Source: an uncultured delta proteobacterium
GTDB taxonomy: Bacteria > Desulfobacterota > RBG-13-43-22
Assembly (NCBI GenBank): GCA_963843145.1
Contig: CAWJJC010000020.1
Coordinates: forward strand, 160,001 to 224,000
Reading direction: 5' to 3'
DNA length: 64,000 nucleotides
The position numbers and the translations under genes were made by a program. The notes beneath the pieces are model-generated. The model saw only the letters and a program-made list of their open reading frames with translations, was not told the DNA's origin and ran no database searches. Shown here piece by piece: positions 1 to 64,000 of this stretch; within the stretch, counting starts at the first letter, position 1; each line of letters starts with the position of its first letter.

Positions 1-1
1 C

Positions 2-2063
2 ATGCAGAAGAAGGAAATTCTTGCCCCCTTGAATAGCTTAAAAGAGGAGATTGCCCTATTTTTCCTAATAGCCTTGGTCGTGGGCGTAGGGGTCGGGATC
101 TGGGTAATAAGAATAATTATCAAACCCATCAAGGCCTTTTCTAACAGCATTAAACAGTATCAGGGGGGGGTCTGGGAAGAACCCGCCGGTCTGATTTCAC
201 GCCGGGATGAACTGGGTGATCTCGGCAAAAGTTTTCAAAGCATGGCCTCCCTGCTCGGCGAGACCTTAAGTTCCCTAACTGAGTCAGAGACGAAATACCG
301 GGCACTGGTCCAGGGGTCCACGGTGGGGGTATTTTTGATCCAGGGTGGGCGATTCGTTTTTGTCAATCCCCGCTTTGCCGAGATCTTTGGTTATCGCCCG
401 GAGGAGTTGGACCCCTCATTTCGATCCCCTGGAGCTGGTTGCCCCTCTGGAACGTGATCGGGTCCTCAAGATTATGACCCAACCCATACCGGAAAATCAG
501 CACCTGGTCCACTTTTTCTGGCAGGGCCTTCGAAAGGATGGCTCTCTGATAGAAGTGGAAGTCCTGGGAACTCCTTTATCCTATCAAGGGAAACCAGCCA
601 TACACGGCACCCTGGTAGACATCTCCGATCGCAAGCTTATGGAAAGTAAACTAGCGCGAATCAATCGGGTGCGGGAGGAATTGATTACTTCTAAAACCAA
701 GGGGGAAAAGCTCAAAATAATCACCGAGGGCCTGGTTCAAATATTTGAGGCGGATTTTGCCCGAATCTGGACCGTTAAACCTGGGGATCGATGCTCTGAG
801 TGTCTGCACGCCCAGGTGAAGGAAGGTCCCCCCGTTTGCCGAGAGAAGGAACAATGTCTTCACCTGCTGGCCAGTTCCGGGCGTTACACGCACACCGACG
901 GTGAGGTTCATGGCCGGGTGCCTTTCGGACAATACATGATAGGACTTATAGCGTCAGGGAACATTCCCAAGTTTTTGACCAACGACGTACTCCATGAACC
1001 CCTTATTGAAAATCACGACTGGGCCAAAGAGCTGGGTCTGATTTCCTGCGCGGGATACCGGCTCCTGTCTAACGAGGGGGGATCGATCGGGGTATTGGCC
1101 CTTTTCAGCCGGCACATTATTTCGCCCTACGATGACATTCTGTTGGAAGGTCTGGCCAACAGTACCGCTCAGGTTATCCAGACCGCCAGGATAGAAGAGA
1201 AACTTAGAGAGGGTGAAGAGCGCTATCGGACGGCCATTGAACAATCCAATGACGGTGTTGCCCTGGTTAAAGAGGACCGGCACCTCTTTGTCAATCAAAG
1301 GCTGGTCGAAATTTTTGGTTATGACCGTCCGGAAGAAATCATCGGCCAACCGGTTGGTATGGTGGTCCATCCGGATGACCGCGAGCGGGTAATGGATATA
1401 ACCCGTCGAAGGCAAAAAGGGGAAGCGCTGCCTCAAAAATATGAATTTATAGGCCAACGGAAAAACGGTGAACCCATCCCTATTGAAGTCTCCGCCGCCA
1501 GGACGACTTATCAGGGAGCGCCCGTTGCCCTGGTCTATCTAAGGGATATCACTGACCGTAAGCAGGCCGAGGAGCTTCTCAGGGCCTTATCGATTAAAGA
1601 TGAGCTCACCGGCCTCTATAACCGCCGGGGGTTTCTTACCCTGGCCGAACAGGAGTTGAAAAGGGCCCAACGGAAGGGAACAGAGGTGCTGCTCATTTTT
1701 GGAGATTTGGACAATATGAAGGGAATTAATGATACCTTGGGCCATAAAGAAGGTGACCAGGCCTTGAAGGATATCTCACGGATCCTGATAGAAACCTTTC
1801 GGGAATCGGACATCATTGCCCGCTTGGGGGGGGATGAATTTGTCGTTTTGGCGATGAACGGCTTTGAGACCTCAGCCGAAATAATGATCAGCCGCTTCAA
1901 GAAAGTCCTGGATGACCATAATCGCCAAACCAAGAACTCCTATACCCTCTCCATGAGCCTGGGTCTGGCCTTTTTTGATCCCCAAAATCCTTGTTCCATC
2001 GAAGTCCTGCTGGCCGAGGCGGACAAGTTGATGTATGAGAACAAGCAAAAAAAGGGGCGATAG
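2..2063 (+). CDS. Diguanylate cyclase (TM-HAMP-PAS-GAF-PAS-GGDEF), 5'-truncated by the window edge, with an apparent +1 frameshift near 410
   Basis: ORF 2..457 gives TM, HAMP (RRDELGDLGKSFQSM) and the start of a PAS domain. ORF 345..2063 continues the same PAS (HFDPLELVAPLERDRV) and adds GAF, PAS, DELTGLYNRR, an RESD I-site and RLGGDEF. Confidence 0.9.
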
Positions 2064-2113
2064 TTTCCGCATTATTGACCTGATGGTGAGAACCTCGACT
2101 GGAGATTTGAGAA

Positions 2114-2389
2114 ATGAACGATAACAGTAAGCCCAAAGACCAACTGATCCAGGAGTTGGAAAATCTTCGCCGGCGGATTTGTATCGCGGCGATGACCTGG
2201 CGGTCATCGAGAGCGGCTGCTCCAAATTTCTAATCGAGGACCCGGCCGACGATAAAATGCCTGTTCCTGTCCGGCTACACCGCCGAGGTGATCACTCACC
2301 GGGGCATGCTGGACGAGGGTCTACAGTTCATCCCCAAGCCCTTCTCGATGAGCGACCTGGCGGTTAAAGTCAGAAAAGTGCTGGGATAA
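2114..2389 (+). pseudogene. Collapsed remnant of a hybrid sensor kinase: N-terminal helix plus the C-terminal end of a receiver domain
   Basis: ATG 2114 reads MNDNSKPKDQLIQELENLRRRI (typical deltaproteobacterial PAS-sensor N-terminus) and then stops. Further on the sequence reads IKCLFLSGYTAEVITHRGMLDEGLQFIPKPFSMSDLAVKVRKVLG* (CckA-type REC C-terminus), ending at TAA 2387-2389. Confidence 0.7.
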
Positions 2390-2393
2390 AGAA

Positions 2394-4265
2394 TTAAATT
2401 AGAATCTTCGGATTGACCTTTTCCGACTTCCCCTTTTCCCAGGCCTTAGTAAACCGCTCTCGCTGTCCTTCAAAATACTCGCGGTTATCGGGGTCGCCCG
2501 CCAGGATTTTTTCCACAATCCCCAATGACAGGTCCGGCCGGCCGTTGGCCAGGTAGGCCTCGGCCAGGGTGTCCCAAATCGTGGGGTCGGGCTTCAGGGC
2601 CGCGGCCGCCTGGGCCAGGACCAGGGCCTTCTCGGGCTTAAAATACTTGGGATCCCGGCTGGTGGCGTACATCCAGGCCAGGTTATTCAGCACCAGGGGA
2701 TTCCGGGGCTCTTTTTTTAAGACTTTTTCGTAGGCCGCTTCGGCCTCGCCATAGCGCTTCTGCTCTTGGTAAATGAGGCCCAAGCCCGACAGGATCCGGG
2801 GGTCTTCCGGCCGGACCCGCAATTCCCTGGTCAGCAGCTTTTCCAGGATTTGGACCTCCCCCTGTCCCCCGGAAGTAAAAAGGCCGGGGGAGCGCCAGAC
2901 AGAGGCCCCCAAGCCGATCAGCAAGACCAGGTAGATCCCCACGGACCAATAGACTTTCTTCTGGTGCCGCGCGATGATTTGGGGCTCCCGGCTGCTTTTT
3001 TCCAGGAAATCCACCCGTTGCGCGATGCTGTAATGATGCCAACTGGGCAGATGACGGTCCTGGCCGGAGTACAACCCGATTTTTTCCAGGGAACCGACTA
3101 GGGGGTCGGGAGACCCTAAAAGCTGCAGCGCGTACAGGTCGGCCTGACGCTCGAAATTGCGCATAAAATAGCCGAAAAGAAAGCGGAAATAAAGGACCAG
3201 GAAAATGGCCAGGGGGATCATGGACAGCAGGGAAAAAAGTCCCTCGAAATGGGATTGCCAGTGCGTAAGCAGCTTCAGGATCTCCGGCTGGGTCAACAGG
3301 TGCTGGCTGACCCACTGATAAAAAAGCAGGGCCAGCAGGGCATAGCCTCCGAAAAAAAGGAGATAAAAAAACATATGCTGCTTGCGAATGTGGCCGATCT
3401 CGTGGGCCACCACCCCTTTCAGTTCTTCCGGAGTAAGCAGTTGGAGCAGAGACGGGGTAATCAGGAGGTAGCGAAACCTTTTGATTAAGCCCATGACCCC
3501 GGCGGTCAACATCTGACCTTCAAACACCCGCCAGAGCAGTATCTCCTGAAAGGGGGCACCCAGTTCCCGGCAGAAACGGCTGATTTCTTCTTTCTTAGGA
3601 CTCTCGGGAATAGGCCGGCACTGCCACCAGACCTTGATCAGATAGGGCAAAAATATAGACATCAGCAACAAAAAAACCAGAATATAGGAAATCTCGCCCA
3701 GCGGATGGTCCAGGAAGGTCCTGACTTTGGCCCCGCCGAACTTCTCCAGCACATCCGTCAGCGCGGTGATCAGGATCCAGGGAAAAAGGATGGGCAAATT
3801 AAACTCGAACTGGGACCAGACATAGGCGCCCTGACCCTGGGCGACATGAAAAAGCGTCCGGTAAGCCGGGAAGCCGTAATACCAGATCAGGGATAGGTGG
3901 CCCAGATAGACGGAAATCCCCAGCACTCCCTCCCAGAAGGAATACTGACGGGCCCCGGGAACCAACAGGATCAGGGATTTCAGGTTTAAAAAATAAACTT
4001 CCGTGCCGAAAAACAGCAGGGACAAAATCATGAACTGCTGCTGGGCCCGCTGGTAACGAATTTGAATCAGGGAAGGGTCGACCGCTTCACCTTGGGCCAG
4101 ACGCCCCAATTGTCTGAAACGACGGTGTACTTCAAAACCAAAGAACGCCCCCAGCAGGAGGATCCCCAAAGTGGACATCCACAATCCGGGGATCGTCAGC
4201 CGATCGGCTGTCCCCGTGTGAAAGATGAACAGGGCCAGCATGAAGTAGATAATATTAAGGAACAT
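2394..4265 (-). CDS. M48 (Ste24/HtpX-like) membrane zinc metalloprotease with C-terminal TPR repeats
   Basis: Multiple TM segments, HExxH (AHEIGH), ERQAD, HYSIAQR; C-terminal TPRs (LNNLAW, DTLAEAY). Confidence 0.88.
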   Translation of the reverse strand: MFLNIIYFMLALFIFHTGTADRLTIPGLWMSTLGILLLGAFFGFEVHRRFRQLGRLAQGEAVDPSLIQIRYQRAQQQFMILSLLFFGTEVYFLNLKSLILLVPGARQYSFWEGVLGISVYLGHLSLIWYYGFPAYRTLFHVAQGQGAYVWSQFEFNLPILFPWILITALTDVLEKFGGAKVRTFLDHPLGEISYILVFLLLMSIFLPYLIKVWWQCRPIPESPKKEEISRFCRELGAPFQEILLWRVFEGQMLTAGVMGLIKRFRYLLITPSLLQLLTPEELKGVVAHEIGHIRKQHMFFYLLFFGGYALLALLFYQWVSQHLLTQPEILKLLTHWQSHFEGLFSLLSMIPLAIFLVLYFRFLFGYFMRNFERQADLYALQLLGSPDPLVGSLEKIGLYSGQDRHLPSWHHYSIAQRVDFLEKSSREPQIIARHQKKVYWSVGIYLVLLIGLGASVWRSPGLFTSGGQGEVQILEKLLTRELRVRPEDPRILSGLGLIYQEQKRYGEAEAAYEKVLKKEPRNPLVLNNLAWMYATSRDPKYFKPEKALVLAQAAAALKPDPTIWDTLAEAYLANGRPDLSLGIVEKILAGDPDNREYFEGQRERFTKAWEKGKSEKVNPKILI

Positions 4266-4303
4266 GGGCTAATCTCTTCCGTAAATATTTCAAATATTTT
4301 TGG

Positions 4304-4729
4304 CTAGATACTATGCCACATATAAATCAATAAAAAGAGGCCTATCGAGGTAATGGACAAGGTCAAGAGGATATCCAAAATTAAAGAGGGATGGTAGGTG
4401 TCGTCATCGATCTGCCTTTCGGTGTGCTTGTAGCGGATAAAAGCCAGGACCCCCATCAAGGCTCCCAGGGCAATCAACATCAGACCCAAAATGGAAGAAT
4501 ATCCCGGGGAGACCGCTAGCGGATGAGGGGATTTTGCACCATCCGAAGAGGCCTGTCCTAAAAAATAACCCATCTGCCTCACAAATAGTCCGAATTTTTC
4601 CACCACGAACCCGAAGGCCATAATGCCAATGCCGGTTCGAATCCAGGCCAGAAAGGTTCGTTCGTTGGCCATGTGAACACGCCGGTTTTGAACCCGAACT
4701 TGTTTTAGTTCGATATTTTTTTTAGTCAT
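4304..4729 (-). CDS. DUF202/YidH-family membrane protein
   Basis: HMANERTFLAWIRT signature and three TM segments. Confidence 0.88.
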   Translation of the reverse strand: MTKKNIELKQVRVQNRRVHMANERTFLAWIRTGIGIMAFGFVVEKFGLFVRQMGYFLGQASSDGAKSPHPLAVSPGYSSILGLMLIALGALMGVLAFIRYKHTERQIDDDTYHPSLILDILLTLSITSIGLFLLIYMWHSI

Positions 4730-4753
4730 CCCTTCTTTCTTCCTACTACTTCG

Positions 4754-4800
4754 ATTTTCGTATTAACCCTCATGCCCCGCGGCGGGGCACCCGCGAAGCA
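4754..4800. repeat. Dispersed short repeat, family A (ATTTTCGTATTAA...GGGCACCC..GAAGCA)
   Basis: Closely similar to 22400-22451; related copies at 22497-22560 and, inverted, at ~22260-22310. Confidence 0.7.
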
Positions 4801-4828
4801 GGTAACTAATGCTTGACCATTTAAAGAA

Positions 4829-4963
4829 CCGTCATTCCGGACAAGCGAAGCGCGATCCGGAATCCAGGCCTCAGTTAAGCCTCACAGGACCTGGATGCCC
4901 CCGGCTTACTACCTGCCGGGGCAGGCTTATCGGGTCCGGCATGACGGCAAAAAACTGAGGCCT
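4829..4963. repeat. REP/RPE-like palindromic element
   Basis: Terminal arms CCGTCATTCCGGAC (4829) / GTCCGGCATGACGG (to 4947) match 13/14; inner ATCCAGG/CCTGGAT; internal CCTGCCGGGGCAGG hairpin; AGGCCTCAGTT/AACTGAGGCCT pair. Confidence 0.7.
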
Positions 4964-5010
4964 AAAAAGCAGTGATAGATTCTTATTTACATACAAACCC
5001 CCCAGGCGAA

Positions 5011-7557
5011 TCACTGCTGCCAGAGAATATGAGCGGCCTCCAGGGGAACCGCCACCCCCGGATAGTGGGGTATCAGGCGGGCCGTATAGTCCGTGGCCGG
5101 GCGGTCCGCAGGGACCGCGGCCCGGTAAACATAGCCGCCCGCCGCGCCCGTCAGCGGACGAAGGCGCTTCATCTTCTGCCGCACCGGGCCGTCGTGGTTG
5201 GCGTCTTGGGCATAGAGCTCGACCTCTATGACCTGCGGATCGAGGTCATCGAGATATATTTGAATGTCAAAAACGTGCTGCTCCCCGCTGGATTCCACTT
5301 TCACCTCCCCAAAGCGCAGCGAGACCCAATGCTGTTTTAGGGCCTGCTGCCACTCGACCACCTGCCGGCCCACTGCGCCCTGATCGGCAGCACGTTCACG
5401 AAAGGCGGCCGCGGCCGGAAGATAGTGTTGCTCGGTATATTCGCGCACTGTGCGGTTGGCGGAGAATCGGGGCGTCAACTGCGCCATGCTCTCTCGGACC
5501 CGGGCCACCCAGGCCGTGGGGATACCGTTCTCATCGCGGGCATAATATTCGGGGATGACCTCCTGTTCGAGCAGATCGTAAAGGGTCTCGGCTTCGGCCG
5601 CATCCCAGATCGGATCGCCGTCATGCTCCCGGCCATCCCCCAAGGCCCACCCCACTTCCGGTCGGTAGGCCTCCGCCCACCAGCCATCGAGCTCGGAAAG
5701 ATTGAGGCCGCCATTGACGAGCACCTTCATGCCGCTGGTCCCGCAGGCTTCCCACGGTCGCCTGGGGGTATTGATCCAGACATCCACCCCCTGTACCAAT
5801 TGCCCGGTCATTAGCATGTCGTAGTCGCTCAGAAAGATCACCTGGTTATGGACCTTGTCCCTCCGGATGAATTGCATCCACTCCTGAATCATGTCTTGCC
5901 CGATCCGGTCGGCCGGATGGGCCTTGCCGGCCAGAATCAGTTGCACAGGGCGCCGGGAATCGGTCAGGATACGCCGGAGCCTCTCCGGATCGTGCAGCAG
6001 CAGGTTGGGCCGCTTGTAGGAAGCAAAGCGCCGGGCGAAGCCCAGGGTCAAGGCGTTGGGATCAAAAAGACGTTTCGCCCCTTCCACCTCCTCGGGTGAG
6101 GCGCCCGCGGCCTCCAGTTGCCGGGATAGTCGCTCCCGGACATATTCAATCAGGGACTGGCGGGCGGAGGCCCGGCATTCCCAGAGTCGGGTATCGGGCA
6201 GACCGCGCATGTCTTCCTCCAGGTTCTCCAAGGTTCCCAGCCAGCGGTTTTTTCCGCAAGAGCCTGTCCAGAGGGCATCGGTCTCTTCCGAATCCCAACT
6301 GGACATATGCACCCCGTTGGTCACGTATCCCACCGGCACTTCGTCCTCCGGCCAGCGCGGGAAGAGCCCTTGAAACAAGCGCCGACTCACCTGCCCGTGC
6401 AAGCGGCTGACCCCATTGGCCGCCCCGCTTCCTCGCAAGGCCAGGTAAGCCATATTGAATGGTTCCGAAGAATCGCTCGGGTTTCGACGGCCCAGGGCCA
6501 GTAGCTCGTGCAGCGAGATGCCCAGTTTATTTTGAGCGTACCAGCCGAGATAGCGTTCCATCAGGTCCGGAGGAAAATAGTCAAAACCGGCGCTAACCGG
6601 CGTATGGCTGGTAAAAAGGTTTCCCGCCCGGGTGACGGCCAAGGCGACTTCGAAAGGTTGCCCGGTCTCTTCCATAAAGGCTCGCGCCCGTTCCAACACG
6701 GCGAAGGCCGCATGCCCTTCGTTTAAATGGCAGACTTCGGGCCTGAGGCCGAGGGCGTCCAGCAGACGCCATCCGCCGATGCCCAGGACCAGCTCTTGAT
6801 TGAGGCGCAACTCCGGGCCGCCTCCGTACAATTCACTGGTAATCCCCCGTCGGGACGGAAAGTTGGCCGGATCGTTGCTGTCAAGCAAATACAGCTTCAC
6901 CCGCCCCACCTGGACCTCCCAGGCCCGCAGCCAGACCGAGTAACCGGGCAAGGTCAGCTCCAGCCGCAGCCACTCCCCGTCCGGTTCGCGCAGGGGCCTG
7001 ATCGGCAACTGGCCGGGGTCGTTGTAGGGAAAGAGGGCCTGCTGGGCTCCATCCCGGTCGATGACCTGACGGAAATAGCCCTGCTGGTAAAGGAGTCCCA
7101 CGCCGAACACCGGCACACCTAAATCACTGGCGGTTTTGAGTTGATCGCCGGCCACGTTGCCCAGCCCTCCCGAATAGATGGGCAGCGCTTCGCTCAACAT
7201 GAACTCTAAACTGAAATAAGCGACACCCGTCAACGGGGCGGGCGAATGGTTTTGTTGAAACCAGGCGGGAGAATCCTCCCGGCGGCGCTTGTCTCGTAAG
7301 AGTTCATCCACCTTTTTACGGAAAACGGGTTCCGCCAAGGCCCGATGGAGCTGGTCTCGGGAGATCGTTTGCAGGACGACCCAGGGATTATAGGTGAGTT
7401 GCCAGAGCGCGGGATCAAGCTGCCGCCAGACTTCATCGGCCGAGTGATTCCAATACAAATGCAGGTCCAACGCCAACTCAGCCAAAGAATCGAAACCTTC
7501 GACTTCGATAGGAAAAAAAGTGTAAATCGGGCTGCTGACCCTTTGAGCCTTATCCAT
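5011..7557 (-). CDS. glgP: Alpha-glucan (glycogen/maltodextrin) phosphorylase
   Basis: AYFSLEF, YSGGLG, HLNEGH, TNGVH, FARRFASYKR, GKAHP and the PLP motif EACGTSGMK; 848 aa. Confidence 0.95.
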   Translation of the reverse strand: MDKAQRVSSPIYTFFPIEVEGFDSLAELALDLHLYWNHSADEVWRQLDPALWQLTYNPWVVLQTISRDQLHRALAEPVFRKKVDELLRDKRRREDSPAWFQQNHSPAPLTGVAYFSLEFMLSEALPIYSGGLGNVAGDQLKTASDLGVPVFGVGLLYQQGYFRQVIDRDGAQQALFPYNDPGQLPIRPLREPDGEWLRLELTLPGYSVWLRAWEVQVGRVKLYLLDSNDPANFPSRRGITSELYGGGPELRLNQELVLGIGGWRLLDALGLRPEVCHLNEGHAAFAVLERARAFMEETGQPFEVALAVTRAGNLFTSHTPVSAGFDYFPPDLMERYLGWYAQNKLGISLHELLALGRRNPSDSSEPFNMAYLALRGSGAANGVSRLHGQVSRRLFQGLFPRWPEDEVPVGYVTNGVHMSSWDSEETDALWTGSCGKNRWLGTLENLEEDMRGLPDTRLWECRASARQSLIEYVRERLSRQLEAAGASPEEVEGAKRLFDPNALTLGFARRFASYKRPNLLLHDPERLRRILTDSRRPVQLILAGKAHPADRIGQDMIQEWMQFIRRDKVHNQVIFLSDYDMLMTGQLVQGVDVWINTPRRPWEACGTSGMKVLVNGGLNLSELDGWWAEAYRPEVGWALGDGREHDGDPIWDAAEAETLYDLLEQEVIPEYYARDENGIPTAWVARVRESMAQLTPRFSANRTVREYTEQHYLPAAAAFRERAADQGAVGRQVVEWQQALKQHWVSLRFGEVKVESSGEQHVFDIQIYLDDLDPQVIEVELYAQDANHDGPVRQKMKRLRPLTGAAGGYVYRAAVPADRPATDYTARLIPHYPGVAVPLEAAHILWQQ

Positions 7558-7853
7558 AGGTTGTCCTCCTCTCAGGGGCTTGCTCCGGTTTCTCTCAGAA
7601 GGACGATTTCCAATGGTAAAGAGGTGGGGGCTCGGGCAGCGAGCTCCAGGGGGTGCCGGTTCCTTCAGTTGCGGAAGATGCCCGCCTCTTTAACTGAATC
7701 CGAAAGGTCCCTGGTCGTCGGATTCGGTGCCATAACGGTCCGGACTCCGGGTCTCCTTCGTATTAGTCCCCTGGAGCGGATGGGTCCTCAGGGCCGACAG
7801 GATCTGACCCCTAAGCCACCCATCCGTTTCGGGTGGAGCGCTAAAGATTCCGG

Positions 7854-8105
7854 TTAGCCGGCGGTTTTAACGTTGGCTACTAACTGGGCAATCTGAAGCC
7901 CCAAACTGACACATTGCTTGCCTTCCATGCAGGTATCGGCATCGATCGGTTCCAGATAGGTTTTAAGATGATGGGCATCCTTATCCAGCTCCACTGTCCA
8001 GGCCTTCTTGGCCTCATCAAAGTCTACCTTGACCTCGATGCCGCATTCCCCCATTTCAGGATAAAGGGATCTGATTCGATCACACAATTCTTTTTTGTCA
8101 TGCAT
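7854..8105 (-). CDS. Small hypothetical protein (83 aa, 4 Cys)
   Basis: Strong RBS (AAGGAGG), its own sigma70-like promoter and protein-like composition; no family recognised. Confidence 0.7.
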   Translation of the reverse strand: MHDKKELCDRIRSLYPEMGECGIEVKVDFDEAKKAWTVELDKDAHHLKTYLEPIDADTCMEGKQCVSLGLQIAQLVANVKTAG

Positions 8106-8139
8106 GGCATACCCCTCCTTGGTGTTGTTTTAAGATACC

Positions 8140-8168
8140 AGTCTAAGGAAAATCGCGCTATTTTGCAA
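8140..8168 (-). promoter_or_regulatory. Putative sigma70 promoter for the 83-aa gene (possibly also glgP)
   Basis: Minus strand TTGCAA-17 bp-TAGACT. Confidence 0.45.
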
Positions 8169-8236
8169 CCTCCGTTTCTCAGTCGGAATACGGGCCTGCG
8201 TTAAATCAAATTAGCGAGTTAGGCCCGGATTCAAAT

Positions 8237-10717
8237 TCAAATATTCCCCGGGATGTTGGCCGCGGCGCTGTTAATTCTCAGGGTATTGGCGACCACGGTC
8301 AGGCTGCTGGCAAACATGGCCAGAACCGCGATCAAAGGATTCAGCAAGCCGGTCATGGCCAGGGGAATTCCCAGCAGATTATAAAAAAAAGCGAAGAGCA
8401 GGTTTTGTCGAATAATCCTAAAACTCACCCTGGCCAGGTGAAACACCTCCTGGATCCTGAGGGGATCAGGGGTTAAGAGCGTAATATCCGCAGCCTCCGA
8501 TAGGATTCCGGCCCTGGTTCCCAGGGCAAAACCCACATCGGCCTGGGCCAGGGCCGCGGCGTCGTTAAGTCCGTCTCCGACCATGCCCACCCGATGTCCT
8601 TTCTGCTGGAGTTCTTTAATGATGCGGACCTTGTCCTGGGCCTGGGCCTGGCCGATATAGGGGTCTATGGCCAGTTCCCGGGCCAGGGCTGCGGTAGTCT
8701 CCAGAGAGTCACCCGAAACCAGCCAGGTCCCAAAACCTTTTTCTTGAAGACCCGAAACGGCCTCACGGGCCGTTTTCTTGAGCGTATCCCCAAAAGCCAG
8801 AAACCCTCGAACCTGTTCCTCCCAGCCGAAGAAAACGACCGTCGCGCCCTGGCTCGACAGGGTCCTGGCCTGCGGCTCAAGAGTCGCGGGGAATATCAGC
8901 CCCTGAGACTGCATCAGATTTCGATTCCCGATGATCACCTCCAGGCCGGCAACCACCCCGCGGACCCCGAAACCGGGGAGTGTCTTAAAATCCTTCACTT
9001 CCTCCGGGCTGAGGGAAAACTCCCGGGACTGGTTTTGAATCTCCCGGGCCAGAAAGTGATCGGAAAAAGCCTCAACCGAAGCAATTTTTTGCCAGGCCTC
9101 CTGCGGCGAGCCTTCGAGGCAAACCATTTCCCGAAAGGAAAAACGGCCTTCGGTTAAGGTCCCGGTCTTGTCGAAGATCAAGACATCCAATTTTCTTATT
9201 TTTTCCAGGGCCGCCGGATCGCGGATGAGGATTCCTTTTCTTCGTCCCTGGCCGATGGCCGCCACCTTGGCCAGCGGGGTGGCAATCCCCAAGGCACAGG
9301 GGCAGGAAATGACCAGTATCGTGACGGCCCGCAGCAGGCTCTCCTCCAGCGAATAACCGCGAGAGGCCAGCACCAGCGCGGTTCCCGCGGCTAAAGCCAA
9401 GAGAGAAGGTACGATCCAGCGGGTCAACCGATCGGCCAAAAGTTCGACCGCGGTCTTCCTGGACAGGCCCTCCTGCATCAAAGTTATGATCTGACCGATT
9501 GAACTTTCCGCTCCCACGCGGGTGGCCCGCAACCTCAGCGGGTGGTCAAGGAGTAAAGCGCCGGCCCGGACCTCCTCATTGAGCCCTCTTTTTATCGGCC
9601 GCGACTCACCGGTCAAATAGGATTCGTCCAGTTTAGCCCGTCCAAAAAGGACCCGGCCGTCTACGGGGACCCTTTCCCCGGCCAGGACCTGAAAATCGTC
9701 CCCGGGTCTTACCTCCTCGGCCGCTCGCCATTCTTCCCCTCTTTCGGTCAGGAGGCGCACTTTTTGATTGGCCAGTTGATAGAGTTCAATCAGACCTTGG
9801 GAGATTTTTTCTCTGGCCTGGGCCTCCAGGTACTTTCCCAGCAGGACCAAAACGATCAGCATCGCGGCCGTATCGAAATAAAGGTGCAGGCTGCCTCGCC
9901 CCATCTGGACCAGGCTGTAAAAATAGGCCGACAGGGCACCAAGGGAAATAAGGACTTCCATGGTGGGATTTCCATGGCGCAATCCGGCCAGGGCCTTTTT
10001 AAAAATGGGAAAGCCCCCGTAAATCAGTACCGGGGTGGCCAGGATCCACAAGGGGTAGGAGAGATAGCCAATGGCCTCCTTCCCCAGATCCTGAAAAAGG
10101 CCGCCGTCAAGGGCCAGGGAGATCATCATCACCTGGACCGTCAGAATGGAGGAAATGCCCAGACGCCGTTGTACTCTTTTTCTTTCCCCTGAGGCCTCCG
10201 CCGGATCCTGAAAGGAAGAGGACCGATATCCCAGCTTGGAAATCCGGTCCCGGATTTCTTCTATCGTCACCTGATGCGGGAGGTATTTAATCCGGACCAG
10301 ATCGGAGGCAAAGAGGGCCTTGACCTCGAGCACTCCCCGAGTCCGCGGCAATACACTTTCAATCAACCAGGAACAAGCGCTACACCACATCCCCTCCAGG
10401 TTTAAGATCAATTCTTTGGCCAGCGCTTCTTCCAGGCCGGAAGCGTTCAAGGCTTGCGGGCCTGCTTCCCCGCCTTGAGCCGGGCTTTGTTCCCGCGCTT
10501 CAGCCTTCCGGCCGATCAGGTCAGCGGCCGCACAAAGACGATAAAGGTCTGAATTTTTCAGGTCGCCGGGAAGACCCCCGGGAAGACTGGTCAGCAGTTG
10601 AAAGACCTGCCGGCAGCCGAAACAACAGAAATGGAAAACCGCTGCTCCCCGCCTTTCCTCTACTCCTGAACGACCGACAGGCAAACCGCATAAGCGACAT
10701 TCCGCTTCAGGACTCAT
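8237..10717 (-). CDS. ccoI: P1B-type copper-translocating ATPase, CcoI/FixI type
   Basis: N-terminal CxxC...CCxGC domain, HMA GMWCSAC, TGES, CPCALG, DKTGTLT, GDGLND, YN and MxxSS Cu(I) motifs; lies at the end of the cbb3 cluster. Confidence 0.9.
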   Translation of the reverse strand: MSPEAECRLCGLPVGRSGVEERRGAAVFHFCCFGCRQVFQLLTSLPGGLPGDLKNSDLYRLCAAADLIGRKAEAREQSPAQGGEAGPQALNASGLEEALAKELILNLEGMWCSACSWLIESVLPRTRGVLEVKALFASDLVRIKYLPHQVTIEEIRDRISKLGYRSSSFQDPAEASGERKRVQRRLGISSILTVQVMMISLALDGGLFQDLGKEAIGYLSYPLWILATPVLIYGGFPIFKKALAGLRHGNPTMEVLISLGALSAYFYSLVQMGRGSLHLYFDTAAMLIVLVLLGKYLEAQAREKISQGLIELYQLANQKVRLLTERGEEWRAAEEVRPGDDFQVLAGERVPVDGRVLFGRAKLDESYLTGESRPIKRGLNEEVRAGALLLDHPLRLRATRVGAESSIGQIITLMQEGLSRKTAVELLADRLTRWIVPSLLALAAGTALVLASRGYSLEESLLRAVTILVISCPCALGIATPLAKVAAIGQGRRKGILIRDPAALEKIRKLDVLIFDKTGTLTEGRFSFREMVCLEGSPQEAWQKIASVEAFSDHFLAREIQNQSREFSLSPEEVKDFKTLPGFGVRGVVAGLEVIIGNRNLMQSQGLIFPATLEPQARTLSSQGATVVFFGWEEQVRGFLAFGDTLKKTAREAVSGLQEKGFGTWLVSGDSLETTAALARELAIDPYIGQAQAQDKVRIIKELQQKGHRVGMVGDGLNDAAALAQADVGFALGTRAGILSEAADITLLTPDPLRIQEVFHLARVSFRIIRQNLLFAFFYNLLGIPLAMTGLLNPLIAVLAMFASSLTVVANTLRINSAAANIPGNI

Positions 10718-10805
10718 AGCGCAAAAATCCCGTCGGCTCTGAGTGGCCGGGCGCGAGTGGCTGGAGTCTGGTTTTTCTTTGGACCCGGCACCTTGAACCC
10801 TCAGG

Positions 10806-11519
10806 TTAAACCAGGAGCTTCGCGCCCTGGTAGATCAGGATCAGCCCCATAAAAATGACGGAAAAAGCGGCCAGTCGCTCCCCGATAAGTCTCGTCCGCA
10901 GGGTGAACAGGGAAGTGGAGATTCCCAGGCCCAAAAGAGCGGGTACCGTGCCCAGGCCAAAAGCCACCATGGTCATAAAGCCTTCCGCCATATTTCCTGT
11001 GGTGGCGGCCTTGATGAGCAGGGAACAGGATAGGCAGCAAGGCAGAAGCCCGCTGGCCAGTCCCAGGGCCATCTTGGAAGCTGAACCGGGAGATTGAAAC
11101 AGGAAAGGAAGGAGGCGGCTCCAGAGGGAACGAGGCGTCAAGGAAAATCGGGCCAAAAGACCCGGCAGGGGAATGACCCTCAAGAAGACCATTCCCAACA
11201 GCGTAATCAGGAACCCCCCGGCCAGGATGACCCCGCCGCGGATATTGAGATGTAAATTGAAGCCGGAGATAGTAAAGAGGCCCGCGGCCAGGCCGCCCAG
11301 GATTCCGTAGGTCATCAGCCTGCCGAAATGATAGGCCAGGTGATGAGAAAATCCTTTGGCCCAGGAAGAGGAATCCAAGCCCACGACCCGGGGTTCCAGG
11401 CTTTTAATGTGCACCGAATAGGCCAGGACCAGGGGGCCGCACATCCCCAGACAATGCAGGCTGCCGAACAATCCGATCAGGAACGGGGCCAGAAGCTCGA
11501 TAATCCAGGGAGCGTCCAT
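10806..11519 (-). CDS. DsbD_2/TauE-like membrane protein associated with cbb3 oxidase assembly
   Basis: GSLHCLGMCG, YHFGR..TY, GLLPC, FGLGTVP motifs. Confidence 0.85.
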   Translation of the reverse strand: MDAPWIIELLAPFLIGLFGSLHCLGMCGPLVLAYSVHIKSLEPRVVGLDSSSWAKGFSHHLAYHFGRLMTYGILGGLAAGLFTISGFNLHLNIRGGVILAGGFLITLLGMVFLRVIPLPGLLARFSLTPRSLWSRLLPFLFQSPGSASKMALGLASGLLPCCLSCSLLIKAATTGNMAEGFMTMVAFGLGTVPALLGLGISTSLFTLRTRLIGERLAAFSVIFMGLILIYQGAKLLV

Positions 11520-11528
11520 ATCCTCTCC

Positions 11529-12089
11529 TCAGCGGATAGCGGTCGGTTGGAAACCCGTCCGGCCCCCTTCATTTTTTTCTTTAGCCCGGGCCCTCAGATA
11601 ATGGATGACGGCCCAGCGGTCTTCCGCGCCGATGGTGGCATACAAGGGGGGTTGTCTCTTATGGCCCAGACTGATCTTGTAAAACAGTTCTCCGTCGCTC
11701 TGAGTCTGCACTTTGGGATCCAAAAGATAGGTGGGTAAAGGATAAAAGCTTTGACCCACCGTGGCCTTCCCGTCGAGCCCGGGGCCATGACAGTGCACAC
11801 AGTAATAGAGATAACTTTTCTTTCCCTGGCCTACCACAGCCGGGGTCATCGGCAAAGGGTTGATCAATTGTTTAGGGTTTGATCTTCTCAAGGTCTCGAT
11901 GCCCCCGCCTAGCGGAATAGTCCCTGTGGGCATGATCGGCAGGGAAAGCTGAAAGGTATTGATGGCTTCGTCATCCCTCATCCGGCCGTAGTAGTTGCTG
12001 ATCAGGATGGAAAGGAAAAAGAAAGAAAAGGCCAAAAGACCCACAACCAGACCGGTGATTAAGAAGGCTTTTCTCCCCGACACGATCAC
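11529..12089 (-). CDS. actE: Membrane-anchored monoheme cytochrome c, ActE-like
   Basis: N-terminal TM, M..D.....MPTGTIP segment, CVHCH, SDGELFYKIS, DRWAVIHYLR; GTG start overlaps the upstream stop. Confidence 0.72.
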   Translation of the reverse strand: MIVSGRKAFLITGLVVGLLAFSFFFLSILISNYYGRMRDDEAINTFQLSLPIMPTGTIPLGGGIETLRRSNPKQLINPLPMTPAVVGQGKKSYLYYCVHCHGPGLDGKATVGQSFYPLPTYLLDPKVQTQSDGELFYKISLGHKRQPPLYATIGAEDRWAVIHYLRARAKEKNEGGRTGFQPTAIR

Positions 12090-12355
12090 CGTCCTCCCCG
12101 TCCGCCGGTTTTTTCGGTCTTACCGCTGGGGCCCATCACATGTTGTTGCCGAATCCCTTCCCCTTCTTCCCCAGGAGCCGTGCCGGCCCGTTTTTCTGCC
12201 CCACGGACCGAATAGACTGACTGGCCGGGCACATCGGCGATGGTCCCGTAGCGCCAGGGGGGCGGCCAATGAACCCCGACGACGGAAAAAATAAAGAGCC
12301 CCCAGAGTAAAAAGCCCAGGGCCACGGCCAGTACGATGACCCAACTCCTGGCCAT
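12086..12355 (-). CDS. Small single-TM hypothetical protein
   Basis: RBS AAGGAGG, ATG 12355, MARSWVIVLAVALGFLLWGLFIF...WPPPWRYGTIADVPGQS; stop overlaps the next start (GTGA). Confidence 0.7.
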   Translation of the reverse strand: MARSWVIVLAVALGFLLWGLFIFSVVGVHWPPPWRYGTIADVPGQSVYSVRGAEKRAGTAPGEEGEGIRQQHVMGPSGKTEKTGGRGGR

Positions 12356-12419
12356 TGATCCCTCCTTTTCCGGGGGAACAGCGGCCTGACTTTTGTCGAT
12401 CAGGTTGTTGGCCTTCAGG

Positions 12420-12700
12420 CTACCCAATGGCCTTTCCTCCCAGTCCGACCAGGATCAAGTAGGCCAGGGCCCAGACGATGACCGCCAGGTAAGCCATAAT
12501 AAGAAATGGCGGCACGGGGTTATCGTCCTTCTTCTGTTCCTCCCCGGACCCCACCCCTCAGGCTCGAGTTCCGCTCCGCCTACCTCCGGCGGGGCCGGGG
12601 GATAAAAGGTCCAGGCCGCATAGAGAAGGACCAGAGTCCCCAGCCCCAAAAAAAAGGCCAGGGCCATATCCTGCAAGGTGGTCAAAGGGAAATAGGGCAT
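12420..12700 (-). CDS. Small two-TM protein resembling the CcoP/FixP N-terminal anchor (frameshift in a G-run near 12555)
   Basis: MPYFPLTTLQDMALAFFLGLGTLVLLYAAW...EPEG, then in the shifted frame EEQKKDDNPVPPFLIMAYLAVIVWALAYLILVGLGGKAIG*; the DNPxP plus TM pattern resembles FixP_N. Confidence 0.6.
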
Positions 12701-12709
12701 GGCCGCACC

Positions 12710-12964
12710 TTACCCTCTTAAGGCCCAAAATAGAGATCCCGCTAAACCCACGACCAGCAAAAGTCCGATAAACATCAAAACATAAACCTCCACGGTCCAT
12801 TGGGCCGGATCCTTGACCAAGGGTTGCGGCAGGGCGTCTTGCAGGGGCAGGTAGCGGGCCCGGTCCTGATCGGAAAACTGTCCGCTCTGCAGTCCCCACA
12901 AAAAGGCCGCCAACGAGACCCACAGGCTGAAAGCGATCAAAATCATCCAGGCTGAAAAATACAT
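12710..12964 (-). CDS. ccoS: cbb3-type oxidase maturation protein CcoS/FixS
   Basis: MYFSAWMILIAFSL...AFLWGLQSGQFSD signature, plus an extra C-terminal TM. Confidence 0.88.
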   Translation of the reverse strand: MYFSAWMILIAFSLWVSLAAFLWGLQSGQFSDQDRARYLPLQDALPQPLVKDPAQWTVEVYVLMFIGLLLVVGLAGSLFWALRG

Positions 12965-12965
12965 C

Positions 12966-13946
12966 CTATTTCTCCTTCTCCCGGCGCAAGGCCTTGGACA
13001 GGGGCTCATTCCCGGGGGGCTCATAAGCGGCAGCCATCCCTTTGGGTTCCTGATGGGCATCGCTTTGGCCGATGAAATAAACGGCCACATAATTCCCCAC
13101 TTCCCAGATTTTGGCGGATTCCAGTTCTTTTTTAAAATAAGGCATGGCCGTTCCGGTGATGCCGTTCATGATCTGGTGATAGAGGATGCCCCCGGAAATC
13201 CCCCGCTGGTTCAACAGGGTAAAGTTCAGCGGTGGGGGATAGAGATAGGGCTCCGCCGGCCCCATGCCGTCGCCGATCGGGCCGTGACAGCCGATGCAAA
13301 AACCCTGATAAATCTTGTGCCCCCGTTCCAGACCGGCCTCGGTGGTCGGGTAGGGGTTGGTCAGCTTTCTCCAGGGCTCGGGGACCATTTGATGCAGCCA
13401 CTGAACATTTTCATCCGGCCCGGCCTCATAGGCCTGGACGGCCTTGACCTTCCAGGCTTCCTGCCGCCGCACCCGGAAGTCGGCCATCCGAAATCCCAGG
13501 CTCTGTTTATAGGCGATCAGGGCCAGGATATTCTTCTTTCCCAGAAATTTCCAGGAAGGCATGATCGATTCCGGCCGGACAAACCTGGGATTGGTAAAGT
13601 GGGCCAGGTGCCAATCATCCGGGTGTTCTCCCCCTTCCTGGGAGAGATCCGGACCGGTCCGCTCGGTGCCTACCAGGGGGGGTTGGTCCTGAACATAATC
13701 CCCGGACAGGGCCACCCTCTCGGCGCCGATGCCCCAGTCGATATCGCGGATAAACTGGGTATGGCAAAAGGTGCATCCGTTCCGGATATAAATTTCCCGC
13801 CCCTGCGTTTCGAGGGAGGATCGCGCCCGAAAGATATCCGACGGCTGCTCGCTGATGGTCGTCCAGGGCAGGATGACGGCGATGGACAGCACCGAGGCGA
13901 AAATGATCAGACCTCCGAAAACAATGATGGCCAGGTTCATCTTCAT
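12966..13946 (-). CDS. ccoO: cbb3-type oxidase subunit II with an extra C-terminal cytochrome c domain (diheme)
   Basis: GREIYIRNGCTFCHTQFIR, GTERTGPDL, WHLAHFTNPR, SIMP; second heme CIGCH...GTAMP. ATG 13946 overlaps the ccoN stop. Confidence 0.9.
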   Translation of the reverse strand: MKMNLAIIVFGGLIIFASVLSIAVILPWTTISEQPSDIFRARSSLETQGREIYIRNGCTFCHTQFIRDIDWGIGAERVALSGDYVQDQPPLVGTERTGPDLSQEGGEHPDDWHLAHFTNPRFVRPESIMPSWKFLGKKNILALIAYKQSLGFRMADFRVRRQEAWKVKAVQAYEAGPDENVQWLHQMVPEPWRKLTNPYPTTEAGLERGHKIYQGFCIGCHGPIGDGMGPAEPYLYPPPLNFTLLNQRGISGGILYHQIMNGITGTAMPYFKKELESAKIWEVGNYVAVYFIGQSDAHQEPKGMAAAYEPPGNEPLSKALRREKEK

Positions 13947-15325
13947 CGGGCTTCTCCCTTCCAATCAGGGGAGGCCTCTTTTACCCCGTAGATAGTCTTG
14001 TAGATGTTGATCAGCCCCAGGACCGCCCCGCTGACGATCAACAGACCGATGGAGGCCCGAAGGATCATGTAGATATGGATCTCGGGCAGGATCTTGTAGA
14101 CCACCTGCCCGTTCAACCAGCCATGCCCCTGGACCAGGCCGGCCGCGGTCAGGACGGTAAAGAAGCCGGTCATGCCGATGAGCACCAGCCAGTACTGGAT
14201 GTCGGCCCAGCGGGGGTTGTAGAGGGGGCGGCCGGTTACCCGGGGCAGGATAAAGTAAATCCCCCCCAAGGCGATGGTCCCGGAAAATCCCAAAACGCCC
14301 ATGTGGGCGTGGGCCACCACCCAGTTGGTCAGATGGGTCACCCGCTGGACCGCGGGCAACGCCTGCAAGGGGCCCTGGATGCAGACCAAAAGGTACCAGA
14401 TCAGGCCGGCCATGACGAACTTTCCGCCGATGTCGGCATGGAACAATCCCAGACGACCGCGCATGGTCAGCCAAAGATTGATCAGCACGGTCAAAACCGG
14501 GATAAACATCCCTAAACTTCCGGTGATGGCCACCACCTTCAACCAGGTGGGTAGCGGCGTCTGCAGAAGATGGTGGGCCCCGATGTGGGTATAAATGACC
14601 AGCAGGGTCCAGAAACCGACCAGGGACAGGGAGTGGCTGTAAAGCGGAGAACGGCAGACGATGGGAATAATGTAATAGGAAAGGGCCACCGCCAGAGGAG
14701 TCAAAAACAAGCCCACCACGCCGTGGCCGTAAAACCAGGCCAGAACGGCATCGGGCATTCCGGTAATGGCCCCGCTGGAAGGGTTCCAGACGGCATTGCC
14801 GAAAAAATAGATCAGAAAAAAATAGATCAGGCCGGCGAAGATATACCAGATGGACACATAGAGGGTCTGCTCCTGACGATTTCCGGCCGTTCGCAAAAAA
14901 TTATAGAAAATCAGGGCGAAGGTGAGCAGCACGGCCAGATCGACCGGCCAGATCCATTCGGCGTATTCCCGGCCCTGGGAATACCCCAGGGCCAGGGTGA
15001 TCGTTCCCGAGGCGATAGTGAGATTCAGGATCCAGAGGGAAAGCTTTCCCAGTCGCTCGCTGAAAAGAGGGGTCCGCAGCAGGGTGGGAACCAGGTAGTG
15101 CGCCGATCCCAGCAGAGCGGTACCGACAAAACCGAAAATGACCAGGTTGGTGTGCATCGGACGGGTCCGCCCGAAGACCAACCAGGAGATGTTTCCCAGG
15201 AGGTCCGGAGCGACCAGATGGGTGGCATCGATGAAACCGATGGAGGTCCCGATGACAAACCAGACGGCGGCGCTCAAAAAAAAGGCCTTGACCGTTCCCT
15301 GGGGTTCTTCTTTTAGCAATTGCAC
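13943..15325 (-). CDS. ccoN: cbb3-type (C-family) heme-copper oxygen reductase subunit I
   Basis: RPMHTN, REYAE, WFYGH, IYTHIGAHH (helix VII Tyr present before HH), AHAH; ~12 TM. Confidence 0.9.
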   Translation of the reverse strand: MQLLKEEPQGTVKAFFLSAAVWFVIGTSIGFIDATHLVAPDLLGNISWLVFGRTRPMHTNLVIFGFVGTALLGSAHYLVPTLLRTPLFSERLGKLSLWILNLTIASGTITLALGYSQGREYAEWIWPVDLAVLLTFALIFYNFLRTAGNRQEQTLYVSIWYIFAGLIYFFLIYFFGNAVWNPSSGAITGMPDAVLAWFYGHGVVGLFLTPLAVALSYYIIPIVCRSPLYSHSLSLVGFWTLLVIYTHIGAHHLLQTPLPTWLKVVAITGSLGMFIPVLTVLINLWLTMRGRLGLFHADIGGKFVMAGLIWYLLVCIQGPLQALPAVQRVTHLTNWVVAHAHMGVLGFSGTIALGGIYFILPRVTGRPLYNPRWADIQYWLVLIGMTGFFTVLTAAGLVQGHGWLNGQVVYKILPEIHIYMILRASIGLLIVSGAVLGLINIYKTIYGVKEASPDWKGEAR

Positions 15326-15340
15326 CTTAAACCTTCTTTT

Positions 15341-15889
15341 CTAATGGTGGCAGGCCAGCCAGCAATCGATTTGGGCCTTTTTCTTAATGTGGCAGTCCTT
15401 GCAAAACTTCATCTGAAAAAGTTTTTTCTGCAATCGATCCATTTGCTCCACTGGGCCGTGACAATCCTGGCAATCCAGTTTTCCGAAGCGCAAATGGGGT
15501 TGATGCCTGAACTTGACGAAATCAGGGACATAGAAAATCCGCACCCAGGGGACCGGCTTGCCGCTGTCATAATGCTCCTTTTCCTTAAGGAGCATGGGAT
15601 GGGTGGGGATGATGTATTTGTGGCAGAAAAAACATTTTTCCATTTCCGGAAGTCCGGCATGGGCCGACCTTTCCACGTTCGGATGACAGAACCGGCAATT
15701 AATCGCCTTGACCCCGGCGTGCACCCGGTGACTGAAAGGGATGGGTTGTCGAGGTCCGATCCCCTGGCCGGGATAAGCATAATAAAAATAGAGCATCAGG
15801 GCCATCAACAAAACCCCCACGGAAAACCATTTTTTCCATGACGGCCCCGGCCTTGCTTTTCCCGGTCGCCTTTCAGCCAGGAGGCTCAT
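15341..15889 (-). CDS. actA: Pentaheme cytochrome c, ActA/QrcA-like
   Basis: TM anchor, QPIPFSHRVHAG, CRFCH, CFFCH, CQDCH, CKDCH and a terminal CWLACH; VPWVRI..VPDFVKFRH. Confidence 0.85.
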   Translation of the reverse strand: MSLLAERRPGKARPGPSWKKWFSVGVLLMALMLYFYYAYPGQGIGPRQPIPFSHRVHAGVKAINCRFCHPNVERSAHAGLPEMEKCFFCHKYIIPTHPMLLKEKEHYDSGKPVPWVRIFYVPDFVKFRHQPHLRFGKLDCQDCHGPVEQMDRLQKKLFQMKFCKDCHIKKKAQIDCWLACHH

Positions 15890-17133
15890 CCCCGGCCTTC
15901 CTCCCGGTCCGCATCCAGGGTGTCTAAAAACAGGGGGTCCGTCAAGGGGAGCAACGGAAACCGTTTAAAAAACCATTGGAGGCTTAGGGCCATGAGGCCC
16001 AAGAAACCTAGGCTGATCAAGAATTCCGCCGGGCCCAATGGAAGGCCCGGTCTTTTCCACAGGGAGGGGGCCACCAACAGAAAACGCTCCAGCCACATCC
16101 CGATGAGAATAAGAGCGGTCAGAACCAGCATGGGACCCTGTTTCATCTTGACCTTCTTGCTCAACAGGGTGCCGAAGGGCACGATAAAAAAGAGAACCAG
16201 CACGGTCCAGGCCAGAAAATTCCAGGGAGGGAAATTGACCCGGTTGATCACGAAACGGGTCTCTTCAGGCAGATTCCCATACCAGATCACCAGAAACTGG
16301 GAAAAGAAAAAATCTCCGTTAGTCAGACAAAAGGCCAGGAGCAACTTTCCCAGATCGTGAAACTGGCTTTTTTGGATGACGTTTCCCAGATCAAAGATCT
16401 TGACCGCAAGGATGGAAAGGAAGATCAAGGCGGCCAGGGCGCTGTAAAAGGCACCGGTGAAAAAATACATCCCGAAAAGGGTGCTGTACCAATGAGGGGC
16501 TAAGGACATGACCAGGTCAAAGCCGATCAGGCTGAGCGTCAGGGCATAAAGGATGGCCAGGATGGGCGCCAGGATGGCCTGCTTGCGCAAATTTTCTTTT
16601 CCTTGCTCCCGGAATTTTTCCCAACCCGCCACCCCTTGGGAAGAAATTTTCTTTTCGCCCCGAACCGAAAAATACACCAGGCCCAGGGAAACGGCCGTCA
16701 GCAGAAAGAGGGCCAGACCGTCACGGGCAAAGAGAAAGCCGATATCCAACCAAGCGGCCTTGAAGGGCAGCGGGTGGAGAATCCAGGGGAAAATTCTTTC
16801 CCGGCCTAAAAAAAGGACCCAGAAAAGCAGGAAGGCCAAGGGCAGGAAAGCGACCGGGGCCTCGGCCAGACGCTTTATCGGCCTTCCCCAGCGGGCCTTG
16901 GTCATCACCAGGGCGGCGGAAAAAAGGACCGAGCCGAAGGCCATTCCGGACCAGAAAAGATAATTGACCAAAAAAATCTGCCAGGCCCTTTCCGGCTGCA
17001 GTCCCCCGGCCTCGATTAGAAAGACGGCCCCGCCGATCAGGACCGCGGCCAGGAAGACCAAGGTCCAGCCGTTGAAACCGGTGCCCGGGCCGGAGGCCTT
17101 TATCTCCCGGCAGATTTCATCCCGCGAAATCAT
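15886..17133 (-). CDS. actF: Alternative complex III membrane subunit ActF
   Basis: ~10 TM, DLVMSLAPHWYSTLFG, HDLGKLL, FSQFLVIWYGNLPEE. Confidence 0.85.
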   Translation of the reverse strand: MISRDEICREIKASGPGTGFNGWTLVFLAAVLIGGAVFLIEAGGLQPERAWQIFLVNYLFWSGMAFGSVLFSAALVMTKARWGRPIKRLAEAPVAFLPLAFLLFWVLFLGRERIFPWILHPLPFKAAWLDIGFLFARDGLALFLLTAVSLGLVYFSVRGEKKISSQGVAGWEKFREQGKENLRKQAILAPILAILYALTLSLIGFDLVMSLAPHWYSTLFGMYFFTGAFYSALAALIFLSILAVKIFDLGNVIQKSQFHDLGKLLLAFCLTNGDFFFSQFLVIWYGNLPEETRFVINRVNFPPWNFLAWTVLVLFFIVPFGTLLSKKVKMKQGPMLVLTALILIGMWLERFLLVAPSLWKRPGLPLGPAEFLISLGFLGLMALSLQWFFKRFPLLPLTDPLFLDTLDADREEGRG

Positions 17134-17647
17134 GGATATCCTCGGCACCGGACTCTCTGAGCCAGCCGGCGACTTTTTCCCGTTCCCTGGGCGGGTAGTA
17201 AATCAGCAGGCCGAAACGGTTATCGGAAAAACGGGGGTCATAGTGGGCCGGAAGATGCAGCCTAGGTAGACGGGTGTGAATGAGCATTCCGGCGAAGGAA
17301 ATAAGGACCCCGAACAAAATCAGAAACTCAAAACCGATGATGACAAAGGGGATCCAGGGGATTATCGGCTTGCCGCCGACGATAAACCGCCACTGGATGA
17401 CCGTATAAACGGCCAGGGAAAAACCGGAGACCAGGCCGAAGAGACCGCCGAAGAGGGTGTAATAGCGCACCGGACTGGGGCCCGTATTCAAGGCCTCCTG
17501 GACCTCCGGGGTGGCCGAGGGACTGAAGACGGTAAAATCCAGGTTGGCCTGCTGGGCGGCCTTCAGCGCCCCCAAAAGATCGTCCAGATAGATAAAGATC
17601 CCCATCAAGGCCGGCTGGGCCAGCGGTCTTTTCTCCGCCTTAGACAT
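17117..17647 (-). CDS. actD: Alternative complex III subunit ActD (DUF3341)
   Basis: VGGKPI, FEFLILFG, YDPRFSDNRFG; start MSKAEKR at 17647. Confidence 0.85.
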   Translation of the reverse strand: MSKAEKRPLAQPALMGIFIYLDDLLGALKAAQQANLDFTVFSPSATPEVQEALNTGPSPVRYYTLFGGLFGLVSGFSLAVYTVIQWRFIVGGKPIIPWIPFVIIGFEFLILFGVLISFAGMLIHTRLPRLHLPAHYDPRFSDNRFGLLIYYPPREREKVAGWLRESGAEDIHDFAG

Positions 17648-18968
17648 GGCCCGCCCTTTCCCGCCGGGGAGGTTTGACCTCTTCTTTGACATCGGCAATG
17701 GACAGGGTGGGCAAGAATTTGGAAAATAAAAAGAAAAGGAAGAAGAAGATACTGAAGGCCCCGAAGAGGATTCCGTACTCCACCCAGGTGGGACCGGGAT
17801 AGATCCTCCAGATATAAGGATCATAGGCGTGGGCCGGGGAGCCGAGGATGATCACATAACGCTCATACCACATGCCCACGACCACCATGACGGCGATGAC
17901 CGTCAAGGTGATGGTGTTGGTTCGAATTTTTTTGAAAAAGTAAAACAGGGGGGCGACGGAATTGCCGAAGACCATCAACCAGAACCATTCTTTATAATAG
18001 CCGACCATGCGCCAGTAAAAATTGTCCTTTTCCGTAGGATCCCCGCTGTACCAGGAGATGAAGTGTTCGGTCAGATAGGAATAACCCATGATCAAGCCGG
18101 TGAGGATGATGGTCTTGGCGATATTTTCCAGGGTCTCCAGGGTGATGATGTTTTCGAATTTATAGATGCGCCGCAAGGGGATCAACAAGATGAGCACCAT
18201 GGCCAGACCGGAATGGATGGCCCCGGCCACAAAATAGGGCGCGAAGATGGTGCTGTGCCAGCCGGGTAGAATGGACAGGGCAAAATCCCAGGAAACCACG
18301 CTGTGCACGGAAATGACCAGAGGGGTGGCCAGGGCGGCCAGCAGGACGACCGCCCCGCCGTAATGACGCCACTGCCAGTGGGCCCCGGTCCAGTTTAAAG
18401 AAAAAAGTCCGTACACCTTGCGCCGCAGTCCCTGGGATCGGTCACGGATGGCCGCCAGGTCGGGAATAAGACCGGTATACCAAAAAAGGACACTGACGGT
18501 AAGATACGTGGAAATGGCGATCACGTCAAAAACCAGAGGGGACTGGAAATCAGGCCAGAGATTGCGCTGATTGGGATAGGGCAGGATCCAGTAAACCACC
18601 CAGACCCGGCCCAGGTGAATAAAAGGAAAAAGCCCGGCCACCATGACGGCAAAGACCGTCATGGCCTCGGCACTCCGGGATATGGCCGTTCGCCAGCGGG
18701 CCCGAAATAGAAAGAGGATGGCCGAGATCAGGGTGCCGGAATGGGCCAAGCCGACAAAAAAGACGAAATTGACCAGATAGGTGCCCCAGGCAATGGGGTG
18801 ATTGGGCCCGGCCACACCGAGGCCCATCAGGATCTGATAAGCCCAGCACCCGGCCCCCACCAGGATGCCGAAGAACCAGAAGGCCACGATGCCCAGATAG
18901 CGATTTCCCGGCGGGGCCATGGCCCGCAAAACTTCCTGATTGACGCTGCCGTAAGGTAAATCCTTCAT
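17640..18968 (-). CDS. actC: Alternative complex III quinol-oxidising subunit ActC (NrfD family)
   Basis: NFVFFVGLAHSGTLISAIL, HLGR, SPLVFDV.AISTY, SVHSVVSWDF, GMWYERY. Confidence 0.92.
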   Translation of the reverse strand: MKDLPYGSVNQEVLRAMAPPGNRYLGIVAFWFFGILVGAGCWAYQILMGLGVAGPNHPIAWGTYLVNFVFFVGLAHSGTLISAILFLFRARWRTAISRSAEAMTVFAVMVAGLFPFIHLGRVWVVYWILPYPNQRNLWPDFQSPLVFDVIAISTYLTVSVLFWYTGLIPDLAAIRDRSQGLRRKVYGLFSLNWTGAHWQWRHYGGAVVLLAALATPLVISVHSVVSWDFALSILPGWHSTIFAPYFVAGAIHSGLAMVLILLIPLRRIYKFENIITLETLENIAKTIILTGLIMGYSYLTEHFISWYSGDPTEKDNFYWRMVGYYKEWFWLMVFGNSVAPLFYFFKKIRTNTITLTVIAVMVVVGMWYERYVIILGSPAHAYDPYIWRIYPGPTWVEYGILFGAFSIFFFLFFLFSKFLPTLSIADVKEEVKPPRRERAGHV

Positions 18969-18970
18969 CC

Positions 18971-21934
18971 TCAGGCCTCAAAAATATCCGTTATCCTCTT
19001 TAAATAAATGACCGCCGGCTTGGTATTGAGATGACCCAGGACCTGATAACGGCGCGTGTCCTGGATCAATTGGGAAACACGGCTTTTCGGGTCAAGGAGG
19101 TTTCCAAAAATCAAGGCCTCGGTTGGACAGGTCTGGGCGCAGGCCGTGGTAAATTCCCCGTCTCTCACTTTGCGGCCTTCGGCTCTGGCCTGAATCTTGG
19201 CCCCGATGATCCGCTGGACGCAGAAGGAGCATTTTTCCATGACCCCTTTTTGACGAACCGTCACCTCGGGGTTGAGCTGCCAGTCCAGAGGACTGGGCCG
19301 CGTATAGTTAAACCAGTTGAACCGCCGGACCTTATAGGGGTCGTTTTGCAGACAAAAACGGGTACCGATACACCGGTTGTAGGTCTGGTTGTTCAGCCCT
19401 TCCGGGTTATGGACCGGGGCATAGACCGGGCAGACCGATTCACAGGGGGCGAAGTCGCAGTGCTGACAGAGCATGGGCAGCCAACGGGCCACCCCTTCCT
19501 GGGGGTCAAAGTAACGCTGAATCCGGATCCAGGACATCTCCCGGCCGTTGAGGACCTGCTCCTTTCCTACGACCGCCACATTGTTCTCGGCATAGCAGGC
19601 CGTCACGCAGGCCGAACAGCCGATGCAGCGGTCCAGGTCGACGACCATCGCCCAGCGGTATTCCTTGTGCTGGTGGGCCGGATAAAAATCCTTTCGGGGG
19701 TCGACCCCTTGCGGTAAAGGCAGGTCGAGGTGAGGGAGTACCGCGGATTTGAGGGCTTGCTGGTAATCCTTCAGGGTCATGACCTGCATAATTTCCCGAT
19801 CGTGCTGGAAAAAGCTCCCGTCCACGTGGGCCAGGACGATCTGCCGGCCCTGTTTTTGAAGACTGACCCGCAGGGCCGGTCGGTGCAATCCCCCTGAAGG
19901 GGGATCGATAGCCGGAGACAATAACGACAGGGGATTGGCCGGATGCCCATCGGCATACCTTCCATAATTCCAATGGCCCTGTCCGATGGGCAAGGCCAGG
20001 ATCCCGGGAGGAACCGTATATACGGGATAGGCCGGCACCTCCAGACTGCCGTGAGGAGATCGAATCAGAAGCACCTCCCCTTTTTGAATATCCAAGGTCT
20101 TGGCTGTTTCCGGGTGAATCTCCAGCCAACCATCCCAGGTAATCTGGGTCAGGGGATCGGGAAGCTCCTGGATCCAGGGTCGATTGGCCCCACGTCCGTC
20201 AAAAAACTGAATCGTCGGGTAAAGGGTCAAAGGCAGCGTTTGATCGGACCTCGAAACCGATTCGAAATCGGGAAAAGAGAAGGAAAAGTCCTTTAGCGGG
20301 GAAGGGGGGTTCCCGGGTTTGGTTTCTTTCCAGGCCCCTCCTCTTTCCATGGCCTTCTGCCAGAATTCTTCCGGAGAAAAATCCATTTCCATTTCCTTTC
20401 CCTTTTGGGACCAGGAATTCCGGAGGAACTGATAAAAATCTTTCCAGGGAAACTTTTCCGGGCCCCTGACCCTTTTCCCGGAAGAAAGCAGGATATCCCC
20501 TAACGGCCGGGTCTGGAAGACCGGTCCCATCACCGGCTGCATCAGCCCGGAGACCCCCTCCCGGGGCGCATAGTCCCCCCAGGATTCCAGGAAGGTAGGA
20601 TTGGGCAGGACCAGGTGGGCCCGGCTGCTGGTCTCGTCCAAATAACTCGAAAAGCTGACCACCAGCGGGACCGCCTCCAGACCCTGTTGGAATTCCGAGG
20701 AAAAGGGGAGCGTAAAGGCGGGGTTGACCTGCCCCAGGAGCAAAAGATCGACCGCTCCCCTCTTCATTCGCTCCGAAAGTTCTTTCATCCCGGCCAGAGG
20801 GGACGCTTGGCCATAGACCAAAGGACTTTGGAAATCCATGGTTTGTTGGGTGCCCGGTTTAACCAGGCAGAGGAGATTGGCCGTTACGGCCGCCTCGAAG
20901 GCCCGAGGCCCGGAGAGCCCCTGCCCCTCAGCCAGGACCAGCGGTCTTTCGGCCCGGATAAACCTCCCGGCCAGATTCCGGATCACCGACGCCTGGACCC
21001 CGGTCCTTTGGCTGATCCTTTCCAAAGAAAAATTTTGAAGGGCCCTGGCCAGCGCCGGCCTTTGGTCGGCAGGAAAATGGCCGAGTGTTCCTTCATCGAG
21101 CAGCACCCTAAGCAGACCCAGGCCGATGAGATACTCATCCCCCGGAGGGACGAAAATCCGCTGATCGGCATTGTTGGCCGTCAGGGAAAGCCTCGGCCCC
21201 ACGAAGATGAAGGGATTTCTGCCTTTTGGCCGCAGCGAATGGAAAACGGCAAATTGCCGGGCAAATTCCAAATTGGAGATCCAGGTCTCCAAAAAACCGG
21301 CCCCCAGGGAAATAAGAAAATCGGCCCGATCGATCCGGTAATGCGGAAAACCATCAAAGTGAAAAACGGCCTGGTTGGCCCGGCGCAAGGGCTCATAGGC
21401 AAAAGACTCATAGAGCAGGAGTTCCCGGGAACCCATTTCCGAAAGCCAGCGGGAGGTTAAGTCCCTTAAGCTGCCGTTCAGCAATTCGCTGACAAAGACG
21501 ATCCGTTCTCCCCGGCCTTTACGAACCAGGTCCTTCAGGGTTCGAACCAGGATTTCTTCCCCTTGATTCCAGGACACCGGGGCCATTTTCCCCTTCCCCT
21601 TCTTCATTAAGGGTCCGGGAAACCGATCGGGATTATAAAGCCCCTGGAGTGAAGCCTGCCCGCGGGCACAGAGTTTTCCTCCGCTGACCGGATGGAGGGG
21701 ATTTCCCTCCACTTTGATTACCCGGCCATCCCGGTTCTTGGCCAGAAGGCCGCAGCCGGCCGGGCACTCCCGGCAAGTGCTGGCATACCAGCTTGCCGCG
21801 CCGGGTATCAGGTCTTGGGGGGGAGATAGATAAGGGATCAGGTCATTGGGGGTAGTGGAGGAGCAGCCTAAGGCGGCGCTGGTCCCCGCCAGACCAATGA
21901 TCTTTAAAAAGTCCCGACGCTCGAGCTTATACAT
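18971..21934 (-). CDS. actB: Alternative complex III subunit ActB (molybdopterin-oxidoreductase-like domain plus PsrB/NrfC-type Fe-S domain), Tat lipoprotein
   Basis: ERRDFLK...LGC signal, CRECPAGC, KVEGNPLHP, ANRPWIQELPDP, CIGCSAC, CQHC..APC..VCP, CIGTRFC, GVMEKCSFCVQRI. Confidence 0.92.
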   Translation of the reverse strand: MYKLERRDFLKIIGLAGTSAALGCSSTTPNDLIPYLSPPQDLIPGAASWYASTCRECPAGCGLLAKNRDGRVIKVEGNPLHPVSGGKLCARGQASLQGLYNPDRFPGPLMKKGKGKMAPVSWNQGEEILVRTLKDLVRKGRGERIVFVSELLNGSLRDLTSRWLSEMGSRELLLYESFAYEPLRRANQAVFHFDGFPHYRIDRADFLISLGAGFLETWISNLEFARQFAVFHSLRPKGRNPFIFVGPRLSLTANNADQRIFVPPGDEYLIGLGLLRVLLDEGTLGHFPADQRPALARALQNFSLERISQRTGVQASVIRNLAGRFIRAERPLVLAEGQGLSGPRAFEAAVTANLLCLVKPGTQQTMDFQSPLVYGQASPLAGMKELSERMKRGAVDLLLLGQVNPAFTLPFSSEFQQGLEAVPLVVSFSSYLDETSSRAHLVLPNPTFLESWGDYAPREGVSGLMQPVMGPVFQTRPLGDILLSSGKRVRGPEKFPWKDFYQFLRNSWSQKGKEMEMDFSPEEFWQKAMERGGAWKETKPGNPPSPLKDFSFSFPDFESVSRSDQTLPLTLYPTIQFFDGRGANRPWIQELPDPLTQITWDGWLEIHPETAKTLDIQKGEVLLIRSPHGSLEVPAYPVYTVPPGILALPIGQGHWNYGRYADGHPANPLSLLSPAIDPPSGGLHRPALRVSLQKQGRQIVLAHVDGSFFQHDREIMQVMTLKDYQQALKSAVLPHLDLPLPQGVDPRKDFYPAHQHKEYRWAMVVDLDRCIGCSACVTACYAENNVAVVGKEQVLNGREMSWIRIQRYFDPQEGVARWLPMLCQHCDFAPCESVCPVYAPVHNPEGLNNQTYNRCIGTRFCLQNDPYKVRRFNWFNYTRPSPLDWQLNPEVTVRQKGVMEKCSFCVQRIIGAKIQARAEGRKVRDGEFTTACAQTCPTEALIFGNLLDPKSRVSQLIQDTRRYQVLGHLNTKPAVIYLKRITDIFEA

Positions 21935-22042
21935 GGATAACTTTCCGGGATAGAACAACAGTCAGGGATTTTTTAGGCATTGCCAATCGGACCTGGGGGC
22001 ATTTTACCTAAATAATAAAATAAGTAAATGGGGTTATTTGAT

Positions 22043-22240
22043 TTAGGATGAACCTTTATGGACTACATTACATTCATTGCATCCGCAGACCGGGCAGGTG
22101 ATCGTTTCAGTCAGCTCACTCTTTGGTTCATCCTTCCCAATAACCCGATCCATGAACACCTTGAACCCGTGTCCGCATTCCCGGCATAAGGCTTCCACTT
22201 CCTCTTTTTCCAGGTCTTCCAAATTCTCTTTTTGCTCCAT
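22043..22240 (-). CDS. Small zinc-ribbon/rubredoxin-like protein
   Basis: CRECG...CPVCGCNEC; RBS GGGAGG upstream. Confidence 0.72.
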   Translation of the reverse strand: MEQKENLEDLEKEEVEALCRECGHGFKVFMDRVIGKDEPKSELTETITCPVCGCNECNVVHKGSS

Positions 22241-22259
22241 GGCTCTTTCCTCCCTTTGA

Positions 22260-22560
22260 ATTTATCGCTTGGCCCTCATGGGTGGGCACCCTGGATTTAA
22301 TACGAAAATAGAACTCGGCACCACAAAGCCTTTATTAACAATTAATAATTAACAATTGATTATTAATTATTATTGGATGCCTAGGTGGTACCCAGTTTTA
22401 TTTTCGTATTAATCCCCCATGGCCGGGGCGGGCACCCCGAAGCATGAAAATGGTATTCTCCAAACCTTATGCCTTGAACCTTATACCCTGTGCCCTATTT
22501 TCGTACTAATCCCCTCTCTATCCTGGCCGTCCGTCCCGAAGGGCGCACAACGAAATGAAG
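22260..22560. repeat. Compound palindromic intergenic repeat (three family A copies, AT-rich hairpin core, heptamer run)
   Basis: GGATTTAATACGAAAATAGAACTCGGCACCAC pairs with GTGGTACCCAGTTTTATTTTCGTATTAATCC around an AATTAATAAT/ATTATTAATT core; heptamers AACCTTA-TGCCTTG-AACCTTA-TACCCTG-TGCCCTA lie between two direct copies. Confidence 0.75.
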
Positions 22561-22573
22561 GAATTCCCTTCCC

Positions 22574-24000
22574 TCAGTTGCCCGGGATCAGGCAGCGGGC
22601 GGCCGCTCCGGCCAGTTCATAGAGATAACCGGGAAAAAGTCCCCCGCCGACGATGATAACGATCAAGGCCGAGGTGAGCAGTCGGGTCGCCGGGGATAAG
22701 GAAATCCGCGGCAGCTCTTCATCGGGGTCAAGGAAATAGGCCGCCTTCACGATCAGGGCATAATAGTACAACGAAACGGCCACATTGATCATGCCGATCA
22801 ACACCAGATAGAAATAGCCATTTTTCATGGCCGCGGCAAAGACCAGGAATTTCCCGGTGAAGCCGATGGTGGGGGGATTCCTCCGAGGCTGAAAACACCG
22901 AGCAACAGCGCCAAAGCCAACAGCGGGGAGCGGCGATGCAATCCGGCCAGTTGAGCTACCTGCAAATCGCGACCGGGGGAGGCGGCTTTGACCAGTACCA
23001 GAAAGCAGCTAAAGCTCATCACCAGATAGGCCAGGGCATAAAAGATGGCCCCGGCGAAGCCGGCCTCATTCAAACTGAGGATGCCGATCATTACATACCC
23101 GGCCTGGGCAATGGCGGAGTATCCCAGCAGCCTTTTGAGGTCCTTCTGGACCATGGCCCCCAGGTTGCCCAGGGTCATAGAGGCTATGGCCAGCACGGCC
23201 AGGACGTGGACCAACGGTCGGCTGCCGCCCCCGCTTAAGGAGACCAGGCGCAGCAGGATAGCTATGGCCGCCACTTTGCTCGCCGTGGCGATGTAGGCCG
23301 TCACCTGGTTGGCCGCTCCCTGATAAACACTCGGCGCCCAGACATGGAAGGGAAAGAGGGCCAGCTTGAAAAAAAACCCGCTTAACGTAAAAATCAGGCC
23401 GATGAAGGCCAGGGGCGATCCCAGCAGACCGGGAAGCACCCGGAGGAGTTCCCCCGCAAAGGTGGTTCCCGTAGCGCCGTAGAGGGCCGCCAGACCGAAA
23501 AGCATCACCGCCGAAGTGGTGGCCCCGATCAGGAAATATTTAATTCCCGCCTCCAGAGCCAGGTCGGGCCCTTTCCGCAAGGGGACCAACAGGTAGAGCG
23601 AATAACTGGCCAGCTCCAACGCCACGTAGAGGGTGAGCAGCTCCACACTGCTGACCAGGATCATCATGGCCCAAGTGCCCAGGACGAGGAGAAAATAAAA
23701 CTCGGAGTGGCGCCCCGCACTGATGTCGCTCAATTCCGAGCAGAGGCCGACCACGAGAAAAAGCCCCAGCGCCAGCAGGACCTTGAAAACCTGGGAAAAA
23801 AGATCCACGCGGAAAACCTGGGCGAAGAATAAGCCCTCCAGTCGGACGGCCCCCAGGCTGACGGCAACGCCCCCGGCCGTCAGGAAAAGGGCCAGACGAT
23901 AATCCCGTCGAGGGTTGGACCGGGAGCGCGTGGCCAAGACAAAAAATACGCCGGCCACCAGGAAAAAATAAGCCTCGGGGATGAGGGGCATCCAGTTCAT
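22574..24000 (-). CDS. nuoN: Complex I subunit N (single-base deletion in a C-run near 22873)
   Basis: ELASY, EAGIKYF, FKLALFPFHVWAP, KRLLGYS; adding one C restores GIPPTIGFTGKF and joins ORF 22574..22828. Start MNWMP overlaps the nuoM stop. Confidence 0.9.
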
Positions 24001-25478
24001 CGGGGCAAGGTCTCCATGAATGGGAGCACCGCGGTTTGAATCAGATCGAGCATCAGCCTTGGCCAGAGACCGAAGAGGACGATTACCGCCACCAGAATCA
24101 TCCGGGAAAGCCCCAGGCCGAAAGAAATATCGGGCAGATGCGCCCAACGCTCATTTCGCGGTCCGTAAAAGGTCTTTTGAACCACGCGGAGCATAAAAAG
24201 GGCGCTAACCGCCAGGGAAGAAATCGCCAGGACGCCGAGAACGGGGTAAACCTTTAGGGCCGAGACAAAGACGGTCACCTCCGCCCAAAAATTGGCGAAC
24301 CCCGGCACCCCCATGCCGGCCAGCGCGCCCAAGATAAAATAGGCGGAAGCGATGGGCATAATCGCACTCATCCCCCCCAGCTCCGGGATCATCTTGGTCC
24401 CGGTCCGGTCATGGAAATACCCTACCGAAGAAAAAAGCAGGGCCGTCATCGCCCCATGGGCAAACATCTGGAAGACGGCGCCGTTCAGGCCGCCCACGGT
24501 GACCGTGGAGAGACCCAGTCCGACGATTCCCATGTGGGAGACACTGGAGTAAGCGACCACATACTTGAGATCGGTTTGGGTCAGCCCGACAAAGACCCCG
24601 TACACAATCCCGATGGTCGCCAGAACGGCCATCCACTCCGCCCAATACTGCCACCCCAAGGGGCAGAGGGCTATGGCCACCCGCAGCACCCCAAAGGCCC
24701 CCAGCTTCATGAGCACTCCGGCATGAATCATACTGACCGAGGTCGGGGCGGCCACATGGCCCGAAGGGGACCAGGTGTGGAAAGGCCAGACTCCGGCCAG
24801 AATACCAAAGCCCAGATAGAGAAAAATGAAGGCCAATTTTTGTTGAAAGGGCGTGAAAGTCCCGGGACGCATTAAACTGACCAGATCGAAGGTCTGCAAA
24901 CCCGATTTCACGAAGAGATAAAGGATGGCCGGCAGAATCAGAGCGCTTCCCGCCAGTAGAAAGAGGAACAGCTTCATGGCGCCGTATTCTTTCCGCGTGG
25001 TGCCCCAGATCAGGATGAGGAGAAACATGGGGAAGAGCGAGACATCATACCAGACAAAGATAAAAAAAAGATCCAGGCTCATGAAGAAGCCGAAGACCCC
25101 CATGACCAGCAGGAAGTAGAGGGCAAAGAACTCCTTTACCCTTTCTTTCAGTTCCCACATGGCCAGCACCCCGGTAAAGTGAACGATCCCGGTCAAGAGC
25201 AGCAGGGGCAAATTAAAACCATCCGCTCCGTTGAAATAATGGATGCCCAGCGTTTTGACCCAGGAGACCTTTTCCACGAACTGGAGTCCGCCCTGGGATC
25301 GGTCATAAGCGATGAAGAGATAGATGGAGAGCAGCAAAGCGATTCCGGAAAAAACCGTACTGACCCCACGGATCAGGACTTTTCGTTCAGCGGGGATAAA
25401 AAGGATAAGCAGAAGACCCGCCAGGCAACTGAGCAGAATCGCCGTCAGCCAGGGAAATCCGGCCTGGTCAAGGTGCAT
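23997..25478 (-). CDS. nuoM: Complex I subunit M
   Basis: WPFHTWSP.GHVAAPT, GVLMKLG, KYVVAYSSVSHMG, QMFAHG. Confidence 0.93.
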   Translation of the reverse strand: MHLDQAGFPWLTAILLSCLAGLLLILFIPAERKVLIRGVSTVFSGIALLLSIYLFIAYDRSQGGLQFVEKVSWVKTLGIHYFNGADGFNLPLLLLTGIVHFTGVLAMWELKERVKEFFALYFLLVMGVFGFFMSLDLFFIFVWYDVSLFPMFLLILIWGTTRKEYGAMKLFLFLLAGSALILPAILYLFVKSGLQTFDLVSLMRPGTFTPFQQKLAFIFLYLGFGILAGVWPFHTWSPSGHVAAPTSVSMIHAGVLMKLGAFGVLRVAIALCPLGWQYWAEWMAVLATIGIVYGVFVGLTQTDLKYVVAYSSVSHMGIVGLGLSTVTVGGLNGAVFQMFAHGAMTALLFSSVGYFHDRTGTKMIPELGGMSAIMPIASAYFILGALAGMGVPGFANFWAEVTVFVSALKVYPVLGVLAISSLAVSALFMLRVVQKTFYGPRNERWAHLPDISFGLGLSRMILVAVIVLFGLWPRLMLDLIQTAVLPFMETLPR

Positions 25479-25566
25479 CGCTGTTCCCCCTCCGGAAGAC
25501 GCTCCCGATCTTCATTTCCCGGATATTCAATTTTAAACCACCGCTTTTCATTCCCGTCTCATTTTC

Positions 25567-27441
25567 CTATATAAAGAAAAAGTAAAGTGCCACCAATCCC
25601 ACTACGGACAAGGGCACCAAGAGGTTATACCGCAAACGGCCGGATTGAAGATAGGAGACCACCCGCCCGCTGCCCACGGTGAATTTACAGAACCCGTCGA
25701 TACCGCCGTCGATCACCTGCCGGTCATTACGGGTAAAGAGGTTGGCGAAAGTGCGATAAACCACCTGTTCCAAAAAGATCCGGTAAAAATGGTCCAGGTA
25801 CCAGCGCTCGGCCAGAAAGTTCCGGAGTAGCGGAATTCGCTCCACAAAACCTATCTGTTTGGAACCCTGGCGGCCGAACTCAAACCAGGCCAGCGCCAGG
25901 GCGGAGAAGACCAATCCCAGGGAACCGACGGTGACCCAGTCCCAATGAGCCGCGCTACTCTGCCGGCCCAGAAGGAAACCTTCCAGGGGGGCTTCAAAGA
26001 ACCCCAGCACACTAATAAGGATCGCCAGAATAATGAGCGGTCCGGCCATAGCCCAGTAAGCCGAGACGGACGGGCGACTTTCATTTGGATCATCCGGGTC
26101 CCTGTTTTTCGGGAAGAGGATGATCAAAATGGGCCGGAAGGTGTAATAGGGGGTCAGAAAGACGCCGAGAAACCCGACCAGGAGCCAGACGGGATTTTTC
26201 AGCCCGGTCAGCGCACCCAGGATGGCCTCCTTGCTGAAGAAACCCGCAAACGGCGGGAGTCCGGAAAGGCTGGCCCCGGCCAGAAGGAGACAGACCATGG
26301 GAATCTTCAGTCCCCGGCCCGAACGCCGGCCTATTTCGAACATATCATTGGTCCCAAAATAGGCGACCCAGACCCCCGAGCAGAGAAAGAGCAACGTCTT
26401 AAAGGCGGCGTGGGTCGTCAGATGAAAGATCCCGGCGAAGTACCCCCCTGCGCCTAAAGCCATAAGCATATATCCCAATTGGCTGATGGTGGAGTAGGCC
26501 CAGACTTTTTTGATATCCCGGTCCACCAGGGCCATGGTGGACGCCATGAGCATGGAGAGGCCCCCGATGGCCAGAATGACGGTCAGGGCCACGGTGGAAT
26601 GGCTGAAAAAGGGGAAAAGACGGGCCAACAAGTAGACTCCGGCGGCCACCATGGTGGCTGAATGGAGCAAGGCGCTGACCGGCGTGGGGCCTTCCATGGC
26701 ATCCGGGAGCCAGGTCAGGAGAGGGAACTGGGCGCTCTTGCCCACCACCCCGCCGAACATCAATAGCGCGCAAAGGGTGATGAGTCCTGAAGACAACCGG
26801 GCGGGGACTTCGGGGCTGTTCATTTCCAGGATATTCAGGTTGCCCAGGTTTAGCAGTACCAATAATAGCCCGATGAAAAAAGCGACATCTCCCAGACGGG
26901 TCATGACGAAGGCCTTTTTTCCGGCCTGGGTGGCGCTGAATTTTTCAAGCCAAAAACCGATCAACAGATAGGAGCAGAGGCCCACCAGCTCCCAAAAAAA
27001 ATAGAGCTGGAGCAGTGAAGAGGAGAGGGTCAGGGACATCATGGCCCAGGCGAAGAGGGAGTGGAGGGCGTAATAACGGGCCAAACCCGGGTCGCCGGCC
27101 ATGTAGCCCAGGGAGTAGACCTGCACCAGGAAACTGATTCCGGCCACCACGGTGAGCATGAGCAAGCTGGCCGGATCCAGTAAAAAGCCGAAGGGTATAG
27201 AGATATTCCCGCTGACGAACCACTGACCGGCGTGGAGGATCGGGTGCTCCAGGTCCCAATGGACCAGGAGCAGAAAAAGGGTGCTGCCCAGAGAAACCGC
27301 GACCGCCCCGATGGAGATAGCGGCGGAGATCCTGGGATAGGGCCGGACAAAAAGGATGATCAGCATAAACGCCAGGAAGGGCAGCGTGACCGCTGTCGCC
27401 ATGGCCAGGAGCGTCGGGTCCTTAAGCAAGGTCAGGAGCAT
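25567..27441 (-). CDS. nuoL: Complex I subunit L
   Basis: WELVGLCSYLLIGF, GKSAQFPL..WLPDAMEGPTPVSALLHSATMV, AYSTISQLG. Confidence 0.95.
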   Translation of the reverse strand: MLLTLLKDPTLLAMATAVTLPFLAFMLIILFVRPYPRISAAISIGAVAVSLGSTLFLLLVHWDLEHPILHAGQWFVSGNISIPFGFLLDPASLLMLTVVAGISFLVQVYSLGYMAGDPGLARYYALHSLFAWAMMSLTLSSSLLQLYFFWELVGLCSYLLIGFWLEKFSATQAGKKAFVMTRLGDVAFFIGLLLVLLNLGNLNILEMNSPEVPARLSSGLITLCALLMFGGVVGKSAQFPLLTWLPDAMEGPTPVSALLHSATMVAAGVYLLARLFPFFSHSTVALTVILAIGGLSMLMASTMALVDRDIKKVWAYSTISQLGYMLMALGAGGYFAGIFHLTTHAAFKTLLFLCSGVWVAYFGTNDMFEIGRRSGRGLKIPMVCLLLAGASLSGLPPFAGFFSKEAILGALTGLKNPVWLLVGFLGVFLTPYYTFRPILIILFPKNRDPDDPNESRPSVSAYWAMAGPLIILAILISVLGFFEAPLEGFLLGRQSSAAHWDWVTVGSLGLVFSALALAWFEFGRQGSKQIGFVERIPLLRNFLAERWYLDHFYRIFLEQVVYRTFANLFTRNDRQVIDGGIDGFCKFTVGSGRVVSYLQSGRLRYNLLVPLSVVGLVALYFFFI

Positions 27442-27471
27442 CGCTGTTCTCTGGATTCATTAAGCCAACAC

Positions 27472-27777
27472 CTACCATTTCAATAGCGTAAAGCGGTCCG
27501 CATCCACGGAACCTTTGGACCGGTAGGCCGCGATCACCAGGGTCAGACCTACCGCCACCTCGGTTGCGGATACCCCGAGGATAAAGAGGACAAAGGCTTG
27601 CCCCTCCAATTGGTGCCAGCGCAGGGCGGAGGCTATAAACAGGATGGCCGCGGCGTTCATCATGATCTCCACCCCGATGAGGGTCATGATCAGATTGCGC
27701 CGCGTCAGCAAGCAGATCAGACCCAGAATGAAGAGGAGCGCCGCCAGGAGAAAGACCTGGCTGTAAGGTACAATCAT
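27472..27777 (-). CDS. nuoK: Complex I subunit K
   Basis: MIVPYSQ...RRNLIMTLIGVEIMMNA...ATEVAVGL; ATG overlaps the nuoJ stop. Confidence 0.93.
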   Translation of the reverse strand: MIVPYSQVFLLAALLFILGLICLLTRRNLIMTLIGVEIMMNAAAILFIASALRWHQLEGQAFVLFILGVSATEVAVGLTLVIAAYRSKGSVDADRFTLLKW

Positions 27778-28292
27778 AGGTTCTCCCCGTTTTCTTCTTC
27801 CCCGCCTCTTTTTCCCAGTTGGATGACGGCCATCAGGCCGACGAGCAGGATCAGAGAAATAATCTCCACGGAAAGCCAGTACTTCTCGAAGATGAAACGG
27901 CCGAAGGCCTTGGGCGTGGCCACGGCCGGCTCCAAAGGGATCCGGCTGTGCGGGTCCGTAAAAACCAGAAGCAGGGCCACCGAAAGAAAGATCAACCCCA
28001 GACCCATGGCGGGCGCCCATTGGGCCGCCGTCATCCCGGCTTCAGCGGCCGCCTCTTCCTTCAGCAGCATAATGACGAAGAGAAACAGGACCATGATCGC
28101 GCCGGCATAGATGATGACTTCCAGGGCAGCCAAAAAGGGCGCCCCAAGGAGATAGAAAAGCAGCGCGCTCCCCAGAAAGGATAGGATCAGATAAACCACC
28201 GCATGCACCGGATGACGACGGGTAATCGCCAACCCGGTCGAAACCAGAATAAACCCGGCCAGCACATAAAAGATGACGGTGTAAACGGTCAT
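27774..28292 (-). CDS. nuoJ: Complex I subunit J
   Basis: HPVHAVVYL, IIYAGAIMVLFLFVIML. Confidence 0.93.
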   Translation of the reverse strand: MTVYTVIFYVLAGFILVSTGLAITRRHPVHAVVYLILSFLGSALLFYLLGAPFLAALEVIIYAGAIMVLFLFVIMLLKEEAAAEAGMTAAQWAPAMGLGLIFLSVALLLVFTDPHSRIPLEPAVATPKAFGRFIFEKYWLSVEIISLILLVGLMAVIQLGKRGGEEENGENL

Positions 28293-28347
28293 GAAGAATC
28301 CTTTCCCGGCGGCGCATCCTCAGGGGATATTGGCGAAGGGCCCCGGC

Positions 28348-28902
28348 TCAAGGCAGATTACTCCTCAGATCCACCGGTTTCTCCTCCTGGTTATGCTCCC
28401 CCTTGCCCCCGGCAACGTTTATGCCGGCCTGGCGATAAAAATTGTACTCCTTATTTTTTCCTCCGTGATCCACCAGAAGATCCTCTTTTTCCGCCAGCAG
28501 CGTCAAGACATCATAGCCGCAATGCTCAAAGGACGGGGTCAATTGGATAGCCAGCGTAGGACAGGCCTCTTCACAGAACCCGCAATAGATACAACGGGCG
28601 AAGTTGATCCGGAACCAGGGCGCCCAGCGACGCCCATCCGCTCGTTCGGCGGATTGCATGGAGATGCAGTTGACCGGACAGACCGCCGAACAGAGATAAC
28701 AGGCCACGCAGCGCTCCTCACCGTCCGGGTCCCGGGTCAGGATGATTCTGGCCCGGGAACGGGCAGGCAGCGGCCGTTTATACTCCGGGTACTGCTCGGT
28801 GACCGGTTTTCGGAAGAGATGTTTCAAGACGGTCCAAAAGCCTTTGGCCAATCCCGGCCCGACATCGGCCCCTATCTTTCGTATCCTGGAGGAGTCGGCC
28901 AT
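28348..28902 (-). CDS. nuoI: Complex I subunit I
   Basis: TEQYPE, CVACYLCSAVCP, CIYCGFCEEACP. Confidence 0.95.
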   Translation of the reverse strand: MADSSRIRKIGADVGPGLAKGFWTVLKHLFRKPVTEQYPEYKRPLPARSRARIILTRDPDGEERCVACYLCSAVCPVNCISMQSAERADGRRWAPWFRINFARCIYCGFCEEACPTLAIQLTPSFEHCGYDVLTLLAEKEDLLVDHGGKNKEYNFYRQAGINVAGGKGEHNQEEKPVDLRSNLP

Positions 28903-28907
28903 TTATT

Positions 28908-29909
28908 TTAAATTCCCCTGACCCATAAGATCATCCCGCCGGTAGCCATGATATTCAGCAAAGCCGCGGGGATGAGGATCTTCCAGCCCAAATCCATGAG
29001 CTGGTCATAACGGAGACGCGGCAGGGTGGTCCGCATCCAGATCATGACAAAAACCACGGCCAGGACCTTGATCAAAAACCAGATCATCGGCGGCAGCAGC
29101 GGACCGCGCCATCCGCCCAAAAAGAAAACCGCCATCAATCCGCCCAAGACGATCATGGTAATGTACTCACCCAAAAAATAAAGGCCGAAACGCATACCGC
29201 TGTATTCCAGATGATAGCCGGCCACCAGCTCGGCGTCGGCCTCTGGCAGGTCAAAGGGAATCCGTTTGCTTTCCGCCACGGCACTGATAAAGAAAATAAC
29301 CAGGGCCAGCGGCTGCACCAGGATAAAAGGGTAACGGGCCTGGGCGGCCACGATATCCACCAGGCTGAAGGAGCGGGCCAGCATGACCACGGGGACCAGC
29401 GCGAGTCCCAAAGAGAGTTCATAACTGATCATCTGGGCCCCGGCCCGGACGCCGCCCAGAAGGCTGTATTTGGAATGGGAGGCCCACCCTCCCAGGGCCA
29501 CCCCATAGACGCTGATCGAGGAAAGGGCCAGGACAAAAAGAAGGCCCACATTAAGATCAGTAATCACCAGGGGAACCGGCCGGCCCATGACGGTCCATCC
29601 CCGGCCGAAGGGGATGACGGCAAAAATCAGCAAGGCCGTGGCCGCCACGACGGCCGGGGCCACAAGAAATATAGGGCGGTCCGCCCCTTGGGGGACGGTG
29701 TCTTCCTTGGTCAGCATTTTGATGACATCGGCCAACGGCTGGAGCAGTCCGAATTTCCCCGCCCGGTTGGGGCCATAGCGGACCTGCATCCGCCCCAGAA
29801 GCTTTCGTTCGGCCAGGGTCAGGTAAGCGGCGAGGGTCAGCAGACCGACCAACACCAGGCCCAGCTTGATCAGGAGAAAGAGGTACCCTAAAATCCAGTC
29901 CGGGGTCAC
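28908..29909 (-). CDS. nuoH: Complex I subunit H
   Basis: ERKLLGRMQVRYGPNR, QPLADVIK, QMISYE, PFDLPEA..EL, PRLRYDQLM; GTG 29909 overlaps the nuoG stop. Confidence 0.95.
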   Translation of the reverse strand: MTPDWILGYLFLLIKLGLVLVGLLTLAAYLTLAERKLLGRMQVRYGPNRAGKFGLLQPLADVIKMLTKEDTVPQGADRPIFLVAPAVVAATALLIFAVIPFGRGWTVMGRPVPLVITDLNVGLLFVLALSSISVYGVALGGWASHSKYSLLGGVRAGAQMISYELSLGLALVPVVMLARSFSLVDIVAAQARYPFILVQPLALVIFFISAVAESKRIPFDLPEADAELVAGYHLEYSGMRFGLYFLGEYITMIVLGGLMAVFFLGGWRGPLLPPMIWFLIKVLAVVFVMIWMRTTLPRLRYDQLMDLGWKILIPAALLNIMATGGMILWVRGI

Positions 29910-32374
29910 GGGGTCTCCTGACTTTTTTTGATTTGATCCTGGGACACCCGCAGCGGATGGACGGTTATTTTTTGCCAAGCCAGTTGGTCCTGCCGCGGCA
30001 GGATCATGACCCCCGCCGCCAGATGTTCCTGGAGATCCACCGCTATTTCCAGCGGCCCCCCCTCGAGGGAGAGTACCGCCGCCTCCCCATTCCGGAACCC
30101 TAACCGGTCTCCCACCTCGGTCGGCAAGGTCAGACTGGGCCGGCGCACTGTTTCCCGGAGGGGGCGGGAATAGGCGGAAATTTCTTCGGTCCCAAAGGTC
30201 CGGTCGACCAACAGGAGTTCCAGGGAATCACCGGAGACGGAGCCTTTGCTTCTCTCCAGATCCTCTGCGCCATTCGTTGCCGCAGGGCCTCCCTCCCCCT
30301 GATCGAGCCCTTGATCGGGAATGAGACGAATTTCCTCCCGGAGATCCTTCGGGTTCTGCAGTCGGGAGAAGATCGGATTTTCTTCGGCCAGGACTGTCCA
30401 GAGGGTATTCAGGGAGAGGTCTTCCTCCGGAGAGAGGAGCCGGGCCAGTTCAGCCAGTAGCCGGCCGGCCGGCCGGGGTTCTCCTCCGGGGATATCCTTT
30501 CGGAAGCGGCGCGGCGGATGGCCTCCGGCGTTCAGTTGTTCGACCGAGGTACCGCCGCGATAAACCGGCGCCGCCCATTGAATCCGGCCTTCCTGATTGA
30601 CGAAAGCGCCTCCGGCTTCAAATATGGTTTGGGTGGGCAAAAAAATATCTGCCTGGCGAGCCGACGGAGTAGGCAGAAAATCCATTACCAATAGAAAATC
30701 GAGCTTTCCCAAAGCCTTTTCCAACCGGGCTCGATCGGGGAAAAGCCGGAAGGGATCGCACTCCACCAAGATCAGAGCGGCCAGGGAACCGTTTTCAATG
30801 GCCTCCAGGGTCTTCAAAAAGGAGGCCCCGGGAGAGGAGAGCAGGGCTGCGCCGAAGGCATTGGCCTCCCCCAAGAGATAGAAAAGGCCGGCCGGCTGCC
30901 CCCTGGACTGAAGGGTAAGGACCAGATCGAAAGCCAGGGCCGGGGTGGTTGGCCTGACGACATCGGTGCCGCAAACGATGACCGGTCGACGGCTTTGTCT
31001 CATTTTCCGGGTTATTTCCTCCAGCCGGTCTCCAAGGGCGGGATCCGCGTCCGGGGGGGGCACGGTCCCTCGAGTCAGAAGGGCCAGACAGAGATCCAGG
31101 GCATCCGGGGTGACGGGAAGGTGCTCAAAAGTCAGGGGCAGAAAGACCGGTCGGGGATCAAGGACGGCAATGAAGGCCCCCTTCCGGAAGGCCTGTCGCA
31201 GAGTCAGGGACAACAGGGGGGCTTCCTGCTCCGGATCGGCACCGATAACCAGGATGAAGTCCGACTGTTCGATGTCCCTCAGAGAAACCGCCACCCGCTC
31301 ATCCAGTCTGGAGACCGCCCTCTTCACCGCATTTTCTCTAAAAGGATCCACCAGGTAGGCCGGGTCGGGCCAGCCTTGCCTCCGGCTGAGGCCTCTTAAC
31401 ATCCCCTGGGTCTCCAGGCTGCTTCGGCCGGAACCCTGACCGGCAACGGCCCCGGGTCCTTCGCTCCGGGTGATCTCAGCCAGCCGATCGGCAGCGGCCC
31501 GGAGGGCCTGATCCAGGGGAACTTCTTCCCGGGAAATCCTGGCCCGACGGGGCCGCTCCGGATGGTTGGCATAGGCATAGCCGTACCGACCCCGGTCACA
31601 GATGAAATACCCGTTAACCCTCCTGCTGAAGCCGGCTTCCATCCGGACCACTTCGCGATACCGGGCGCTGGCCACGACCCGGCAGCCCAGGGAGCAGTGA
31701 ATACAGAGGGAAGGGCTTCGTTCATACTCCCAACGCCGGCCTTTATAACGGGACGGTTTGTCGGTCAGGACCCCGGTGGGACACAAATCGATGATATTGC
31801 CCGAGAAGGGACTTTCCAGCGGACCGGCGCTGAACCGGCCGAAATACATGTGCTTGGCGATCCCCAGCGCCCCGAAATCCCGGTACCCGGCGAACTCCTG
31901 GTAAAAGCGACGGCAGCGAAAGCAATGGATACAGCGGTTCATCTCCTGCTGGATAAAAGGGCCCAGGTCTTGATCGTTAAAGGTCCGCTTTTTTCCGGCG
32001 TAGCGGCGGATGCCGTGCCCGCCGGCCACGGTCAGGTCCTGGAGCAGGCAGTGGCCCCCTTCGTCGCAAACCGGGCAGTCATGGGGGTGATTCATCATCA
32101 GCCACTCGATCACCTGGCGGCGAAAATCGACCGCCTCCGCATCGGTGGTGGAGACCACCATTCCCTCCCCGGCTTCCACCATGCAGCTCATTTTCACCCC
32201 TTTGACCGGGCCTTCCAGAAATTTCACGGCACACATCCGGCAGGCCCCCAGCGATCCCAGGGCCGGATGATAACAGAAGCGGGGGATGACGATGCCCAGC
32301 GCTTCAGCCGCTTCAATGACCTTGGTCCCTGCAGGGACCTCGATCTCCAGATTATCGATGATCAATTGGGGCAT
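29906..32374 (-). CDS. nuoG: Complex I subunit G (long E. coli-type, with N7 cluster)
   Basis: CYHP..GACRMC, HPHDCPVCDEGGHC, CIHCFRC, CIHCSLGC...CDRGR. Confidence 0.95.
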   Translation of the reverse strand: MPQLIIDNLEIEVPAGTKVIEAAEALGIVIPRFCYHPALGSLGACRMCAVKFLEGPVKGVKMSCMVEAGEGMVVSTTDAEAVDFRRQVIEWLMMNHPHDCPVCDEGGHCLLQDLTVAGGHGIRRYAGKKRTFNDQDLGPFIQQEMNRCIHCFRCRRFYQEFAGYRDFGALGIAKHMYFGRFSAGPLESPFSGNIIDLCPTGVLTDKPSRYKGRRWEYERSPSLCIHCSLGCRVVASARYREVVRMEAGFSRRVNGYFICDRGRYGYAYANHPERPRRARISREEVPLDQALRAAADRLAEITRSEGPGAVAGQGSGRSSLETQGMLRGLSRRQGWPDPAYLVDPFRENAVKRAVSRLDERVAVSLRDIEQSDFILVIGADPEQEAPLLSLTLRQAFRKGAFIAVLDPRPVFLPLTFEHLPVTPDALDLCLALLTRGTVPPPDADPALGDRLEEITRKMRQSRRPVIVCGTDVVRPTTPALAFDLVLTLQSRGQPAGLFYLLGEANAFGAALLSSPGASFLKTLEAIENGSLAALILVECDPFRLFPDRARLEKALGKLDFLLVMDFLPTPSARQADIFLPTQTIFEAGGAFVNQEGRIQWAAPVYRGGTSVEQLNAGGHPPRRFRKDIPGGEPRPAGRLLAELARLLSPEEDLSLNTLWTVLAEENPIFSRLQNPKDLREEIRLIPDQGLDQGEGGPAATNGAEDLERSKGSVSGDSLELLLVDRTFGTEEISAYSRPLRETVRRPSLTLPTEVGDRLGFRNGEAAVLSLEGGPLEIAVDLQEHLAAGVMILPRQDQLAWQKITVHPLRVSQDQIKKSQETP

Positions 32375-32409
32375 TTTCAGTTATACCCTTAAAACATTTT
32401 GATTTTTTC

Positions 32410-32716
32410 GCCCTTTTGAGTAGGTGACCACAACCTTTAACCTGAAATCATTCCTTCGTGGCCGCCGGGTCTCAGCGAAAGGGTTTTCCAAAGGTACTCC
32501 GGACCCCGAATCCGGGCCTAACTTGTTAATTTTATTTAGAGCAGACCCAAACTCAGAGGCTTTTGATGCCTCCCAGTCTTGCCCTGCCTCCTGAAAGATT
32601 TGAAAACATGGGGGCCGGGTTAGAACTTAAAAAGGCCCGCCTAGGCGGGCTGGAAAACCCTTTCGCTGAGACCCGGCGGCCATACAAGATAAGTCGGAGT
32701 ACTTGCCCAAAAGGGC
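32410..32716. repeat. MITE-like palindromic insertion between nuoF and nuoG (family B)
   Basis: Perfect 32-bp inverted repeat 32459-32490 / 32651-32682; imperfect outer arms GCCCTTTTG / CAAAAGGGC; a diverged single arm recurs at 46099-46170. Confidence 0.8.
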
Positions 32717-32736
32717 TAACCGTCGCATTTAGTGAC

Positions 32737-34038
32737 TCAGGTGGAAAAACCTGTAGCCCGCTCCGTTTTAAAAGGACATTTTTTTTGGGAAATGTGTTCG
32801 TGTATTTCCTCGACAAAGTCATCCACCAGTCCCCTGACCGGCGTCGCCGCGCCGGGGGCAAAAGCGCAGTAGGCGTTGGACAGGTGTTCGCACATCTCCC
32901 GCAGTCTGGGAATAAAGGCTTCCTTTCCTTCCCCTGCTTCAATACGCCGGAGCAAATCCGCCATGTAAGGCAGTCCTTCGCGGCAAGGGGTACAAAAGCC
33001 GCAGGATTCCCGGGCAAAAAATTGAATCAGGTTCAAGGTGGCGCCCACCAGGCAGGTCTTCTGATCGAAGACTACGATGGCCCCGGTTCCCAAACGATGC
33101 CCCGGACCTATCTTTTTAAAGGAATCAAAATCCATGGGAATATCGTAAAATCCTTTAGGCACAAACCGGGTCGAGGCCCCCCCCGGCAAACAGGTCTTGT
33201 ATTCGGATCCGGATTGCAATCCGCCGGCCTGCACTTCGATAATTTCAGATAAAGGGGTCCCGAAAGGCAGCTCAAAACAACCGGGACGTTTGACCCGCCC
33301 GCTGACGGAGTAGATCTTGTTGCCGGCGCAGGTCTTGCTCCGGGACAAGTTCCGAAACCACTCGGGGCCGTTCTTCAAGATAAAGGGCACGTAGGCCAGC
33401 GTTTCGGCATTGTTGACTATGGTAGGCCGACCCCAGAGTCCTTCCGAGGTGAGGTGACCTTCTATATTGGGATGCGGTCTTTTCCCTTCCAGGGCGTGAA
33501 CCAGGCCTTTGGTCTCCCCGCAGATGTACCGGCCCGCGCTCCGATGGACAGCCACCTGCAGGGAATGCCCGCTCCCCAGGATGTTCCGGCCCAAAAAGCC
33601 CGCCGCCGCGGCCTCCTCCAATGCCGTCTCGAATATCCCGGCCGCGCTTTCATAGGAAGGCCGGATAAAGAAGAAGCCCTTCTCCGCCGAAACGGCATAG
33701 GAAGCAATGATCAGCCCTTCGAGGATACTATGGGGATTGGCCGCTACCAGCGTTCTATCCTTGAAAGTTCCGGGCTCCATTTCGTCCGTGTTGGAGACGA
33801 TAACCCTCGGAAAAAGCGCGTCCTCGGCCACCAAAGACCACTTGCGTCCGGTGGGGAAACCCGCCCCGCCGCGGCCCTGAAGACCGGAATTGAGGACAAT
33901 CTGTTTGACCTCCTGGGGAGTATGCTTCCCGAGGACGTCCGCCAAAGCCTGGTAACCGCCGCTCTCCCGGTAGGCCGCCAGTCCAAGCGATTGACCGGGC
34001 TGAACATTTTTCAAGAGCACCCGTTCCGAGCTACCCAT
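32737..34038 (-). CDS. nuoF: Complex I flavoprotein subunit F with an atypical nucleotide-binding site
   Basis: GRGGAGFPTGRKW, DEMEPGTFKDR, AGRYICGE, ESCGFCTPCREG...C; start MGSSERVL overlaps the nuoE stop. Confidence 0.95.
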   Translation of the reverse strand: MGSSERVLLKNVQPGQSLGLAAYRESGGYQALADVLGKHTPQEVKQIVLNSGLQGRGGAGFPTGRKWSLVAEDALFPRVIVSNTDEMEPGTFKDRTLVAANPHSILEGLIIASYAVSAEKGFFFIRPSYESAAGIFETALEEAAAAGFLGRNILGSGHSLQVAVHRSAGRYICGETKGLVHALEGKRPHPNIEGHLTSEGLWGRPTIVNNAETLAYVPFILKNGPEWFRNLSRSKTCAGNKIYSVSGRVKRPGCFELPFGTPLSEIIEVQAGGLQSGSEYKTCLPGGASTRFVPKGFYDIPMDFDSFKKIGPGHRLGTGAIVVFDQKTCLVGATLNLIQFFARESCGFCTPCREGLPYMADLLRRIEAGEGKEAFIPRLREMCEHLSNAYCAFAPGAATPVRGLVDDFVEEIHEHISQKKCPFKTERATGFST

Positions 34039-34532
34039 TAGCGATCCGATACCGGAATCTCTTGCCCGGTTTTCAGTTTTTCCAGAATCTGATCGATGCG
34101 CTCGGGGGTCAGCGGACCGTAAGGCACCCCGTTGACCAGCATGGCCGGCGCGTGATCGCAATACCCGATACAGGCCGAAGGCAGAATGGTGAACAGCTTG
34201 TCGGGAGTGATTTCCCCCACCCGGACGCCCAACTTCCGGCAAAGGTAGGCCACGACCGATTCCTCCCCAAACATCCAGCAGACGACTCCGTCACAGGCGT
34301 GAATGACGAATTTCCCCACCGGCTCCCGGTAGATGAAATCGTAGAAAGTGGCGATTTCCTCCAGTTCCAGGGGGGTCAGGCCCAGGAGATCCGCCCCTTC
34401 CTGAAGGGCCTCATCACTGAGATAGCCGCACTCTTTCTGCAGGGCGAACATCACCTCCACAGCCAGCTCCCGGGGATGATCGGTCTCGGCCATCTTTTGC
34501 CGGAGTAACTCCAAGTTCTCGCTGGACAGCAT
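34038..34532 (-). CDS. nuoE: Complex I subunit E
   Basis: IATFY, CDGVVC...CIGYCDHAP 2Fe-2S motif. Confidence 0.93.
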   Translation of the reverse strand: MLSSENLELLRQKMAETDHPRELAVEVMFALQKECGYLSDEALQEGADLLGLTPLELEEIATFYDFIYREPVGKFVIHACDGVVCWMFGEESVVAYLCRKLGVRVGEITPDKLFTILPSACIGYCDHAPAMLVNGVPYGPLTPERIDQILEKLKTGQEIPVSDR

Positions 34533-34542
34533 CCCCGGCCCC

Positions 34543-36999
34543 CTAACGATCGATATCCGGCATGATATAGTCAATGGAGCCGATAATGGCCAGCAGGTCG
34601 GACAACAGGCCGCCGCGAGCCATCAAAGGCATGGCCTGCATGTTGGCAAACCCGGGGGTCCGGATCCGCATCCGGTAGGCCCGAGGCAGACCGTCACTGA
34701 CCACGTAGTAGCCCTGTTCCCCGCGGGGGGCCTCCACCGCGGCATAGGCCTCCCCGCGGGGGATTTTCGGCCCCCGGGTGACATTGACAAAATGATGAAT
34801 AAGGCTTTCAATATCCCTCAGGGTATCGGTTTTCCGAGGAACGGTGTAGCGGTAGTCCTCACTGCCATACCGGCCGGCCGGCATCCTCCGGACGGCCTGT
34901 TCGATGATCCGCAGGCTCTGGCGCAGTTCCTCGACCCGCACCCGGTAACGGGCGTAGCAGTCCCCTTCCCTGGCCGTGGGAATATCAAAATCAAAATGCT
35001 CATAGGAGGAATAGGGGAATTGCTTGCGCAAATCCCAATCGAGGCCGCAGGCCCGCAGGTTGGGACCGGTCACCCCCCAATCCATGGCCTCCTCCAGGGA
35101 CAAGGGCCCGACGCCGCGGGTTCGGGCCTCAAAAATAGGGTTCCGGGTAGCCAGGGCTTCATACTCTTTGATCCGCTCCGGGAAAATCTTCAGGAAGGCC
35201 TCAATCGGTTCTTTCCAGCCCTGCGGCAAGTCGTCAGCCACCCCCCCGATTCGGAACCAGGAGGGATGGAGCCGACCTCCGGTGATCAGCTCGATAATAT
35301 CCATAACCTTTTCGCGGTCCCGAAAGGTGTAAAAAACCGGACCAATGGCGCCCACGTCCTGCAGGAAGGTGCCGAACCAGACCAGGTGATTGCTCAGTCG
35401 AAAAAATTCACCAAGCAGCACCCGGATGTATTGCGCCCGTTCCGGGACCTGGATCCCGGTTAGAATTTCAACCGAATTCAAGTAAGCCAGGTTATTGTAC
35501 ACCCCGGAAAGATAATCCACCCGGTCGGTGTAGGGGATGAATTGATGCCAGGACTGGTGCTCGCCGATTTTTTCCACCGAACGGTGGTGATAGCCGATGT
35601 CCAGGTCGATAGCGGAAATCCTTTCGCCCTCCAGGGAAAGGATGAAACGTATCAGGCCGTGAGAGCCCGGGTGATGAGGACCCAGGTTCAGGATCATTTC
35701 CCGGCCCTCTTCCCCGGCTTGGCGGACGAGGATGCCGGCGTCCAGAGGCTGGTATTTTTCGGCCTCGGCCCTGGTGTAGGGGGCCATCTCGGTGGCCCGG
35801 CCCGGATAATCCTTTCGTAAGGGATGGCCTTCCCAGTCGTGGGGGAGGAGAATCCGGCGCAGATCCGGATGTCCTTGAAAGCGGATTCCGAAGAGGTCAA
35901 AGACTTCCCGCTCGTACCAGTTGGCCGAGGGCCAGATATCGGTGATGGTCGGGGTTACCGGGTTTTTATCGGCTAGAGGAACCTTGAGACGAAGACGCCC
36001 GGCCGGTTCGAAGGACAGTAAATGATAAACCAGCGTATACGCCGGGTATTCTTGGGGGTCCGGACGGGGAGGCTTATCCCGGACTATTTCTTTCCCCACC
36101 GTGCCGTCTTCGATCTCGAAATTCCCCTGGCCCCGTCGGGCCGATTCATCCACAGCAGTCAGATCATCCAGGCGTAGGAACCTGGGACGGGATTCGGTCT
36201 TCAGGAAACGGAGGACCTCTTTAATCCGGTCCCCGGCGACCTCAAAGGTGGCCATATCCGAGGTTTGGGGAGTCTGGTTGAGGGCCTCGCCGAACTTTTC
36301 CTTTAGCACCGCGGCCAAGGAGCGGTCCCGGTCCGTCAGTTCTATTCTGCGGGGCGGCGGCGTCCACATCAGGTCGGAGCGGCTATCCCAAAATCGAGGA
36401 GGGGTGACGGAGGTGCCTCGGACAGGCAGGCCTTCATAGCCCGGCCCCCGGGTATCCCTGGATTTTGTCTGCCCATCGACCAGCACGGGTTTTTGAGACC
36501 CTTGAGTCCCTCCGGGCAGATGGAAAATCGAACGACTCGGCCTTTCCGACCCGATCTTCTTTTGCAGCAGCAGCAATCCCTGCAAGACGGCCTCCGGCCG
36601 AGGCGGGCAACCCGGAATATAGACATCTACGGGCAAAATTTGATCAATGCCCTGGACCACGCTATAGCCATCATACATCCCGCCGCAGTTGCTGCAGGAG
36701 CCCATGGAGATCACCCATTTCGGTTCAGGCATCTGCTCATAAAACCGCAGGATCGCCGGCGCCACTTTTTTAAAAATGGTCCCCGAGGTGATCAGGAGAT
36801 CGGACTGGCGGGGGGAACCGCGCAGGACCTCGGCCCCAAAACGGGCCATATCATAGCGGGGGGTCAGGGCCGTCGACTCCTCGATGAAGCAGCAGGAAAG
36901 TCCAAAAAAGGCGGGCCAGAGGGAATACTTCCGCGACCAGTTGACCAGCAGGTCCAAGCGGTCCAGCGCTTTATTTTTGAGCTGATCGAAGGGTTTCAA
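34543..36999 (-). CDS. nuoBCD: Fused complex I subunits B-C-D
   Basis: GLSCC, SPRQSD, GCPPRPE (B); [18 protein letters not shown] (C); [24 protein letters not shown] (D), all in one 818-aa ORF. Confidence 0.95.
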
Positions 37000-37405
37000 G
37001 GCCCGCTACCCACTCCAATCCCCGTTTCTTCCAAATATAATAAAGGCCGGCCAGCAGGAGCACAATGAAACCGGAAATCTGGAGCCAGCCGGACCAGCCC
37101 AGCTCCAGGATGGCCACGGCCCAGGCGAAAATAAAGACCGCCTCGACATCGAAAATAAGGAAAAAAACGGCCACCCGGTAAAAAGGAACGGGATAGGCGA
37201 GCCGCGCCGGTCCGCTGGGGATCAGCCCGCATTCAAAGGGCAGCTCTTTATTCGCGTTGGTTTTCTTTTCTCCCAGCCAGGAAGCAAGAAAAAGAAGGAG
37301 GACCACCAAGGCCAGGATCATCAGGCCGTAAAGAAAAAGGGCCGCGAAACCCGGTTCCCAGGGGGTTAACGTACCGGCAGTGTCTAAAGGCTGCATCGTT
37401 ATCAT
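36971..37405 (-). CDS. nuoA: Complex I subunit A
   Basis: [15 protein letters not shown], 3 TM; ATG 37405 overlaps the tal stop (ATGA). Confidence 0.92.
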
Positions 37406-38268
37406 TTCAGCAACAAAGAGTTCCAATCCTTGGAAAAACCGTTCATCCCCTTGATCGTCAGCTCATGGCTCAGATCAAATTCCTGCCAGGGTCGACTGAG
37501 GTCGATCTCCCGATAAGGGATCGCTTTTAAGCCCCCGGCAGCGTAATCAACCCCCGCCTCGGGAAGGGGAAGTCCCTGGTCGCCCCATTCCTTCAAGATG
37601 GCCGCGGGTGCGGTGATGATATCCGATCCCAGCTTCAAGGCATAAAGCAGATGATCTCTGGTTCTGACGCTGGCGCTCAGAACTTCCACATGGCCGTCTC
37701 CCGGCCCATACATCTGGAGAATGTGGGCGATCAGGTCCATTCCGTTTTCTCCCCGATCATCCAAACGGCCGATGAAGGGCGAGACGAAGACCTCCCCCTT
37801 CTTGGCCCCCCGGGTGGCCGCGTAAACGGCGGCCGCCTGCTCCTGGGAAAAACAGAGGGTCATATTGACCCGCAGCCCTTTTTGGACGGCCCCTTCGGCG
37901 GCCGTCAGCCCTTCCCGGGAAGTGGGAAATTTGATGTGGGCGTTGGGGATCCAGGAAAACATTTCCTGGCCCTGGACCAACATCCTTTCCGCCGGGGTGG
38001 CCGGGTCGGCATAGACTTCAATGGAGACGGACCCCTGAGGAATCAGCCTGGAGATCTCTCCGACCACCTGCCGGTAGAAGTCCAGGATCTCTCTTTCGCT
38101 GAACTTCCCCCCCTGGTCCAAATGCCGGCGCGCTTCCGGGTTTTTGGAGATGAGCGTCGGATTGGTCGTCTGACCGTCGAGGAATCCCAAACGACTGATG
38201 ATTTCCCTGGTTTCCTCCGGATTTCCCCCGTCGAGGAATATACGGCTCTTCAGCTTCTCCGGTCTCAT
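37402..38268 (-). CDS. tal: Transaldolase
   Basis: FLDG, TTNPTLI, SIEV (Glu), IKFP, NMTLCFS, SPFIGR (Phe); the Glu/Phe pair favours transaldolase over fructose-6-phosphate aldolase. Confidence 0.88.
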   Translation of the reverse strand: MRPEKLKSRIFLDGGNPEETREIISRLGFLDGQTTNPTLISKNPEARRHLDQGGKFSEREILDFYRQVVGEISRLIPQGSVSIEVYADPATPAERMLVQGQEMFSWIPNAHIKFPTSREGLTAAEGAVQKGLRVNMTLCFSQEQAAAVYAATRGAKKGEVFVSPFIGRLDDRGENGMDLIAHILQMYGPGDGHVEVLSASVRTRDHLLYALKLGSDIITAPAAILKEWGDQGLPLPEAGVDYAAGGLKAIPYREIDLSRPWQEFDLSHELTIKGMNGFSKDWNSLLLK

Positions 38269-38309
38269 AAAAACTCCTTTACTTTTTCCTGGGTTATTTT
38301 CAAACTGGA

Positions 38310-39866
38310 CTATTTTTCCTTTCCCTCCCCGACCTCACAACGCTGCAGGGCCTCATGGTAATGATGCAGATTGGGCATCAGCCAACTGCGGCCATCCCGG
38401 GCGATTAAATGTTCGGCGGACTCCGGCCCCCAGGTGCCGACCTGATAATTGGGAAAATTTGCGGGTACCACCTCTTCCCAGGCTTCCAAAATAGGCGTAA
38501 TAACATTCCAGGCCGCTTCCGCCTGATCCGCGCGCATGAAGAGCGTGGCATTGCCCAGCATGACATCCAGAAGCAAGGTTTCGTAGGCCTCCGGAGAGGA
38601 GACCTTAAAGGCCTCCTGATAATAAAACTCCATATCCACCGGGCTCAGACGCAAGGCCTGACCCGGGTGTTTGGCCTGAAGGCGAAGCAGAATGCCTTCC
38701 AGCGGCTGGATGGAAATAAGCAGGCGATTCGGCCGCCAATCTAAAACTGTCGAGGAAGGGAAGATCTGATGGGGGACCGGCCGAAACTGGATATTGATCT
38801 CCGAAACCTTGGCCGGCAGGCGTTTTCCGGTACGTAAATAAAAGGGAACATCCTGCCAGCGCCAGTTGTCCACAAAGAGTTTGAGGGCGGCATAGGTCTC
38901 GGTCGAGGATTCGGGAGAGACGTTCACTTCGCCGCGATAACCGGGGACGTGTTCTCCCTCGATCCAGCCGGCTTCGTACTGGCCGCGGGCGGCAAATTTG
39001 TGTATCTCATCGATCGGAATAGGCCGGATGGCATGGAGGACATCCACCTTTTTATTCCGGATTTCATTGTCGTCAAAGGAGATCATGGGTTCCATGGCCA
39101 TCAGGCAGAGGACCTGGATAAGGTGATTCTGGATCATGTCGCGGAGCGCCCCGGCCTGTTCATAGTAATGGCCGCGCTGTCCGACTCCTACCTGCTCCGC
39201 CACGGTAATCTGCACATGATCAATGTAGCGTCGGCTCCAAATGGGCTCAAAGAGGGCATTAGCAAACCGGAAGGCCAGGATATTTTGGACGGTCTCCTTC
39301 CCCAGATAATGGTCAATGCGGTAAATCTGGGATTCGTCAAAGATCCGCGTCAGAAGCTTATTCAAAGATTTGGCCGAGGCCAGGTCCCGGCCGAAAGGTT
39401 TTTCGATCACAATCCGGGTTCGCTCCCGTTCCAGGGGGATCCGGGCCTTGCCCAACTGCTCCACCACGGTCTCAATGGCTTGCGGCGGCACGGCCAGATA
39501 AAGGATACGGACGGCCTTGACGCCCCATTCCTTATCCAGGGTGGAAAATTGTTTAGCCAGTTGGGAATAAATCGGGGGGGCGTCGAATTCGGCGTCCTGG
39601 AAGGTCAGGTGAGCGGCAAAGGCCTTCCATTTCCGGCCATCGGTTTCCTTTCGCCGGGAGAACTGGATCACCCCCTGACGTAACTGTTCAATCAACGCCT
39701 TGTCGCCCTGGGATTTGTGGCCCAGGCCGATAACCAGGAATTTTTCAGGCAACCACTGATCCAGAAAGAGATCATAGAGGGCCGGAATCAGCTTGCGCCG
39801 GGCCAGGTCGCCGCCCATGCCGAAGATAACAAAGACCGTCGATTGGGGATGGAGTTCAGCCGACAA
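38310..39866 (-). CDS. zwf: Glucose-6-phosphate 1-dehydrogenase
   Basis: GxxGDLA, EKPFG, RIDHYLGKE, RDMIQNH, LRTGKR; TTG start with AAGGAG RBS. Confidence 0.96.
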   Translation of the reverse strand: MSAELHPQSTVFVIFGMGGDLARRKLIPALYDLFLDQWLPEKFLVIGLGHKSQGDKALIEQLRQGVIQFSRRKETDGRKWKAFAAHLTFQDAEFDAPPIYSQLAKQFSTLDKEWGVKAVRILYLAVPPQAIETVVEQLGKARIPLERERTRIVIEKPFGRDLASAKSLNKLLTRIFDESQIYRIDHYLGKETVQNILAFRFANALFEPIWSRRYIDHVQITVAEQVGVGQRGHYYEQAGALRDMIQNHLIQVLCLMAMEPMISFDDNEIRNKKVDVLHAIRPIPIDEIHKFAARGQYEAGWIEGEHVPGYRGEVNVSPESSTETYAALKLFVDNWRWQDVPFYLRTGKRLPAKVSEINIQFRPVPHQIFPSSTVLDWRPNRLLISIQPLEGILLRLQAKHPGQALRLSPVDMEFYYQEAFKVSSPEAYETLLLDVMLGNATLFMRADQAEAAWNVITPILEAWEEVVPANFPNYQVGTWGPESAEHLIARDGRSWLMPNLHHYHEALQRCEVGEGKEK

Positions 39867-39875
39867 GGGGTCTCC

Positions 39876-41295
39876 TTATTCCGTGGTCCATTGGGTGTGG
39901 AAGATGCCCGGTCCATCAACCCGTTCATAGGTGTGGGCCCCGAAGTAATCCCGCTGGGCCTGAATGAGATTGGCCGGTAACCAGGGACTGCGAAGGCCGT
40001 CATAATAGGCCAGTGAGGCCATCAGACCAGGTACGGGGATTCCCAGCTCAACGGCGGTCGTTATCACCGTTCGCAAGGCATCCTGGCAGGGCTTCATCCG
40101 TTCGGCCAGATCAGGATCCAGGAGGGGATGGATCAAGTCCGGTTGAACCCGGTAGGCGGCCAGTATTTTTTCCAATAGAAAAGCCCGAATGATACAGCCG
40201 CCGCTCCAGATACGAACCACTTCCCCCAGATCCAAACCATAGTGATAGGTCCGGGAGGCCTTTCGGAGCAGGGTCAGACCCTGACCATAGGTCAGAATCA
40301 ACCCCCCATAAAGGGCTTCGCCGAGTTGGGCGATAAATCCTTCCCGCTTCCCCTGAAAAGGGAGGATACTCCTCTCCCGGCATCCGGCTGACGGCTTGCC
40401 TTTCCTGTTTACAACCGGACAGGTCCCGCATGACCACAGCCAGATCGATGGTGGGCACCGGTACCTGCAATTCCAGGGCATTCACGGAAGTCCACATTCC
40501 GGTCCCTTTTTGCCCGGCCTGATCCAGAATCTTATCGATCAAGCGGCCTCCGCTCTTCTCATCCTCCTGACGAAAGATCCGGGCGGTAATCTCGATTAAG
40601 TAGGCCTGGAGCTCGGTCTGATTCCAACGGTCGAAAATCAAAGACAAGGCATCGTTGTTCAAACCCAGTCCCTGTTTGAGAAGCTGGTAGGTCTCGGCGA
40701 TCAATTGCATGAAGCCGTATTCAATCCCGTTATGGACCATTTTAACATAGTGGCCGGCCGAACCGGGGCCCAGGTGGGCAACACAGGGGATATCCTTCAC
40801 CTTGGCGGCGATGGCCTCGAGGATCGGACGCACCCGTTCATAGGCTTGCGGAGTCCCGCCGGGCATCAGACTGGGACCGTAGCGGGCGCCTAACCCTCCT
40901 CCGGATATACCCAGTCCCAGATAAAGAAAACCCTTTCCGGCCAGTTCCCGCTCTCGACGATCGGTATCGCTGAAAAAGGAATTGCCGCCATCAATAATCA
41001 AGTCGTTTGGTTCCAGAAGGGGTAGAAGCTCCTGGATCAGCTCGTCCACCGGCCGGCCCGCGGAGATCAGCATCAGGACGGCCCGGGGTTTACGCAGGCG
41101 GCCCATGAATTCAGACAGGCTGTAGCCGGTTCCGATGGACCGCCCGGCGCCCTCCGTCTCCATAAATTCCTTTGTTTTTTCAGCCGTCCGGTTGTAGACC
41201 GCGATGGGAATTCCCTGGTCGGCAATATTTAGGGCCAGATTACGCCCCATCTCACCCAGACCAATCAGACCGATCTCATATTGATGTTCGCTCAT
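39876..41295 (-). CDS. gnd: 6-phosphogluconate dehydrogenase, decarboxylating, NADP-type (frameshift near 40370)
   Basis: GLGEMG, YNRT, DGGN, KMVHNGIEY, QKGTG; the second frame gives IWSGGCIIR and QAQRDYFGAHTY. Confidence 0.93.
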
Positions 41296-41380
41296 GTTTG
41301 CTCGCCTTTTCAAATAGCTACCTCAAAGGTTCCCCTTTCAGCCCCCATTTGACCAAGCGGGCCGGAGGGGATATATCAAC

Positions 41381-41409
41381 AATATAACACCACGGTCTTC
41401 TTAATCCAA
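41381..41409 (-). promoter_or_regulatory. Putative sigma70 promoter of the gnd-zwf-tal-nuo operon
   Basis: Minus strand TTGGAT-17 bp-TATATT with TG at the extended -10 position. Confidence 0.45.
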
Positions 41410-41455
41410 AGTTTTTTTATTCATCTAAGAGGGGATTCTTAGGAAGAACAATTAT

Positions 41456-42031
41456 TCATCCGCCATCCCTCAAATCGGTTCGCTTTCCGTCCGACGCCGG
41501 ATAAGTAATTTTATACCCCTGGACCTGGGCCCAGGCAGTGAGCAGGTGTTCCCGAGATTCGTCCGCTTTGAAAAGATGAGTCACCGGAATTCCCCGCACC
41601 AAAAGGGCATCGGCGATAAGTGACCTATGGCAGCGCCAGGGCAGAGTTTCCGCGCAGAGGAGGGTCAGGGTATGTTGGGAAGCCATTTCGATAAGGTCGT
41701 TTAGGTTTGACTCAAATTCATCCGTCTGCAGGTAATCGGCAAAGCCTCGGAAAGAGGCATTGCGCCAGCCCGTATTCGAGGAATCGGGACGTGCCTTCCT
41801 TAAGCCTCCCAGACCGGGCTTATGGAGATACCCGATCCCTTGTGAGCGCAGACTGTCCGGCAGCGTTTCCTGGTTGAATTGGGGATTGTGTCTCGACCGC
41901 GGGATGGTCCGAACATCAACCACCAGATCAATACTAAAGGATTGAAGAATGGCCATAAACAGCTCAAGAGGTCTGGTTCCATGCCCCAGGGTGAAAATCC
42001 GAGAGGCCTTCGAGCGAACTTTGCCGGGCAT
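41456..42031 (-). CDS. DUF488 family protein
   Basis: IFTLGHGT, VDVRTIPRSR, LGG, LLCAE..PWRCHR. Confidence 0.9.
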   Translation of the reverse strand: MPGKVRSKASRIFTLGHGTRPLELFMAILQSFSIDLVVDVRTIPRSRHNPQFNQETLPDSLRSQGIGYLHKPGLGGLRKARPDSSNTGWRNASFRGFADYLQTDEFESNLNDLIEMASQHTLTLLCAETLPWRCHRSLIADALLVRGIPVTHLFKADESREHLLTAWAQVQGYKITYPASDGKRTDLRDGG

Positions 42032-42046
42032 GGCGCTTACAACCTT

Positions 42047-44387
42047 TCATTTATGCCATTCATTCTTACGCCTTCCGTCTCCTATATCGACTATTCCCTT
42101 AGCAGGACCTCTCCCTGACGAATCGGCCTGGGGCGATCGGAGTGTTTCTCGATAAGTAATCAGGGCGGCCATGACCATGGGCACCACTCCCAGAAAGATA
42201 AAAATCAGGTCTCCGGGCATACGGCACCATTCGATGAAGCGCACAAAATCCTGGGTGACATAGGCCAGGCCCCGGGCGTGCCAGTACCCGTTTTGCAGCA
42301 CATCAACGAATTGCAGGACCCCGCCGGGAAATAAGTTTCCCAGGACCATCAGCGCCAGACCCAGGTTCAGCCCCCAGAAGGAAACCCGGATAAATTTTTC
42401 CGCTCGAACCCAGGCTTCGTCTTTCAGCACCTGACGGAAGGCCATGACGGTCAAGGCCATGGCCTCCATACCGAAAGCCCCCATCAGGGCGCTGTGGGCA
42501 TGGTTGGGCGTCAGCATCGTCCCCACCTCGAAATAACTGATGATGGGCAGGTTGATGAGAAACCCGAAAATCCCGGCCCCGACAAAATTCCAGAACCCCA
42601 CGGCCATTAAAAAATAAAAGGTCCACTTATGCGGCAGGGTCCTGGAGTGTCGCCTCCCCGGGTCACCTTGGACAAAATCCCAGGCATCCAGGGTCAGGAG
42701 AGTCAGCGGCACCACCTCCATGGCCGAAAACAGGGCCGAGAAGGCCAAATTAAAAGTAGGACTGGCCGGTCCAGTACCAGTGATGCCCGGTGCCGATGAT
42801 ACCGCTGCCCAGAAAGAGGATGGCATCCAGATAAATGACCCGGACCGCGGTCTGCCGGGAAACCAGCCCCATTCGGAAGAAAGTCACCGCCACCATGACC
42901 GTCACCAGCAGTTCCATGAACCCTTCCACCCAAAGGTGGATGATCCAAAAACGCCAGTTATCCACCAGGGTGTAGTTGGTGGTGCTGCCGAAAAAAAAAG
43001 CCGGCAGGTAAAAGAGGGGAATGGTTCCTGCCGCCACCAGGAAAAGGAGCGAGATTTCGCGGCGTTCCGGGTCGTTTAGGGCCGGTCTTACCTGGCGCCA
43101 GAGCAGAATGACCCAAACCGCCAGTCCAACGGCCAACAGCACCTGCCAGCCTCTGCCCAGATCCAGGTATTCCCATCCTTGGTGGCCGAACCAGAACCAG
43201 TACTTTCCCAGGAGATTATTGATTCCCAGGAACTCCCCCAGGAGGCTCCCCCCGACCACCAACACCAGGGCCCAAAACAGAAAATGAATACCTGGAATTT
43301 GTCCCCGGTGCTCTCCGCCATCCAAGGATGAAGCCAGCAGCAGCCCGCCTCCGATATAGGCGGTGGTGATCCAGAAAAGGGCCAGTTGCAGATGCCAGGT
43401 GCGCAAGATATTGCTCGGAAAAATCTGGTAGAGGTCAAACCCGTAAAAACTTCCCGGTTCTGCCCGTGAATGGCCTACCGCGGCGCCTATCAAGGTTTGG
43501 GCCAGAAAGAGCAGGGCCACAACGACGAAAAATTTGATGGTGGCCCGTTGGCTTGGCGTGGCCAGTCCCGGCAACAGGGCGGGATTGGGCCTAGGCGCCC
43601 CTCTCCAGCCCAGGTAGCTGAACTTGCCGAGGGCAAAGAGAATGGCGGCTGTCCCGGCCAGCAGGGTTATCAGGCTCAGGGCACTCCAGAGATAAACCTC
43701 TGGCGTCGGGGTGTTACCCACCAGCGGGTCATAGGGGAAATTATTGGTATAAGAATAAGACCGGCCGGGACGCCGGGTTACAGCGGCCCAGGCAGTCCAG
43801 GCAAAAAAGGCTGTAAGTTGCCGCAGCTCGACCGGGTCTTGGATATACTTGGCCTTCAAGCCTCCATTGAGGGCCGGGTGGACGAAATAATCCGTCCAGC
43901 GGACCACCTGCCTTTGAAAGGACAGTTCCTCGGGCCTTTGAAACAGCAAAATTCGGGTTCGGGGATCATAGCGGTTTTCTTTGAGCAGCTCCCGGGTCCG
44001 AGCCTTCAGCGCCTCGTTTTCTTCGGGAAGCAGCTCCGGGGGATTCCGGCCGAAGCCAGAACGGGCCAGGAAGAAGCCGGTATCCAGCGCTAGGGTATGC
44101 AGATATTCGGCTGAGAAGTCCGGTCCCAGGTAGGCGCCGTGTCCCCAGATGGTGCCGTTTTCCATCAGCCCATACTTGAGGAAGACCTGCTGGCCGGCCC
44201 GGATGTCCTCACCGGTAAAGAGGGTCTCCCCAGCTTCGTTGACCACTTTAGCGGGGACAGGCGGCGCCCCTCGGTAGGCTAAGATGGCAATCCAGCCCTG
44301 GATGCCGAAACAGACCAAGAGGATAAAGATGACGGCCCGCCGCCACCAGGGAGAGACTTCCTCGCTCTGTTGTTCCTGATCTACCAT
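42047..44387 (-). CDS. norB: Quinol-dependent nitric oxide reductase qNOR (+1 frameshift near 42760)
   Basis: GTIWGHGAYLGPDF, SYTNNFP, TWHLQL, IHLWVEG..E, GTGHH; after the shift SAMEVVPL and HAHSAL. Confidence 0.92.
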
Positions 44388-44687
44388 ACTATTTCTCCGG
44401 CCTCCCGTCCAGGATCCCCGGTGTTGATGAAATCAAAGCAAAAAGACGGGGAATTCGGAACTTTTATTTTGATAATACCATAGTAGGTTTCAAGGGGTAA
44501 ATAGAGTCAATTGACTATTTTTAAACCGAAAAAGCTGTATTTATTCATGACATCCTGTTTTAATCCTCTTCTTTCAGAATATTTCCAAAGGCGGTCTAAC
44601 GATGATCCGGTAGAGGGGATAGATTTGTTGACGGCTGCCTCCAAAAGGTTCTCTTTCAAGTTTGGCCAATCAACTTAGAGCCCCCCC

Positions 44688-45410
44688 CTATCCCTTGCTA
44701 TCCCCTCTTCCTTGGACCAGTACCTCCCTGATATATTGAAAAAGCTCTTTGGCTTGACTAAGGGAAATCTGAGTATCAGGGAACGAGGGCATGGGCGCCT
44801 TAGGATGACGAATCAAAGGAATAAAGGCATCGAGATCCTTCAACTTGGATGAATTTCTGATCGGTCGGTCAGGCCTGATTAAATTTCCTCCTTGGGGATG
44901 ACAAATGACGCAGTTAGCTACGAATATTTTTTCTCCGGCGACGTAGGCTCTTGCACCCTTTGGCGTTTTTTCTTCGTAAACCAATTGGGCGCCAAAAAAG
45001 CCTAAAAGAACCACGATAAAAAGGCCAAGCGTATAGATAATCAGCAGGGCCTTTGACTTGGATTCCTTCTTAAATTTGAAAAATAGGGTCGCCGACAGTA
45101 AAAGAATGAATAAGATCCCTGACAAAACCATCTTTATCTTTATAGGAAGCAGCCAGGCGCCCCGATAAAAATGCTGCCAATCCATCAGACCGAACAGAAC
45201 AACCGGAAACCAAAAGAGAAAAGCCAGAATGATGCAATGGCCTGCAGATCGGACAAGCCCCTCCTTTTTGGAAAGGAGCCCCAGCCAGCCGAATATAAAT
45301 GCCCCGGCCACCAAGCCTATAGGCAGGTGAACCAAAGCGGGATGGATAGGATGTTTATATCCAAACTGACCTGCGAGTTGGTAAAAATAGTTGGCCCATG
45401 ATTCGATCAT
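44688..45410 (-). CDS. DUF2231 membrane domain fused to a C-terminal cytochrome c6-like domain
   Basis: HPIHPALVHLPIG, 4 TM, G..LVY, then CVICH...PMPSF. Confidence 0.8.
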   Translation of the reverse strand: MIESWANYFYQLAGQFGYKHPIHPALVHLPIGLVAGAFIFGWLGLLSKKEGLVRSAGHCIILAFLFWFPVVLFGLMDWQHFYRGAWLLPIKIKMVLSGILFILLLSATLFFKFKKESKSKALLIIYTLGLFIVVLLGFFGAQLVYEEKTPKGARAYVAGEKIFVANCVICHPQGGNLIRPDRPIRNSSKLKDLDAFIPLIRHPKAPMPSFPDTQISLSQAKELFQYIREVLVQGRGDSKG

Positions 45411-45563
45411 TGGGAAGGCCCTCCACTAAGGGTTCGAAACCCTAAAAAGGGTTTTAGTCTCCAGGGACATTTTCCTTTGCGCACTTAGATCATTTCGCCA
45501 AGTCTTGGGAGATAAAATTGTCAAATAAAAAAAGGAGAGGTCTTGAACCCGGCGCCAAGAGGG

Positions 45564-46025
45564 TTAGCCTCTGATATTGTCCTGGGCCTCTCGACTCTCG
45601 ATACGCTTTTTGAGGGCCTGGCTCATCTTATCGAACCCCAGGCGGATATTTCCGGCCATCCTCCCCCATAATAGGGGAACCAGTAGCCCGCTAAACAGCT
45701 CTTTTTGTACAAATTTGACTTTTGACCCTCCCAACGGTTCAATGGCGAAAAGGTGTTCCCCGTCAAAAATTTTGGGTACCAGCCAATGGCCCACCCAGCG
45801 AAATTCATGTTCGACTTCAACCCTTAAAAGCACCGGCCGGATGGTTATCTTTGGAAAGTGGGGGGTCTGGACTACGGCCTTCAGTCGCGAGCCGGTCTGA
45901 AGGGTTCCGGCGATTCGAAGGATAAAGGGATTCCACTCGGGGTAGCGATTGAAATCGGTCAATACTTCCCAGACCCGGGTTGCTGTCCCCTCGATTTCGA
46001 TTTCGGTTTCAATGCTTCTGGTCAT
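45564..46025 (-). CDS. SRPBCC (START/polyketide cyclase-like) lipid-binding protein
   Basis: IETEIEI, VWEVLTDFNRYPEWNPF, FDGEH.F, ALKKRIE. Confidence 0.85.
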   Translation of the reverse strand: MTRSIETEIEIEGTATRVWEVLTDFNRYPEWNPFILRIAGTLQTGSRLKAVVQTPHFPKITIRPVLLRVEVEHEFRWVGHWLVPKIFDGEHLFAIEPLGGSKVKFVQKELFSGLLVPLLWGRMAGNIRLGFDKMSQALKKRIESREAQDNIRG

Positions 46026-46098
46026 GGAATGATTCCCGGCCAAACCGATCTCTTGACCCTGAAGTCCATTTGGCCCGCTCTCTCTAGCAGAGAGACGC

Positions 46099-46170
46099 TT
46101 CGCCCTTTTTGGGGGGGTACCCTCCATCTACGGTGGGACCGCCGGGTCTCGCCAAAAGGGTTTCCCAAAA
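46099..46170. repeat. Single arm of repeat family B
   Basis: TCGCCCTTTT...CCGCCGGGTCTC.CCAAAAGGGTTTCCC has the same layout as the left arm at 32408-32490. Confidence 0.6.
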
Positions 46171-46188
46171 GAATGTCCAGGGCCGAGG

Positions 46189-47877
46189 TTATAGCTTACC
46201 GGATCGAAAGATGGAGAAAATGAGCCACAGGCCTAGGAGCGTGGCAATGACATAGCCGACCAGACCAAAGAGGGCGGTGATGGAAATGGTTTTTAGACCA
46301 AAGAGATTTAAACTCACCTCGAAAACCCTTTGACTCGAATTGAGGACCAGGGCGGCGGCGATAATGGAGGCCGAAATAATGAAGCCGACGGTCAACCGGT
46401 TGACCCCTTTGGCAAACTGGCTATTCAGCTTTTCCAGGCCGGTGTGCCGGAACTCCAACCGCTGGTTTCCCTGGGCGGTCTGCCGGAGGATGTCATGCAG
46501 CAACTTAGGCATCGTCCTCAGGTAACCGCCCGTGGTTCGGACTTCCTTGCCCAGGTCTCGAAAAAACTTTTTGGGATTGTAGCGGCGCTCCAGAAATCGC
46601 TCCGCGTAAGGCCGGGCCGCTTCCAGCAGGCTGGCCTCACTACCCAGGATCTTGCCCAGGGCTTCGGTTTGGATAAAGGTTTTCAGCAAGAGCAAAATGT
46701 TCCGGGGCAGTCGGATATGGTATTTGTAAACCAGTTGCATGACTTGATCGTAGACGTCCCTGACCGAGATCGTCTGCAGGGAGCGGCCGTAAAAGGGCTC
46801 GCTGATGTCCTTGAGATCCACTTGAAAGCTTTTCAGATCCATGGTCTCTTCGTCGATGATTCCCGCATCCAGCAAGGCCTCTAAGACCAGGTCATAATCG
46901 TGTTCGGCATAGCCCAGGAAGAGGTTGGCGATTTGGCCCATCATCTGTTCGTCCAGATACCCGGTAATGCCGAAATCCACCAGGGCCACCCGGCCGTCGT
47001 ACATGACGATGGTATTGCCCGGGTGCGGATCGGCATGAAAAAAACCGAATTCCATCAACTGCCGGGAAAAGGAGCGCAACCCGATGTCGGCTATTCCCTG
47101 GGGATCCAGGCCCTGGGCTCTTATGGTTTCCACCTGATCCATCTTGATGCCGTCGATATGTTCCATGACCAGAACGGACCGGCTGGTATAGTTCCAGTAC
47201 ACCTTATGGATATAGATTTCTTCGGAGTCCTTGAAATTCAGGGCGAACTTTTCAATACTGCCGGCCTCAATCAGCATGTCGAGCTCCCTGAAAATAACCC
47301 GCTCGAACTCCTTGACCAGGTTGCGCATTCCCACGATCCGGCCCATTTCGAAATACTTTTCAATTTTTTCGGCCAGATAGTACATCAAGCGGACATCCTG
47401 ACGGATCTTTTTGTCTATCCCCGGCCGGATCACCTTGACGGCCAGCCTTTCCCCGGTCGAAAGCTCGGCCAGATGAACCTGGGCTACCGAGGCCGCGGCT
47501 AGCGGTTCCGGATGGAAGGTCTGGAAAATTTCCGCCAGCGGCCGCTTTAGTTCGGCTTCGATGATCTTTTTGATCTCAGGAAAAGGAACAGGAGGGACGC
47601 GGTCCTGAAGTTTCTTAAACTCCTCGATGTAATCCGACGGGAACAGGTCTGCCCGGGTGCTCAGGAGTTGGCCCAGCTTGATGAAGCTGGGGCCCAATTC
47701 TTCGAGGGCCAGGCGGATGCGTAACGGCGAGGGGAACCCTGATTTAAAGATGAGGTCTTTGTCCTGGAAGCCCTTTTCTTTTTTCTCGGCCCGACCGGAG
47801 AGCTGTTCCCACACGTCTCCCAAGCCATGTTTGCACAGCACCCGGGTGATGGCCGCGAACCTCCTGAATCCTTTCAA
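46189..47877 (-). CDS. ubiB: UbiB/AarF/ABC1 atypical kinase
   Basis: LGPSFIKLGQ, AAASVAQVH, VKV, FHADPHPGN, DFG; two C-terminal TM. Confidence 0.9.
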   Translation of the reverse strand: MKGFRRFAAITRVLCKHGLGDVWEQLSGRAEKKEKGFQDKDLIFKSGFPSPLRIRLALEELGPSFIKLGQLLSTRADLFPSDYIEEFKKLQDRVPPVPFPEIKKIIEAELKRPLAEIFQTFHPEPLAAASVAQVHLAELSTGERLAVKVIRPGIDKKIRQDVRLMYYLAEKIEKYFEMGRIVGMRNLVKEFERVIFRELDMLIEAGSIEKFALNFKDSEEIYIHKVYWNYTSRSVLVMEHIDGIKMDQVETIRAQGLDPQGIADIGLRSFSRQLMEFGFFHADPHPGNTIVMYDGRVALVDFGITGYLDEQMMGQIANLFLGYAEHDYDLVLEALLDAGIIDEETMDLKSFQVDLKDISEPFYGRSLQTISVRDVYDQVMQLVYKYHIRLPRNILLLLKTFIQTEALGKILGSEASLLEAARPYAERFLERRYNPKKFFRDLGKEVRTTGGYLRTMPKLLHDILRQTAQGNQRLEFRHTGLEKLNSQFAKGVNRLTVGFIISASIIAAALVLNSSQRVFEVSLNLFGLKTISITALFGLVGYVIATLLGLWLIFSIFRSGKL

Positions 47878-47945
47878 CCCTGAAACCTCCTCTGCGTAAA
47901 CCTAAGGCCATCCGCTCCTGACGGGTCAGCCGGAAGCGCCGGGGC

Positions 47946-48185
47946 TCAGGATGGGGCCTCGCCCTTGACCTGCGGCCATTTTTTTGAAATCTCTTCGCGC
48001 TTCGTGGCCTCCGCCACATAGCGCTCCAGGTAGCCGCATTCGGCACAAACATAGTTGTCCAGGGAAGCAATGGAAAAAAGGGTTATGGGGATACTGTTAC
48101 TTCCGAAGGGGCCGAATTTGGCGGGGATCTCCGCCCCCTGGAAAACTTTGTCCGAGCCGCACTTGGGGCACTTTCCGTTTTTCAC
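47946..48185 (-). CDS. Small zinc-ribbon protein
   Basis: GTG start with GAGGAG RBS; CPKCGS...VCAECGYLERY. Confidence 0.75.
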   Translation of the reverse strand: MKNGKCPKCGSDKVFQGAEIPAKFGPFGSNSIPITLFSIASLDNYVCAECGYLERYVAEATKREEISKKWPQVKGEAPS

Positions 48186-48261
48186 TTTAGCATCTCCTCT
48201 GACGACGGGCCAGTTAAAACGTTCAGGCGGGCTGAAGCAGAACATTATTGGCAATGGAAAT

Positions 48262-48300
48262 AGTATAAGAGAGGAAAGGGAATAGGGTCAAGGATAAAAA
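48262..48300 (-). promoter_or_regulatory. Putative sigma70 promoter (Zn-ribbon/ubiB unit)
   Basis: TTTTATCC-TTGACC-18 bp-TATACT. Confidence 0.55.
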
Positions 48301-48346
48301 TGGGCCCTCGGCTCCATTCCGGCATAATCGCTTGACAGGAAACAGC

Positions 48347-48375
48347 TTGACAGTCTCCGGATGTCCCGTTATCTT
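48347..48375 (+). promoter_or_regulatory. Putative sigma70 promoter of the ino1-epimerase-ubiE-methyltransferase operon
   Basis: TTGACA-17 bp-TATCTT; CTTGACAG is also repeated 15 bp upstream. Confidence 0.55.
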
Positions 48376-48481
48376 TTCGATGAATGTCTGAGCGCTGTCC
48401 CTCTTGCAGATGAACTCTTCGTTGGGTGGCTGTTCTCGGCAACAATAGAAAAAAAAGAATTGGAATTTGAGGCCCTCCGCC

Positions 48482-49675
48482 ATGAAAAATTCGTTTTCTG
48501 CTCATCCCGGGCCCCTCCTCCTGCTGATTGCCGGGGCCAAGGGCGCCGTGGCCTCGACCGTAGCCGTTGCCGTACTGGCTCTCCGGCGGGATCCCGGGTC
48601 TATCCTTTCCAGCCTGACCACGGCAGACAAATTTCCTTACCTGGGACCGCCTCAGGCCTTTCACCTGGCAGGCTGGGACCAAAGCCGGAAGACATTGCCC
48701 GAGTCCATTGAAGCGCACGGCGTTCTTCCCGAGCACCTCTGGAAGCCCTGCCAATTCGACCTAAATCAGATGACGATCCGGGAGGCCCCGGCGCCGGATC
48801 TGGATTTCGGAACCACCGTCGAACGGCTCCGGGAGGATATCCGCTTCTTCTGCGATCTGTTCCCCGAGGCGCGGCCCGTCTTCGTCAATCTTTTACCCGC
48901 CGCCCGGCGAACGTTCCCGCTGGGCTGCCAAAGTCTCTCCGAACTCACCGCCCTGCGGAAAGCCCCCGAGCCGGTGGATTTAGCCTACACGGCCGCCGCG
49001 GTGCTTTCCGGAGTGCCGGTGGTGAATTTCACTCCCAATGAGATCGAAATTCCGCCCCTGCTTCACGAAGCCGTGGAGCGGGGAGTGCCGATCGCCGGGC
49101 GGGACGGCAAGACCGGGCAGACCTATCTGAAAGTGGTTCTGGCCTCGGCCTTGAAAGCCAGAAGATTGTACGTCGATGGCTGGTACAGCCTTAATATCCT
49201 CGGCAATGCCGATGGGAAAAACTTGATGGAACCCGGCAGGGCGGAGGGAAAACTGATCAACAAGACCGAAATCCTGGATGAACTTCTGGGCTATCCGGTG
49301 GGGGAGAGGTATCAGACCCCCTCACATAAAGTGCATATCGATTATTACCCTCCCCGGGGGGATGCCAAGGAAGCCTGGGACGTGGTCGATTTCCTGGGAC
49401 TCTTCGGACTTCCCATGAGCCTCCGCCTCAATCTTCAGGGCCGGGACTCCATTCTGGCGGCGCCCCTGGTGCTGGATCTGGCCCGCTGGATGGCGGCCCT
49501 GCAACAGGCTGGAAAATCAGGACCGGTCCCGGAGTTGGGCTTTTACTTCAAGAAACCCGTGGGGGATAATCCCCCCCTGACCTTTGAGGACCAGTGGCTC
49601 GCGCTGCAGCGTTTGGAAGCGTCTTGCGACCGGATCCTCTCTTCCCCCCGTCGGGGACACCCTCCGGTTCAATAA
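48482..49675 (+). CDS. ino1: Myo-inositol-1-phosphate synthase family protein
   Basis: GAKGAVAST, GWD, VNFTPN, GRDGKTGQT, NILGNADG, GDAKEAWD, DSILAAPLVLDL, YFKKP. Confidence 0.88.
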   Translation: MKNSFSAHPGPLLLLIAGAKGAVASTVAVAVLALRRDPGSILSSLTTADKFPYLGPPQAFHLAGWDQSRKTLPESIEAHGVLPEHLWKPCQFDLNQMTIREAPAPDLDFGTTVERLREDIRFFCDLFPEARPVFVNLLPAARRTFPLGCQSLSELTALRKAPEPVDLAYTAAAVLSGVPVVNFTPNEIEIPPLLHEAVERGVPIAGRDGKTGQTYLKVVLASALKARRLYVDGWYSLNILGNADGKNLMEPGRAEGKLINKTEILDELLGYPVGERYQTPSHKVHIDYYPPRGDAKEAWDVVDFLGLFGLPMSLRLNLQGRDSILAAPLVLDLARWMAALQQAGKSGPVPELGFYFKKPVGDNPPLTFEDQWLALQRLEASCDRILSSPRRGHPPVQ

Positions 49676-49685
49676 GGAGCCTCGA

Positions 49686-50543
49686 GTGAAATTCGGATAC
49701 AGCACCAATGCCTTTGTCAAATTCTCCCTGGTAGAATCGGTGGAAAAAATTGCCCGGCTGGGTTTCGGGGGCATTGAAATCATGTGCGACCGGCCTCACC
49801 TCTATCCCCCCGATTTCGGAACCGCAGCGCTGGTCCAACTCCAAGAGCTCCTTCAGGCCCGGGACCTGAAAGTGACCAACTTGAATAGTTTCACCCTCTT
49901 TGCCGTGGGAGATACCTACCTGCCGTCCTGGATCGAACCGGAAAAAGAGAGAAGGGCTATTCGCATCCGCCACACCCTGGACTGTCTCAAGGTAGCGGCT
50001 CGCCTGGGATGCCAGAACATCTCCGTCCCGCCCGGCGGGCCCCCGAATGGCTTTTCCCGACCGGAGGCGGTCGCTCTTTTCCATCAGGGCTTGGAACAGG
50101 TCCTGCCCCTGGCGGAGTCCCTGGGGGTCAAGGTCCTGGTGGAACCGGAACCGCAGCTCCTGATTGAAAATAGCCTCCAGTTCAAGTCCTTCATTCAAGA
50201 GGTGGCCTCGCCCGCTGTGGGTTTGAATTTTGATATGGGCCATTTCTTTTGCGTGGGAGAGGACCCGGCGGCGGCCTTTGAAGAACTCTTTCCCTGGGTG
50301 GGGCATGTCCACCTGGAGGATATCGCCGCGAGCCGGGTTCACCAACACCTCATCGCCGGACAGGGAACGCTGGCCTTCCTGGATATCTTCAGGACCATGT
50401 CGCGCCTGAGCTACCGGGGCGATATCAGCTTGGAACTCTACCCCTACACCGACAGGCCGGAGGAGGCCGGTAAAGCCAGTCTCCTTTACCTGCTGCCCCT
50501 CTTTGAGGAGGCGGGACTGCCGATAGAAGGGCCCTCCCGGTGA
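49686..50543 (+). CDS. Sugar phosphate isomerase/epimerase (xylose-isomerase-like TIM barrel, IolE/IolI superfamily)
   Basis: GTG start with AAGGAG RBS; metal ligands in VEPEP, FDMGH, HVHLED, LELY. Confidence 0.85.
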   Translation: MKFGYSTNAFVKFSLVESVEKIARLGFGGIEIMCDRPHLYPPDFGTAALVQLQELLQARDLKVTNLNSFTLFAVGDTYLPSWIEPEKERRAIRIRHTLDCLKVAARLGCQNISVPPGGPPNGFSRPEAVALFHQGLEQVLPLAESLGVKVLVEPEPQLLIENSLQFKSFIQEVASPAVGLNFDMGHFFCVGEDPAAAFEELFPWVGHVHLEDIAASRVHQHLIAGQGTLAFLDIFRTMSRLSYRGDISLELYPYTDRPEEAGKASLLYLLPLFEEAGLPIEGPSR

Positions 50544-50559
50544 CCGGAAGCGTAAGGAG

Positions 50560-51375
50560 ATGACGTCTAAAACTTCCCGCGGCTGGGGGAAAGAAAGCCA
50601 GGAACTGAAGCCGGTGACCTCCTCTAAAGCCGAAGAGGAAAAGGCCCATTTCGGATTCCAGGAAATTCCGGCCCAGGAAAAGGTTAAGTGGGTGCGGGAA
50701 CATTTTGATTCGATCGCCCGCAAGTACGATGTAATGAATACCTTGCTGAGCTTCGGAATTCATTACCTGTGGAAAAGGAAGGCGATCCGGCTTCTGGGAC
50801 TAAAACCGGGTGACCGGGTTATCGATGTCTGCGGCGGAACCGGCGACCTTTCCGTCCTGGCGGTGAAAAAAGTGACTCCCTCCGGCCTGGTGGTCTTATA
50901 TGATATTAATCGGAAGATGATGGCGGCGGGAAAAGGGAAGTCAACGAATAGAGCCTCTCGAGAAAAAATCCGCTATGTCCAGGGCGACGCCGAAGAGATC
51001 TCTTTTGGAGCCCAGGAGTTTGACGCCGCCCTGGTGGGATTTGGGATCCGGAACCTGACGCACCCGGAGGAGGGTTTCCGAGAGATGTACCGCGTCCTGA
51101 AACCCGGGGGGAAGTTCCTCTGTCTTGAGTTCTCGAAACCAACCGCACCGCTCTTTCGCCGGCTCTACGATTTCTATTCCTTCCGCCTGATGCCCTTTAT
51201 AGGGCTTCTCTTCGTGGGGTCGCGAAAACCCTTCACCTATCTCCCCGAGTCGATCCGGATGTTTCCTTCTCCGCAGAAATTAAGCGCCGTTCTGGAGGAG
51301 ATCGGTTTCTCCCAAGTCACCTACCGATATCTGACCAACGGTATTGCGGTCATCCATTGGGGCCTCAAAAGATGA
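50560..51375 (+). CDS. ubiE: Ubiquinone/menaquinone C-methyltransferase
   Basis: HFGF, F.SIA.KYD.MN.LLSFG.H..W, DVCGGTGD, GFGIRN, LEFSKP, YLPESI..FP. Confidence 0.9.
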   Translation: MTSKTSRGWGKESQELKPVTSSKAEEEKAHFGFQEIPAQEKVKWVREHFDSIARKYDVMNTLLSFGIHYLWKRKAIRLLGLKPGDRVIDVCGGTGDLSVLAVKKVTPSGLVVLYDINRKMMAAGKGKSTNRASREKIRYVQGDAEEISFGAQEFDAALVGFGIRNLTHPEEGFREMYRVLKPGGKFLCLEFSKPTAPLFRRLYDFYSFRLMPFIGLLFVGSRKPFTYLPESIRMFPSPQKLSAVLEEIGFSQVTYRYLTNGIAVIHWGLKR

Positions 51376-51385
51376 GGACGTCATC

Positions 51386-51982
51386 GTGAAACTGAACTGG
51401 GCGGAGCGCTGGGTGGTGAATAACCCGCTCCGGGTCTGGGAACAACGGCTCGAAATCCGGAGGTTCAAAAGGATGATGCCCCTCAAACCAGGCGCTATCG
51501 CCCTAGAGGTGGGTTGTGGCCGAGGCGCCGCAGCCCGCTTGATCTTTAAGGAATTTCAGCTCTCGCGGGTTTACGCCATGGACCTGGATGTCCGGATGGT
51601 TCGGAAGGCCCAGGACTATCTGGCCCTCCGCGGAGAAGGACCGGTGCCCCTCTTTGTGGGAAATGTGTCCCGCCTCCCCCTGAACCCGGAATCCCTGGAC
51701 GCGGTTTTTGGTTTTGGGGTCCTGCATCATGTGGTGGATTGGCGTCTCGCCCTGGCTGAAATCGCCCGCGTCTTGAAACCGGGGGGGGTCTATTATATCG
51801 AAGAACTCTATCCGGCCCTCTACCAGAACTTCCTAACCCGGCGAATCCTGGTTCATCCGGCGGCGGACCGATTTTTTAGCCCTGACCTGAGGCAGGCTCT
51901 GCAACAAGCCGCCCTCCCCCTCAAGAGGGCCCTGGAGGTTAAACATCTTGGCCTTCTCGGTGTATCCGTCAAAGAAGGCTGA
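51386..51982 (+). CDS. Class I SAM-dependent methyltransferase
   Basis: LEVGCGRG, MDLD, FGVLHHV, RVLKPGG. Confidence 0.88.
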   Translation: MKLNWAERWVVNNPLRVWEQRLEIRRFKRMMPLKPGAIALEVGCGRGAAARLIFKEFQLSRVYAMDLDVRMVRKAQDYLALRGEGPVPLFVGNVSRLPLNPESLDAVFGFGVLHHVVDWRLALAEIARVLKPGGVYYIEELYPALYQNFLTRRILVHPAADRFFSPDLRQALQQAALPLKRALEVKHLGLLGVSVKEG

Positions 51983-51991
51983 ACAGGCGGT

Positions 51992-52705
51992 TCAGTCTCT
52001 CTCGAGGGGAAAGGTCAATTGAGCGCCAAACCAGCCAATGACGGCGGCCAGGGGTAACAGGGAAAGGATGAGCAGCGAATAAATCAGGCTGGCCAAGCTG
52101 AAAGCCTTGAGGAGTTCCGGGACGGTGATTCTCCAGAGGAAGGCGACGATTTCCGTACAGAACAGGATGACCGACACTTTCTTTTTGATGGCTACGGGTC
52201 GGACCGGTTTCGCCAGGTAGTTCAGCCACCAGGTATAGTAGCCGGTGGCCATGGCCAGCGGAGTGAAGAGAATCCCGGCTCCCAGACAGTTCAAGGCGGT
52301 TAGTTCAAAGGACCGGACCCCGGTTAAAAGATAGAGCAGATTGAACAGGGTGGTTGAGAACATAAAAACGATCGGGAAGTGGATGGTCATCGGATGGGGA
52401 TGCCGCCGGAGCATGGGGAAACGGGAAAGAAGCCGGGACAAGGACTCCGGTATTTCCCTTTCGGCACCCTCCCCTTTTTTTAAAACCGCCACCTGAGGGT
52501 ATCGTTCCAGGACCTCCGTTCCATGGGGCGCACCCTGGATATCTGTAGTCAGATCCTTCCCGGCGTGGTGACGTTTCATGTGCAGGCCACCTTTCCACAA
52601 TTTGCTTTCGCTCACGTCGAATACCTTGCCCTGGTGGGCGATGTAGATCGGTTTTCCATCTTGCCCGTTATGGGCTGACATTTCCCTGGAATCAATTTCT
52701 TTCAT
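51992..52705 (-). CDS. Cytochrome b5-like domain fused to a DUF2231 membrane domain
   Basis: GKVFDVS.S.LW.GG.H..RH.AG.DLT...APHG, then HPHPMTIHFPI and 4 TM. Confidence 0.85.
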   Translation of the reverse strand: MKEIDSREMSAHNGQDGKPIYIAHQGKVFDVSESKLWKGGLHMKRHHAGKDLTTDIQGAPHGTEVLERYPQVAVLKKGEGAEREIPESLSRLLSRFPMLRRHPHPMTIHFPIVFMFSTTLFNLLYLLTGVRSFELTALNCLGAGILFTPLAMATGYYTWWLNYLAKPVRPVAIKKKVSVILFCTEIVAFLWRITVPELLKAFSLASLIYSLLILSLLPLAAVIGWFGAQLTFPLERD

Positions 52706-52717
52706 TCACCTTCCTTT

Positions 52718-53671
52718 TCAGAGGAGATCTTGAATCATCAAGGTAAGGCTGACCACCGCCAGCAAGGAGAACGGATAGTAGCTGGCCCGGTTAAAAAGGA
52801 CGGAGGCCTGAAGTTTCTCCTTGGTCCGGTATAGGCGGTAGGTCGGCAGGAGAAGGAGATAGAGCCCCGCACCTATCGAAACGGCCACTGCGGGAAGTTG
52901 GAAGGCTACCCGGGAAATGGAAAAGAGAACGACGTTCAGCCCGACAGCCAGCAGGAGCGAAAAAAGAATAATGGCCCAGGACCAGTCCGGCCCGAACCGG
53001 ACCGGGATCGTTTTGGCCTGGAGCATTTTGTCCGCTTCCACCTCGGTCCAGTCGGCCGGGATGTTCTGACCCCCGATTTCCCAGAAAAAAAGCCACAGAA
53101 AAAGGATGATCAGGAAGGACCAGGAAGGGCGGGGATCAACGGCGAACACCGCCGCCAGGCCCCCCGCGGTTTTCACCATCCCGCTCACCAGAGCGCGATA
53201 AGGACTGGTCCTCCAGAGGAGGCAATAGACCGTTTCCAGGGCACAGCCGCCCAAGAAGATGATCAGGCAGATCGGATTCAGCAGGTAAGCCCCGATCAAG
53301 GCCAGAAGGCCCCAGGCGATTGTCCAGAGCAGCGCCTCTCCGAAACCTAAAAGGCCGTGCGCCAAGGGATGGGGGACCAGGACGGAGTCCAGGTAATGGT
53401 CTATATCACGGAAACCAACCCGTTCTAATTTCTCCCGGTCCGCTCGATAATCTACCAGATCGTTCAGGGCATAAACCGCCGTGTAGCCGGCAAAGGCGGT
53501 TATGATACCCAGCAGGGCCACCCGCAGCGGGGGAACGGCGCCATACCCTAACAGGGCGGCCAGGGCGGGAGTAGCCATGTCCAGCAATCCGTGGGGGGTC
53601 CTGGAAAGGGCGAAAAAAAATTTTAATCGGGAAAGGCTCGACCTTGATTTTTTAAGCGGCGCAGCATTCAA
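52718..53671 (-). CDS. UbiA-family prenyltransferase
   Basis: NDLVDYRAD first aspartate motif, HPL..G, second motif DWTEVEAD...KTIPVRFG; ~8 TM. Confidence 0.88.
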   Translation of the reverse strand: MNAAPLKKSRSSLSRLKFFFALSRTPHGLLDMATPALAALLGYGAVPPLRVALLGIITAFAGYTAVYALNDLVDYRADREKLERVGFRDIDHYLDSVLVPHPLAHGLLGFGEALLWTIAWGLLALIGAYLLNPICLIIFLGGCALETVYCLLWRTSPYRALVSGMVKTAGGLAAVFAVDPRPSWSFLIILFLWLFFWEIGGQNIPADWTEVEADKMLQAKTIPVRFGPDWSWAIILFSLLLAVGLNVVLFSISRVAFQLPAVAVSIGAGLYLLLLPTYRLYRTKEKLQASVLFNRASYYPFSLLAVVSLTLMIQDLL

Positions 53672-53839
53672 ACGGCGGTTCCCGGCACCCTCGCCATCCC
53701 GCTCGCCGCCTCGGCGGAGCTAGCCGCCAGCCCCGAGAGGGAGAGGATGTACAGATAGGGAAGAATTTATTTTATTGGGCATCGAAGAAGTCCCGCAGCG
53801 TATCAGCCATTTTTCAGGAACGTCCCCCGAAAGGGATTT

Positions 53840-53878
53840 AGTATAAAATAGAAAAGAGAAAGGGGGCAAGGATAAAAT
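53840..53878 (-). promoter_or_regulatory. Putative sigma70 promoter (ubiA/cytochrome b5 unit)
   Basis: TTTTATCC-TTGCCC-18 bp-TATACT, nearly the same layout as 48262-48300. Confidence 0.5.
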
Positions 53879-53960
53879 CGTTTTGGGCCTGTTGAGCGGA
53901 AGGGGCCCGGCAGGCGGTGCCCTGAACCAAGTCAGGGGTTGGGATTTCCCCCAAGAAACC

Positions 53961-54806
53961 TTAGCCGACCCAGGCCTGGAGTAGAATCCTGATCCCCACC
54001 AATCCCAAAGCTACGGCCAGGCTGCGCATGATCCAGGGTCCCTTAATTCGATTGGATAGGCGGGCCCCCAGTTGAGCGCCAAACAATACCCCCAGGGACA
54101 AAAAGATCGTCCGATGGACCCCATGGGAAAAAGTCCCGGTCAGGATATGCGTCATCGTCCCGGCTAAGGCCATATTGGCCAGGATGAAGTGCGAAGTGGC
54201 CGTAGCGATATGAACGGGGAAATGGAGCAAATACACCAAGACCGGAACATGAATGATGCCGCCACCGATGCCTAAGAGACTGGATAGATATCCTACCAAA
54301 AAGCTGACCGCCACTCCGATGCTGGGATTAAAAACATAGGTGTGTTCCGTGCCGTCGGCCTCCAGCAGGTGACGGGAAAGGCCGTGACGGGAAGGACCCG
54401 GGGTGTCCCCGCCCCTCTTTCGGTTCCCGGGTAACAGCAGGTACACCGAGGCCCCCAGGATCAAAAAGCCAAAAACGCTGTCAAAGAGCCATCGGGGCAT
54501 AAAGGCCGTGGTCAACGCTCCCAACACCGCTCCCGGAAGGGCCGCCAGGGAAAATAGCAGCCCTGACTTGTAATCCACCCGTTTCATGAGGGCATAGGCC
54601 TCGGTGCCGGAAAGGGCATTAAAAAAAACAACGGCCAAGGATATACTGGTCAGGATTTCCGGGCTTTCCCGCGGATAAAGAAGCAACAGGGCCGGCAAGA
54701 GGACAAACCCGCCCCCGGCTCCGATCAGCGTACCATATCCGCCGGTGATAAAACCAATAACCACCAGCAGCAGTATTGATTCCCAACTCATGAGCGAAAT
54801 ATCCAC
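53961..54806 (-). CDS. TauE/SafE (TSUP) family membrane transporter
   Basis: Repeated GAGGG and GIGGG..VP motifs, ATATS, 8 TM. Confidence 0.88.
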   Translation of the reverse strand: MDISLMSWESILLLVVIGFITGGYGTLIGAGGGFVLLPALLLLYPRESPEILTSISLAVVFFNALSGTEAYALMKRVDYKSGLLFSLAALPGAVLGALTTAFMPRWLFDSVFGFLILGASVYLLLPGNRKRGGDTPGPSRHGLSRHLLEADGTEHTYVFNPSIGVAVSFLVGYLSSLLGIGGGIIHVPVLVYLLHFPVHIATATSHFILANMALAGTMTHILTGTFSHGVHRTIFLSLGVLFGAQLGARLSNRIKGPWIMRSLAVALGLVGIRILLQAWVG

Positions 54807-55072
54807 TGTCTTGATCGGAGGAAAGACCTCGTCGTCCTTAGCGTCATACTAGTGTCGGATAAGTTCCGTGTCCCGACCGCTCTTTTCGGTCCGGGTCGGC
54901 TTCGTTTCAATTTGGCGATTTCCTTCTTGACATACTCCAGCATGTGGCCGTGTAATTTTATGGAAACCTTACAAAAAGGGCAATCCAAGGGAGCACCCTC
55001 GGTCAGGCCCCGGATCGGGTAGTCGGTTACCCGGCCGCAGACCGGGCAGGAAAAGGGCAAAGTTTTTTCCAT
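54788..55072 (-). CDS. Small zinc-ribbon protein
   Basis: CPVCG...CPFC; RBS GGAGG directly after the tolC-like stop. Confidence 0.68.
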   Translation of the reverse strand: MEKTLPFSCPVCGRVTDYPIRGLTEGAPLDCPFCKVSIKLHGHMLEYVKKEIAKLKRSRPGPKRAVGTRNLSDTSMTLRTTRSFLRSRQWIFRS

Positions 55073-55081
55073 AGGTTCCTC

Positions 55082-56410
55082 CTATCTCAACTCGTATTGG
55101 CCGGTGGCGCGCTTGAATTGGGCCAGGGCGAGCTGGTAATCCCATTCGGCTTCCACTCGGGTGGCCTGGGCCCGGGCCAGCGCGGTCTGGGCGTCCAGGA
55201 GTTCGGTGATTGTCCCGGCCCCGGCCTCGTAGCGCTCCCGGGACAATCGCTGGCTCTCCCGGGCATCCTGAACCAGGGTTTGGGTAGTCTCCAGGGTCTG
55301 GAACACTTCGGTCAGCCTGGAAAAGGCATTCCAGACTTCCTGCCGGACGGCCAACTTCAAACGTTCCGCCTCGGCCTCCTCCTTCGATAATTCCGCCTTG
55401 ACCCGGGCCAAGCGATGTTTCCGGGCAAAGCCGGTAAACAAAGTCCATTCGAGGGTGACCCCCACCGCCCAATCCTCGTCCTGAGGAAGAAAATCGCTAT
55501 CCCGCCACCCGTAGCTGCCCTCCGCCCTGAGCCTTGGACCGTAGGCGCTCCGGGCCGCCTGGATATTGCTTTGGGAGACTTCAATTTTTTTCAGGGCGGC
55601 CTTTATTTCCGGCCGGGATTGAGCAGCCTGGTCCAACGACAGGGACAGGTCGATCTGGTCCGGCCGGGTCGGGGGTTGCGCAGAGGACGTCACCTCCACC
55701 GGTTTTTCCGGCGGCCGTCCCATAGACAAGTTTAAATTACCCCGGGCCAGACGAACGAGATTTTCAGCCCGGACCACCGCCAACTGGGCATTGGAGACCT
55801 CCACCTGCGCCCGCAGCACGTCGGCCTTCGGTACCGCCCCGGCTTCTTTTCGCAGGTGGGTCAAGCGCAGGTGATCCCGACTACGCTCCAGATTTTGCTC
55901 GGCCACCCCCCGGGCTTCCAGGGCCGAGGTCAAGCCATAGAAGCCATAATAAACGCTTAAAATAATATCCTGGCGGACTCTGGCCTGCTCCTCCCGCGCC
56001 AAACCCTGCCGGGCTTTGGCCACTTGCAGTTGGGCCTGCCTCTCACCGAAATCATATAAGGTATAGCGGGCCCGTAGTCCGGCCAGCCAATCGTCTGTCG
56101 GCCCGACCACTTGGGTCGTCCCGGAGGGAATACGGACGAAATCGGGAAGAAAGGCGTGGGTCTGCCAGCGCCGATAGCCGGTTTGCAGCCCCACTTCCGG
56201 GTAATAGGGGGCCCCCGCCTCGCCCACCGCTTCCTTCGCCCCTTGCATCCCGGCCGCGGCCGCCCGCCCGGCCGGGTTGTCTTCCAGGGCGATCCGGAGG
56301 CATTCCGCCAGCGTCAAGGGCCGGTTGGCAGGTACGGAGTCAGCCGCCGCAACGGAATGAGCGATCAGCAGGAAAATAAATAGCCCCAACCCGCATCTGA
56401 TTTTTACCAT
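55082..56410 (-). CDS. TolC-family outer membrane efflux protein
   Basis: Signal peptide, LTLAECLRIAL..NP, two OEP repeats, RYEAGAGTITELLDAQ. Confidence 0.9.
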   Translation of the reverse strand: MVKIRCGLGLFIFLLIAHSVAAADSVPANRPLTLAECLRIALEDNPAGRAAAAGMQGAKEAVGEAGAPYYPEVGLQTGYRRWQTHAFLPDFVRIPSGTTQVVGPTDDWLAGLRARYTLYDFGERQAQLQVAKARQGLAREEQARVRQDIILSVYYGFYGLTSALEARGVAEQNLERSRDHLRLTHLRKEAGAVPKADVLRAQVEVSNAQLAVVRAENLVRLARGNLNLSMGRPPEKPVEVTSSAQPPTRPDQIDLSLSLDQAAQSRPEIKAALKKIEVSQSNIQAARSAYGPRLRAEGSYGWRDSDFLPQDEDWAVGVTLEWTLFTGFARKHRLARVKAELSKEEAEAERLKLAVRQEVWNAFSRLTEVFQTLETTQTLVQDARESQRLSRERYEAGAGTITELLDAQTALARAQATRVEAEWDYQLALAQFKRATGQYELR

Positions 56411-56473
56411 GAGATTTACTCCTTCAAAAATCAACCAAATCGACAATTTTTGTTTTAATCCTTTGGATTCGGA

Positions 56474-57604
56474 TCAGGCCAGGGTCTTTCGAAACCGCCT
56501 CGAGGCCAACCACAAAATCAGCAGGCCCATGACCGCCAGGGCCGCCATTTGCGGCCAAAGAATAGTCATCCCCACTCCCTTTAAAAAGATTCCCCGGATA
56601 ATGATCAAAAAATAGCGTAAGGGATTAAGATACGTGAGCCACTGGACGACTTCCGGCATATTGGCTATGGGAAAGACGAAACCGGAAAGCAGCACCGCCG
56701 GAAATTGAAAAAAGAAGGCGCTCATCATGGCCTGCTGCTGGGTCCGGCTGACCGTGGAGATGAAGAGGCCCATGCCCAGCGTAGTCATCAAGTAGAGGCA
56801 GGTGGCCAGCAGAAGCAGCCCCAGACTTCCTTGAATAGGCACTTGAAACCAAAAAACGCCGACCAGGGTAATCAGGATGACATCCACCAAACTGATCAGC
56901 GCAAAGGGCAGGGTTTTCCCCAGGATAAATTCTTTGGGGGTGATGGGGGTGACCATGATTTGTTCCATGGTCCCGATCTCTTTCTCCCGGACCACGGCCA
57001 TACTGGTCAAGAGAAGCGTAATCAGCATGACCAGCAGGGCGATAACGCCGGGGACGTAATAATTTCGGCTCTCCAGGTTTTCATTGAACCAGGCCCGGGT
57101 CTCCAGGTCCACCGGACTCAACGCCTGACCCGACCCGCGAAGCAGTGACAACCGTTGCACCAAAATATCCTGAGCATAACGGGAAACGATTTTGCCGCTG
57201 TAGTTCAGAACAATCGCGGCCGTGTTGGAATCCGTCCCATCCACAATCAATTGAATGAGGCCCTTCCGGCCGGCATTCAGGTTCTCCTCAAAGCCCTTAT
57301 TTAGACGGATCACGGCTTGAACCTTCCCGTGGTCCACCAAACTCCGGACCTGCTCCTCCCGGTTTATAATGGCTTCGATTTCAAAATATCCGGTGTGGAC
57401 GAAGCGGGAGACCACCTCCCGACTGGCCACGCTGTTGTCCAGATCATAGATGCCGGTGGCCACCTGCTTGACATCGGTGGTAACGGCATAACCAAAAATG
57501 ACCATCTGAAATATGGGCATGATGAAGACGATGCCCCGGGACCTGGGATCCCGGAAGATCTGGATGAATTCCTTGATCAGTATCTGTTTAAGCCGTTCCA
57601 ACAT
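56474..57604 (-). CDS. ABC-2 permease (YbhR-like)
   Basis: KEFIQIFRD, DGTDSN, REKEIGTMEQ, LSGFVFPI.NMP. Confidence 0.9.
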   Translation of the reverse strand: MLERLKQILIKEFIQIFRDPRSRGIVFIMPIFQMVIFGYAVTTDVKQVATGIYDLDNSVASREVVSRFVHTGYFEIEAIINREEQVRSLVDHGKVQAVIRLNKGFEENLNAGRKGLIQLIVDGTDSNTAAIVLNYSGKIVSRYAQDILVQRLSLLRGSGQALSPVDLETRAWFNENLESRNYYVPGVIALLVMLITLLLTSMAVVREKEIGTMEQIMVTPITPKEFILGKTLPFALISLVDVILITLVGVFWFQVPIQGSLGLLLLATCLYLMTTLGMGLFISTVSRTQQQAMMSAFFFQFPAVLLSGFVFPIANMPEVVQWLTYLNPLRYFLIIIRGIFLKGVGMTILWPQMAALAVMGLLILWLASRRFRKTLA

Positions 57605-57614
57605 AATAATCTGT

Positions 57615-58748
57615 TCAGGTCAACTTTTTCTTGAATTTCCTGTTCGCCAAAACAAACATGACCAGGCCAAAAACGGCCAAAAAGATCCCCTCCACATACA
57701 AAACCCTCGGACCGACCCCCTTCAAGTAAATCCCCTTGAGCAGGATGACGAAATACTTGGCCGGGACCAGGTAGGTGATCCATTGAAGTACCGGGGGCAT
57801 ACTGCGGATCGGGTAGGCAAACCCCGAGAGCAGAAAGGCCGGCAAAAAAGTGGTCACCATGGCCAACTGGCTGGCCAGAAGCTGGCTCTTGGTGACAATG
57901 CTGATCAACATGCCGAGAGACAGGGTTCCGATCAGAAAGATGGCGGCTTGGACAAAAATCAGGACCACACTGCCTCTCAAAGGCACATGGAAGAGGAACT
58001 CCCCCATCAGCACCGCCAGAAAAACATCACACATGCCGATGGTGAAGTAGGGGATCAGTTTCCCGATAATTAACTCCGAGGGCTTGACCGGGGTGGCGAT
58101 GAGCTGCTCCATGGTCCCCTGTTCCCATTCCCGGGCCACCGTGAGCGAGGTCAGCAAGGCCGCGATGACCATCATAATGACCGCGATCAGACCCGGAATG
58201 ATATAATTTCGGGATTCCAGGTCGGCGTTAAACCAGACCCGAGGCCGCAATTCAACCGGGGCGGCGAGAGGCCCTCCCCCCGACCTTCGAAACTCCTGCA
58301 ACAGCAGATCCTGGGAGAAGGCTGCGACGATCACCTCGGCATACCCGCCGGCGATGGTCGCGGTGTTCGAATCGCTGCCGTCCAGGATCATCTGGACCGT
58401 GGTCGTCTTTCCCGCAGCGATCCGGCCGGCGAAATCGGAAGGAATCACCAGGAAAACCAGGGCCCGGCGGGAATCAATGGACTTCTCCGCCTCCGTATAA
58501 TTATCTACATACCCCTGTAGCGAAAAATAACGGGACCCCAGAAAATGATCGATAAACTCCCGGCTGGCCTGAGAACGGTTTTGATCCCAGATGACCAGGG
58601 GAACGTTATCCACGTCCAAGGTCAGGGCATAACCGAAGAGCAGCAGCATGATCATGGGAATGGCGATCCCCATGCCCAGGCTCCGGGGGTCGCGAAAAAT
58701 ATGGATGAACTCCTTGCGGGCCATGGCCCGGATGCGGAGCAACCTCAT
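57615..58748 (-). CDS. ABC-2 permease (YbhS-like)
   Basis: KEFIHIFRD, DGSDSN, AREWEQGTMEQL. Confidence 0.9.
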   Translation of the reverse strand: MRLLRIRAMARKEFIHIFRDPRSLGMGIAIPMIMLLLFGYALTLDVDNVPLVIWDQNRSQASREFIDHFLGSRYFSLQGYVDNYTEAEKSIDSRRALVFLVIPSDFAGRIAAGKTTTVQMILDGSDSNTATIAGGYAEVIVAAFSQDLLLQEFRRSGGGPLAAPVELRPRVWFNADLESRNYIIPGLIAVIMMVIAALLTSLTVAREWEQGTMEQLIATPVKPSELIIGKLIPYFTIGMCDVFLAVLMGEFLFHVPLRGSVVLIFVQAAIFLIGTLSLGMLISIVTKSQLLASQLAMVTTFLPAFLLSGFAYPIRSMPPVLQWITYLVPAKYFVILLKGIYLKGVGPRVLYVEGIFLAVFGLVMFVLANRKFKKKLT

Positions 58749-59719
58749 TTTCGAACCTCGGCTTGCGCCTCTTCCACTCTATCCCGGGCCTCGATCAAAG
58801 AAACGAAAACATCTTCCAGCGAAGGGACAATTTTTTCAATCGCGATGACTCGATGGCCATGATCGATGAGACGCCGGCGGATGATTTTTTGAAAGGTCTC
58901 GGCCTGTTCCACTACCGCGTGCAATCCTTTGCCGAAAAGGGCCACTTCTTTCACCCCGGGAATATTTTCGATGAGTTCCCTGGCTTCCTGGGGTCGATCG
59001 CAGACACACTCCAGGACGTCCTCCCGCATCCATTCCGTCTTGAGCGCTTCCGGTGTCCCCAAGGCGATCAGCTCCCCCCGGTAAATCAGACCGATACGGT
59101 CGCAGTACTCCGCTTCGTCCATGTAATGCGTGGTCACAAAAATCGTCACCCCTTTGCCGGAAAGCTCATAGATCAAATCCCAGAACCGGCGCCGGCTGAT
59201 GGGATCCACCCCGGAGGTGGGTTCATCCAAAAAAATGATCGGGGGTTCATGGAGGATGGCGCAGCCCAGGGCCAGGCGCTGCTTCCAGCCTCCGGCCAGC
59301 AGGGAGGTTCGGGTGGCGCGGCGTTCTCCCAGGCCGGCCATCTGGATCACCCATTCCTTACGTTCCTTTTTTTTCTCCTCGCCGATATTGTAGATGCCGC
59401 TATAAAAATTGATATTTTCCTCCACGGTCAGATCTTCGTAGAGGGAAAACTTCTGGCTCATATAGCCGATATGGGCCTTGATCTTTTCCGCCTCCTTCAC
59501 GATATCGAACCCGGCCACGGTCCCGGTTCCCCCGCTGGGAGCCAGGATGCCGCAGAGGATGCGGATGGTGGTTGATTTACCGGCTCCATTGGGCCCCAGA
59601 AAGCCGAAAATTTCTCCCTTTTCCACGTCAAAACTGACGCGGTTGACGGCCACAAAGTTGCCGAAGCGCCTTTCCAGTTCCTTGACCACCACGGCCTTTT
59701 CGCCTTCAGCGCTGGCCAT
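58745..59719 (-). CDS. ABC transporter ATP-binding protein (like the second half of YbhF)
   Basis: GPNGAGKST, LAGGWKQRL, LDEPTSG, TTH. Confidence 0.9.
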   Translation of the reverse strand: MASAEGEKAVVVKELERRFGNFVAVNRVSFDVEKGEIFGFLGPNGAGKSTTIRILCGILAPSGGTGTVAGFDIVKEAEKIKAHIGYMSQKFSLYEDLTVEENINFYSGIYNIGEEKKKERKEWVIQMAGLGERRATRTSLLAGGWKQRLALGCAILHEPPIIFLDEPTSGVDPISRRRFWDLIYELSGKGVTIFVTTHYMDEAEYCDRIGLIYRGELIALGTPEALKTEWMREDVLECVCDRPQEARELIENIPGVKEVALFGKGLHAVVEQAETFQKIIRRRLIDHGHRVIAIEKIVPSLEDVFVSLIEARDRVEEAQAEVRK

Positions 59720-60647
59720 GGGATGACTCCTCTTTTCCCTCGGCCACCACGGAGATGAAGACATCCTCGAGAGACGGGTCAATGGGGCGGATCCCCAAAA
59801 CCTGCATCCCCGCCTCGACCACGATCTTTTGTGCCTTTTCGGAATCCCGGTCCGGTTCCCGGGTCAGCAGATGGACCCGATCTCCGAATAAACCGACCGT
59901 ATCGGAATCGTAGTGCTCCCTCAACAGGGCCGTGGTCCGCCGGGGATGACTGGATCGGATTTCCAAAATCGTCCCATTCATTAATTGCTTCACCTCTTCC
60001 GGAGAACCCAGGGCTACTAGACGGCCATTGTGCATCAGCCCTATCCGGTTGCACCGTTCGGCTTCATCCAGATAGGCGGTGGAAACAAAAATGGTCACTT
60101 TTTCTTTAAGCAACTGGTAGAGGATACGCCAAAAATCACGGCGGGAAACGGGATCCACCCCATTGGTCGGCTCATCCAGAAAGAGCACCTTGGGGGTGTG
60201 GATCAAGGTGCAAGCCAGCCCCAGCTTTTGCTTCATCCCGCCGGAGAGATTTCCGGCCAGCCGCTTTTTAAAGGGGGTTAGATTGCTGAATCCCAGGAGG
60301 CGGTTGACTATTTCTTCCCGGCCCTTTCGGGGCACGCCGTAAATATCGGCATAGAATTGAATATTTTCCATAACCGTCAGGTCGGGATAGAGGCCGAAGC
60401 GTTGGCTCATATAACCAATAGCCTCTTTAACAGCCTCCTCTTTAACAATAGGGTAGCCGGCCACCCAGGCCTCTCCCGAAGTGGGCTCTAAAATGGAGGT
60501 CAGGAGACGCATGGTGGTCGTCTTTCCAGCCCCATCCGGCCCCACCAGGCCGAAGATTTCCCCCTCGGATACCGAAAGCGTCAACCCGTCTACGGCGGTA
60601 AAGTCGTTAAAGGTCTTGGTCAGCTTTTCCGTTCGAATGGCATCCAT
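59706..60647 (-). CDS. ABC transporter ATP-binding protein (like the first half of YbhF)
   Basis: GPDGAGKTT, LSGGMKQKL, LDEPTNG. Confidence 0.9.
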   Translation of the reverse strand: MDAIRTEKLTKTFNDFTAVDGLTLSVSEGEIFGLVGPDGAGKTTTMRLLTSILEPTSGEAWVAGYPIVKEEAVKEAIGYMSQRFGLYPDLTVMENIQFYADIYGVPRKGREEIVNRLLGFSNLTPFKKRLAGNLSGGMKQKLGLACTLIHTPKVLFLDEPTNGVDPVSRRDFWRILYQLLKEKVTIFVSTAYLDEAERCNRIGLMHNGRLVALGSPEEVKQLMNGTILEIRSSHPRRTTALLREHYDSDTVGLFGDRVHLLTREPDRDSEKAQKIVVEAGMQVLGIRPIDPSLEDVFISVVAEGKEESSHGQR

Positions 60648-60672
60648 TTAGAAATGTGCCCATAGTCAATCG

Positions 60673-61659
60673 TCATTGGCTCAATAGTATTTCCCCATCC
60701 GCCGGCATACCCGGCTTCAGTTCCATTTGGGGATTGGGAATCTCCACCTTGATCCGGTAGACCAGCTTCACCCGTTCCTTCTGGGTCTGGATGTTCTTCG
60801 GCGTGAACTCCGCCTGGGGGGCCAGGAAGGAGATGCGCCCCTCGTAGTGCTTTCCGGGGAAAGTATCCGTGGTCACCTGGACCTTTTGCCCGATCTTGAC
60901 CCGCCCCAGGTCGGTTTCATTGATGTAGGCCCGAAGAAAAACCTGACTGACCTCACCCACGGTAACCACCGGGGTTCCGGGAGAAACGTATTCACCCGGT
61001 TCGATGTTCTTGGAAAGGACCATCCCGGTGAGCGGTGAAACGGCCACGGTGTAATCCAGGCGCGTTTGCGCCTGGGCCAGGACCTGTTCCGCGGCGTGGA
61101 GAGACGCCCGGGCCTGGTCGATCTTTTCCTGTCGGGGGCCCTTTTTGACCAGGGTCAGGTACTCCCGGGATTCGCGAACCTTGGCCTCGGCACCCTCACG
61201 GGTGGTCCTGGCCAGGTCATACTCCCGGGTCGAGATCACCTCCCGCTGGTAGAGCCTTTTCTGTCGTTCGAATTCATCCTGAGCCCGCTCCCGATCGGCC
61301 TGGGCCCGCTCCAGAAGGGCCTGGGCCTGAGCGATTTCTTCGGTCCGGGAGCCGGCCTGCAATTCCGCCAAAGCGGCCCTGGCGGAACCCACCTGGGCTT
61401 GACGCAGCGCCTTTTCCTGGCTCAGCTCCAGGCGGTCCAGCCGGGCCACCACCTGTCCGGTCGTAACGCGTTCCCCTTCATCGACCAGTCGTTCCACCAC
61501 CTTACCCGGGATCTTGAAGCTTACCTCGGCTTCGGTAATTTCGATATTTCCGGATACCCGGATCCGGTCGGAATGAACCGGGGAACGGGTGCGAAAATAC
61601 AAAAAAACGGCGACTAAAGCCGCCAAAATTAAGATGACGAGAACTATTTTTTTCTTCAT
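60673..61659 (-). CDS. HlyD-family periplasmic adaptor (YbhG-like)
   Basis: SGNIE, lipoyl halves, AEFTPKNIQT..ERVKLVY, LKPGMP. Confidence 0.9.
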   Translation of the reverse strand: MKKKIVLVILILAALVAVFLYFRTRSPVHSDRIRVSGNIEITEAEVSFKIPGKVVERLVDEGERVTTGQVVARLDRLELSQEKALRQAQVGSARAALAELQAGSRTEEIAQAQALLERAQADRERAQDEFERQKRLYQREVISTREYDLARTTREGAEAKVRESREYLTLVKKGPRQEKIDQARASLHAAEQVLAQAQTRLDYTVAVSPLTGMVLSKNIEPGEYVSPGTPVVTVGEVSQVFLRAYINETDLGRVKIGQKVQVTTDTFPGKHYEGRISFLAPQAEFTPKNIQTQKERVKLVYRIKVEIPNPQMELKPGMPADGEILLSQ

Positions 61660-62327
61660 TTCCAACACCCCCGGTATTTACCTAGTTGTTTTTTAACAAC
61701 ATTATTTCCCTGGGAGGGGAGCGGCTGTTCCCCTTTAATGGCTTCCTGGAATATCGGCCAGATCCGGTGGATATGCCGGTCGACATCGTAGCGGCCGTCG
61801 CTCAAATACGATAATACGGCGGCGGGCTGAAACAGTCCCAGGAAGAGGACCGACACCATTTCCGGTTCAACATTTTTCCGGATCTGGCCGTTTTCTTGCC
61901 CCACCCGGACCATGGCCTCCACTCTGGAGAGAAAGGTTTTGACCAAACGATAAACCTTTTTTTTTCGGTCCGAACGGCCGGCATAAGCATCTTCGGAGAA
62001 GATGATCCGGGGGATGGCCTGGTTGTCCCTGATCATCTCCAGATGGCGCACCAACAGCAGTCTAAGCCGCTCCAACGGATCCTCGGTTTCTTTACAGACG
62101 GCGTCCACATTGTCCAGAAGTCGGCGGCGGATGATTTTCAGGGCCGCGTCCACCATCTCCTCTTTGCCCTTGAAGTGCCGGTAGAGCGCGGAGGGCACCA
62201 GGCCGATCTGGCGGGCCACGGCGGCGACACTCAACCCCTTGAGCCCTTGATCGGCCACCAGGCGCACTATGGCCTGGGCAATTTGGTCCTTCCGGATTTG
62301 GGTTTTGACTTTTTCGGCGCCCATCAT
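61656..62327 (-). CDS. TetR/AcrR family transcriptional regulator
   Basis: HTH SVAAVARQIGLVPSALYRHFKGKEE; stop overlaps the hlyD-like start. Confidence 0.92.
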   Translation of the reverse strand: MMGAEKVKTQIRKDQIAQAIVRLVADQGLKGLSVAAVARQIGLVPSALYRHFKGKEEMVDAALKIIRRRLLDNVDAVCKETEDPLERLRLLLVRHLEMIRDNQAIPRIIFSEDAYAGRSDRKKKVYRLVKTFLSRVEAMVRVGQENGQIRKNVEPEMVSVLFLGLFQPAAVLSYLSDGRYDVDRHIHRIWPIFQEAIKGEQPLPSQGNNVVKKQLGKYRGCWK

Positions 62328-62335
62328 GGACCTTA

Positions 62336-62385
62336 ATGTGAATTAATATTCACATATAATATAGGAGGCCAAATTTTACTGTCAA
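62336..62385 (-). promoter_or_regulatory. TetR operator palindrome and sigma70 promoter
   Basis: ATGTGAAT-TAAT-ATTCACAT (62336-62355) lies just downstream of minus-strand TTGACA (62380-62385) and an AT-rich -10. Confidence 0.7.
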
Positions 62386-62556
62386 GAAAAACTTTTGATG
62401 CCCCTGGGATCAATCCCTGATGGGTAGATTATGACTCCTCTGGGAAGTGTTACCGGAAAGGAGATTCGGTCGGGAGAACGGTGATTCCAGTAGGGATTCA
62501 AAAAGAACGGGTATTGGGACGGCTTTTGGATAGGAACAACAAGGATGATTTTTGAA

Positions 62557-62706
62557 TCAGGAGATGAAAAAATTAGCCAGGATCGGTTGGAACATCCCGG
62601 TTTGAAAATAGTGCCCATAAGGGATGCACTTGGACAGCAGCAGGAAGGAGATATCCGCGCCCAAATCCTTTTCCCCTTCCAAGGTGTCGAAATTGCCGCC
62701 GCCCTT
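62557..62706 (-). pseudogene. C-terminal fragment resembling DUF89/ARMT1-like damage-control phosphatase
   Basis: A startless frame reads KGGGNFDTLEGEKDLGADISFLLLSKCIPY..., similar to the KGxGNYETL...FLLxxKC end of DUF89 proteins. Confidence 0.4.
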
Positions 62707-62796
62707 AGGATCTGGTTGGCTTCTTCCTGAAATCCTCAGCTTGCCATTCTTGAAAAAAGTCCAAGGTTCAAAGGGATAGTTAGGTTAAAGGAAAAT

Positions 62797-63999
62797 TTAG
62801 GGAAGGGGAAGGTCTGGTCTTTTGGTGAGGTAGCGGTATAACACCTCGGCCATGATTTGGTGGGTCTTGGGGTTGGGGTGAGCGTCAAAAGAACTGGTAT
62901 GGGTATTAATGTCTTTCAAATAAGGGAGCAGATCTATGACCTCCAAACCATAATCAACGGATAACTGAACACAGTCGAACCCGAAGTCTCCCTGCCCTAA
63001 GTAATCCGCTTGAAATCGAATATTATCCTGAACTACCTGCTCCGAGGAAAAGGGCAGCTTAACTTCCTCCCAAACTCCCTCTTTAACGAAATCTTTCTGG
63101 CCCAAGATTTTTTGACCCAACAAACGATCCCCGGAAACAACTTTTAATTTGATGCCTCCCTTTTTATCGAGCCGACTTCCTTTGAGACGAAATAGGACCC
63201 GATGGTTGCCCCTTTCCAAGTAGATCGGGGGTGTTGAAAAAACAATCCCCACCGGGGTCTTCCCTTGGGTAACATAGAGTGACCTACCCAGGTAAGAACC
63301 AGCGTCGCCGACCTCCTCCCCTACCCCTTTATCGGACCAGACGGCTGGAATAGTTAACCTATTCGCTTCGGACAATTTGGCCACCCGATCATTGATCGGC
63401 TTAAAAGGATATTCGCCTTTGTAGGGCAGGGAGGGATAGAGCATTAAAATCCTTCGGGGGGCATAAGCCTTGGCCAAGGTGGCCCAATTATGAAATTCCA
63501 GACGAAAGAGATGCCAATCGGGGGTTTTCTCCGCATAGTTTTTTATAATGTATTGCGCGTAGGTCCGGTTGGAAGGGGGAACTAAATTTTCTAATTTTTT
63601 ATCCAGGAAATTATAAAGATAAGAATATTTCATTAAAGTTCCGTGAAAAAAGAAGGTTCTCCAGAATAAGAATCTGTTGACCGGTCGGCCTTCTTTATGT
63701 ATTTCAAGGTCATTAATATACCATTCATAAATAATTACATCAGGGTGCAGGCGATCTCCATTCAGAGACAGTTGGTAGCGATGGGAATCTATTTCCCAAC
63801 CCGCCTCCGCCAACACTTCCATATCATAGGCACTCCCATTTTGGTTAAGCAGGCCAAGGAGCCTATAGGGGTAGAGATCCTTCCAATCCCTCACCCCTGC
63901 CCCGAAGGTTATAGAATCCCCTTGTATCAATATTCTGCTAACACCAGGTACTTTGGGAGTTTTGACTATTGGCCCCCTTTTCCCTTCTTTGGAAAAGAG
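62797..63999 (-). CDS. SGNH/GDSL hydrolase family protein with an inserted beta-sandwich domain; 5' end lies outside the window
   Basis: ILIQGDSITFG, INDL, FDAHPN; frame open to the window edge; visibly AT-richer than the core. Confidence 0.8.
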   Translation of the reverse strand, partial: LFSKEGKRGPIVKTPKVPGVSRILIQGDSITFGAGVRDWKDLYPYRLLGLLNQNGSAYDMEVLAEAGWEIDSHRYQLSLNGDRLHPDVIIYEWYINDLEIHKEGRPVNRFLFWRTFFFHGTLMKYSYLYNFLDKKLENLVPPSNRTYAQYIIKNYAEKTPDWHLFRLEFHNWATLAKAYAPRRILMLYPSLPYKGEYPFKPINDRVAKLSEANRLTIPAVWSDKGVGEEVGDAGSYLGRSLYVTQGKTPVGIVFSTPPIYLERGNHRVLFRLKGSRLDKKGGIKLKVVSGDRLLGQKILGQKDFVKEGVWEEVKLPFSSEQVVQDNIRFQADYLGQGDFGFDCVQLSVDYGLEVIDLLPYLKDINTHTSSFDAHPNPKTHQIMAEVLYRYLTKRPDLPLP

Positions 64000-64000
64000 A

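Follow-up and report, generated by a model that had tools for sequence, protein, structure and literature searches.

The analysed stretch of DNA (the window, 64,000 nt) contains a dense array of genes for pentose-phosphate metabolism, respiratory complexes and cytochrome maturation (Table 1). All genes named in the preliminary description, between positions 5011 and 44387, indeed lie on the minus strand, and the minus-strand gene run spans positions 2394 to 47877. All 35 minus-strand ORFs located between 2394 and 44387 were scanned; Pfam families were identified in 33 of them, in agreement with the earlier gene list, and two small ORFs had none. Among the 14 large plus-strand ORFs of this region, no Pfam match was found. 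Gene packing is dense, and overlaps of 4–32 bases are common. The identities assigned earlier fit the Pfam results, but nuoB, nuoC and nuoD are a single fused gene; ccoN, ccoO and ccoS were found as listed, but the ccoO product continues into a fused cytochrome c domain; and the DsbD_2 gene and several conserved small ORFs had been missed.

Table 1. Features of the locus and of the adjacent quinone-type genes.
Feature	Position	Strand	Families and remarks
Accessory alpha-glucan phosphorylase (glgP-like)	5011–7557	−	PF00343 + PF11897 (DUF3417 + phosphorylase)
Conserved 83-aa Cys-containing small protein	7854–8105	−	no Pfam or NCBIfam match
CcoI-type copper P1B ATPase	8237–10717	−	E1-E2_ATPase, Hydrolase, HMA; TIGR01511 442 bits
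DsbD_2 membrane thiol-reductant protein (cytochrome c/cbb3 maturation)	10806–11519	−	PF13386 134 bits; block-conserved
ActE-like monohaem cytochrome c	11529–12089	−	one CxxCH; Cytochrome_CBB3 26.4 bits, slightly below cut-off
Conserved 113-aa membrane protein	12086–12427	−	no family match
44-aa FixP_N-like ORF (CcoP N-terminal helix/CcoQ-like)	12420–12554	−	PF14715 24.6 bits (cut-off 24.9)
CcoS/FixS maturation protein	12710–13090	−	PF03597 28 bits; TIGR00847 27.8 bits
CcoO + C-terminal monohaem cytochrome c domain	12966–13964	−	FixO 114 bits; Cytochrome_CBB3; two CxxCH
CcoN, catalytic subunit of cbb3-type oxidase	13943–15325	−	COX1 269.5 bits
ActA multihaem cytochrome c	15341–15889	−	Cytochrome_C7; four CxxCH + terminal CxxxCH
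ActF (NrfD-like)	15886–17148	−	PF03916
ActD	17117–17824	−	PF11821 ActD 127.5 bits
ActC (NrfD-like)	17640–18968	−	PF03916 89.3 bits
ActB (molybdopterin-like + 4Fe-4S fusion)	18971–21958	−	Molybdop_Fe4S4, Molybdopterin, Fer4
Small zinc-ribbon-like protein of 65 aa, encoded between nuoN and actB	22043–22240	−	two Cys pairs; no Pfam match
nuoN	22574–24147	−	PF00361; one frameshift near 22828
nuoM	23997–25478	−	PF00361/PF00662 (jointly with nuoL)
nuoL	25567–27441	−	PF00361/PF00662 (jointly with nuoM)
nuoK	about 27472–27780	−	PF00420
nuoJ	27774–28292	−	PF00499
nuoI	28348–28902	−	Fer4 families
nuoH	28908–29978	−	PF00146
nuoG	29906–32374	−	Fer4_Nqo3, NADH-G_4Fe-4S_3, Fer2_4, Molybdopterin
nuoG–nuoF spacer	32375–32736		dispersed repeat element; 139 blastn matches genome-wide
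nuoF	32737–34242	−	Complex1_51K, NADH_4Fe-4S; real start probably internal
nuoE	34038–34574	−	2Fe-2S_thioredx
Fused NuoB-NuoC-NuoD	34543–36999	−	PF01058 + PF00329 + PF00346 in a single ORF
nuoA	36971–37426	−	PF00507
Transaldolase-family gene (tal)	37402–38268	−	PF00923 145 bits
Nuo-linked glucose-6-phosphate dehydrogenase (zwf)	38310–39866	−	TIGR00871 607.9 bits; second zwf of the genome
6-phosphogluconate dehydrogenase (gnd)	39876–41313	−	PF00393; one frameshift near 40400–40480
DUF488 protein	41456–42031	−	PF04343 114 bits
Quinol-type NO reductase (qNOR)	42047–44387	−	PF22085 183.7 bits + COX1; two ORFs
DUF2231-cytochrome c	44688–45410	−	Pfam
SRPBCC protein	45564–46127	−	Pfam
UbiB-like kinase	46189–47877	−	Pfam; TIGR01982 435.8 bits, below cut-off 487.55
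MIPS-type cyclase	48467–49675	+	first gene of operon 48467–51982
Xylose-isomerase-like TIM barrel	49584–50543	+	same operon
UbiE/MpqE-like methyltransferase	50560–51375	+	same operon
Second methyltransferase	51344–51982	+	same operon
Cytochrome b5-DUF2231	51992–52705	−	Pfam
Divergent UbiA-family prenyltransferase	52718–53671	−	Pfam

The Nuo subunits form a complete set of 14. The 3′ end of tal overlaps the start of nuoA by 25 bases, and, as read from the sequence, translation of nuoA is coupled to that of the pentose-phosphate genes. The fused NuoBCD protein is 818 aa in length (NF009808, 1371.9 bits vs. the cut-off of 1156). Its orthologues were found in 9 of the 21 genomes of the class, and coupling of the pentose-phosphate genes with this complex I was likewise found in 9/21; zwf and nuoBCD are 5–6 kb apart on a single contig in G000, G005, G013, G018, G019 and G020. 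Zwf of the nuo-linked type is encoded by eight of the nine genomes with fused NuoBCD and by none of the remaining 12; the ninth retains a remnant of the gene. The search for a second nuo locus, suggested earlier, revealed an unfused copy in 5/5 genomes tested; thus, the fused nuo is an extra copy. A read-depth spike can be noted at the repeat of the nuoG–nuoF spacer in runs X3 and X5. As previously stated, pgm, pgl and tkt are outside the window; they are located elsewhere in the genome, together with two glgA genes. The G020 block additionally contains pgl, pgi, pgm, ackA and rpiB.

All six subunits of alternative complex III (ACIII) are present; actA, F, D, C and B together span positions 15341–21958. 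Alignment of CcoN to 3MK7_A indicated that H60, H207, Y251, H257, H258, H345 and H347 are all kept: the haem and copper ligands (six His) are complete, and the cross-link Tyr is present as well. A separate ccoP was not found in the locus. ActB orthologues were detected in 12 of the 21 class genomes, and the ACIII–cbb3–ccoI order is colinear in all 11 relatives with ActB; ACIII–cbb3 colinearity was also found in G041, G044, G045, G306 and G281. The ccoI gene terminates the block in the ten relatives whose contigs reach far enough. The ActE-like cytochrome occupies the same position in 11/11 relatives, the 113-aa membrane protein has tblastn matches with 49–79% identity in 11/11, and the 44-aa FixP_N-like ORF has matches in five of the 11. 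The gene of the 65-aa zinc-ribbon-like protein is at the same site in G003 and G005 and at other sites in G018 and G019.

The variable edges of the locus are qNOR and the adjacency of glgP. The glgP-like protein (TIGR02094, 799.5 bits vs. the cut-off of 191.7) has a paralogue, 35–40% identical, at G000:C16. The glgP gene adjoins ccoI only in G000, G002, G003 and G005. In G018 and G019 the orthologue is not linked to the block, five genomes with ActB lack it, and G014 has it although ActB and NuoBCD orthologues were not found there. Copies of the 83-aa protein (89–98% identity) lie between glgP and ccoI in G002, G003 and G005. At the other edge, qNOR, which contains no CxxCH motif, is present in 4/21 class genomes and is accompanied by the DUF488 gene in G018, G019 and G020. 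The quinone-type biosynthesis genes (44688–53671) track ACIII exactly, being found in 12/12 genomes with ACIII vs. 0/9 without it, and the UbiE-like orthologue is found in the same 12 genomes as ActB and in no others. The cytochrome b5-DUF2231 and UbiA-family genes adjoin actB or ccoI in G020, G008, G017, G041, G306 and G281.

Each module is conserved in its own right, but the locus as a whole is not conserved as a unit. The nuo genes lead directly into actB in G000, G003, G005 and the distant MAG G045, where the nuo–ACIII–cbb3 run is colinear at 42–68% identity; contact between the two blocks is limited to the host genus, a sister genus and this one distant MAG. In G018, G019 and G020, the blocks are on separate large contigs (141 kb to 2 Mb), and in G011 nuo is absent from about 15 kb upstream of actB. 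Fused NuoBCD is encoded in eight of the 12 genomes with ActB, four lack it, and ActB was undetected in G012, which has fused NuoBCD. Promoter and terminator scans gave results not above those for shuffles; the sole hint was a break between nuoN and actB. The locus is a composite of modules, each with its own inheritance, and does not represent one fixed unit. We consider it slightly favoured that it represents an accessory respiratory supercluster of individually conserved modules in an uncultured dsrAB-bearing Thermodesulfobacteriota lineage, with micro-oxic sugar-phosphate respiration as the proposed function.

Another reading, which we regard as rather unlikely but deserving attention, is that there is no joint function. 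The pentose-phosphate genes and nuo would form an anaerobic unit of sugar-phosphate catabolism, delivering NADH to the menaquinone pool for sulfate respiration, which this complex I could equally supply; ACIII–cbb3 would be a separate O2-detoxifying unit, glgP and qNOR mere neighbours, and the 40-kb same-strand run of this genus a product of rearrangement. The unlinked blocks in G018, G019 and G020, their partly independent occurrence (ACIII alone in four genomes, nuo alone in one) and the distribution of glgP, which is independent of either block, agree with this. So do the nuoN–actB interval, where a 333-base gap, a terminator-like hairpin (22576–22556) and a promoter-like site (22028–22001) make an interruption of transcription likely, and the G020 block, in which ackA and an ORF read by eye as phosphoketolase suggest fermentation-type chemistry. 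However, two thirds of the ActB genomes also have the fused-NuoBCD block, the nuo–ACIII–cbb3 order is repeated in G045, and the genome already has a housekeeping nuo. Moreover, the quinone-type genes adjoin one or the other block depending on the genome, which ties the PPP–nuo and ACIII–cbb3 blocks together.

The notion of a self-contained chain agrees with the PPP–nuo coupling and the recurrent nuo–ACIII–cbb3 run, but not with the apparent cofactor of Gnd or with the failure to find a PntB transhydrogenase. Gnd retains an NRT motif, which we take to be NADP-type, and the enzyme looks NADP-type; PntB was not found in the genome (97.9% complete). For Zwf, the comparison included eight nuo-linked sequences of the class in nine rows, as L016 is a repeat of G020. 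The residues K18 and R50 determine the NADP preference of E. coli Zwf (PMC4807051). Unlike the E. coli enzyme, all eight sequences, the window's copy included, have Gly at the K18 position and His at the R50 position; His is also present in the distant L015 and L019, whereas the unlinked Zwf paralogue retains Arg.

There is one frameshift apiece in qNOR, gnd and nuoN. The qNOR frame is broken near 42755–42760, and the relatives' frames are open (762–764 aa). The two ORFs of gnd correspond to positions 1–125 and 134–290 of the PF00393 profile, with one base more than in G003. In nuoN, the C-terminal 84 aa are in a different frame, with a 6-C run in the window vs. 7 C in G005. It is improbable that the locus is a decaying relic, with these three genes as pseudogenes, tkt deleted and the chain dead here even if working in relatives. 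Three frameshifts in 39 kb are consistent with decay, as are the position of the qNOR break within a substitution cluster and the loss of tkt from the zwf–tal junction, where 6/6 relatives have it; a contig from run X1 spans the tkt-less junction. On the other hand, the C6-versus-C7 homopolymer difference in nuoN is typical of read error, and a 96.5% identical short-read contig (run X5) lacks the extra base of qNOR at 42759. Similar breaks are found in the relatives' assemblies (pgi, pgm and ackA of G020; ccoN, actB, nuoG, nuoF and nuoBCD of G003), the remaining ~30 genes are intact, and the host has a canonical tkt at C21.

The host, an uncultured bacterium of the sulfate-reducer type, is a dsrAB-bearing MAG from a class-level Thermodesulfobacteriota lineage of 21 genomes. 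It was previously described as nominally anaerobic, and the alternative of an ordinary aerobe is not borne out: dsrB is above the cut-off in 5/5 class genomes tested, the host genome has two copies of cydA, and its only haem-copper oxidases are the two inside the window. The estimated contamination of the MAG is 6.89%, and dsrAB is on contig C3, apart from the locus contig C20. This could mean that a contig of an aerobe was binned into the MAG and that the combination of an anaerobe and an aerobic chain is artefactual, which we consider very improbable. The same blocks, with 72–96% identity, are found in up to 12 other class genomes, where dsrB occurs as stated above; G002 shares the order of the flanking genes, the nearest NuoBCD relatives beyond the class carry Thermodesulfobacteriota-type record titles, and the GC content is 57.3% vs. 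54.3% across the genome.

Within the proposed supercluster, four modules can be outlined. In the first, gnd, zwf and tal, with tkt lost here from between zwf and tal, are linked by translational coupling to the 14-subunit complex I. The second comprises actB–C–D–F–A and actE interleaved with a catalytically intact cbb3-type oxidase, ccoS, DsbD_2 and ccoI; the third, the two variable edges, namely qNOR–DUF488 and, on the opposite side, a second alpha-glucan phosphorylase; and the fourth, the prenyl-quinone-type biosynthesis genes just beyond position 44387. Under micro-oxic conditions, nuo-linked Zwf and Gnd would oxidise sugar phosphates, probably derived from glycogen, and the presumed nicotinamide cofactor, in reduced form, would feed complex I. 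ACIII would oxidise quinol, if electrons flow in the predicted direction, and pass them via the c-haems of ActA, ActE and CcoO to the cbb3 oxidase, with O2 reduced and protons pumped. NO would be removed by qNOR where present, and parts of the locus may be co-regulated. The original reading of a chain from glycogen to O2 and NO agrees with the CcoN ligands and the PPP–nuo coupling, but not with glgP, unlinked in G018 and G019, or with the rare qNOR, frameshifted here; since the locus is composite, this reading is only partly supported. Judging by gene content, a single stretch of 40–50 kb holds a seemingly complete optional chain that would burn sugar-phosphate reserves with trace oxygen.

The locus is a composite of separate blocks with variable edges, and each of its modules is of an already known kind. 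Pfam families were assigned to 33 of the 35 minus-strand ORFs between 2394 and 44387; they reproduced the all-minus-strand gene list of the preliminary description, and the names were refined with NCBIfam models. Among the 14 large plus-strand ORFs within the locus, no Pfam match was found. The NCBIfam search revealed no family for DUF488, qNOR, ActD, ActF, the small ORFs, and the cytochrome b5–DUF2231 protein. The genes are tightly spaced, and tal overlaps nuoA by 25 bases; larger gaps can be noted after nuoN (333 bases), between nuoG and nuoF (362 bases), before DUF488 (142 bases), and on both sides of the 83-aa ORF (131 and 296 bases). A scan of the locus detected nine promoter-like sites against 8.1 expected and 47 terminator-like sites, mostly intragenic, against 30.8 expected. 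The 83-aa and 65-aa Cys-rich proteins retain 65–98% identity in relatives.

Genes of the locus in transcription order, followed by neighbouring gene sets (window positions)
Feature	Position	Strand	Remarks
qNOR	44387-42047	-	First in transcription order, followed by DUF488
gnd, zwf, tal		-	After DUF488
nuoA, fused nuoBCD, nuoE, F, G, H, I, J, K, L, M, N		-	After tal
65-aa zinc-ribbon-like ORF	22043-22240	-	Between nuoN and actB; Cys-rich, no family
actB, C, D, F, A		-	After the 65-aa ORF
ccoN, ccoO fused to a cytochrome c domain, ccoS, three small conserved ORFs		-	After actA
ActE-like monohaem cytochrome, DsbD_2 protein, ccoI		-	After the three small conserved ORFs
83-aa ORF	7854-8105	-	Between glgP and ccoI; Cys-rich, no family
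TIGR02094-type alpha-glucan phosphorylase (glgP)		-	Last in transcription order, after the 83-aa ORF
DUF2231-cytochrome c, SRPBCC, UbiB-like kinase, MIPS-type cyclase, xylose-isomerase-like TIM barrel	within 44688-53671
UbiE-type methyltransferase, second methyltransferase, cytochrome b5-DUF2231, divergent UbiA-family prenyltransferase	within 44688-53671
HAMP-PAS fragment, PAS-GGDEF diguanylate cyclase	2-2063		Upstream of the locus
TetR regulator, HlyD-type adaptor, two ABC ATPases, two ABC-2 permeases, outer-membrane factor	55082-62327		Efflux operon unrelated to the locus

The GC content of the locus is 57.3% against 54.3% for the genome, and no integrase or transposase was found among the Pfam matches of the window. 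A classical genomic island was rejected on composition, the features covered being composition and Pfam mobility genes. The nuoG–nuoF spacer (32375–32736) contains a repeat of the dispersed kind, about 224 bases long and bounded by inverted ends of 32 bases, which has 139 blastn matches in the genome and coincides with a depth spike in two metagenome runs; a 41-base match to it lies at 8192–8232. The HAMP-PAS and GGDEF genes are syntenic in the related genome G002 (91–97% identity), and GGDEF-like genes also occur between zwf and DUF488 in G018; the HAMP-PAS/GGDEF genes may serve the locus in sensing redox state or O2.

Two blocks can be distinguished among the 21 genomes of the class-level Thermodesulfobacteriota lineage to which the host MAG (G000) belongs: PPP–nuo (gnd, zwf, in relatives tkt, and tal with the fused-NuoBCD complex I) and ACIII–cbb3 (actB to ccoI). 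ActB orthologues occur in 12 of the 21 genomes (72–79% identity), and the order actB-C-D-F-A-ccoN-ccoO...actE is identical in all 11 relatives, continuing to dsbD2 and ccoI in the ten whose contig extends so far. An absence of ACIII from G002 was rejected as an assembly effect, the genes from glgP to ccoN being present and the contig ending inside ccoN. The fused-NuoBCD orthologue was found in nine genomes (81–92% identity); eight of them, and none of the other class genomes, carry the orthologous zwf (76–79%). In G003, the first ~70 residues of zwf up to a stop remain (the match spans 85 to 95). Where zwf and NuoBCD are on one contig (G000, G005, G013, G018, G019, and G020), they are 5–6 kb apart.

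Within the class, PPP–nuo abuts ACIII–cbb3 only in G000, in G003 of the same genus, and in G005 of a sister genus. Thus, the synteny proposed for checking in the preliminary description held for each block, which is colinear or linked in the class, and failed for their union in G018, G019, and G020, where each of the two blocks has its own contig (sizes 141 kb to 2 Mb). Outside the class, G045, reached via the Desulfobacteraceae-titled locus L028, has nuoA–nuoN running into actB-C-D-F-A-ccoN-ccoO-ccoS-actE with 42–68% identity, and no PPP genes within 10 kb upstream. In a wider sample, 23 loci had both a full fused NuoBCD and 8 kb or more of flanking DNA on its upstream side; zwf or gnd was found there in three of them (L015, L016, and L019), L016 being a close relative with 83% identity. 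The main rival explanation, that the blocks are functionally independent, fits the separate contigs of the three class genomes and sits less easily with the joined blocks of G045; we consider it rather unlikely. On balance, the locus probably represents optional respiratory equipment for micro-oxic conditions, supplied by the oxidation of sugar phosphates.

Several variants of the nuo operon were noted in passing. In G018 (contig C41, L128) and G019 (contig C4, L118–L119), an insertion of about 5.3 kb and about 19 kb, respectively, lies between nuoI and nuoH in an otherwise colinear operon. On contig C10 of G020 (L093–L095), an unfused housekeeping-type nuo, 41–53% identical, is situated 7–21 kb upstream of actB; the fused-NuoBCD cluster of this genome is on another contig. 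In L020, L022, L025, L026, and L027, from Syntrophobacteraceae- and Desulfarculales-titled MAGs, the fused NuoBCD is directly followed by nuoH, without nuoE, F, and G; they represent the same complex I lineage in a form with 11 subunits.

The two ends of the locus are less stable. The qNOR was recognised by PF22085 (183.7 bits) and COX1; it contains no CxxCH, that is, its N-terminal cytochrome-c-like domain has no haem c site. Its orthologues were found in four of the 21 class genomes (G000, G018, G019, and G020), always at most about 25 kb from the PPP–nuo block and adjoining DUF488; G003 and G005 have no qNOR at the corresponding place. The glgP product, with 799.5 bits for TIGR02094 (cut-off 191.7), falls within this family and is a putative alpha-glucan phosphorylase. 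An orthologue is present in ten genomes (74–96% identity), together with a contig-end fragment in G003. It adjoins ccoI only in G000, G002, G003, and G005, whereas G010, G017, G018, and G019 carry it on other contigs. It also occurs in G014, for which neither an ActB nor a fused-NuoBCD orthologue could be found, and in G012, a genome with fused NuoBCD and no detected ActB. No glgP orthologue was found in the ActB-bearing G007, G008, G011, G013, and G020. A 40% identical glgP paralogue is carried by 20 of the 21 genomes, and the host has two glycogen-synthase-type Glyco_transf_5 genes. The self-contained chain from glycogen to O2 and NO of the preliminary description is therefore supported in part: PPP–nuo is linked to ACIII–cbb3 in this genome, and glgP and qNOR are optional components whose attachment to the locus is loose.

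The copy in the window differs from those of relatives in several places. Three genes, qNOR, gnd, and nuoN, are each spread over two frames. DNA alignments revealed a run of six C in the window against seven in G005 at the nuoN break; one additional base in a poorly conserved linker of gnd; and one additional base within a small substitution cluster at ~42755–42760 of qNOR, the relatives' open frames of which are 762–764 aa. When contigs of four DNA sequencing runs were compared, the qNOR site was covered by one contig, the gnd site was uncovered, and nuoN lay outside the stretch compared. The covering contig, from short-read run X5 and 96.5% identical over 349 bases, has one base fewer at 42759, within the qNOR break zone. 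Since similar breaks are present in the assemblies of relatives (pgi, pgm, and ackA of G020; ccoN, actB, nuoG, nuoF, and nuoBCD of G003), those of the window are probably assembly errors; real decay of the three genes in this copy is a conceivable alternative. In six of six relatives, zwf and tal are separated by a transketolase gene; in the window, a 41-base spacer (38269–38309) is all that lies between them. A contig of run X1 spans this tkt-less junction, X1 being possibly the source sample and hence not independent. Two members of one genus thus show different operon losses, tkt in G000 and a truncated zwf in G003.

All complex I subunits A–N were found by Pfam, including the NADH-oxidising NuoE, F, and G, with nuoN frameshifted; the fusion of NuoB, C, and D scores over the cut-off of NF009808. 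The oxidative pentose phosphate pathway is incomplete in the locus, with zwf and the frameshifted gnd present and pgl absent from the window. The preliminary description correctly placed pgm, pgl, and transketolase outside it: pgm is on contig C17 (60–69% identical to that of G020), a canonical tkt at C21:135032, and pgl (TIGR01198, 200.5 bits) on C32 beside a second zwf, which is 43% identical to the nuo-linked one and has similar copies spread through the family. The search for a second nuo locus was likewise positive, with an unfused nuo with EF-like genes at 740–753 kb of C28; an Ech-like locus is on C25. The PPP–nuo block of G020 is richer, containing also pgl, pgi, pgm, ackA, and rpiB by Pfam and a 729-aa ORF read by eye as a candidate phosphoketolase. 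The host has an rpiB-like gene on C21, and no ackA or phosphoketolase match was found in its genome.

Complex I is an NADH oxidiser, so the cofactor of the dehydrogenases is of interest. The Gnd protein contains an NRT motif, which we take to be of the NADP type, and PntB was not found in the host genome (97.9% complete). In all eight nuo-linked Zwf proteins of the class, Gly occupies the position of K18 of E. coli G6PDH, and His occupies that of R50, as it also does in the distant L015 and L019; the unlinked paralogue on C32 keeps Arg at the R50 position. These positions were matched by eye from primer sequences printed in PMC4807051. According to the available part of that paper, K18 and R50 bind the 2'-phosphate, the double mutant does not tell NADP+ from NAD+, and a G6PDH group with His in place of R50 exists, on the meaning of which the authors are cautious. 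The substitutions hint that the nuo-linked Zwf may be able to make NADH.

The six-subunit set of ACIII is complete. ActB, ActC, ActD (PF11821, 127.5 bits), and ActF were identified by Pfam; ActA has four CxxCH and one CxxxCH, and ActE has one CxxCH. ActB homologues are present in 55 of the 401 sampled genomes of the phylum. The canonical gene order is actABCDEF; here it is actB-C-D-F-A, the cco genes, and then actE, an arrangement kept in 11 relatives and five distant genomes. ACIII clusters with adjoining haem-copper oxidase genes (ACIII–caa3 and ACIII–cbb3) are known, and the present one resembles them in that the six Act subunits directly adjoin the genes of the oxidase supplied. It differs in the insertion of the cbb3 genes between actA and actE, the fusion of CcoO to a cytochrome c domain, and the complex I and pentose phosphate genes joined upstream. 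The best NCBIfam matches of ActB and ActA are QrcB, QrcC, and QrcA, all below the cut-offs. Qrc, the menaquinone reductase of Desulfovibrio, is a relative of ACIII; its presence in place of ACIII was rejected, the subunit set (two NrfD-type subunits, an ActD domain, and ActE) being that of ACIII. A separate Qrc-like locus is at 133–136 kb of contig C28.

The scores of the oxidase subunits are below the NCBIfam cut-offs, with 276 bits for CcoN (TIGR00780, cut-off 583.15) and 105.8 bits for CcoO (TIGR00781, cut-off 200.65). The ligand residues of CcoN were therefore checked in a phmmer alignment with P. stutzeri CcoN (3MK7_A), the positions being counted on the printed alignment. H60, H207, Y251, H257, H258, H345, and H347 are all conserved, on which ground a CcoN devoid of its cofactors was rejected; we take the His residues to be the six ligands of haem b, haem b3, and CuB, and Y251 to be the cross-linked Tyr. 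CcoO has a haem site, scores 114.2 bits for PF02433 (cut-off 29.6), and its gene overlaps ccoN by 22 bases. Judged from its sequence, the oxidase is a divergent branch of the cbb3-type (C-family), catalytically equipped by its ligands.

The host MAG is 5.35 Mb in 32 contigs, 97.9% complete, and 6.9% contaminated. Searches at the family and class levels returned the identical 21 genomes, so the class is a small lineage known from MAGs alone. The gene dsrB scored above the curated cut-off in all five genomes tested (G000, G003, G005, G019, and G020), and the host has two copies of cydA; apart from the window's two, no haem-copper oxidases were found in its genome. Outside the class, the nearest relatives by NuoBCD are in records titled Thermodesulfobacteriota, Desulfococcaceae, Syntrophobacteraceae, or Desulfobacteraceae. 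On these grounds, the host is a sulfate-reducer-type organism and no ordinary aerobe, the possibility that would have reduced the locus to housekeeping.

Cyanobacterial dark respiration runs from glycogen through the oxidative pentose phosphate pathway, NDH-1, and plastoquinone to an oxidase. The chain proposed here, from glycogen phosphorylase through Zwf, Gnd, and Tal, a complex I relative, and a benzoquinone to a terminal oxidase, would follow a like logic. The cyanobacteria are of another phylum, their NDH-1 has no NuoEFG, cytochrome b6f stands in the place of ACIII, and the genes form no single locus. Among sulfate reducers, polyglucose-fuelled O2 reduction, proceeding through Embden–Meyerhof glycolysis, is known from Desulfovibrio (Fareleira et al. 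1997, as cited in the available part of PMC4287179); van Niel and Gottschal reportedly described it as well, in 1998. The use of a stored glucan as reductant for O2 in a sulfate reducer is what is proposed here from genes alone; the Desulfovibrio case is a physiological observation, and the available text of PMC4287179 describes no oxPPP–complex I–ACIII–cbb3 locus. As in the organism studied here, dissimilatory sulfate reduction and membrane oxidases are combined in Desulfofaba, which has cbb3 and bd oxidases (PMC10116758, in part), and in MAG CO124, a sulfate-reducing acidobacterium that respires O2 and up-regulates ACIII and a terminal oxidase under oxic conditions (PMC10564751, in part). 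CO124 differs in its phylum and in having no cbb3, and linked PPP, complex I, ACIII, and cbb3 genes were not found described for either organism in the available text of these two papers. A limited literature search found no published description of a PPP–nuo–ACIII–cbb3 locus, of operon-level oxPPP coupling to a fused-NuoBCD complex I, or of this coupled set being repeatedly joined to ACIII–cbb3. What is new is that zwf and tal are coupled to nuoA at the level of the operon, and that both NADP-phosphate-binding residues are consistently lost in the nuo-linked Zwf.

The genes at the qNOR end of the locus resemble those of quinone biosynthesis. The MIPS-type cyclase is above the Pfam cut-off and reaches merely 43 bits for TIGR03450. 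The best model of the UbiE-type methyltransferase is MpqE with 276.7 bits (cut-off 335), followed by UbiE with 276.0 bits; the UbiB-like protein is below the TIGR01982 cut-off. The UbiA-like protein belongs to no defined subfamily (best score 58.9 bits against a cut-off of 269), has no MpqA-type match, and in the ESM Atlas falls in generic UbiA clusters only, commonest in Thermodesulfobacteriota. The combination defining the Mpq pathway (MpqE above the cut-off, MpqA, and MpqB) was thus not found. Other UbiE-like (35%) and UbiB-like (34%) copies are on contigs C3 and C27 of the host, so the copies in the window are extras. Clusters of the ebo type consist of a sugar cyclase, a TIM barrel, and UbiA. 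Together with the Mpq/ubiquinone core (PMC11874023, in part), they share with the present genes the UbiA-family, UbiB-like, and UbiE-type proteins, the second methyltransferase, the sugar-phosphate cyclase, and the TIM barrel; the cyclase here is of the MIPS and not the EboD type, and the cluster contains neither a decarboxylase nor a hydroxylase. The available part of the same paper reports the methyl-plastoquinone pathway in aerobic Nitrospirota only.

In the class, the UbiE-like orthologue is present in exactly the 12 ActB genomes and in none of the other nine; 12 genomes likewise carry the UbiA-like orthologue, and 11 of these belong to the UbiE-like set. The quinone-type genes adjoin actB in G007, G008, G017, and G020 and nuoN in G018 and G019, are at the qNOR/gnd end in G000, G003, and G005, and flank ACIII–cbb3 outside the class in G041, G044, G306, and G281. 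In the phylum, the UbiE-like gene was found in 84 of 401 genomes: 37 of the 55 with ActB and 47 of the 346 without it, an association that the Fisher test overstates, relatives not being independent. In 11 genomes, the two genes are at most 40 kb apart on one contig. The exact coincidence of the UbiE-like gene with ActB in the class and the adjoining of the set to ACIII or nuo in six lineages led us to consider, from gene context, that the supercluster might be an aerobic kit sufficient in itself, with sugar phosphate as the starting material for a respiratory quinone of its own, which seems quite improbable at present. The MIPS-type cyclase and the TIM-barrel enzyme would form the ring from glucose-6-phosphate, the pool common to GlgP and Zwf; prenylation would be the task of the divergent UbiA-like enzyme and methylation that of the UbiE/MpqE-like enzyme and the second methyltransferase, with the UbiB-like kinase, the SRPBCC protein, and the two DUF2231 cytochromes as helpers. 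If true, ACIII–cbb3 would have a benzoquinone-type, higher-potential carrier in Thermodesulfobacteriota with no need for an aromatic precursor.

The interest of the locus lies mainly in sulfate-reducer ecology and in a possible dedicated quinone, as the quinone-type genes accompanying ACIII point to a possible, unexamined carrier of electrons. In most models of soils, wetlands, and sediments, sulfate reducers count as strict anaerobes. If the respiratory reading is true, the oxidation of sugar phosphates would be connected to a widespread, optional set made up of complex I as a proton pump, ACIII, and a functioning cbb3 oxidase of high affinity. Energy could then be conserved during oxygen pulses, and this would change how metagenomes are read with respect to sulfur and carbon turnover at oxic–anoxic interfaces.

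What the first reader, a model, noticed from the sequence alone, without database searches (positions are those of the whole stretch)
33420..33560. NuoF nucleotide site remodelled: possible natural NADPH-oxidising complex I
Seen: HRSAGRYICGETKGLVHALEGKRPHPNIEGHLT in place of the conserved GAGRYICGEETALxxSLEGxRxxPRxKPPFP. The second Glu (E. coli NuoF E183 position) is Thr (33511-33513), followed by Lys, and the KPPFP adenine-contact segment is replaced. FMN and N3 motifs are intact. Established: that Glu binds the adenosine ribose hydroxyls and disfavours NADPH, and substituting it in E. coli raises NADPH activity. Inference: with the gnd-zwf linkage, this may be a proton-pumping NADPH:quinone oxidoreductase.
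Basis: partly seen in the sequence, partly recalled or inferred. Interest (0 to 1): 0.82.

Follow-up and report, generated by a model that had tools for sequence, protein, structure and literature searches.

The report
Complex I with rebuilt NADH-binding pocket
A soil bacterium's respiratory complex I has lost the residues that normally make the enzyme specific for NADH, sits in one gene string with sugar-oxidising enzymes, and belongs to a whole unnoticed clade that may burn NADPH as well as NADH.

Summary
NuoF (window 32737-34038, minus strand) reads GETKGL...HPNIEGHLT where E. coli NuoF reads GEETAL...RSKPPFP. The second Glu (E. coli E183) is Thr at 33511-33513. FMN and N3 motifs are intact.

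It is not a one-off. All 120 best database homologues and 80 of 80 related genome loci lack this Glu. With the motif columns removed, they form one well-supported Desulfobacterota clade of NuoBCD-fused complex I. The window's "K-type" is a derived subclade, and its rebuilt segment is among the most conserved parts of the protein.

Loss of the Glu goes with Phe to His/Arg at the adenine-stacking position (200 of 218). The same pair of changes separates NADP+-using T. kivui HydB from NAD+-using A. woodii HydB. However, NAD-using A. mobile WorB also has Ser/His.

Linkage to zwf/gnd is recurrent but not universal:
- K-type: 7 of 11 loci.
- Other non-Glu: 8 of 62.
- Canonical upstream: 0 of 18, with one canonical locus carrying NAD-type gnd-zwf downstream.

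The linked Gnd is NADP-type. The linked Zwf is the His-type, which discriminates poorly between cofactors.

Best reading (about 0.5): a proton-pumping NAD(P)H:quinone oxidoreductase with relaxed or NADPH-shifted specificity. No biochemistry exists.

The parts
32737..34038 (-). nuoF (433 aa), the FMN/N3 subunit with the rebuilt adenosine pocket
   Evidence: Pfam Complex1_51K, SLBB and NADH_4Fe-4S. Best solved relative is E. coli NuoF, E 2.8e-116.
33406..33546 (-). Remodelled nucleotide-site segment, residues 165-211. Key codons: Thr176 = 33511-33513, Lys177 = 33508-33510, His195 = 33454-33456.
   Evidence: Conservation rank 5 of 386 windows in 92 K-type sequences.
34038..34574 (-). nuoE
   Evidence: Pfam 2Fe-2S_thioredx.
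34543..36999 (-). nuoBCD fusion (818 aa)
   Evidence: Pfam Oxidored_q6, Complex1_30kDa and Complex1_49kDa in one ORF.
36971..37426 (-). nuoA
   Evidence: Pfam Oxidored_q4.
37402..38268 (-). tal (transaldolase), directly upstream of nuoA
   Evidence: Pfam TAL_FSA. Adjacency is kept in L043, L045, L046, L071, L074 and L076.
38310..39866 (-). zwf, His-type glucose-6-phosphate dehydrogenase
   Evidence: Pfam G6PD_N and G6PD_C. His50 aligns with the Arg of G[FY]AR in solved G6PDs.
39876..41313 (-). gnd (6-phosphogluconate dehydrogenase) with the VYNRT signature, split by a 1-nt frameshift near 40363
   Evidence: Pfam hits on two ORFs and translation. The gene is an intact 484 aa in L071. One X2 contig lacks one base at 40363.
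22825..32374 (-). nuoG, H, I, J, K, L, M, N
   Evidence: Pfam.
15886..21958 (-). Alternative-complex-III-like genes: a Mo-oxidoreductase/FeS fusion, two NrfD-type genes and ActD
   Evidence: Pfam.
12966..15325 (-). cbb3-type oxidase genes (COX1 family; FixO plus cytochrome c)
   Evidence: Pfam.
5011..7557 (-). alpha-glucan phosphorylase-like gene on the same strand
   Evidence: Pfam Phosphorylase and DUF3417.

Best explanation
This is the NuoF of a complete, 12-gene, NuoBCD-fused (clade-E-like) proton-pumping complex I. Its adenosine sub-site has been rebuilt, while the FMN/nicotinamide site and the Fe-S ligands are unchanged.

Three changes define the rebuilt site:
- The Glu that hydrogen-bonds the adenosine ribose is replaced by Thr (Ala in most relatives). 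By recall, this Glu also disfavours a 2'-phosphate.
- The next residue is an invariant Lys.
- The adenine-stacking Phe of the PPF motif is replaced by a conserved His.

The most likely consequence is that the enzyme no longer excludes NADPH. It would then work as an NAD(P)H:menaquinone oxidoreductase, dual-specific or NADPH-leaning.

In the window's lineage it is strung together with Gnd (NADP-type), a His-type Zwf, Tal, an ACIII-like complex and a cbb3 oxidase. Reducing equivalents from an oxidative pentose-phosphate route would therefore enter the respiratory chain directly.

Shown: the sequence changes, their conservation, the clade, and the gene order. Inferred: the change of nucleotide specificity, the direction of electron flow, and co-transcription.
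For: 1. Glu to Thr, Thr to Lys, and loss of KPPFP, in a gap-free alignment to E. coli NuoF.

2. Contact roles of the replaced residues:
- Passages of review PMC11677225 say the adenine stacks on Phe70/Phe205 (T. thermophilus) or Phe71/Tyr205 (A. aeolicus). They also say the adenosine ribose is held by Glu185 and Lys76.
- PMC7171172 says Lys202 bonds NADH.

3. The rebuilt segment is among the most conserved parts of the protein in 92 K-type sequences. Conservation: H181 92%, H189 93%, E193 97%, H195 98%, L196 100%, T197 97%.

4. Across 237 distinct sequences:
- All 19 with Glu keep Phe/Tyr five residues before the conserved GLW.
- Of 218 without Glu, 200 have His (170) or Arg (30) there, 17 have Tyr and 1 has Leu.
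- At least two origins of the Glu loss are forced by starred branches, and the tree minimum is 4 changes.

5. Solved precedent. T. kivui HydB (8A6T) operates on NADP+ and reads GESTAL...RPPRT. Its Arg340 is named as a nucleotide contact. A. woodii HydB (7Q4V) uses NAD+ and reads GEETAL...RPPFP.

6. Upstream zwf/gnd within 10 kb: K-type 7 of 11 loci, other non-Glu 8 of 62, Glu-Glu 0 of 18.

7. Gnd signatures:
- Gnd linked to a non-Glu NuoF carries YNR[T/S/H] or HNRT in 10 of 10 loci read; an 11th locus (L165) holds only a 32%-identical Gnd-like gene with HARH and is not counted.
- The only Gnd linked to a Glu-Glu NuoF (L152) carries YDKD, with Asp, the NAD-type sign.

8. In L152 the Zwf has Asp-Met at the discriminating place, against Gly-His or Gly-Arg beside non-Glu NuoF.

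9. Among 401 sampled genomes of the phylum, zwf was found in 20 of 28 with a non-Glu NuoF, against 141 of 401 overall. This was counted by hand.
Against: - There is no enzymology for any member of the clade.
- A. mobile WorB (9MQX) has Ser at the Glu position and His at the Phe position. It works with NAD and was solved with NAD(H) bound. The signature is therefore compatible with NADH.
- The operon's Zwf has His instead of the NADP-binding Arg. The P. putida His-type enzyme does not discriminate and yields mostly NADH.
- The genome also holds an Arg-type Zwf elsewhere.
- 58 of 73 assessable non-Glu loci have no zwf/gnd upstream.
- One canonical locus is PPP-linked, so linkage is not tied to the variant alone.
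- In the K-type the Lys200-equivalent region carries a conserved Glu (E193), which does not obviously favour a phosphate.
- The co-variation of Gnd type with NuoF type rests on a single Glu-Glu locus. Two of its relatives lack the linkage.
- The loci are related to each other, so the counts are not independent.
- The 80 loci were found with patterns that include the motif itself.
- The biochemical effect of E183 substitutions is recalled from Morina et al. 2011. I saw that paper only as a title in reference lists, and it was not held.
Confidence: 0.5

Rival explanations
1. The enzyme is still an NADH-specific, or strongly NADH-preferring, complex I. The adenosine pocket was rebuilt for another reason, such as tuning NADH/NAD+ affinity, limiting ROS, or adapting to menaquinone energetics. 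PPP linkage would then reflect common regulation of a sugar-respiration module whose Zwf mainly makes NADH.
For: - NAD-using WorB has the same Ser/His combination.
- The linked Zwf is the His-type, which is NADH-leaning in P. putida.
- Most non-Glu loci are not PPP-linked.
- A canonical locus is also PPP-linked.
- No other ~430-aa Glu-Glu NuoF was found in the own genome. The four other PF01512 hits are long HydB-like proteins. NADH may therefore need this enzyme.
Against: - The ribose-binding Glu is otherwise kept in every canonical sequence examined: 19 of 19 here, plus E. coli.
- Losing it removes a named NADH contact.
- The gain of four conserved basic residues (K177, H181, H189, H195) is not expected for a pure NADH site.
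- The linked Gnd is NADP-type in all non-Glu loci, but NAD-type in the one Glu-Glu locus.
Confidence: 0.33
2. The site binds NADP(H), but the complex runs mainly in reverse, driving quinol-to-NADP+ electron flow with proton-motive force. Alternatively, it uses another nicotinamide nucleotide. Together with Zwf and Gnd it would form an NADPH-supply regulon.
For: - The evidence for a changed adenosine pocket is the same as for the best explanation.
- Zwf and Gnd are themselves NADPH producers, so co-expression with an NADPH producer is conceivable.
- Passages of Spero et al. 2015 note that complex I is known or predicted to synthesise NADH in some bacteria.
Against: - The same strand carries an ACIII-like complex, a cbb3 oxidase and a glucan phosphorylase. 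This reads as a forward chain from sugar to oxygen.
- Reverse flow from menaquinol to NADP+ is energetically costly. This is an inference with no tool result behind it.
Confidence: 0.12
3. It is an assembly artefact or a decaying gene. The assembly shows frameshifts in gnd and in the norB-like gene.
For: gnd and a norB-like gene are each split into two ORFs. The same-genus genome G169 has nuoF in two pieces.
Against: - The nuoF ORF is intact and aligns end to end with E. coli NuoF.
- The motif is conserved in 92 sequences from many samples.
- Short-read contigs reproduce the segment.
Confidence: 0.03

Closest known systems
E. coli complex I NuoF (solved in 7AWT, 7P61 and others) and clade E complex I of Spero et al. 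2015
   Same: - It is the best solved match (E 2.8e-116, residues 16-418 aligned).
- The FMN loop and N3 cysteines are the same.
- NuoC and NuoD are fused, which the paper gives as the mark of clade E (passages).
   Different: - NuoB is fused as well.
- The second Glu, the PPF Phe and the preceding Lys are replaced.
- The operon is preceded by gnd-zwf-tal.
Engineered E. coli NuoF E183 variants (Morina et al. 2011; recalled, seen only as a title)
   Same: The position substituted is the same. By recall, these variants gain NADPH oxidation coupled to proton translocation.
   Different: Here the change is natural and clade-wide. It is accompanied by a rebuilt adenine loop and a conserved neighbouring Lys.
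Thermoanaerobacter kivui HydB (8A6T), the NADP+-using NuoF-like subunit of HydABC
   Same: - It has a non-Glu (Ser) at the second-Glu position.
- It has a basic residue (Arg340) at the adenine-stacking Phe position.
- Several subtypes in this clade even read PPRT, like HydB.
   Different: - It belongs to a soluble bifurcating hydrogenase, not complex I.
- The K-type has His rather than Arg, plus Lys177.
Acetomicrobium mobile WorB (9MQX)
   Same: It has Ser at the Glu position and His five residues before GLW.
   Different: It works with NAD and was solved with NAD(H) bound (passages). This is the main caution against reading the signature as NADP-specific.
Pseudomonas putida G6PDH-B (His68 type)
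   Same: The operon's Zwf has His at the same discriminating position.
   Different: It comes from a different phylum. The kinetics of the window's Zwf are unknown.

Membership tests
Complex I subunit NuoF / 51 kDa | Complex1_51K FMN domain, SLBB domain and NADH_4Fe-4S domain | tested here: met
   Pfam scores of 132.5, 32.9 and 82 bits, all above cut-off.
Complex I subunit NuoF / 51 kDa | Gly-rich FMN loop and the four Cys ligands of cluster N3 | tested here: met
   Aligned identically to E. coli NuoF.
Complex I subunit NuoF / 51 kDa | Encoded between nuoE and nuoG in a full nuo operon | tested here: met
   nuoA, BCD, E, F, G, H, I, J, K, L, M and N are present.
Complex I subunit NuoF / 51 kDa | Canonical NADH adenosine contacts: ribose-binding Glu, Lys202-equivalent, and adenine-stacking Phe/Tyr | tested here: not met
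   Glu is Thr and PPF is GHL/EGH, with one residue lost. Contact roles come from passages.
Clade E complex I (Spero et al. 2015) | Fused NuoCD | tested here: met
   One 818-aa ORF holds the NuoB, NuoC and NuoD domains. The paper mentions 12-subunit BCD-fused forms. I did not place the operon on the paper's own tree.
NADP(H)-type NuoF-like site, as in T. kivui HydB | No Glu at the second-Glu position | tested here: met
   Thr in the window, Ser in 8A6T.
NADP(H)-type NuoF-like site, as in T. kivui HydB | Arg at the adenine-stacking position (Arg340) | tested here: inconclusive
   The window has His195 in that register, counted back from GLW. NAD-using WorB also has His there.
NADP(H)-type NuoF-like site, as in T. 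kivui HydB | Measured preference for NADP(H) | not testable with these tools
   Needs enzymology.

The most novel reading that the evidence does not exclude
The whole Desulfobacterota non-Glu clade consists of natural proton-pumping NADPH-preferring NADPH:menaquinone oxidoreductases. In the window's lineage one is hard-wired, in a single same-strand gene string, to Gnd, Zwf, Tal, an ACIII-like complex, a cbb3 oxidase and a glucan phosphorylase. That would give a self-contained stored-glucan-to-oxygen respiratory chain running on NADPH in a lineage thought of as anaerobic.
Probability: 0.25. Interest if true: 0.85.

Novelty: new variant of a known kind. Interest (0 to 1): 0.62.

Why it matters
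Complex I is treated as strictly NADH-dependent. By recall, NADPH use has been obtained only by engineering the very residue that is missing here.

A natural, conserved, clade-wide rebuild of the adenosine pocket would have three consequences:
- It would show how nucleotide specificity evolves in the NuoF family. The same co-substitution appears to have arisen repeatedly in complex I, and it is also seen in a bifurcating hydrogenase.
- It would change how reducing power is budgeted in models of Desulfobacterota, including cultured Solidesulfovibrio and Pseudodesulfovibrio, which carry related variants.
- It would offer ready-made templates for NADPH-respiring strains.

My searches found no paper describing natural NuoF variants at this position. 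That is a limited library, and supplements were closed.

Tried and rejected
Double-frameshift origin of the odd segment: rejected. The alternative frames give a stop or unrelated residues, homologues conserve the segment, and contigs reproduce it.

One-off mutation: rejected.

More Glu-Glu loci with PPP linkage, to test the Gnd/Zwf co-variation. I searched 61 genomes of the order of G394. The relatives G421 and G427 have no gnd/zwf downstream, and G408's contig is too short to tell. The co-variation therefore stays at one Glu-Glu locus.

More characterised comparators. A second PDB query printed the same five alignments. I did not see the motifs of T. maritima HydB, S. ovata NfnB or HoxF.

Literature:
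- Morina 2011 (PMC3186356) and Berrisford and Sazanov 2009 (PMC2785608) are not held.
- A search for E183 variant names together with nuoF found nothing relevant.
- Searches gave no report of a natural NADPH complex I.

Expression: no RNA holder was listed.

Regex attempts failed and were redone.

Tools not run, with reasons:
- Structure prediction and fold search return no coordinates, so they could not place the 2'-phosphate.
- Complex prediction scores only protein partners.
- The search of protein representatives and the protein-atlas search were not needed, because the family is known.

Rows dropped:
- The tree left out sequences under 380 aa (L043) and identical rows.
- The tree used 91 of 123 rows after thinning at 86% identity and dropped alignment columns 217-261.
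- One search counted only loci with at least 7.6 kb upstream. It deduplicated on residues 50-380. It looked only upstream, so L152's downstream gnd-zwf is not in that count.
- In most non-Glu loci the region downstream of nuoN was not covered.
Full report
**What is there.** The finding lies in nuoF, on the minus strand at 32737-34038 (433 aa from the ATG that overlaps the nuoE stop).
- Pfam finds the three NuoF domains.
- The best solved relative is E. coli NuoF (E 2.8e-116).
- The alignment is gap-free through GRYICGE. Counting along chain 7awt_F, E182 is kept, E183 is Thr (33511-33513) and T184 is Lys.
- RSKPPFP is replaced by NIEGHL, with one residue fewer.
- The FMN loop and all four N3 cysteines are intact.
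The only omission is that the gene reads on the minus strand.

**The operon.** One strand carries gnd (39876-41313, split by a 1-nt frameshift), zwf, tal, nuoA, a nuoBCD fusion, and nuoE, F, G, H, I, J, K, L, M, N.
- Downstream on the same strand lie an alternative-complex-III-like set, cbb3-type oxidase genes, a heavy-metal P-type ATPase and an alpha-glucan phosphorylase-like gene.
- Fused NuoCD is the mark of clade E complex I in Spero et al. 2015, which also mentions BCD-fused forms (passages).

**Not a one-off.**
- All of the 120 best database homologues (62-94% identical) lack the second Glu.
- In 401 sampled genomes of the phylum, 27 of the 30 best loci lack it. The three at 52-53% identity read GEETAL...KPPFP.
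- Record titles place the clade in Thermodesulfobacteriota: Desulfatiglandales, Desulfobaccales, Syntrophobacterales and Desulfovibrionaceae. It includes cultured Solidesulfovibrio, Pseudodesulfovibrio and Desulfovibrio.
- All 80 loci lack the Glu. One of the six search patterns was the motif itself, so this is not an unbiased count.

**Subtypes.** Four subtypes were seen:
- The window's K-type: GE[A/T]KGL...HPNIEGHLT.
- GEA[S/T]AQ...K..HM.
- GEASAQ...KGGP[R/H][T/M].
- GE[G/V/A]TA...PPPYPT, which keeps the aromatic residue.

**Phylogeny.** I built an IQ-TREE quick tree (LG+G4) of 91 rows, thinned at 86% identity, with the motif columns 217-261 removed.
- It separates 68 non-Glu rows from 23 others (18 Glu-Glu and 5 non-Glu) by a branch with 100% SH-aLRT support.
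- The K-type is one group of 14 (100%), nested among the non-Glu rows.
- The Glu state needs at least 4 changes on the tree, and starred branches force at least 2.
- FastTree on 123 rows with the motif columns included agrees.
- The root is not inferred.

**Selection.** In 92 K-type sequences the segment 165-211 has mean entropy 0.42, against 0.96 for the whole protein. It ranks 5th of 386 windows.
- H181, H189, E193, H195, L196 and T197 are 92-100% conserved.
- Position 176 is Ala in 76% and otherwise mostly Thr.
- Lys177 and Gly178 are 100% conserved by construction, because they were used to select the set.
- This is a maintained site, not a decayed one.

**What the replaced residues do.**
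- Passages of a 2024 review say that adenine stacks on Phe70/Phe205 (T. thermophilus) or Phe71/Tyr205 (A. aeolicus). They also say that the adenosine ribose is held by Glu185 and Lys76.
- Another paper says Lys202 bonds NADH.
- I equate these with the second Glu of GEE and the aromatic residue of PPF/PPY by motif. I did not test this with a printed T. thermophilus alignment.
- Gap-free length series among the subtypes put His195 of the K-type in the register of that aromatic residue, five residues before the conserved GLW.
- Across 237 distinct sequences, all 19 with Glu have Phe or Tyr there. Of 218 without Glu, 170 have His, 30 Arg, 17 Tyr and 1 Leu.

**Characterised comparators.**
- T. kivui HydABC operates on NADP+ and A. 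woodii HydABC on NAD+. The paper's figure legend names Phe205 and Arg340 as nucleotide contacts in the T. kivui enzyme (passages).
- In the printed alignments T. kivui HydB (8A6T) reads GESTAL...RPPRT, with Arg340 at the Phe position. A. woodii HydB (7Q4V) reads GEETAL...RPPFP.
- This is the same pair of changes as in the present clade.
- Against it, A. mobile WorB (9MQX) reads GESSAL with His at the same -5 position. It needs NAD and was solved with NAD(H) bound.
- The signature is therefore suggestive, not diagnostic.

**PPP linkage.** I used tblastn with the window's Tal, Zwf and Gnd on deduplicated loci with at least 7.6 kb upstream.
- zwf or gnd lies within 10 kb upstream in 7 of 11 K-type loci. 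Six are on the same strand, and one (L080) is on the opposite strand.
- The same holds in 8 of 62 other non-Glu loci and 0 of 18 Glu-Glu loci.
- Within the K-type, direct tal-nuoA adjacency is confined to the window's subclade. It was seen in all 6 assessable members plus G169; two members were not assessable. It is missing from the Desulfatiglandales subclade.
- One Glu-Glu locus (L152, genome G394) has gnd-zwf just downstream of the operon on the same strand. Its relatives G421 and G427 do not.
- zwf was found in 141 of 401 phylum genomes, and in 20 of the 28 with a non-Glu NuoF. This was counted by hand. Related genomes are not independent.

**Cofactor signatures of the linked dehydrogenases.**
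- For 6PGDH, Asn32-Arg33-Thr34 bind the 2'-phosphate, and NAD-preferring enzymes have Asp at the first place (abstract and passages).
- The window's Gnd reads VYNRT.
- All 10 Gnd genes read beside non-Glu NuoF read YNR[T/S/H] or HNRT (L165's 32%-identical Gnd-like gene, HARH, is left out). The one beside a Glu-Glu NuoF reads YDKD.
- For G6PDH, the Arg of the beta2-alpha2 loop marks NADP or dual use. His-type P. putida G6PDH-B does not discriminate (specificity constant 0.86) and yields mostly NADH (passages).
- The window's Zwf has His50 aligned to that Arg in the five printed alignments (four different proteins).
- Most linked Zwf genes are His-type, two are Arg-type, and L152's has Asp-Met.
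- The genome has a second, Arg-type Zwf on contig C32.
- The operon therefore probably yields both NADH and NADPH.

**Other NuoF-like genes in the genome.**
- The four other PF01512 hits are long HydB-like proteins.
- One is a NuoF-GltD-like fusion. It lies next to an 11-subunit complex-I-like operon on C28.

**Reading.**
- The most economical reading is a complex I that no longer excludes NADPH. I give about 0.5 to NADPH being a physiological substrate, and about half of that to real NADPH preference.
- NADH-only remains a serious rival (0.33).
The site and the linkage are real, but the variant is widespread, mostly without PPP linkage. The linked Zwf is not NADP-specific, and a NAD-using homologue shares the signature.
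- As far as my searches reach, no paper describes this clade.

Noticed in passing
window 5011-41313, minus strand: One long same-strand string: glucan phosphorylase-like gene, heavy-metal P-type ATPase, DsbD_2, cytochrome c genes, cbb3-type oxidase, ACIII-like genes, 12 nuo genes, tal, zwf and gnd. It reads as a sugar-to-oxygen respiratory island in a Desulfobacterota genome.
   Followed up: partly
window 39876-41313 (near 40363): gnd is split by a single-base frameshift. The gene is an intact 484 aa in relative L071. One short contig of run X2 (depth 2.4) lacks one base at 40363, which hints at an assembly error or a strain difference.
   Followed up: partly
window 42047-44387: A NorB-like gene (cytochrome-c-like domain plus COX1) is split into two overlapping ORFs, probably by another frameshift.
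   Followed up: no
L011 (G000:C28:736000-755900): A second complex-I-like locus holds nuoA, B, C, D, H, I, J, K, an extra antiporter-type subunit, and L, M, N. It is followed by two NuoE-like genes, an 825-aa NuoF-GltD-like fusion (FMN domain plus Fer4_20 plus Pyr_redox_2), a partial NuoF-like gene and a NuoG-like gene.
   Followed up: partly
L152 (G394:C1:1428500-1448400): A canonical Glu-Glu nuo operon is followed on the same strand by a gnd with YDKD and a zwf with Asp-Met at the discriminating loop. Both are NAD-type signs. It is the mirror image of the window's arrangement, but it is a single case.
   Followed up: partly
L154, L160, L161, L163, L165: Independent losses of the second Glu occur in a different, mostly canonical, NuoBCD/CD clade. 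Arg, His or Leu replaces the aromatic residue.
   Followed up: partly
L176 (G000:C32:54000-59329): A second zwf of the genome is Arg-type and 42.5% identical to the operon's Zwf. One search reported one TAA inside that match.
   Followed up: partly
G169:C5:27191-28484 (L043): In the same-genus genome, nuoF is found in two pieces with stops between them, and zwf next to tal matches only at its N-terminus. This may be assembly quality or decay.
   Followed up: no
window 45564-47877 and 345-2063: An ABC1/UbiB-like kinase and an SRPBCC protein lie upstream of the island. A PAS-GGDEF protein lies at the window's start.
   Followed up: no
window 32375-32736: A gap of about 360 nt without an assigned gene lies between nuoF and nuoG.
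   Followed up: no

Follow-up and report, generated by a model that had tools for sequence, protein, structure and literature searches.

A conserved, uncharacterised quinone-type gene set and an associated Ino1-like operon in Desulfobacterota

The window analysed here is a stretch of 64,000 nucleotides from the genome of an uncultured delta proteobacterium. Between positions 45564 and 53671 it carries nine genes (Table 1), and profile matches and the ORF list bear out the content, coordinates and compact organization that a first-pass annotation had given for them, with the Ino1-like, TIM-barrel, UbiE and MT2 genes forming one tight unit. The gaps within this unit range from 10 to 16 bp: 10 bp between Ino1 and TIM (with the TIM start taken as the GTG at 49686), 16 bp between TIM and UbiE, and 10 bp between UbiE and MT2 (with the MT2 start as the GTG at 51386). 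Sigma-70-like sites, which are consensus matches only (10/12 on each strand), were located at 48347-48375 on the plus strand and 48291-48262 on the minus strand. Scans covered 50 ORFs of the window, among which there was no ubiC, ubiD, ubiX, flavin hydroxylase, U32 protein, men or mqn gene, as that annotation had also noted. The window additionally encodes an alternative complex III (ACIII), a cbb3 oxidase, a Cu-ATPase, Nuo and qNOR.

Table 1. Features of the locus, with positions in the window and supporting matches.
Feature	Position	Strand	Evidence
DUF2231 membrane domain fused to c-type cytochrome	44688..45410	-	DUF2231 52 bits, Cytochrome_CBB3 32 bits (Pfam); adjoins qNOR
SRPBCC/START-fold protein	45564..46127	-	Polyketide_cyc2 54 bits
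UbiB/ABC1 atypical kinase	46189..47877	-	PF03109 253 bits; TIGR01982 436 bits, under 488 cut-off
Zn-ribbon protein, paired with UbiB	47946..48254	-	only weak Zn-ribbon matches
Divergent promoter-like region between Zn-ribbon/UbiB unit and Ino1 operon	48262..48375		sigma-70-like sites, consensus matches only
Ino1-like sugar-phosphate cyclase, divergent MIPS paralogue	48482..49675	+	Inos-1-P_synth 103 bits, NAD_binding_5 72 bits
Xylose-isomerase-like TIM-barrel enzyme	49686..50543	+	PF01261 134 bits
UbiE-type C-methyltransferase (UbiE2)	50560..51375	+	PF01209 252 bits; NF001244 226 bits, over 216 cut-off
Class I SAM methyltransferase MT2	51386..51982 (ORF open from 51344)	+	Methyltransf_11 80 bits
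Cyt-b5 fused to DUF2231 four-helix membrane domain	51992..52705	-	Pfam
Highly divergent UbiA-superfamily prenyltransferase (UbiA-div)	52718..53671	-	PF01040 87 bits

Genes of the futalosine menaquinone pathway are found in the same genome. MqnE (502 bits, cut-off 434), MqnC, MqnL (649 bits) and MqnP (329 bits to PRK12886) are encoded on the same contig, around 480 kb from the window (C20:687276-693799), a housekeeping UbiE/MenG gene sits behind rpoA-rplQ, and a canonical MIPS (427 bits to TIGR03450) is located on contig C27; the genes in the window are therefore extra paralogues. Neither UbiG nor a UbiH/F/I hydroxylase, the classical ring-tailoring enzymes, was above cut-off in the whole genome. 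In the literature consulted, menaquinone is the only quinone ascribed to these lineages, which counts against a second one. MqnA and MqnD (PF02621) did not turn up here, and the 21 genomes of the order gave none that passed the cut-off, so that the mqn pathway is incomplete as detected. This, together with the fact that methylation of demethylmenaquinone is a UbiE activity, could suggest that UbiA, UbiE and UbiB of the window merely complete or duplicate the menaquinone pathway, Ino1-TIM being part of ordinary inositol metabolism. We consider this explanation very improbable, given that MqnP and MqnL lie in the mqn cluster, a housekeeping UbiE and a canonical MIPS exist elsewhere, and UbiA-div, which BLASTP does not relate to the MqnP of this genome, reaches 19-24 bits on MqnP models. 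Also, two genomes (G003 and G020) have MqnE and MqnC but no Ino1-like gene, and Ino1-TIM is thus no stand-in for MqnA or MqnD. The first-pass annotation had conceded that its proposal would suffer if UbiA and UbiE simply completed a men or mqn pathway encoded elsewhere; the genome showed instead a cluster that is extra to the futalosine pathway.

UbiE2 is 35% identical to the housekeeping UbiE (C3:153380) and, judging by profile scores, leans toward benzoquinone-type enzymes: it reaches 277 bits on the MpqE model, under the cut-off of 335, and 276 and 266 bits on two proteobacterial UbiE models, compared with 182, 192 and 179 bits for the housekeeping enzyme. MT2 reached no specific family in profile searches and shared nothing beyond the common fold with UbiG (22 bits). 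UbiA-div was similarly difficult to place. Its best NCBIfam models correspond to archaeal-type prenyltransferases/DGGGP synthases (PRK12884, 59 bits, cut-off 269; PRK12883, 29 bits; PRK12882, 27 bits), so no family was reached, and phmmer found no UbiA-family relative in the PDB. Of 75 sequences, at least 95% share residues N70, D71, D78, D207 and D214, which lie in two Asp-rich stretches. In the predicted model of the b5-DUF2231 protein (pLDDT 84), the b5 domain matches the archaeal cytochrome b5 6vz6 (Z 15.4); for the DUF2231 domain, a four-helix bundle, structural comparison gave no specific match. The protein has a motif RHPHPMxxHFPI whose H101, H103 and H108 do not vary among 40 sequences.

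The haem-binding domain and His triad of this protein, and the linkage of the gene set to bd, cbb3, qNOR, DsbD_2 and Cu-ATPase genes, would be compatible with modification of a terminal-oxidase cofactor, with the UbiA-type and b5-DUF2231 proteins acting like haem O and haem A synthases and the methyltransferases modifying the cofactor. We find this highly improbable, since UbiA-div gives no match at E 0.01 or better with haem O synthase models, on which MqnP of the same genome scores 82 bits, and UbiE-type enzymes are quinol methyltransferases. Nor is farnesylated haem a known requirement of bd, cbb3 or qNOR oxidases.

Conservation of the locus was analyzed in an even sample of 401 genomes of the phylum and in two sets of 80 loci, one comprising 8 kb neighbourhoods of UbiA-div and the other the loci closest to the Ino1 of the window. 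Within 8 kb of UbiA-div, b5-DUF2231 was found in 43 of the 80 loci, adjoining it in these, UbiE in 36 (30 of them at 53% identity or higher), MT2 in 25 and the Zn-ribbon gene together with UbiB in 7. The recurrent core in Desulfobacterota thus consists of UbiA-div, b5-DUF2231, UbiE2 and MT2, which the Zn-ribbon/UbiB pair joins less often. A homologue of the DUF2231-cytochrome c fusion lies directly upstream of UbiA-div in 15/80 loci, and CydA and CydB are encoded within 6 kb of it in 8 and 7, respectively, of 75 loci (74 fetched plus the window). UbiA-div was detected in 46 of the 401 genomes, UbiE2-type genes in 47, and both in 33. This combination of genes is met again in many genomes, so its association is non-random, and in this respect the cluster recognized in the first-pass annotation is real and conserved.

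Not all the genes assigned to it belong there to the same extent. The SRPBCC gene has no homologue in any of the 160 loci of both sets, nor in the same-genus relative L001, and is not a conserved member. UbiB, one of two ABC1 paralogues of the genome (the other at C27:450078), has an occasional link: the Zn-ribbon gene accompanies it in all 7 UbiA-div loci where it appears, and the two are also together in G001. ABC1 kinases are, however, present in bacteria whose only quinone is menaquinone (over cut-off in 12 of 14 such control genomes), which counts against a second-quinone reading.

The Ino1-like protein is far from canonical enzymes (43 bits on TIGR03450, cut-off 638); in the PDB it comes closest to 7nwr (163 bits) and the MIPS of A. 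fulgidus (138 bits). The Lys and Asp residues that serve catalysis in MIPS align. Compared with seven ordinary MIPS, its clade has two deletions and a different WCGSTE motif. There is probably a 1-nt assembly error at 49643, in the 3' end of the gene. Its partner belongs to the IolE superfamily, as had been annotated, but with 30 bits on the IolE model against a cut-off of 290 orthology was rejected; the best PDB matches are MJ1311 (60 bits), Art22 (35 bits) and AsbF, an aromatising dehydroshikimate dehydratase that it matches weakly (32 bits). Metal-ligand-type residues E153, D183, H209 and E250 are shared by 95% or more of 63 sequences, and both enzymes look functional from the residues retained. 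In 51/51 loci whose sequence continues for 4 kb or more downstream, TIM follows Ino1, and the two are an obligate pair.

How this pair relates to the quinone-type genes is less uniform. An Ino1-like gene occurs in 12 of the 401 genomes (11 full-length, plus a 72-residue remnant in G009, where Ino1-TIM is otherwise lost and UbiE2 and UbiA-div are retained). UbiE2 accompanies it in 11 of the 12 vs 36/389 of the others, and UbiA-div in 8 vs 38/389, although these counts overstate the support, since genomes that are related do not count as independent. Of the 11 full-length cases, 9 have Ino1 within 3 kb of UbiE2 and on its strand, so that the linkage of ino1 to ubi-like genes proposed earlier is seen in five families (f1, f25, f43, f73 and f93). 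A compact form of five adjacent genes, Ino1-TIM-UbiE-MT2 with UbiA on the opposite strand, exists in G044 and G119, and in G223 cydA, cydB, Ino1, TIM and UbiE share a single strand. Yet of the 80 loci closest to the Ino1 of the window, only 9 have UbiE after Ino1 (out of 51 in which the sequence runs far enough downstream), and only one has UbiA nearby. The same-genus G004/L001 (94% completeness) keeps Ino1-TIM-UbiE-MT2-b5 and has lost UbiA-div, at odds with UbiA and Ino1 forming one pathway. Conversely, Ino1-like genes are absent from 38 of the 46 UbiA-div genomes, and the cyclitol module cannot be the universal ring source; in these, as in G001, which has UbiA, b5, MT2, UbiE, Zn-ribbon and UbiB but lacks Ino1-TIM, the ring must come from another source.

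These absences are also what would be expected of two separate systems, in which a second prenyl-quinone-type lipid would receive its ring from elsewhere (e.g. an aromatic acid or phenol) and Ino1-TIM would produce a soluble cyclitol or sugar metabolite, for instance a protectant or oxidase-linked factor, merely co-regulated with respiratory genes handling O2 or NO. In the closest Desulfobacterales relatives the pair is mostly stand-alone, often right behind copper ATPase and cbb3 oxidase genes: a copper P-type ATPase is directly upstream of Ino1 in 15/80 loci, as well as in G161 and G249, and near the pair in those loci are CcoN (12) and CcoO (9), but no quinone genes. Other neighbours of the stand-alone pair are rubrerythrin, a Crp-type regulator and an ABC exporter, and in G163, devoid of UbiE2, DUF169 follows it. 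Against two systems stand the short gaps of the operon on one strand, the adjacency of Ino1-TIM and UbiE2 in nine genomes of five families, the compact five-gene form and the skewed distribution of UbiE2, and we regard this alternative as rather unlikely.

Our tentative preference is that the conserved set may make a second prenylated, methylated benzoquinone-type aromatic lipid, apart from the futalosine menaquinone pathway, with the cyclitol module, where present, probably providing the ring. The identity, paralogy, synteny and co-occurrence of the genes are observed; every chemical step, the product and its quinone nature are inferred from them. The NAD-dependent Ino1-like cyclase would most likely start from a hexose phosphate and form an inosose or inositol phosphate, and the metal-dependent TIM enzyme would, most likely through isomerisation and elimination, yield a polyhydroxybenzene, a ring that would need no chorismate, decarboxylase or hydroxylase. 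No oxidoreductase converting inositol phosphate to inosose is present, and the model works only if a keto intermediate leaves the cyclase or if the phosphate itself is a substrate of the TIM enzyme. UbiA-div would attach a polyprenyl chain, UbiE2 would C-methylate the ring and MT2 would add further methyl groups on O or C, with the Zn-ribbon/UbiB pair assisting like UbiB of other quinone pathways and b5-DUF2231 as a putative membrane redox partner. The lipid would serve the respiratory chain encoded next to it, with complex I, alternative complex III, cbb3 oxidase and qNOR, and bd oxidase in other genomes. The initial proposal of a sugar-derived quinone cluster is therefore sustained in part, as a conserved extra gene set that includes Ino1-like, TIM and UbiE2 genes in one operon in this genome and at least five families, and loses the SRPBCC gene, a regular UbiB link and a universal cyclitol ring. 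A sulfate-reducer-type bacterium with a normal menaquinone route may thus make a second respiratory quinone from sugar, free of O2.

The likeness of UbiA-div to DGGGP synthase, which alkylates glycerol phosphate, would also allow a non-aromatic prenyl-cyclitol lipid, in which UbiA-div would O-alkylate the cyclitol phosphate made by Ino1-TIM before its decoration by the methyltransferases. This echoes an older proposal for ebo clusters, which the combination of sugar cyclase, TIM barrel and UbiA recalls. We deem it improbable: UbiE2 passes an equivalog-level model of UbiE, which acts on quinols, the EboE score of 30 bits falls well short of the cut-off of 250, TatD (EboB) and alkaline-phosphatase-family (EboF) genes are missing among the 50 ORFs scanned, and in a recent preprint the ebo product is itself proposed to be aromatic (10.64898/2026.05.21.724671). 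For a benzoquinone-type product, that work on ebo and thallusin, in which Actinomycetota are proposed to use Ino1 and two isomerase/dehydratases in place of EboD, offers a published precedent for the passage from a cyclitol to an aromatic ring and its prenylation by a UbiA-type enzyme.

All nine genes that the first-pass annotation had brought together as an inositol-derived quinone cluster were recovered by Pfam and NCBIfam profile scans, at the positions listed in the table. Four of them do form a tight unit, with intergenic gaps of 10, 16 and 10 bp in the ORF list: a divergent paralogue of myo-inositol-1-phosphate synthase (MIPS), here Ino1-like, its xylose-isomerase-like TIM-barrel partner (TIM), an extra UbiE-type paralogue (UbiE2) and a second class I SAM methyltransferase (MT2). 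The absence of ubiC/D/X, ring hydroxylase, U32, men and mqn genes was likewise confirmed among the 50 window ORFs scanned. Outside the nine genes the window is a respiratory island, and pentose-phosphate genes also lie within it. Alternative complex III (ACIII), a cbb3-type oxidase, DsbD_2 and a Cu-ATPase are found together (8237-21958), though the lineage is usually considered anaerobic, and the Nuo genes include an ORF of 818 residues (34543-36999) that joins the NuoB, NuoC and NuoD domains (Oxidored_q6, Complex1_30kDa, Complex1_49kDa).

Features of the window, with strand and best profile matches (bits) where available
Feature	Position	Strand	Profile evidence
Cu-ATPase, DsbD_2, c-type cytochrome, CcoO, CcoN	8237-15325		
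Alternative complex III	15341-21958		
Nuo, with fused NuoBCD	22825-37426		
qNOR and DUF2231-cytochrome c fusion	42047-45410		
SRPBCC	45564-46127	-	Polyketide_cyc2 54
ABC1/UbiB kinase	46189-47877	-	PF03109 253; TIGR01982 436, below 488; PRK04750 379 vs 667
Zn-ribbon protein	47946-48254	-	weak matches only
Ino1-like	48482-49675	+	Inos-1-P_synth 103 (gathering score 27); NAD_binding_5 72.5 (25); TIGR03450 43 vs cut-off 638
Xylose-isomerase-like TIM barrel (TIM)	49686-50543	+	PF01261 134; IolE model TIGR04379 30 vs 290; EboE model 30 vs 250
UbiE (UbiE2)	50560-51375	+	PF01209 252; TIGR01934 245, above 158; NF001244 226, above 216; MpqE model NF052510 277, below 335
Class I methyltransferase (MT2)	51386-51982	+	Methyltransf_11 80
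Cytochrome b5 plus DUF2231 (b5-DUF2231)	51992-52705	-	Pfam, both domains
Very divergent UbiA (UbiA-div)	52718-53671	-	PF01040 87 (cut-off 34); best NCBIfam 59 vs cut-off 269

The spacer between the Zn-ribbon gene and Ino1-like measures 227 bp and holds promoter-like sites in both directions, which are consensus matches only. Upstream of Ino1-like, GCTTGACAG is present twice, 14 bases apart (48331-48353), spanning the -35 element of the promoter-like site, and this repeat is a candidate regulator site. Pieces of all six genes from Ino1-like to UbiA-div, at 90-99% identity, occur in contigs of wetland metatranscriptomes from three studies, one contig spanning the Ino1/TIM junction and another the b5-DUF2231/UbiA junction; since presence in an RNA library is no proof of transcription, these contigs were not counted as evidence. 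Split into two overlapping ORFs are qNOR (42047-42826 / 42750-44387), 6-phosphogluconate dehydrogenase (39876-40481 / 40111-41313) and, elsewhere in the host genome, MqnC (G000:C20:688387-688869 / 688841-689407), and an extra C after position 49643, near the 3' end of Ino1-like, is present in contigs of an RNA-library run (X17) and a DNA run (X1). This pattern suggests single-base indel errors of the assembly, not pseudogenes.

The host makes menaquinone by the futalosine pathway, encoded outside the window. The mqn cluster is located on the same contig, about 480 kb from the window cluster (C20:687276-693799), and comprises MqnE (502 bits, above 434), MqnC in its two ORFs, an MTAP-like phosphorylase together with an aminofutalosine-deaminase-family hydrolase, the decarboxylase MqnL (TIGR03701, 649 bits) and MqnP (PRK12886, 329 bits). 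A second, MenG-like UbiE is found on contig C3 behind rpoA-rplQ (NF001244, 222 bits, above 216), and contig C27 carries both a canonical MIPS (TIGR03450, 427 bits) and a second ABC1 kinase, so that the UbiA, UbiE, UbiB and Ino1 of the window are all extra paralogues. The first-pass annotation had itself named the explanation that would undo its proposal, namely that UbiA and UbiE simply complete a men or mqn pathway; this does not agree with the mqn genes and second UbiE found elsewhere, to which the window copies are dissimilar. The host genome has no MenB or MenD above cut-off, its best match for UbiG reaches 47 bits (cut-off 103) and its best Ubi-OHase match for the UbiH/F/I hydroxylases 21 bits (cut-off 225). 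As for the early futalosine steps, PF02621 gave no MqnA/MqnD above cut-off in the host or anywhere else in its GTDB order (21 genomes, five of which have MqnE and MqnC), and there may be non-homologous or very divergent replacements in this order. Ino1-TIM was rejected for this role, given that two genomes (G003 and G020) have MqnE and MqnC without Ino1-like. The binding protein encoded beside MqnP was also discarded as a divergent MqnA/MqnD, being NMT1/SsuA-like, having an ABC ATPase and a permease of its own and giving no PF02621 match; a relative in G017 reaches 23 bits with that model, below the cut-off of 26.

Ino1-like exceeds the gathering scores of both Pfam domains, and its nearest solved structures are MIPS (7nwr, 163 bits; A. 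fulgidus 1u1i, 138 bits). In the alignment with 1u1i it is identical at all six catalytic Lys/Asp positions of the A. fulgidus enzyme, which we take, from the mutant structures 3qvs-3qw2, to be D225, K274, K278, K306, D332 and K367. When 70 Ino1-like sequences were compared with seven Bacteroides-type MIPS of the same phylum, D208, K210, K257, K261, K296, D322 and K357 were conserved in at least 95% of the former and identical in the latter, and 68 positions were invariant across both sets. On the other side, 35 MIPS-invariant positions are fixed to another residue in the Ino1-like clade, at least 90% of the 70 sequences have NLLPA where all seven ordinary MIPS have the WCGSTE motif, two deletions remove about 16 and 14 residues, and the MIPS equivalog level (TIGR03450) is not reached. 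On this comparison of sequences, Ino1-like seems to be a cyclase that has neofunctionalised, not another ordinary MIPS. TIM is strongly conserved, metal-ligand-type residues included. Among proteins of solved structure its sequence is closest to the uncharacterised MJ1311 (60 bits), followed by Art22 (35 bits) and AsbF (32 bits), an aromatising 3-dehydroshikimate dehydratase; these are superfamily-level matches, and such likeness does not fix the reaction. Our search of the literature on MJ1311 and Art22 gave nothing useful. With IolE, the inosose dehydratase, TIM has only the superfamily in common.

UbiA-div is a member of the UbiA superfamily by its Pfam score and keeps the two Asp-rich motifs, with N70, D71, D78, D207 and D214 retained in at least 95% of 75 sequences. 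It falls below the models for 4-hydroxybenzoate polyprenyltransferase (TIGR01474, 23 bits vs 275) and MqnP (24 vs 375 and 19 vs 420), has no BLASTP similarity to the host's own MqnP and no UbiA-family relative in the PDB by phmmer, its classification resting on HMM scores. The subfamily is widespread: when 8000 candidates were scored, at least 4378 matched it at an E value of 1e-10 or better, and the ESM Atlas returned only generic UbiA and DUF2231 names. The host also encodes an ORF of 574 residues in which IspH (TIGR00216, 301 bits) and a UbiA-like prenyltransferase domain are fused (G000:C28:242938-244662), and ORFs of 580-584 residues with weak UbiA-domain matches are present in G001, G005 and G019. 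UbiE2 passes the UbiE/MenG models as a predicted quinol C-methyltransferase and is 35% identical to the housekeeping UbiE. On the MpqE model and on proteobacterial UbiE models it outscores the housekeeping enzyme by about 85-95 bits, and it does equally well on both kinds of model, staying below the MpqE cut-off. For MT2, sequence searches of the PDB gave generic methyltransferases only.

The genomic neighbourhoods tell the partners of these genes apart. The best 80 of 179 Ino1 relatives, all from Desulfobacterales-type assemblies and 56-83% identical, were inspected, and in all 51 loci with at least 4 kb of downstream sequence TIM follows Ino1. In 15 of the 80, the gene immediately before Ino1, in the same orientation, encodes a heavy-metal P-type ATPase (gaps of 108-447 bp), and CcoN (12), CcoO (9) and an NrfD-type gene (11) are found nearby; elsewhere, stand-alone Ino1-TIM pairs neighbour an ABC exporter, an FtrD-like protein, rubrerythrin and a Crp-type regulator. 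Around UbiA-div (80 loci kept of 120 relatives, 8-kb radius), spread over Desulfobacterales, Syntrophobacterales, Desulfatiglandales, Syntrophorhabdaceae, Desulfomonilia, Desulfobulbaceae and strain NaphS2, the frequent companions are b5-DUF2231 (43/80), UbiE (36/80, 30 of these at 53% identity or more), MT2 (25/80) and a DUF2231-cytochrome c (15/80), followed by Zn-ribbon plus UbiB (7/80), TIM (6/80) and Ino1 (5/80). Cultured or enriched Desulfobacterota also carry the cluster or parts of it, among them NaphS2 with its UbiA-div (L140). SRPBCC, counted initially as a cluster member, occurs in none of these 80 loci and was dropped. Within 6 kb, 75 loci (74 fetched plus the window) include a fumarase-class lyase (11), DsbD_2 (9), CydA (8) and CydB (7).

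Co-occurrence was also evaluated across 401 genomes sampled evenly from the phylum, with thresholds of above 400 bits for Ino1-like and at least 285 bits for UbiE2-type orthologues. UbiA-div is present in 46, UbiE2-type in 47 and both together in 33, and Ino1-like is found full-length in 11. Counting also the genome with a remnant (G009), UbiE2 accompanies Ino1-like in 11 of 12 genomes and UbiA-div in 8, compared with 36 and 38, respectively, of the other 389; since the genomes are related, these counts describe the sample and do not amount to a statistical test. The absence of UbiA-div from G181 may be an assembly artefact, as the contig stops right after MT2, where UbiA would be expected. 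The linkage of Ino1-like to ubi-type genes, which the first-pass annotation had made a test of its proposal, stood in part: Ino1 lies within 3 kb and on the same strand as UbiE2 in nine of the 11 genomes with a full-length copy (G000, G004, G044, G084, G119, G161, G181, G223 and G249), representing five GTDB families, but among the 51 Ino1 loci with enough downstream sequence UbiE comes next in only nine, with MT2 in two, UbiA in one and UbiB in two. A compact form, Ino1>TIM>UbiE>MT2 <UbiA, is found in G044 and G119, G223 has cydA-cydB-Ino1-TIM-UbiE on a single strand, and a Cu-ATPase is directly upstream of Ino1 in G161 and G249. Within the GTDB order of the host (21 genomes), the full arrangement is present in G000, G013, G015 and G017, with a fragment in G012; G001 has UbiA, b5, MT2, UbiE, Zn-ribbon and UbiB without Ino1-TIM, and G004 (locus L001, same genus, about 85% nucleotide identity) has Ino1-TIM-UbiE-MT2-b5 without the SRPBCC-UbiB-Zn-ribbon and UbiA-TauE blocks. 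The remnant in G009 (G009:C46:1052-1267), 72 residues of the Ino1-like N-terminus at 64% identity directly upstream of UbiE2, is a relic of an Ino1-TIM deletion.

In the window DUF2231 is fused both to a c-type cytochrome (44688-45410) and to cytochrome b5. The model of b5-DUF2231 (pLDDT 84) combines an archaeal-type cytochrome b5 domain (6vz6, Z 15.4, 47% identity) with a four-helix membrane bundle, and H101, H103 and H108 are invariant in its motif RHPHPMxxHFPI. For the bundle only generic four-helix matches were obtained (Z 12.9 or less, within helical-bundle noise), so no functional conclusion is drawn from the fold. An Atlas lead (score 0.81) suggests that DUF2231 is also fused to rubredoxin-like domains, and one database paper was all that we found on it in the literature. 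DUF2231 has the look of a membrane redox module, as yet unstudied, in which three His residues are conserved as a triad.

The conserved core thus consists of UbiA-div, b5-DUF2231, UbiE2 and MT2, sometimes with Zn-ribbon/UbiB, has no gene for ring supply, decarboxylase or hydroxylase, and travels with quinol-using or oxygen-reducing enzymes. Its composition is that of the published core for high-potential quinones, prenyltransferase, kinase and C-methyltransferase, as described in the accessible part of PMC11874023 (PNAS 2025), where mpqA, mpqB and mpqE are the conserved core and the remaining steps are alternative. We consider it probable that this core makes a second quinone-type lipid. That Ino1-TIM supplies the ring of this lipid is possible, although we lean somewhat against it. 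A shared pathway is the best explanation for finding Ino1-TIM within the UbiE2 operon of five families. The chemistry, from hexose phosphate to inosose phosphate and by elimination to a polyhydroxybenzene, as initially proposed, is plausible, and the proposal made for ebo and thallusin, described below, is a published analogue of it. Ino1-TIM is, however, dispensable in most genomes with UbiA-div and often stands alone beside cbb3 assembly genes, and for this reason the combined reading, a second quinone-type lipid with a ring derived from Ino1-TIM, is put forward tentatively, a little short of an even chance.

Inosose minus two waters is tetrahydroxybenzene, with the oxygen pattern of ubiquinol. 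In a bolder and unlikely version, Ino1-like, TIM as isomerase/eliminase, UbiA-div, UbiE2 and MT2 would together cover the whole way from glucose-6-phosphate to a quinone like ubiquinone. The product would be a polyoxygenated, methylated polyprenyl-benzoquinone, made with no need for oxygen, shikimate, a decarboxylase or a hydroxylase; it would serve as a second, higher-potential quinone for the ACIII-cbb3, bd and qNOR branches of otherwise anaerobic, menaquinone-using Desulfobacterota, and the proteins with a DUF2231 fusion would act as redox partners dedicated to it. To our knowledge, the routes to respiratory quinone rings all begin at chorismate or related aromatic precursors, and benzoquinones need ring hydroxylation, by O2-dependent enzymes or UbiU/V. 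If true, a sugar-cyclitol route would be a third, oxygen-free way to a quinone ring and a new data point in the debate on the origin of high-potential quinones, and it would have implications for the ways in which strict anaerobes cope with oxygen and nitric oxide, given that bd, cbb3 and qNOR genes accompany the cluster. Even if the idea on ring supply is wrong, there remain a widespread uncharacterised UbiA subfamily, its constant association with DUF2231, itself an unstudied membrane redox protein, and an apparently neofunctionalised MIPS clade whose TIM-barrel partner is obligate.

We found no description of this cluster, or of any Ino1-linked quinone cluster, in the literature. In the accessible text of a survey (PMC13386864), Desulfobacterota are mostly menaquinone producers, the classical O2-independent ubiquinone pathway is restricted to class GWC2-55-46, and the window cluster is not mentioned. 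With MIPS (7nwr, 1u1i) and the five-membered cyclitol phosphate synthase 6k96, Ino1-like has fold and Pfam family in common; unlike MIPS, its gene always precedes a TIM gene, and the host has a separate canonical MIPS. The futalosine pathway (MqnA-E, MqnP, MqnL/M, MenG) likewise uses a late UbiA-family prenyltransferase and a UbiE-type methyltransferase, but compared with the host's genes for it those of the window are additional, dissimilar paralogues. The ebo operon (eboA-F), recently linked to thallusin, also brings together a sugar-phosphate cyclase, a xylose-isomerase-like TIM barrel and a UbiA-type prenyltransferase; the accessible part of a preprint (10.64898/2026.05.21.724671) proposes for it a sequence of cyclitol, aromatic ring and prenylation, and suggests that Actinomycetota use Ino1 and two isomerase/dehydratases. 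Membership in ebo failed, since TIM is far below the EboE model and the 50 window ORFs include no TatD or alkaline-phosphatase-family protein; EboA, EboB (TatD) and EboF are missing, as the first reading of the sequence had it. Unlike ebo, the cluster has UbiE, MT2, UbiB and b5-DUF2231, in a respiratory context and not one of secondary metabolism. With the Ubi/Plq/Mpq benzoquinone pathways it shares a UbiA-family prenyltransferase, a UbiB-type kinase, a UbiE-type C-methyltransferase and a further class I methyltransferase; it differs from them in having no chorismate lyase, UbiD/UbiX decarboxylase, hydroxylase or UbiG, in a UbiA-div far outside the 4-hydroxybenzoate prenyltransferase families, in a UbiE2 below the MpqE equivalog cut-off and a kinase below that of UbiB, and in a sugar-phosphate cyclase and TIM-barrel enzyme that take the place of ring supply. 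By these membership tests the cluster is neither ebo nor Ubi/Plq/Mpq nor part of Mqn, and its predicted kind is prenyl-quinone biosynthesis.
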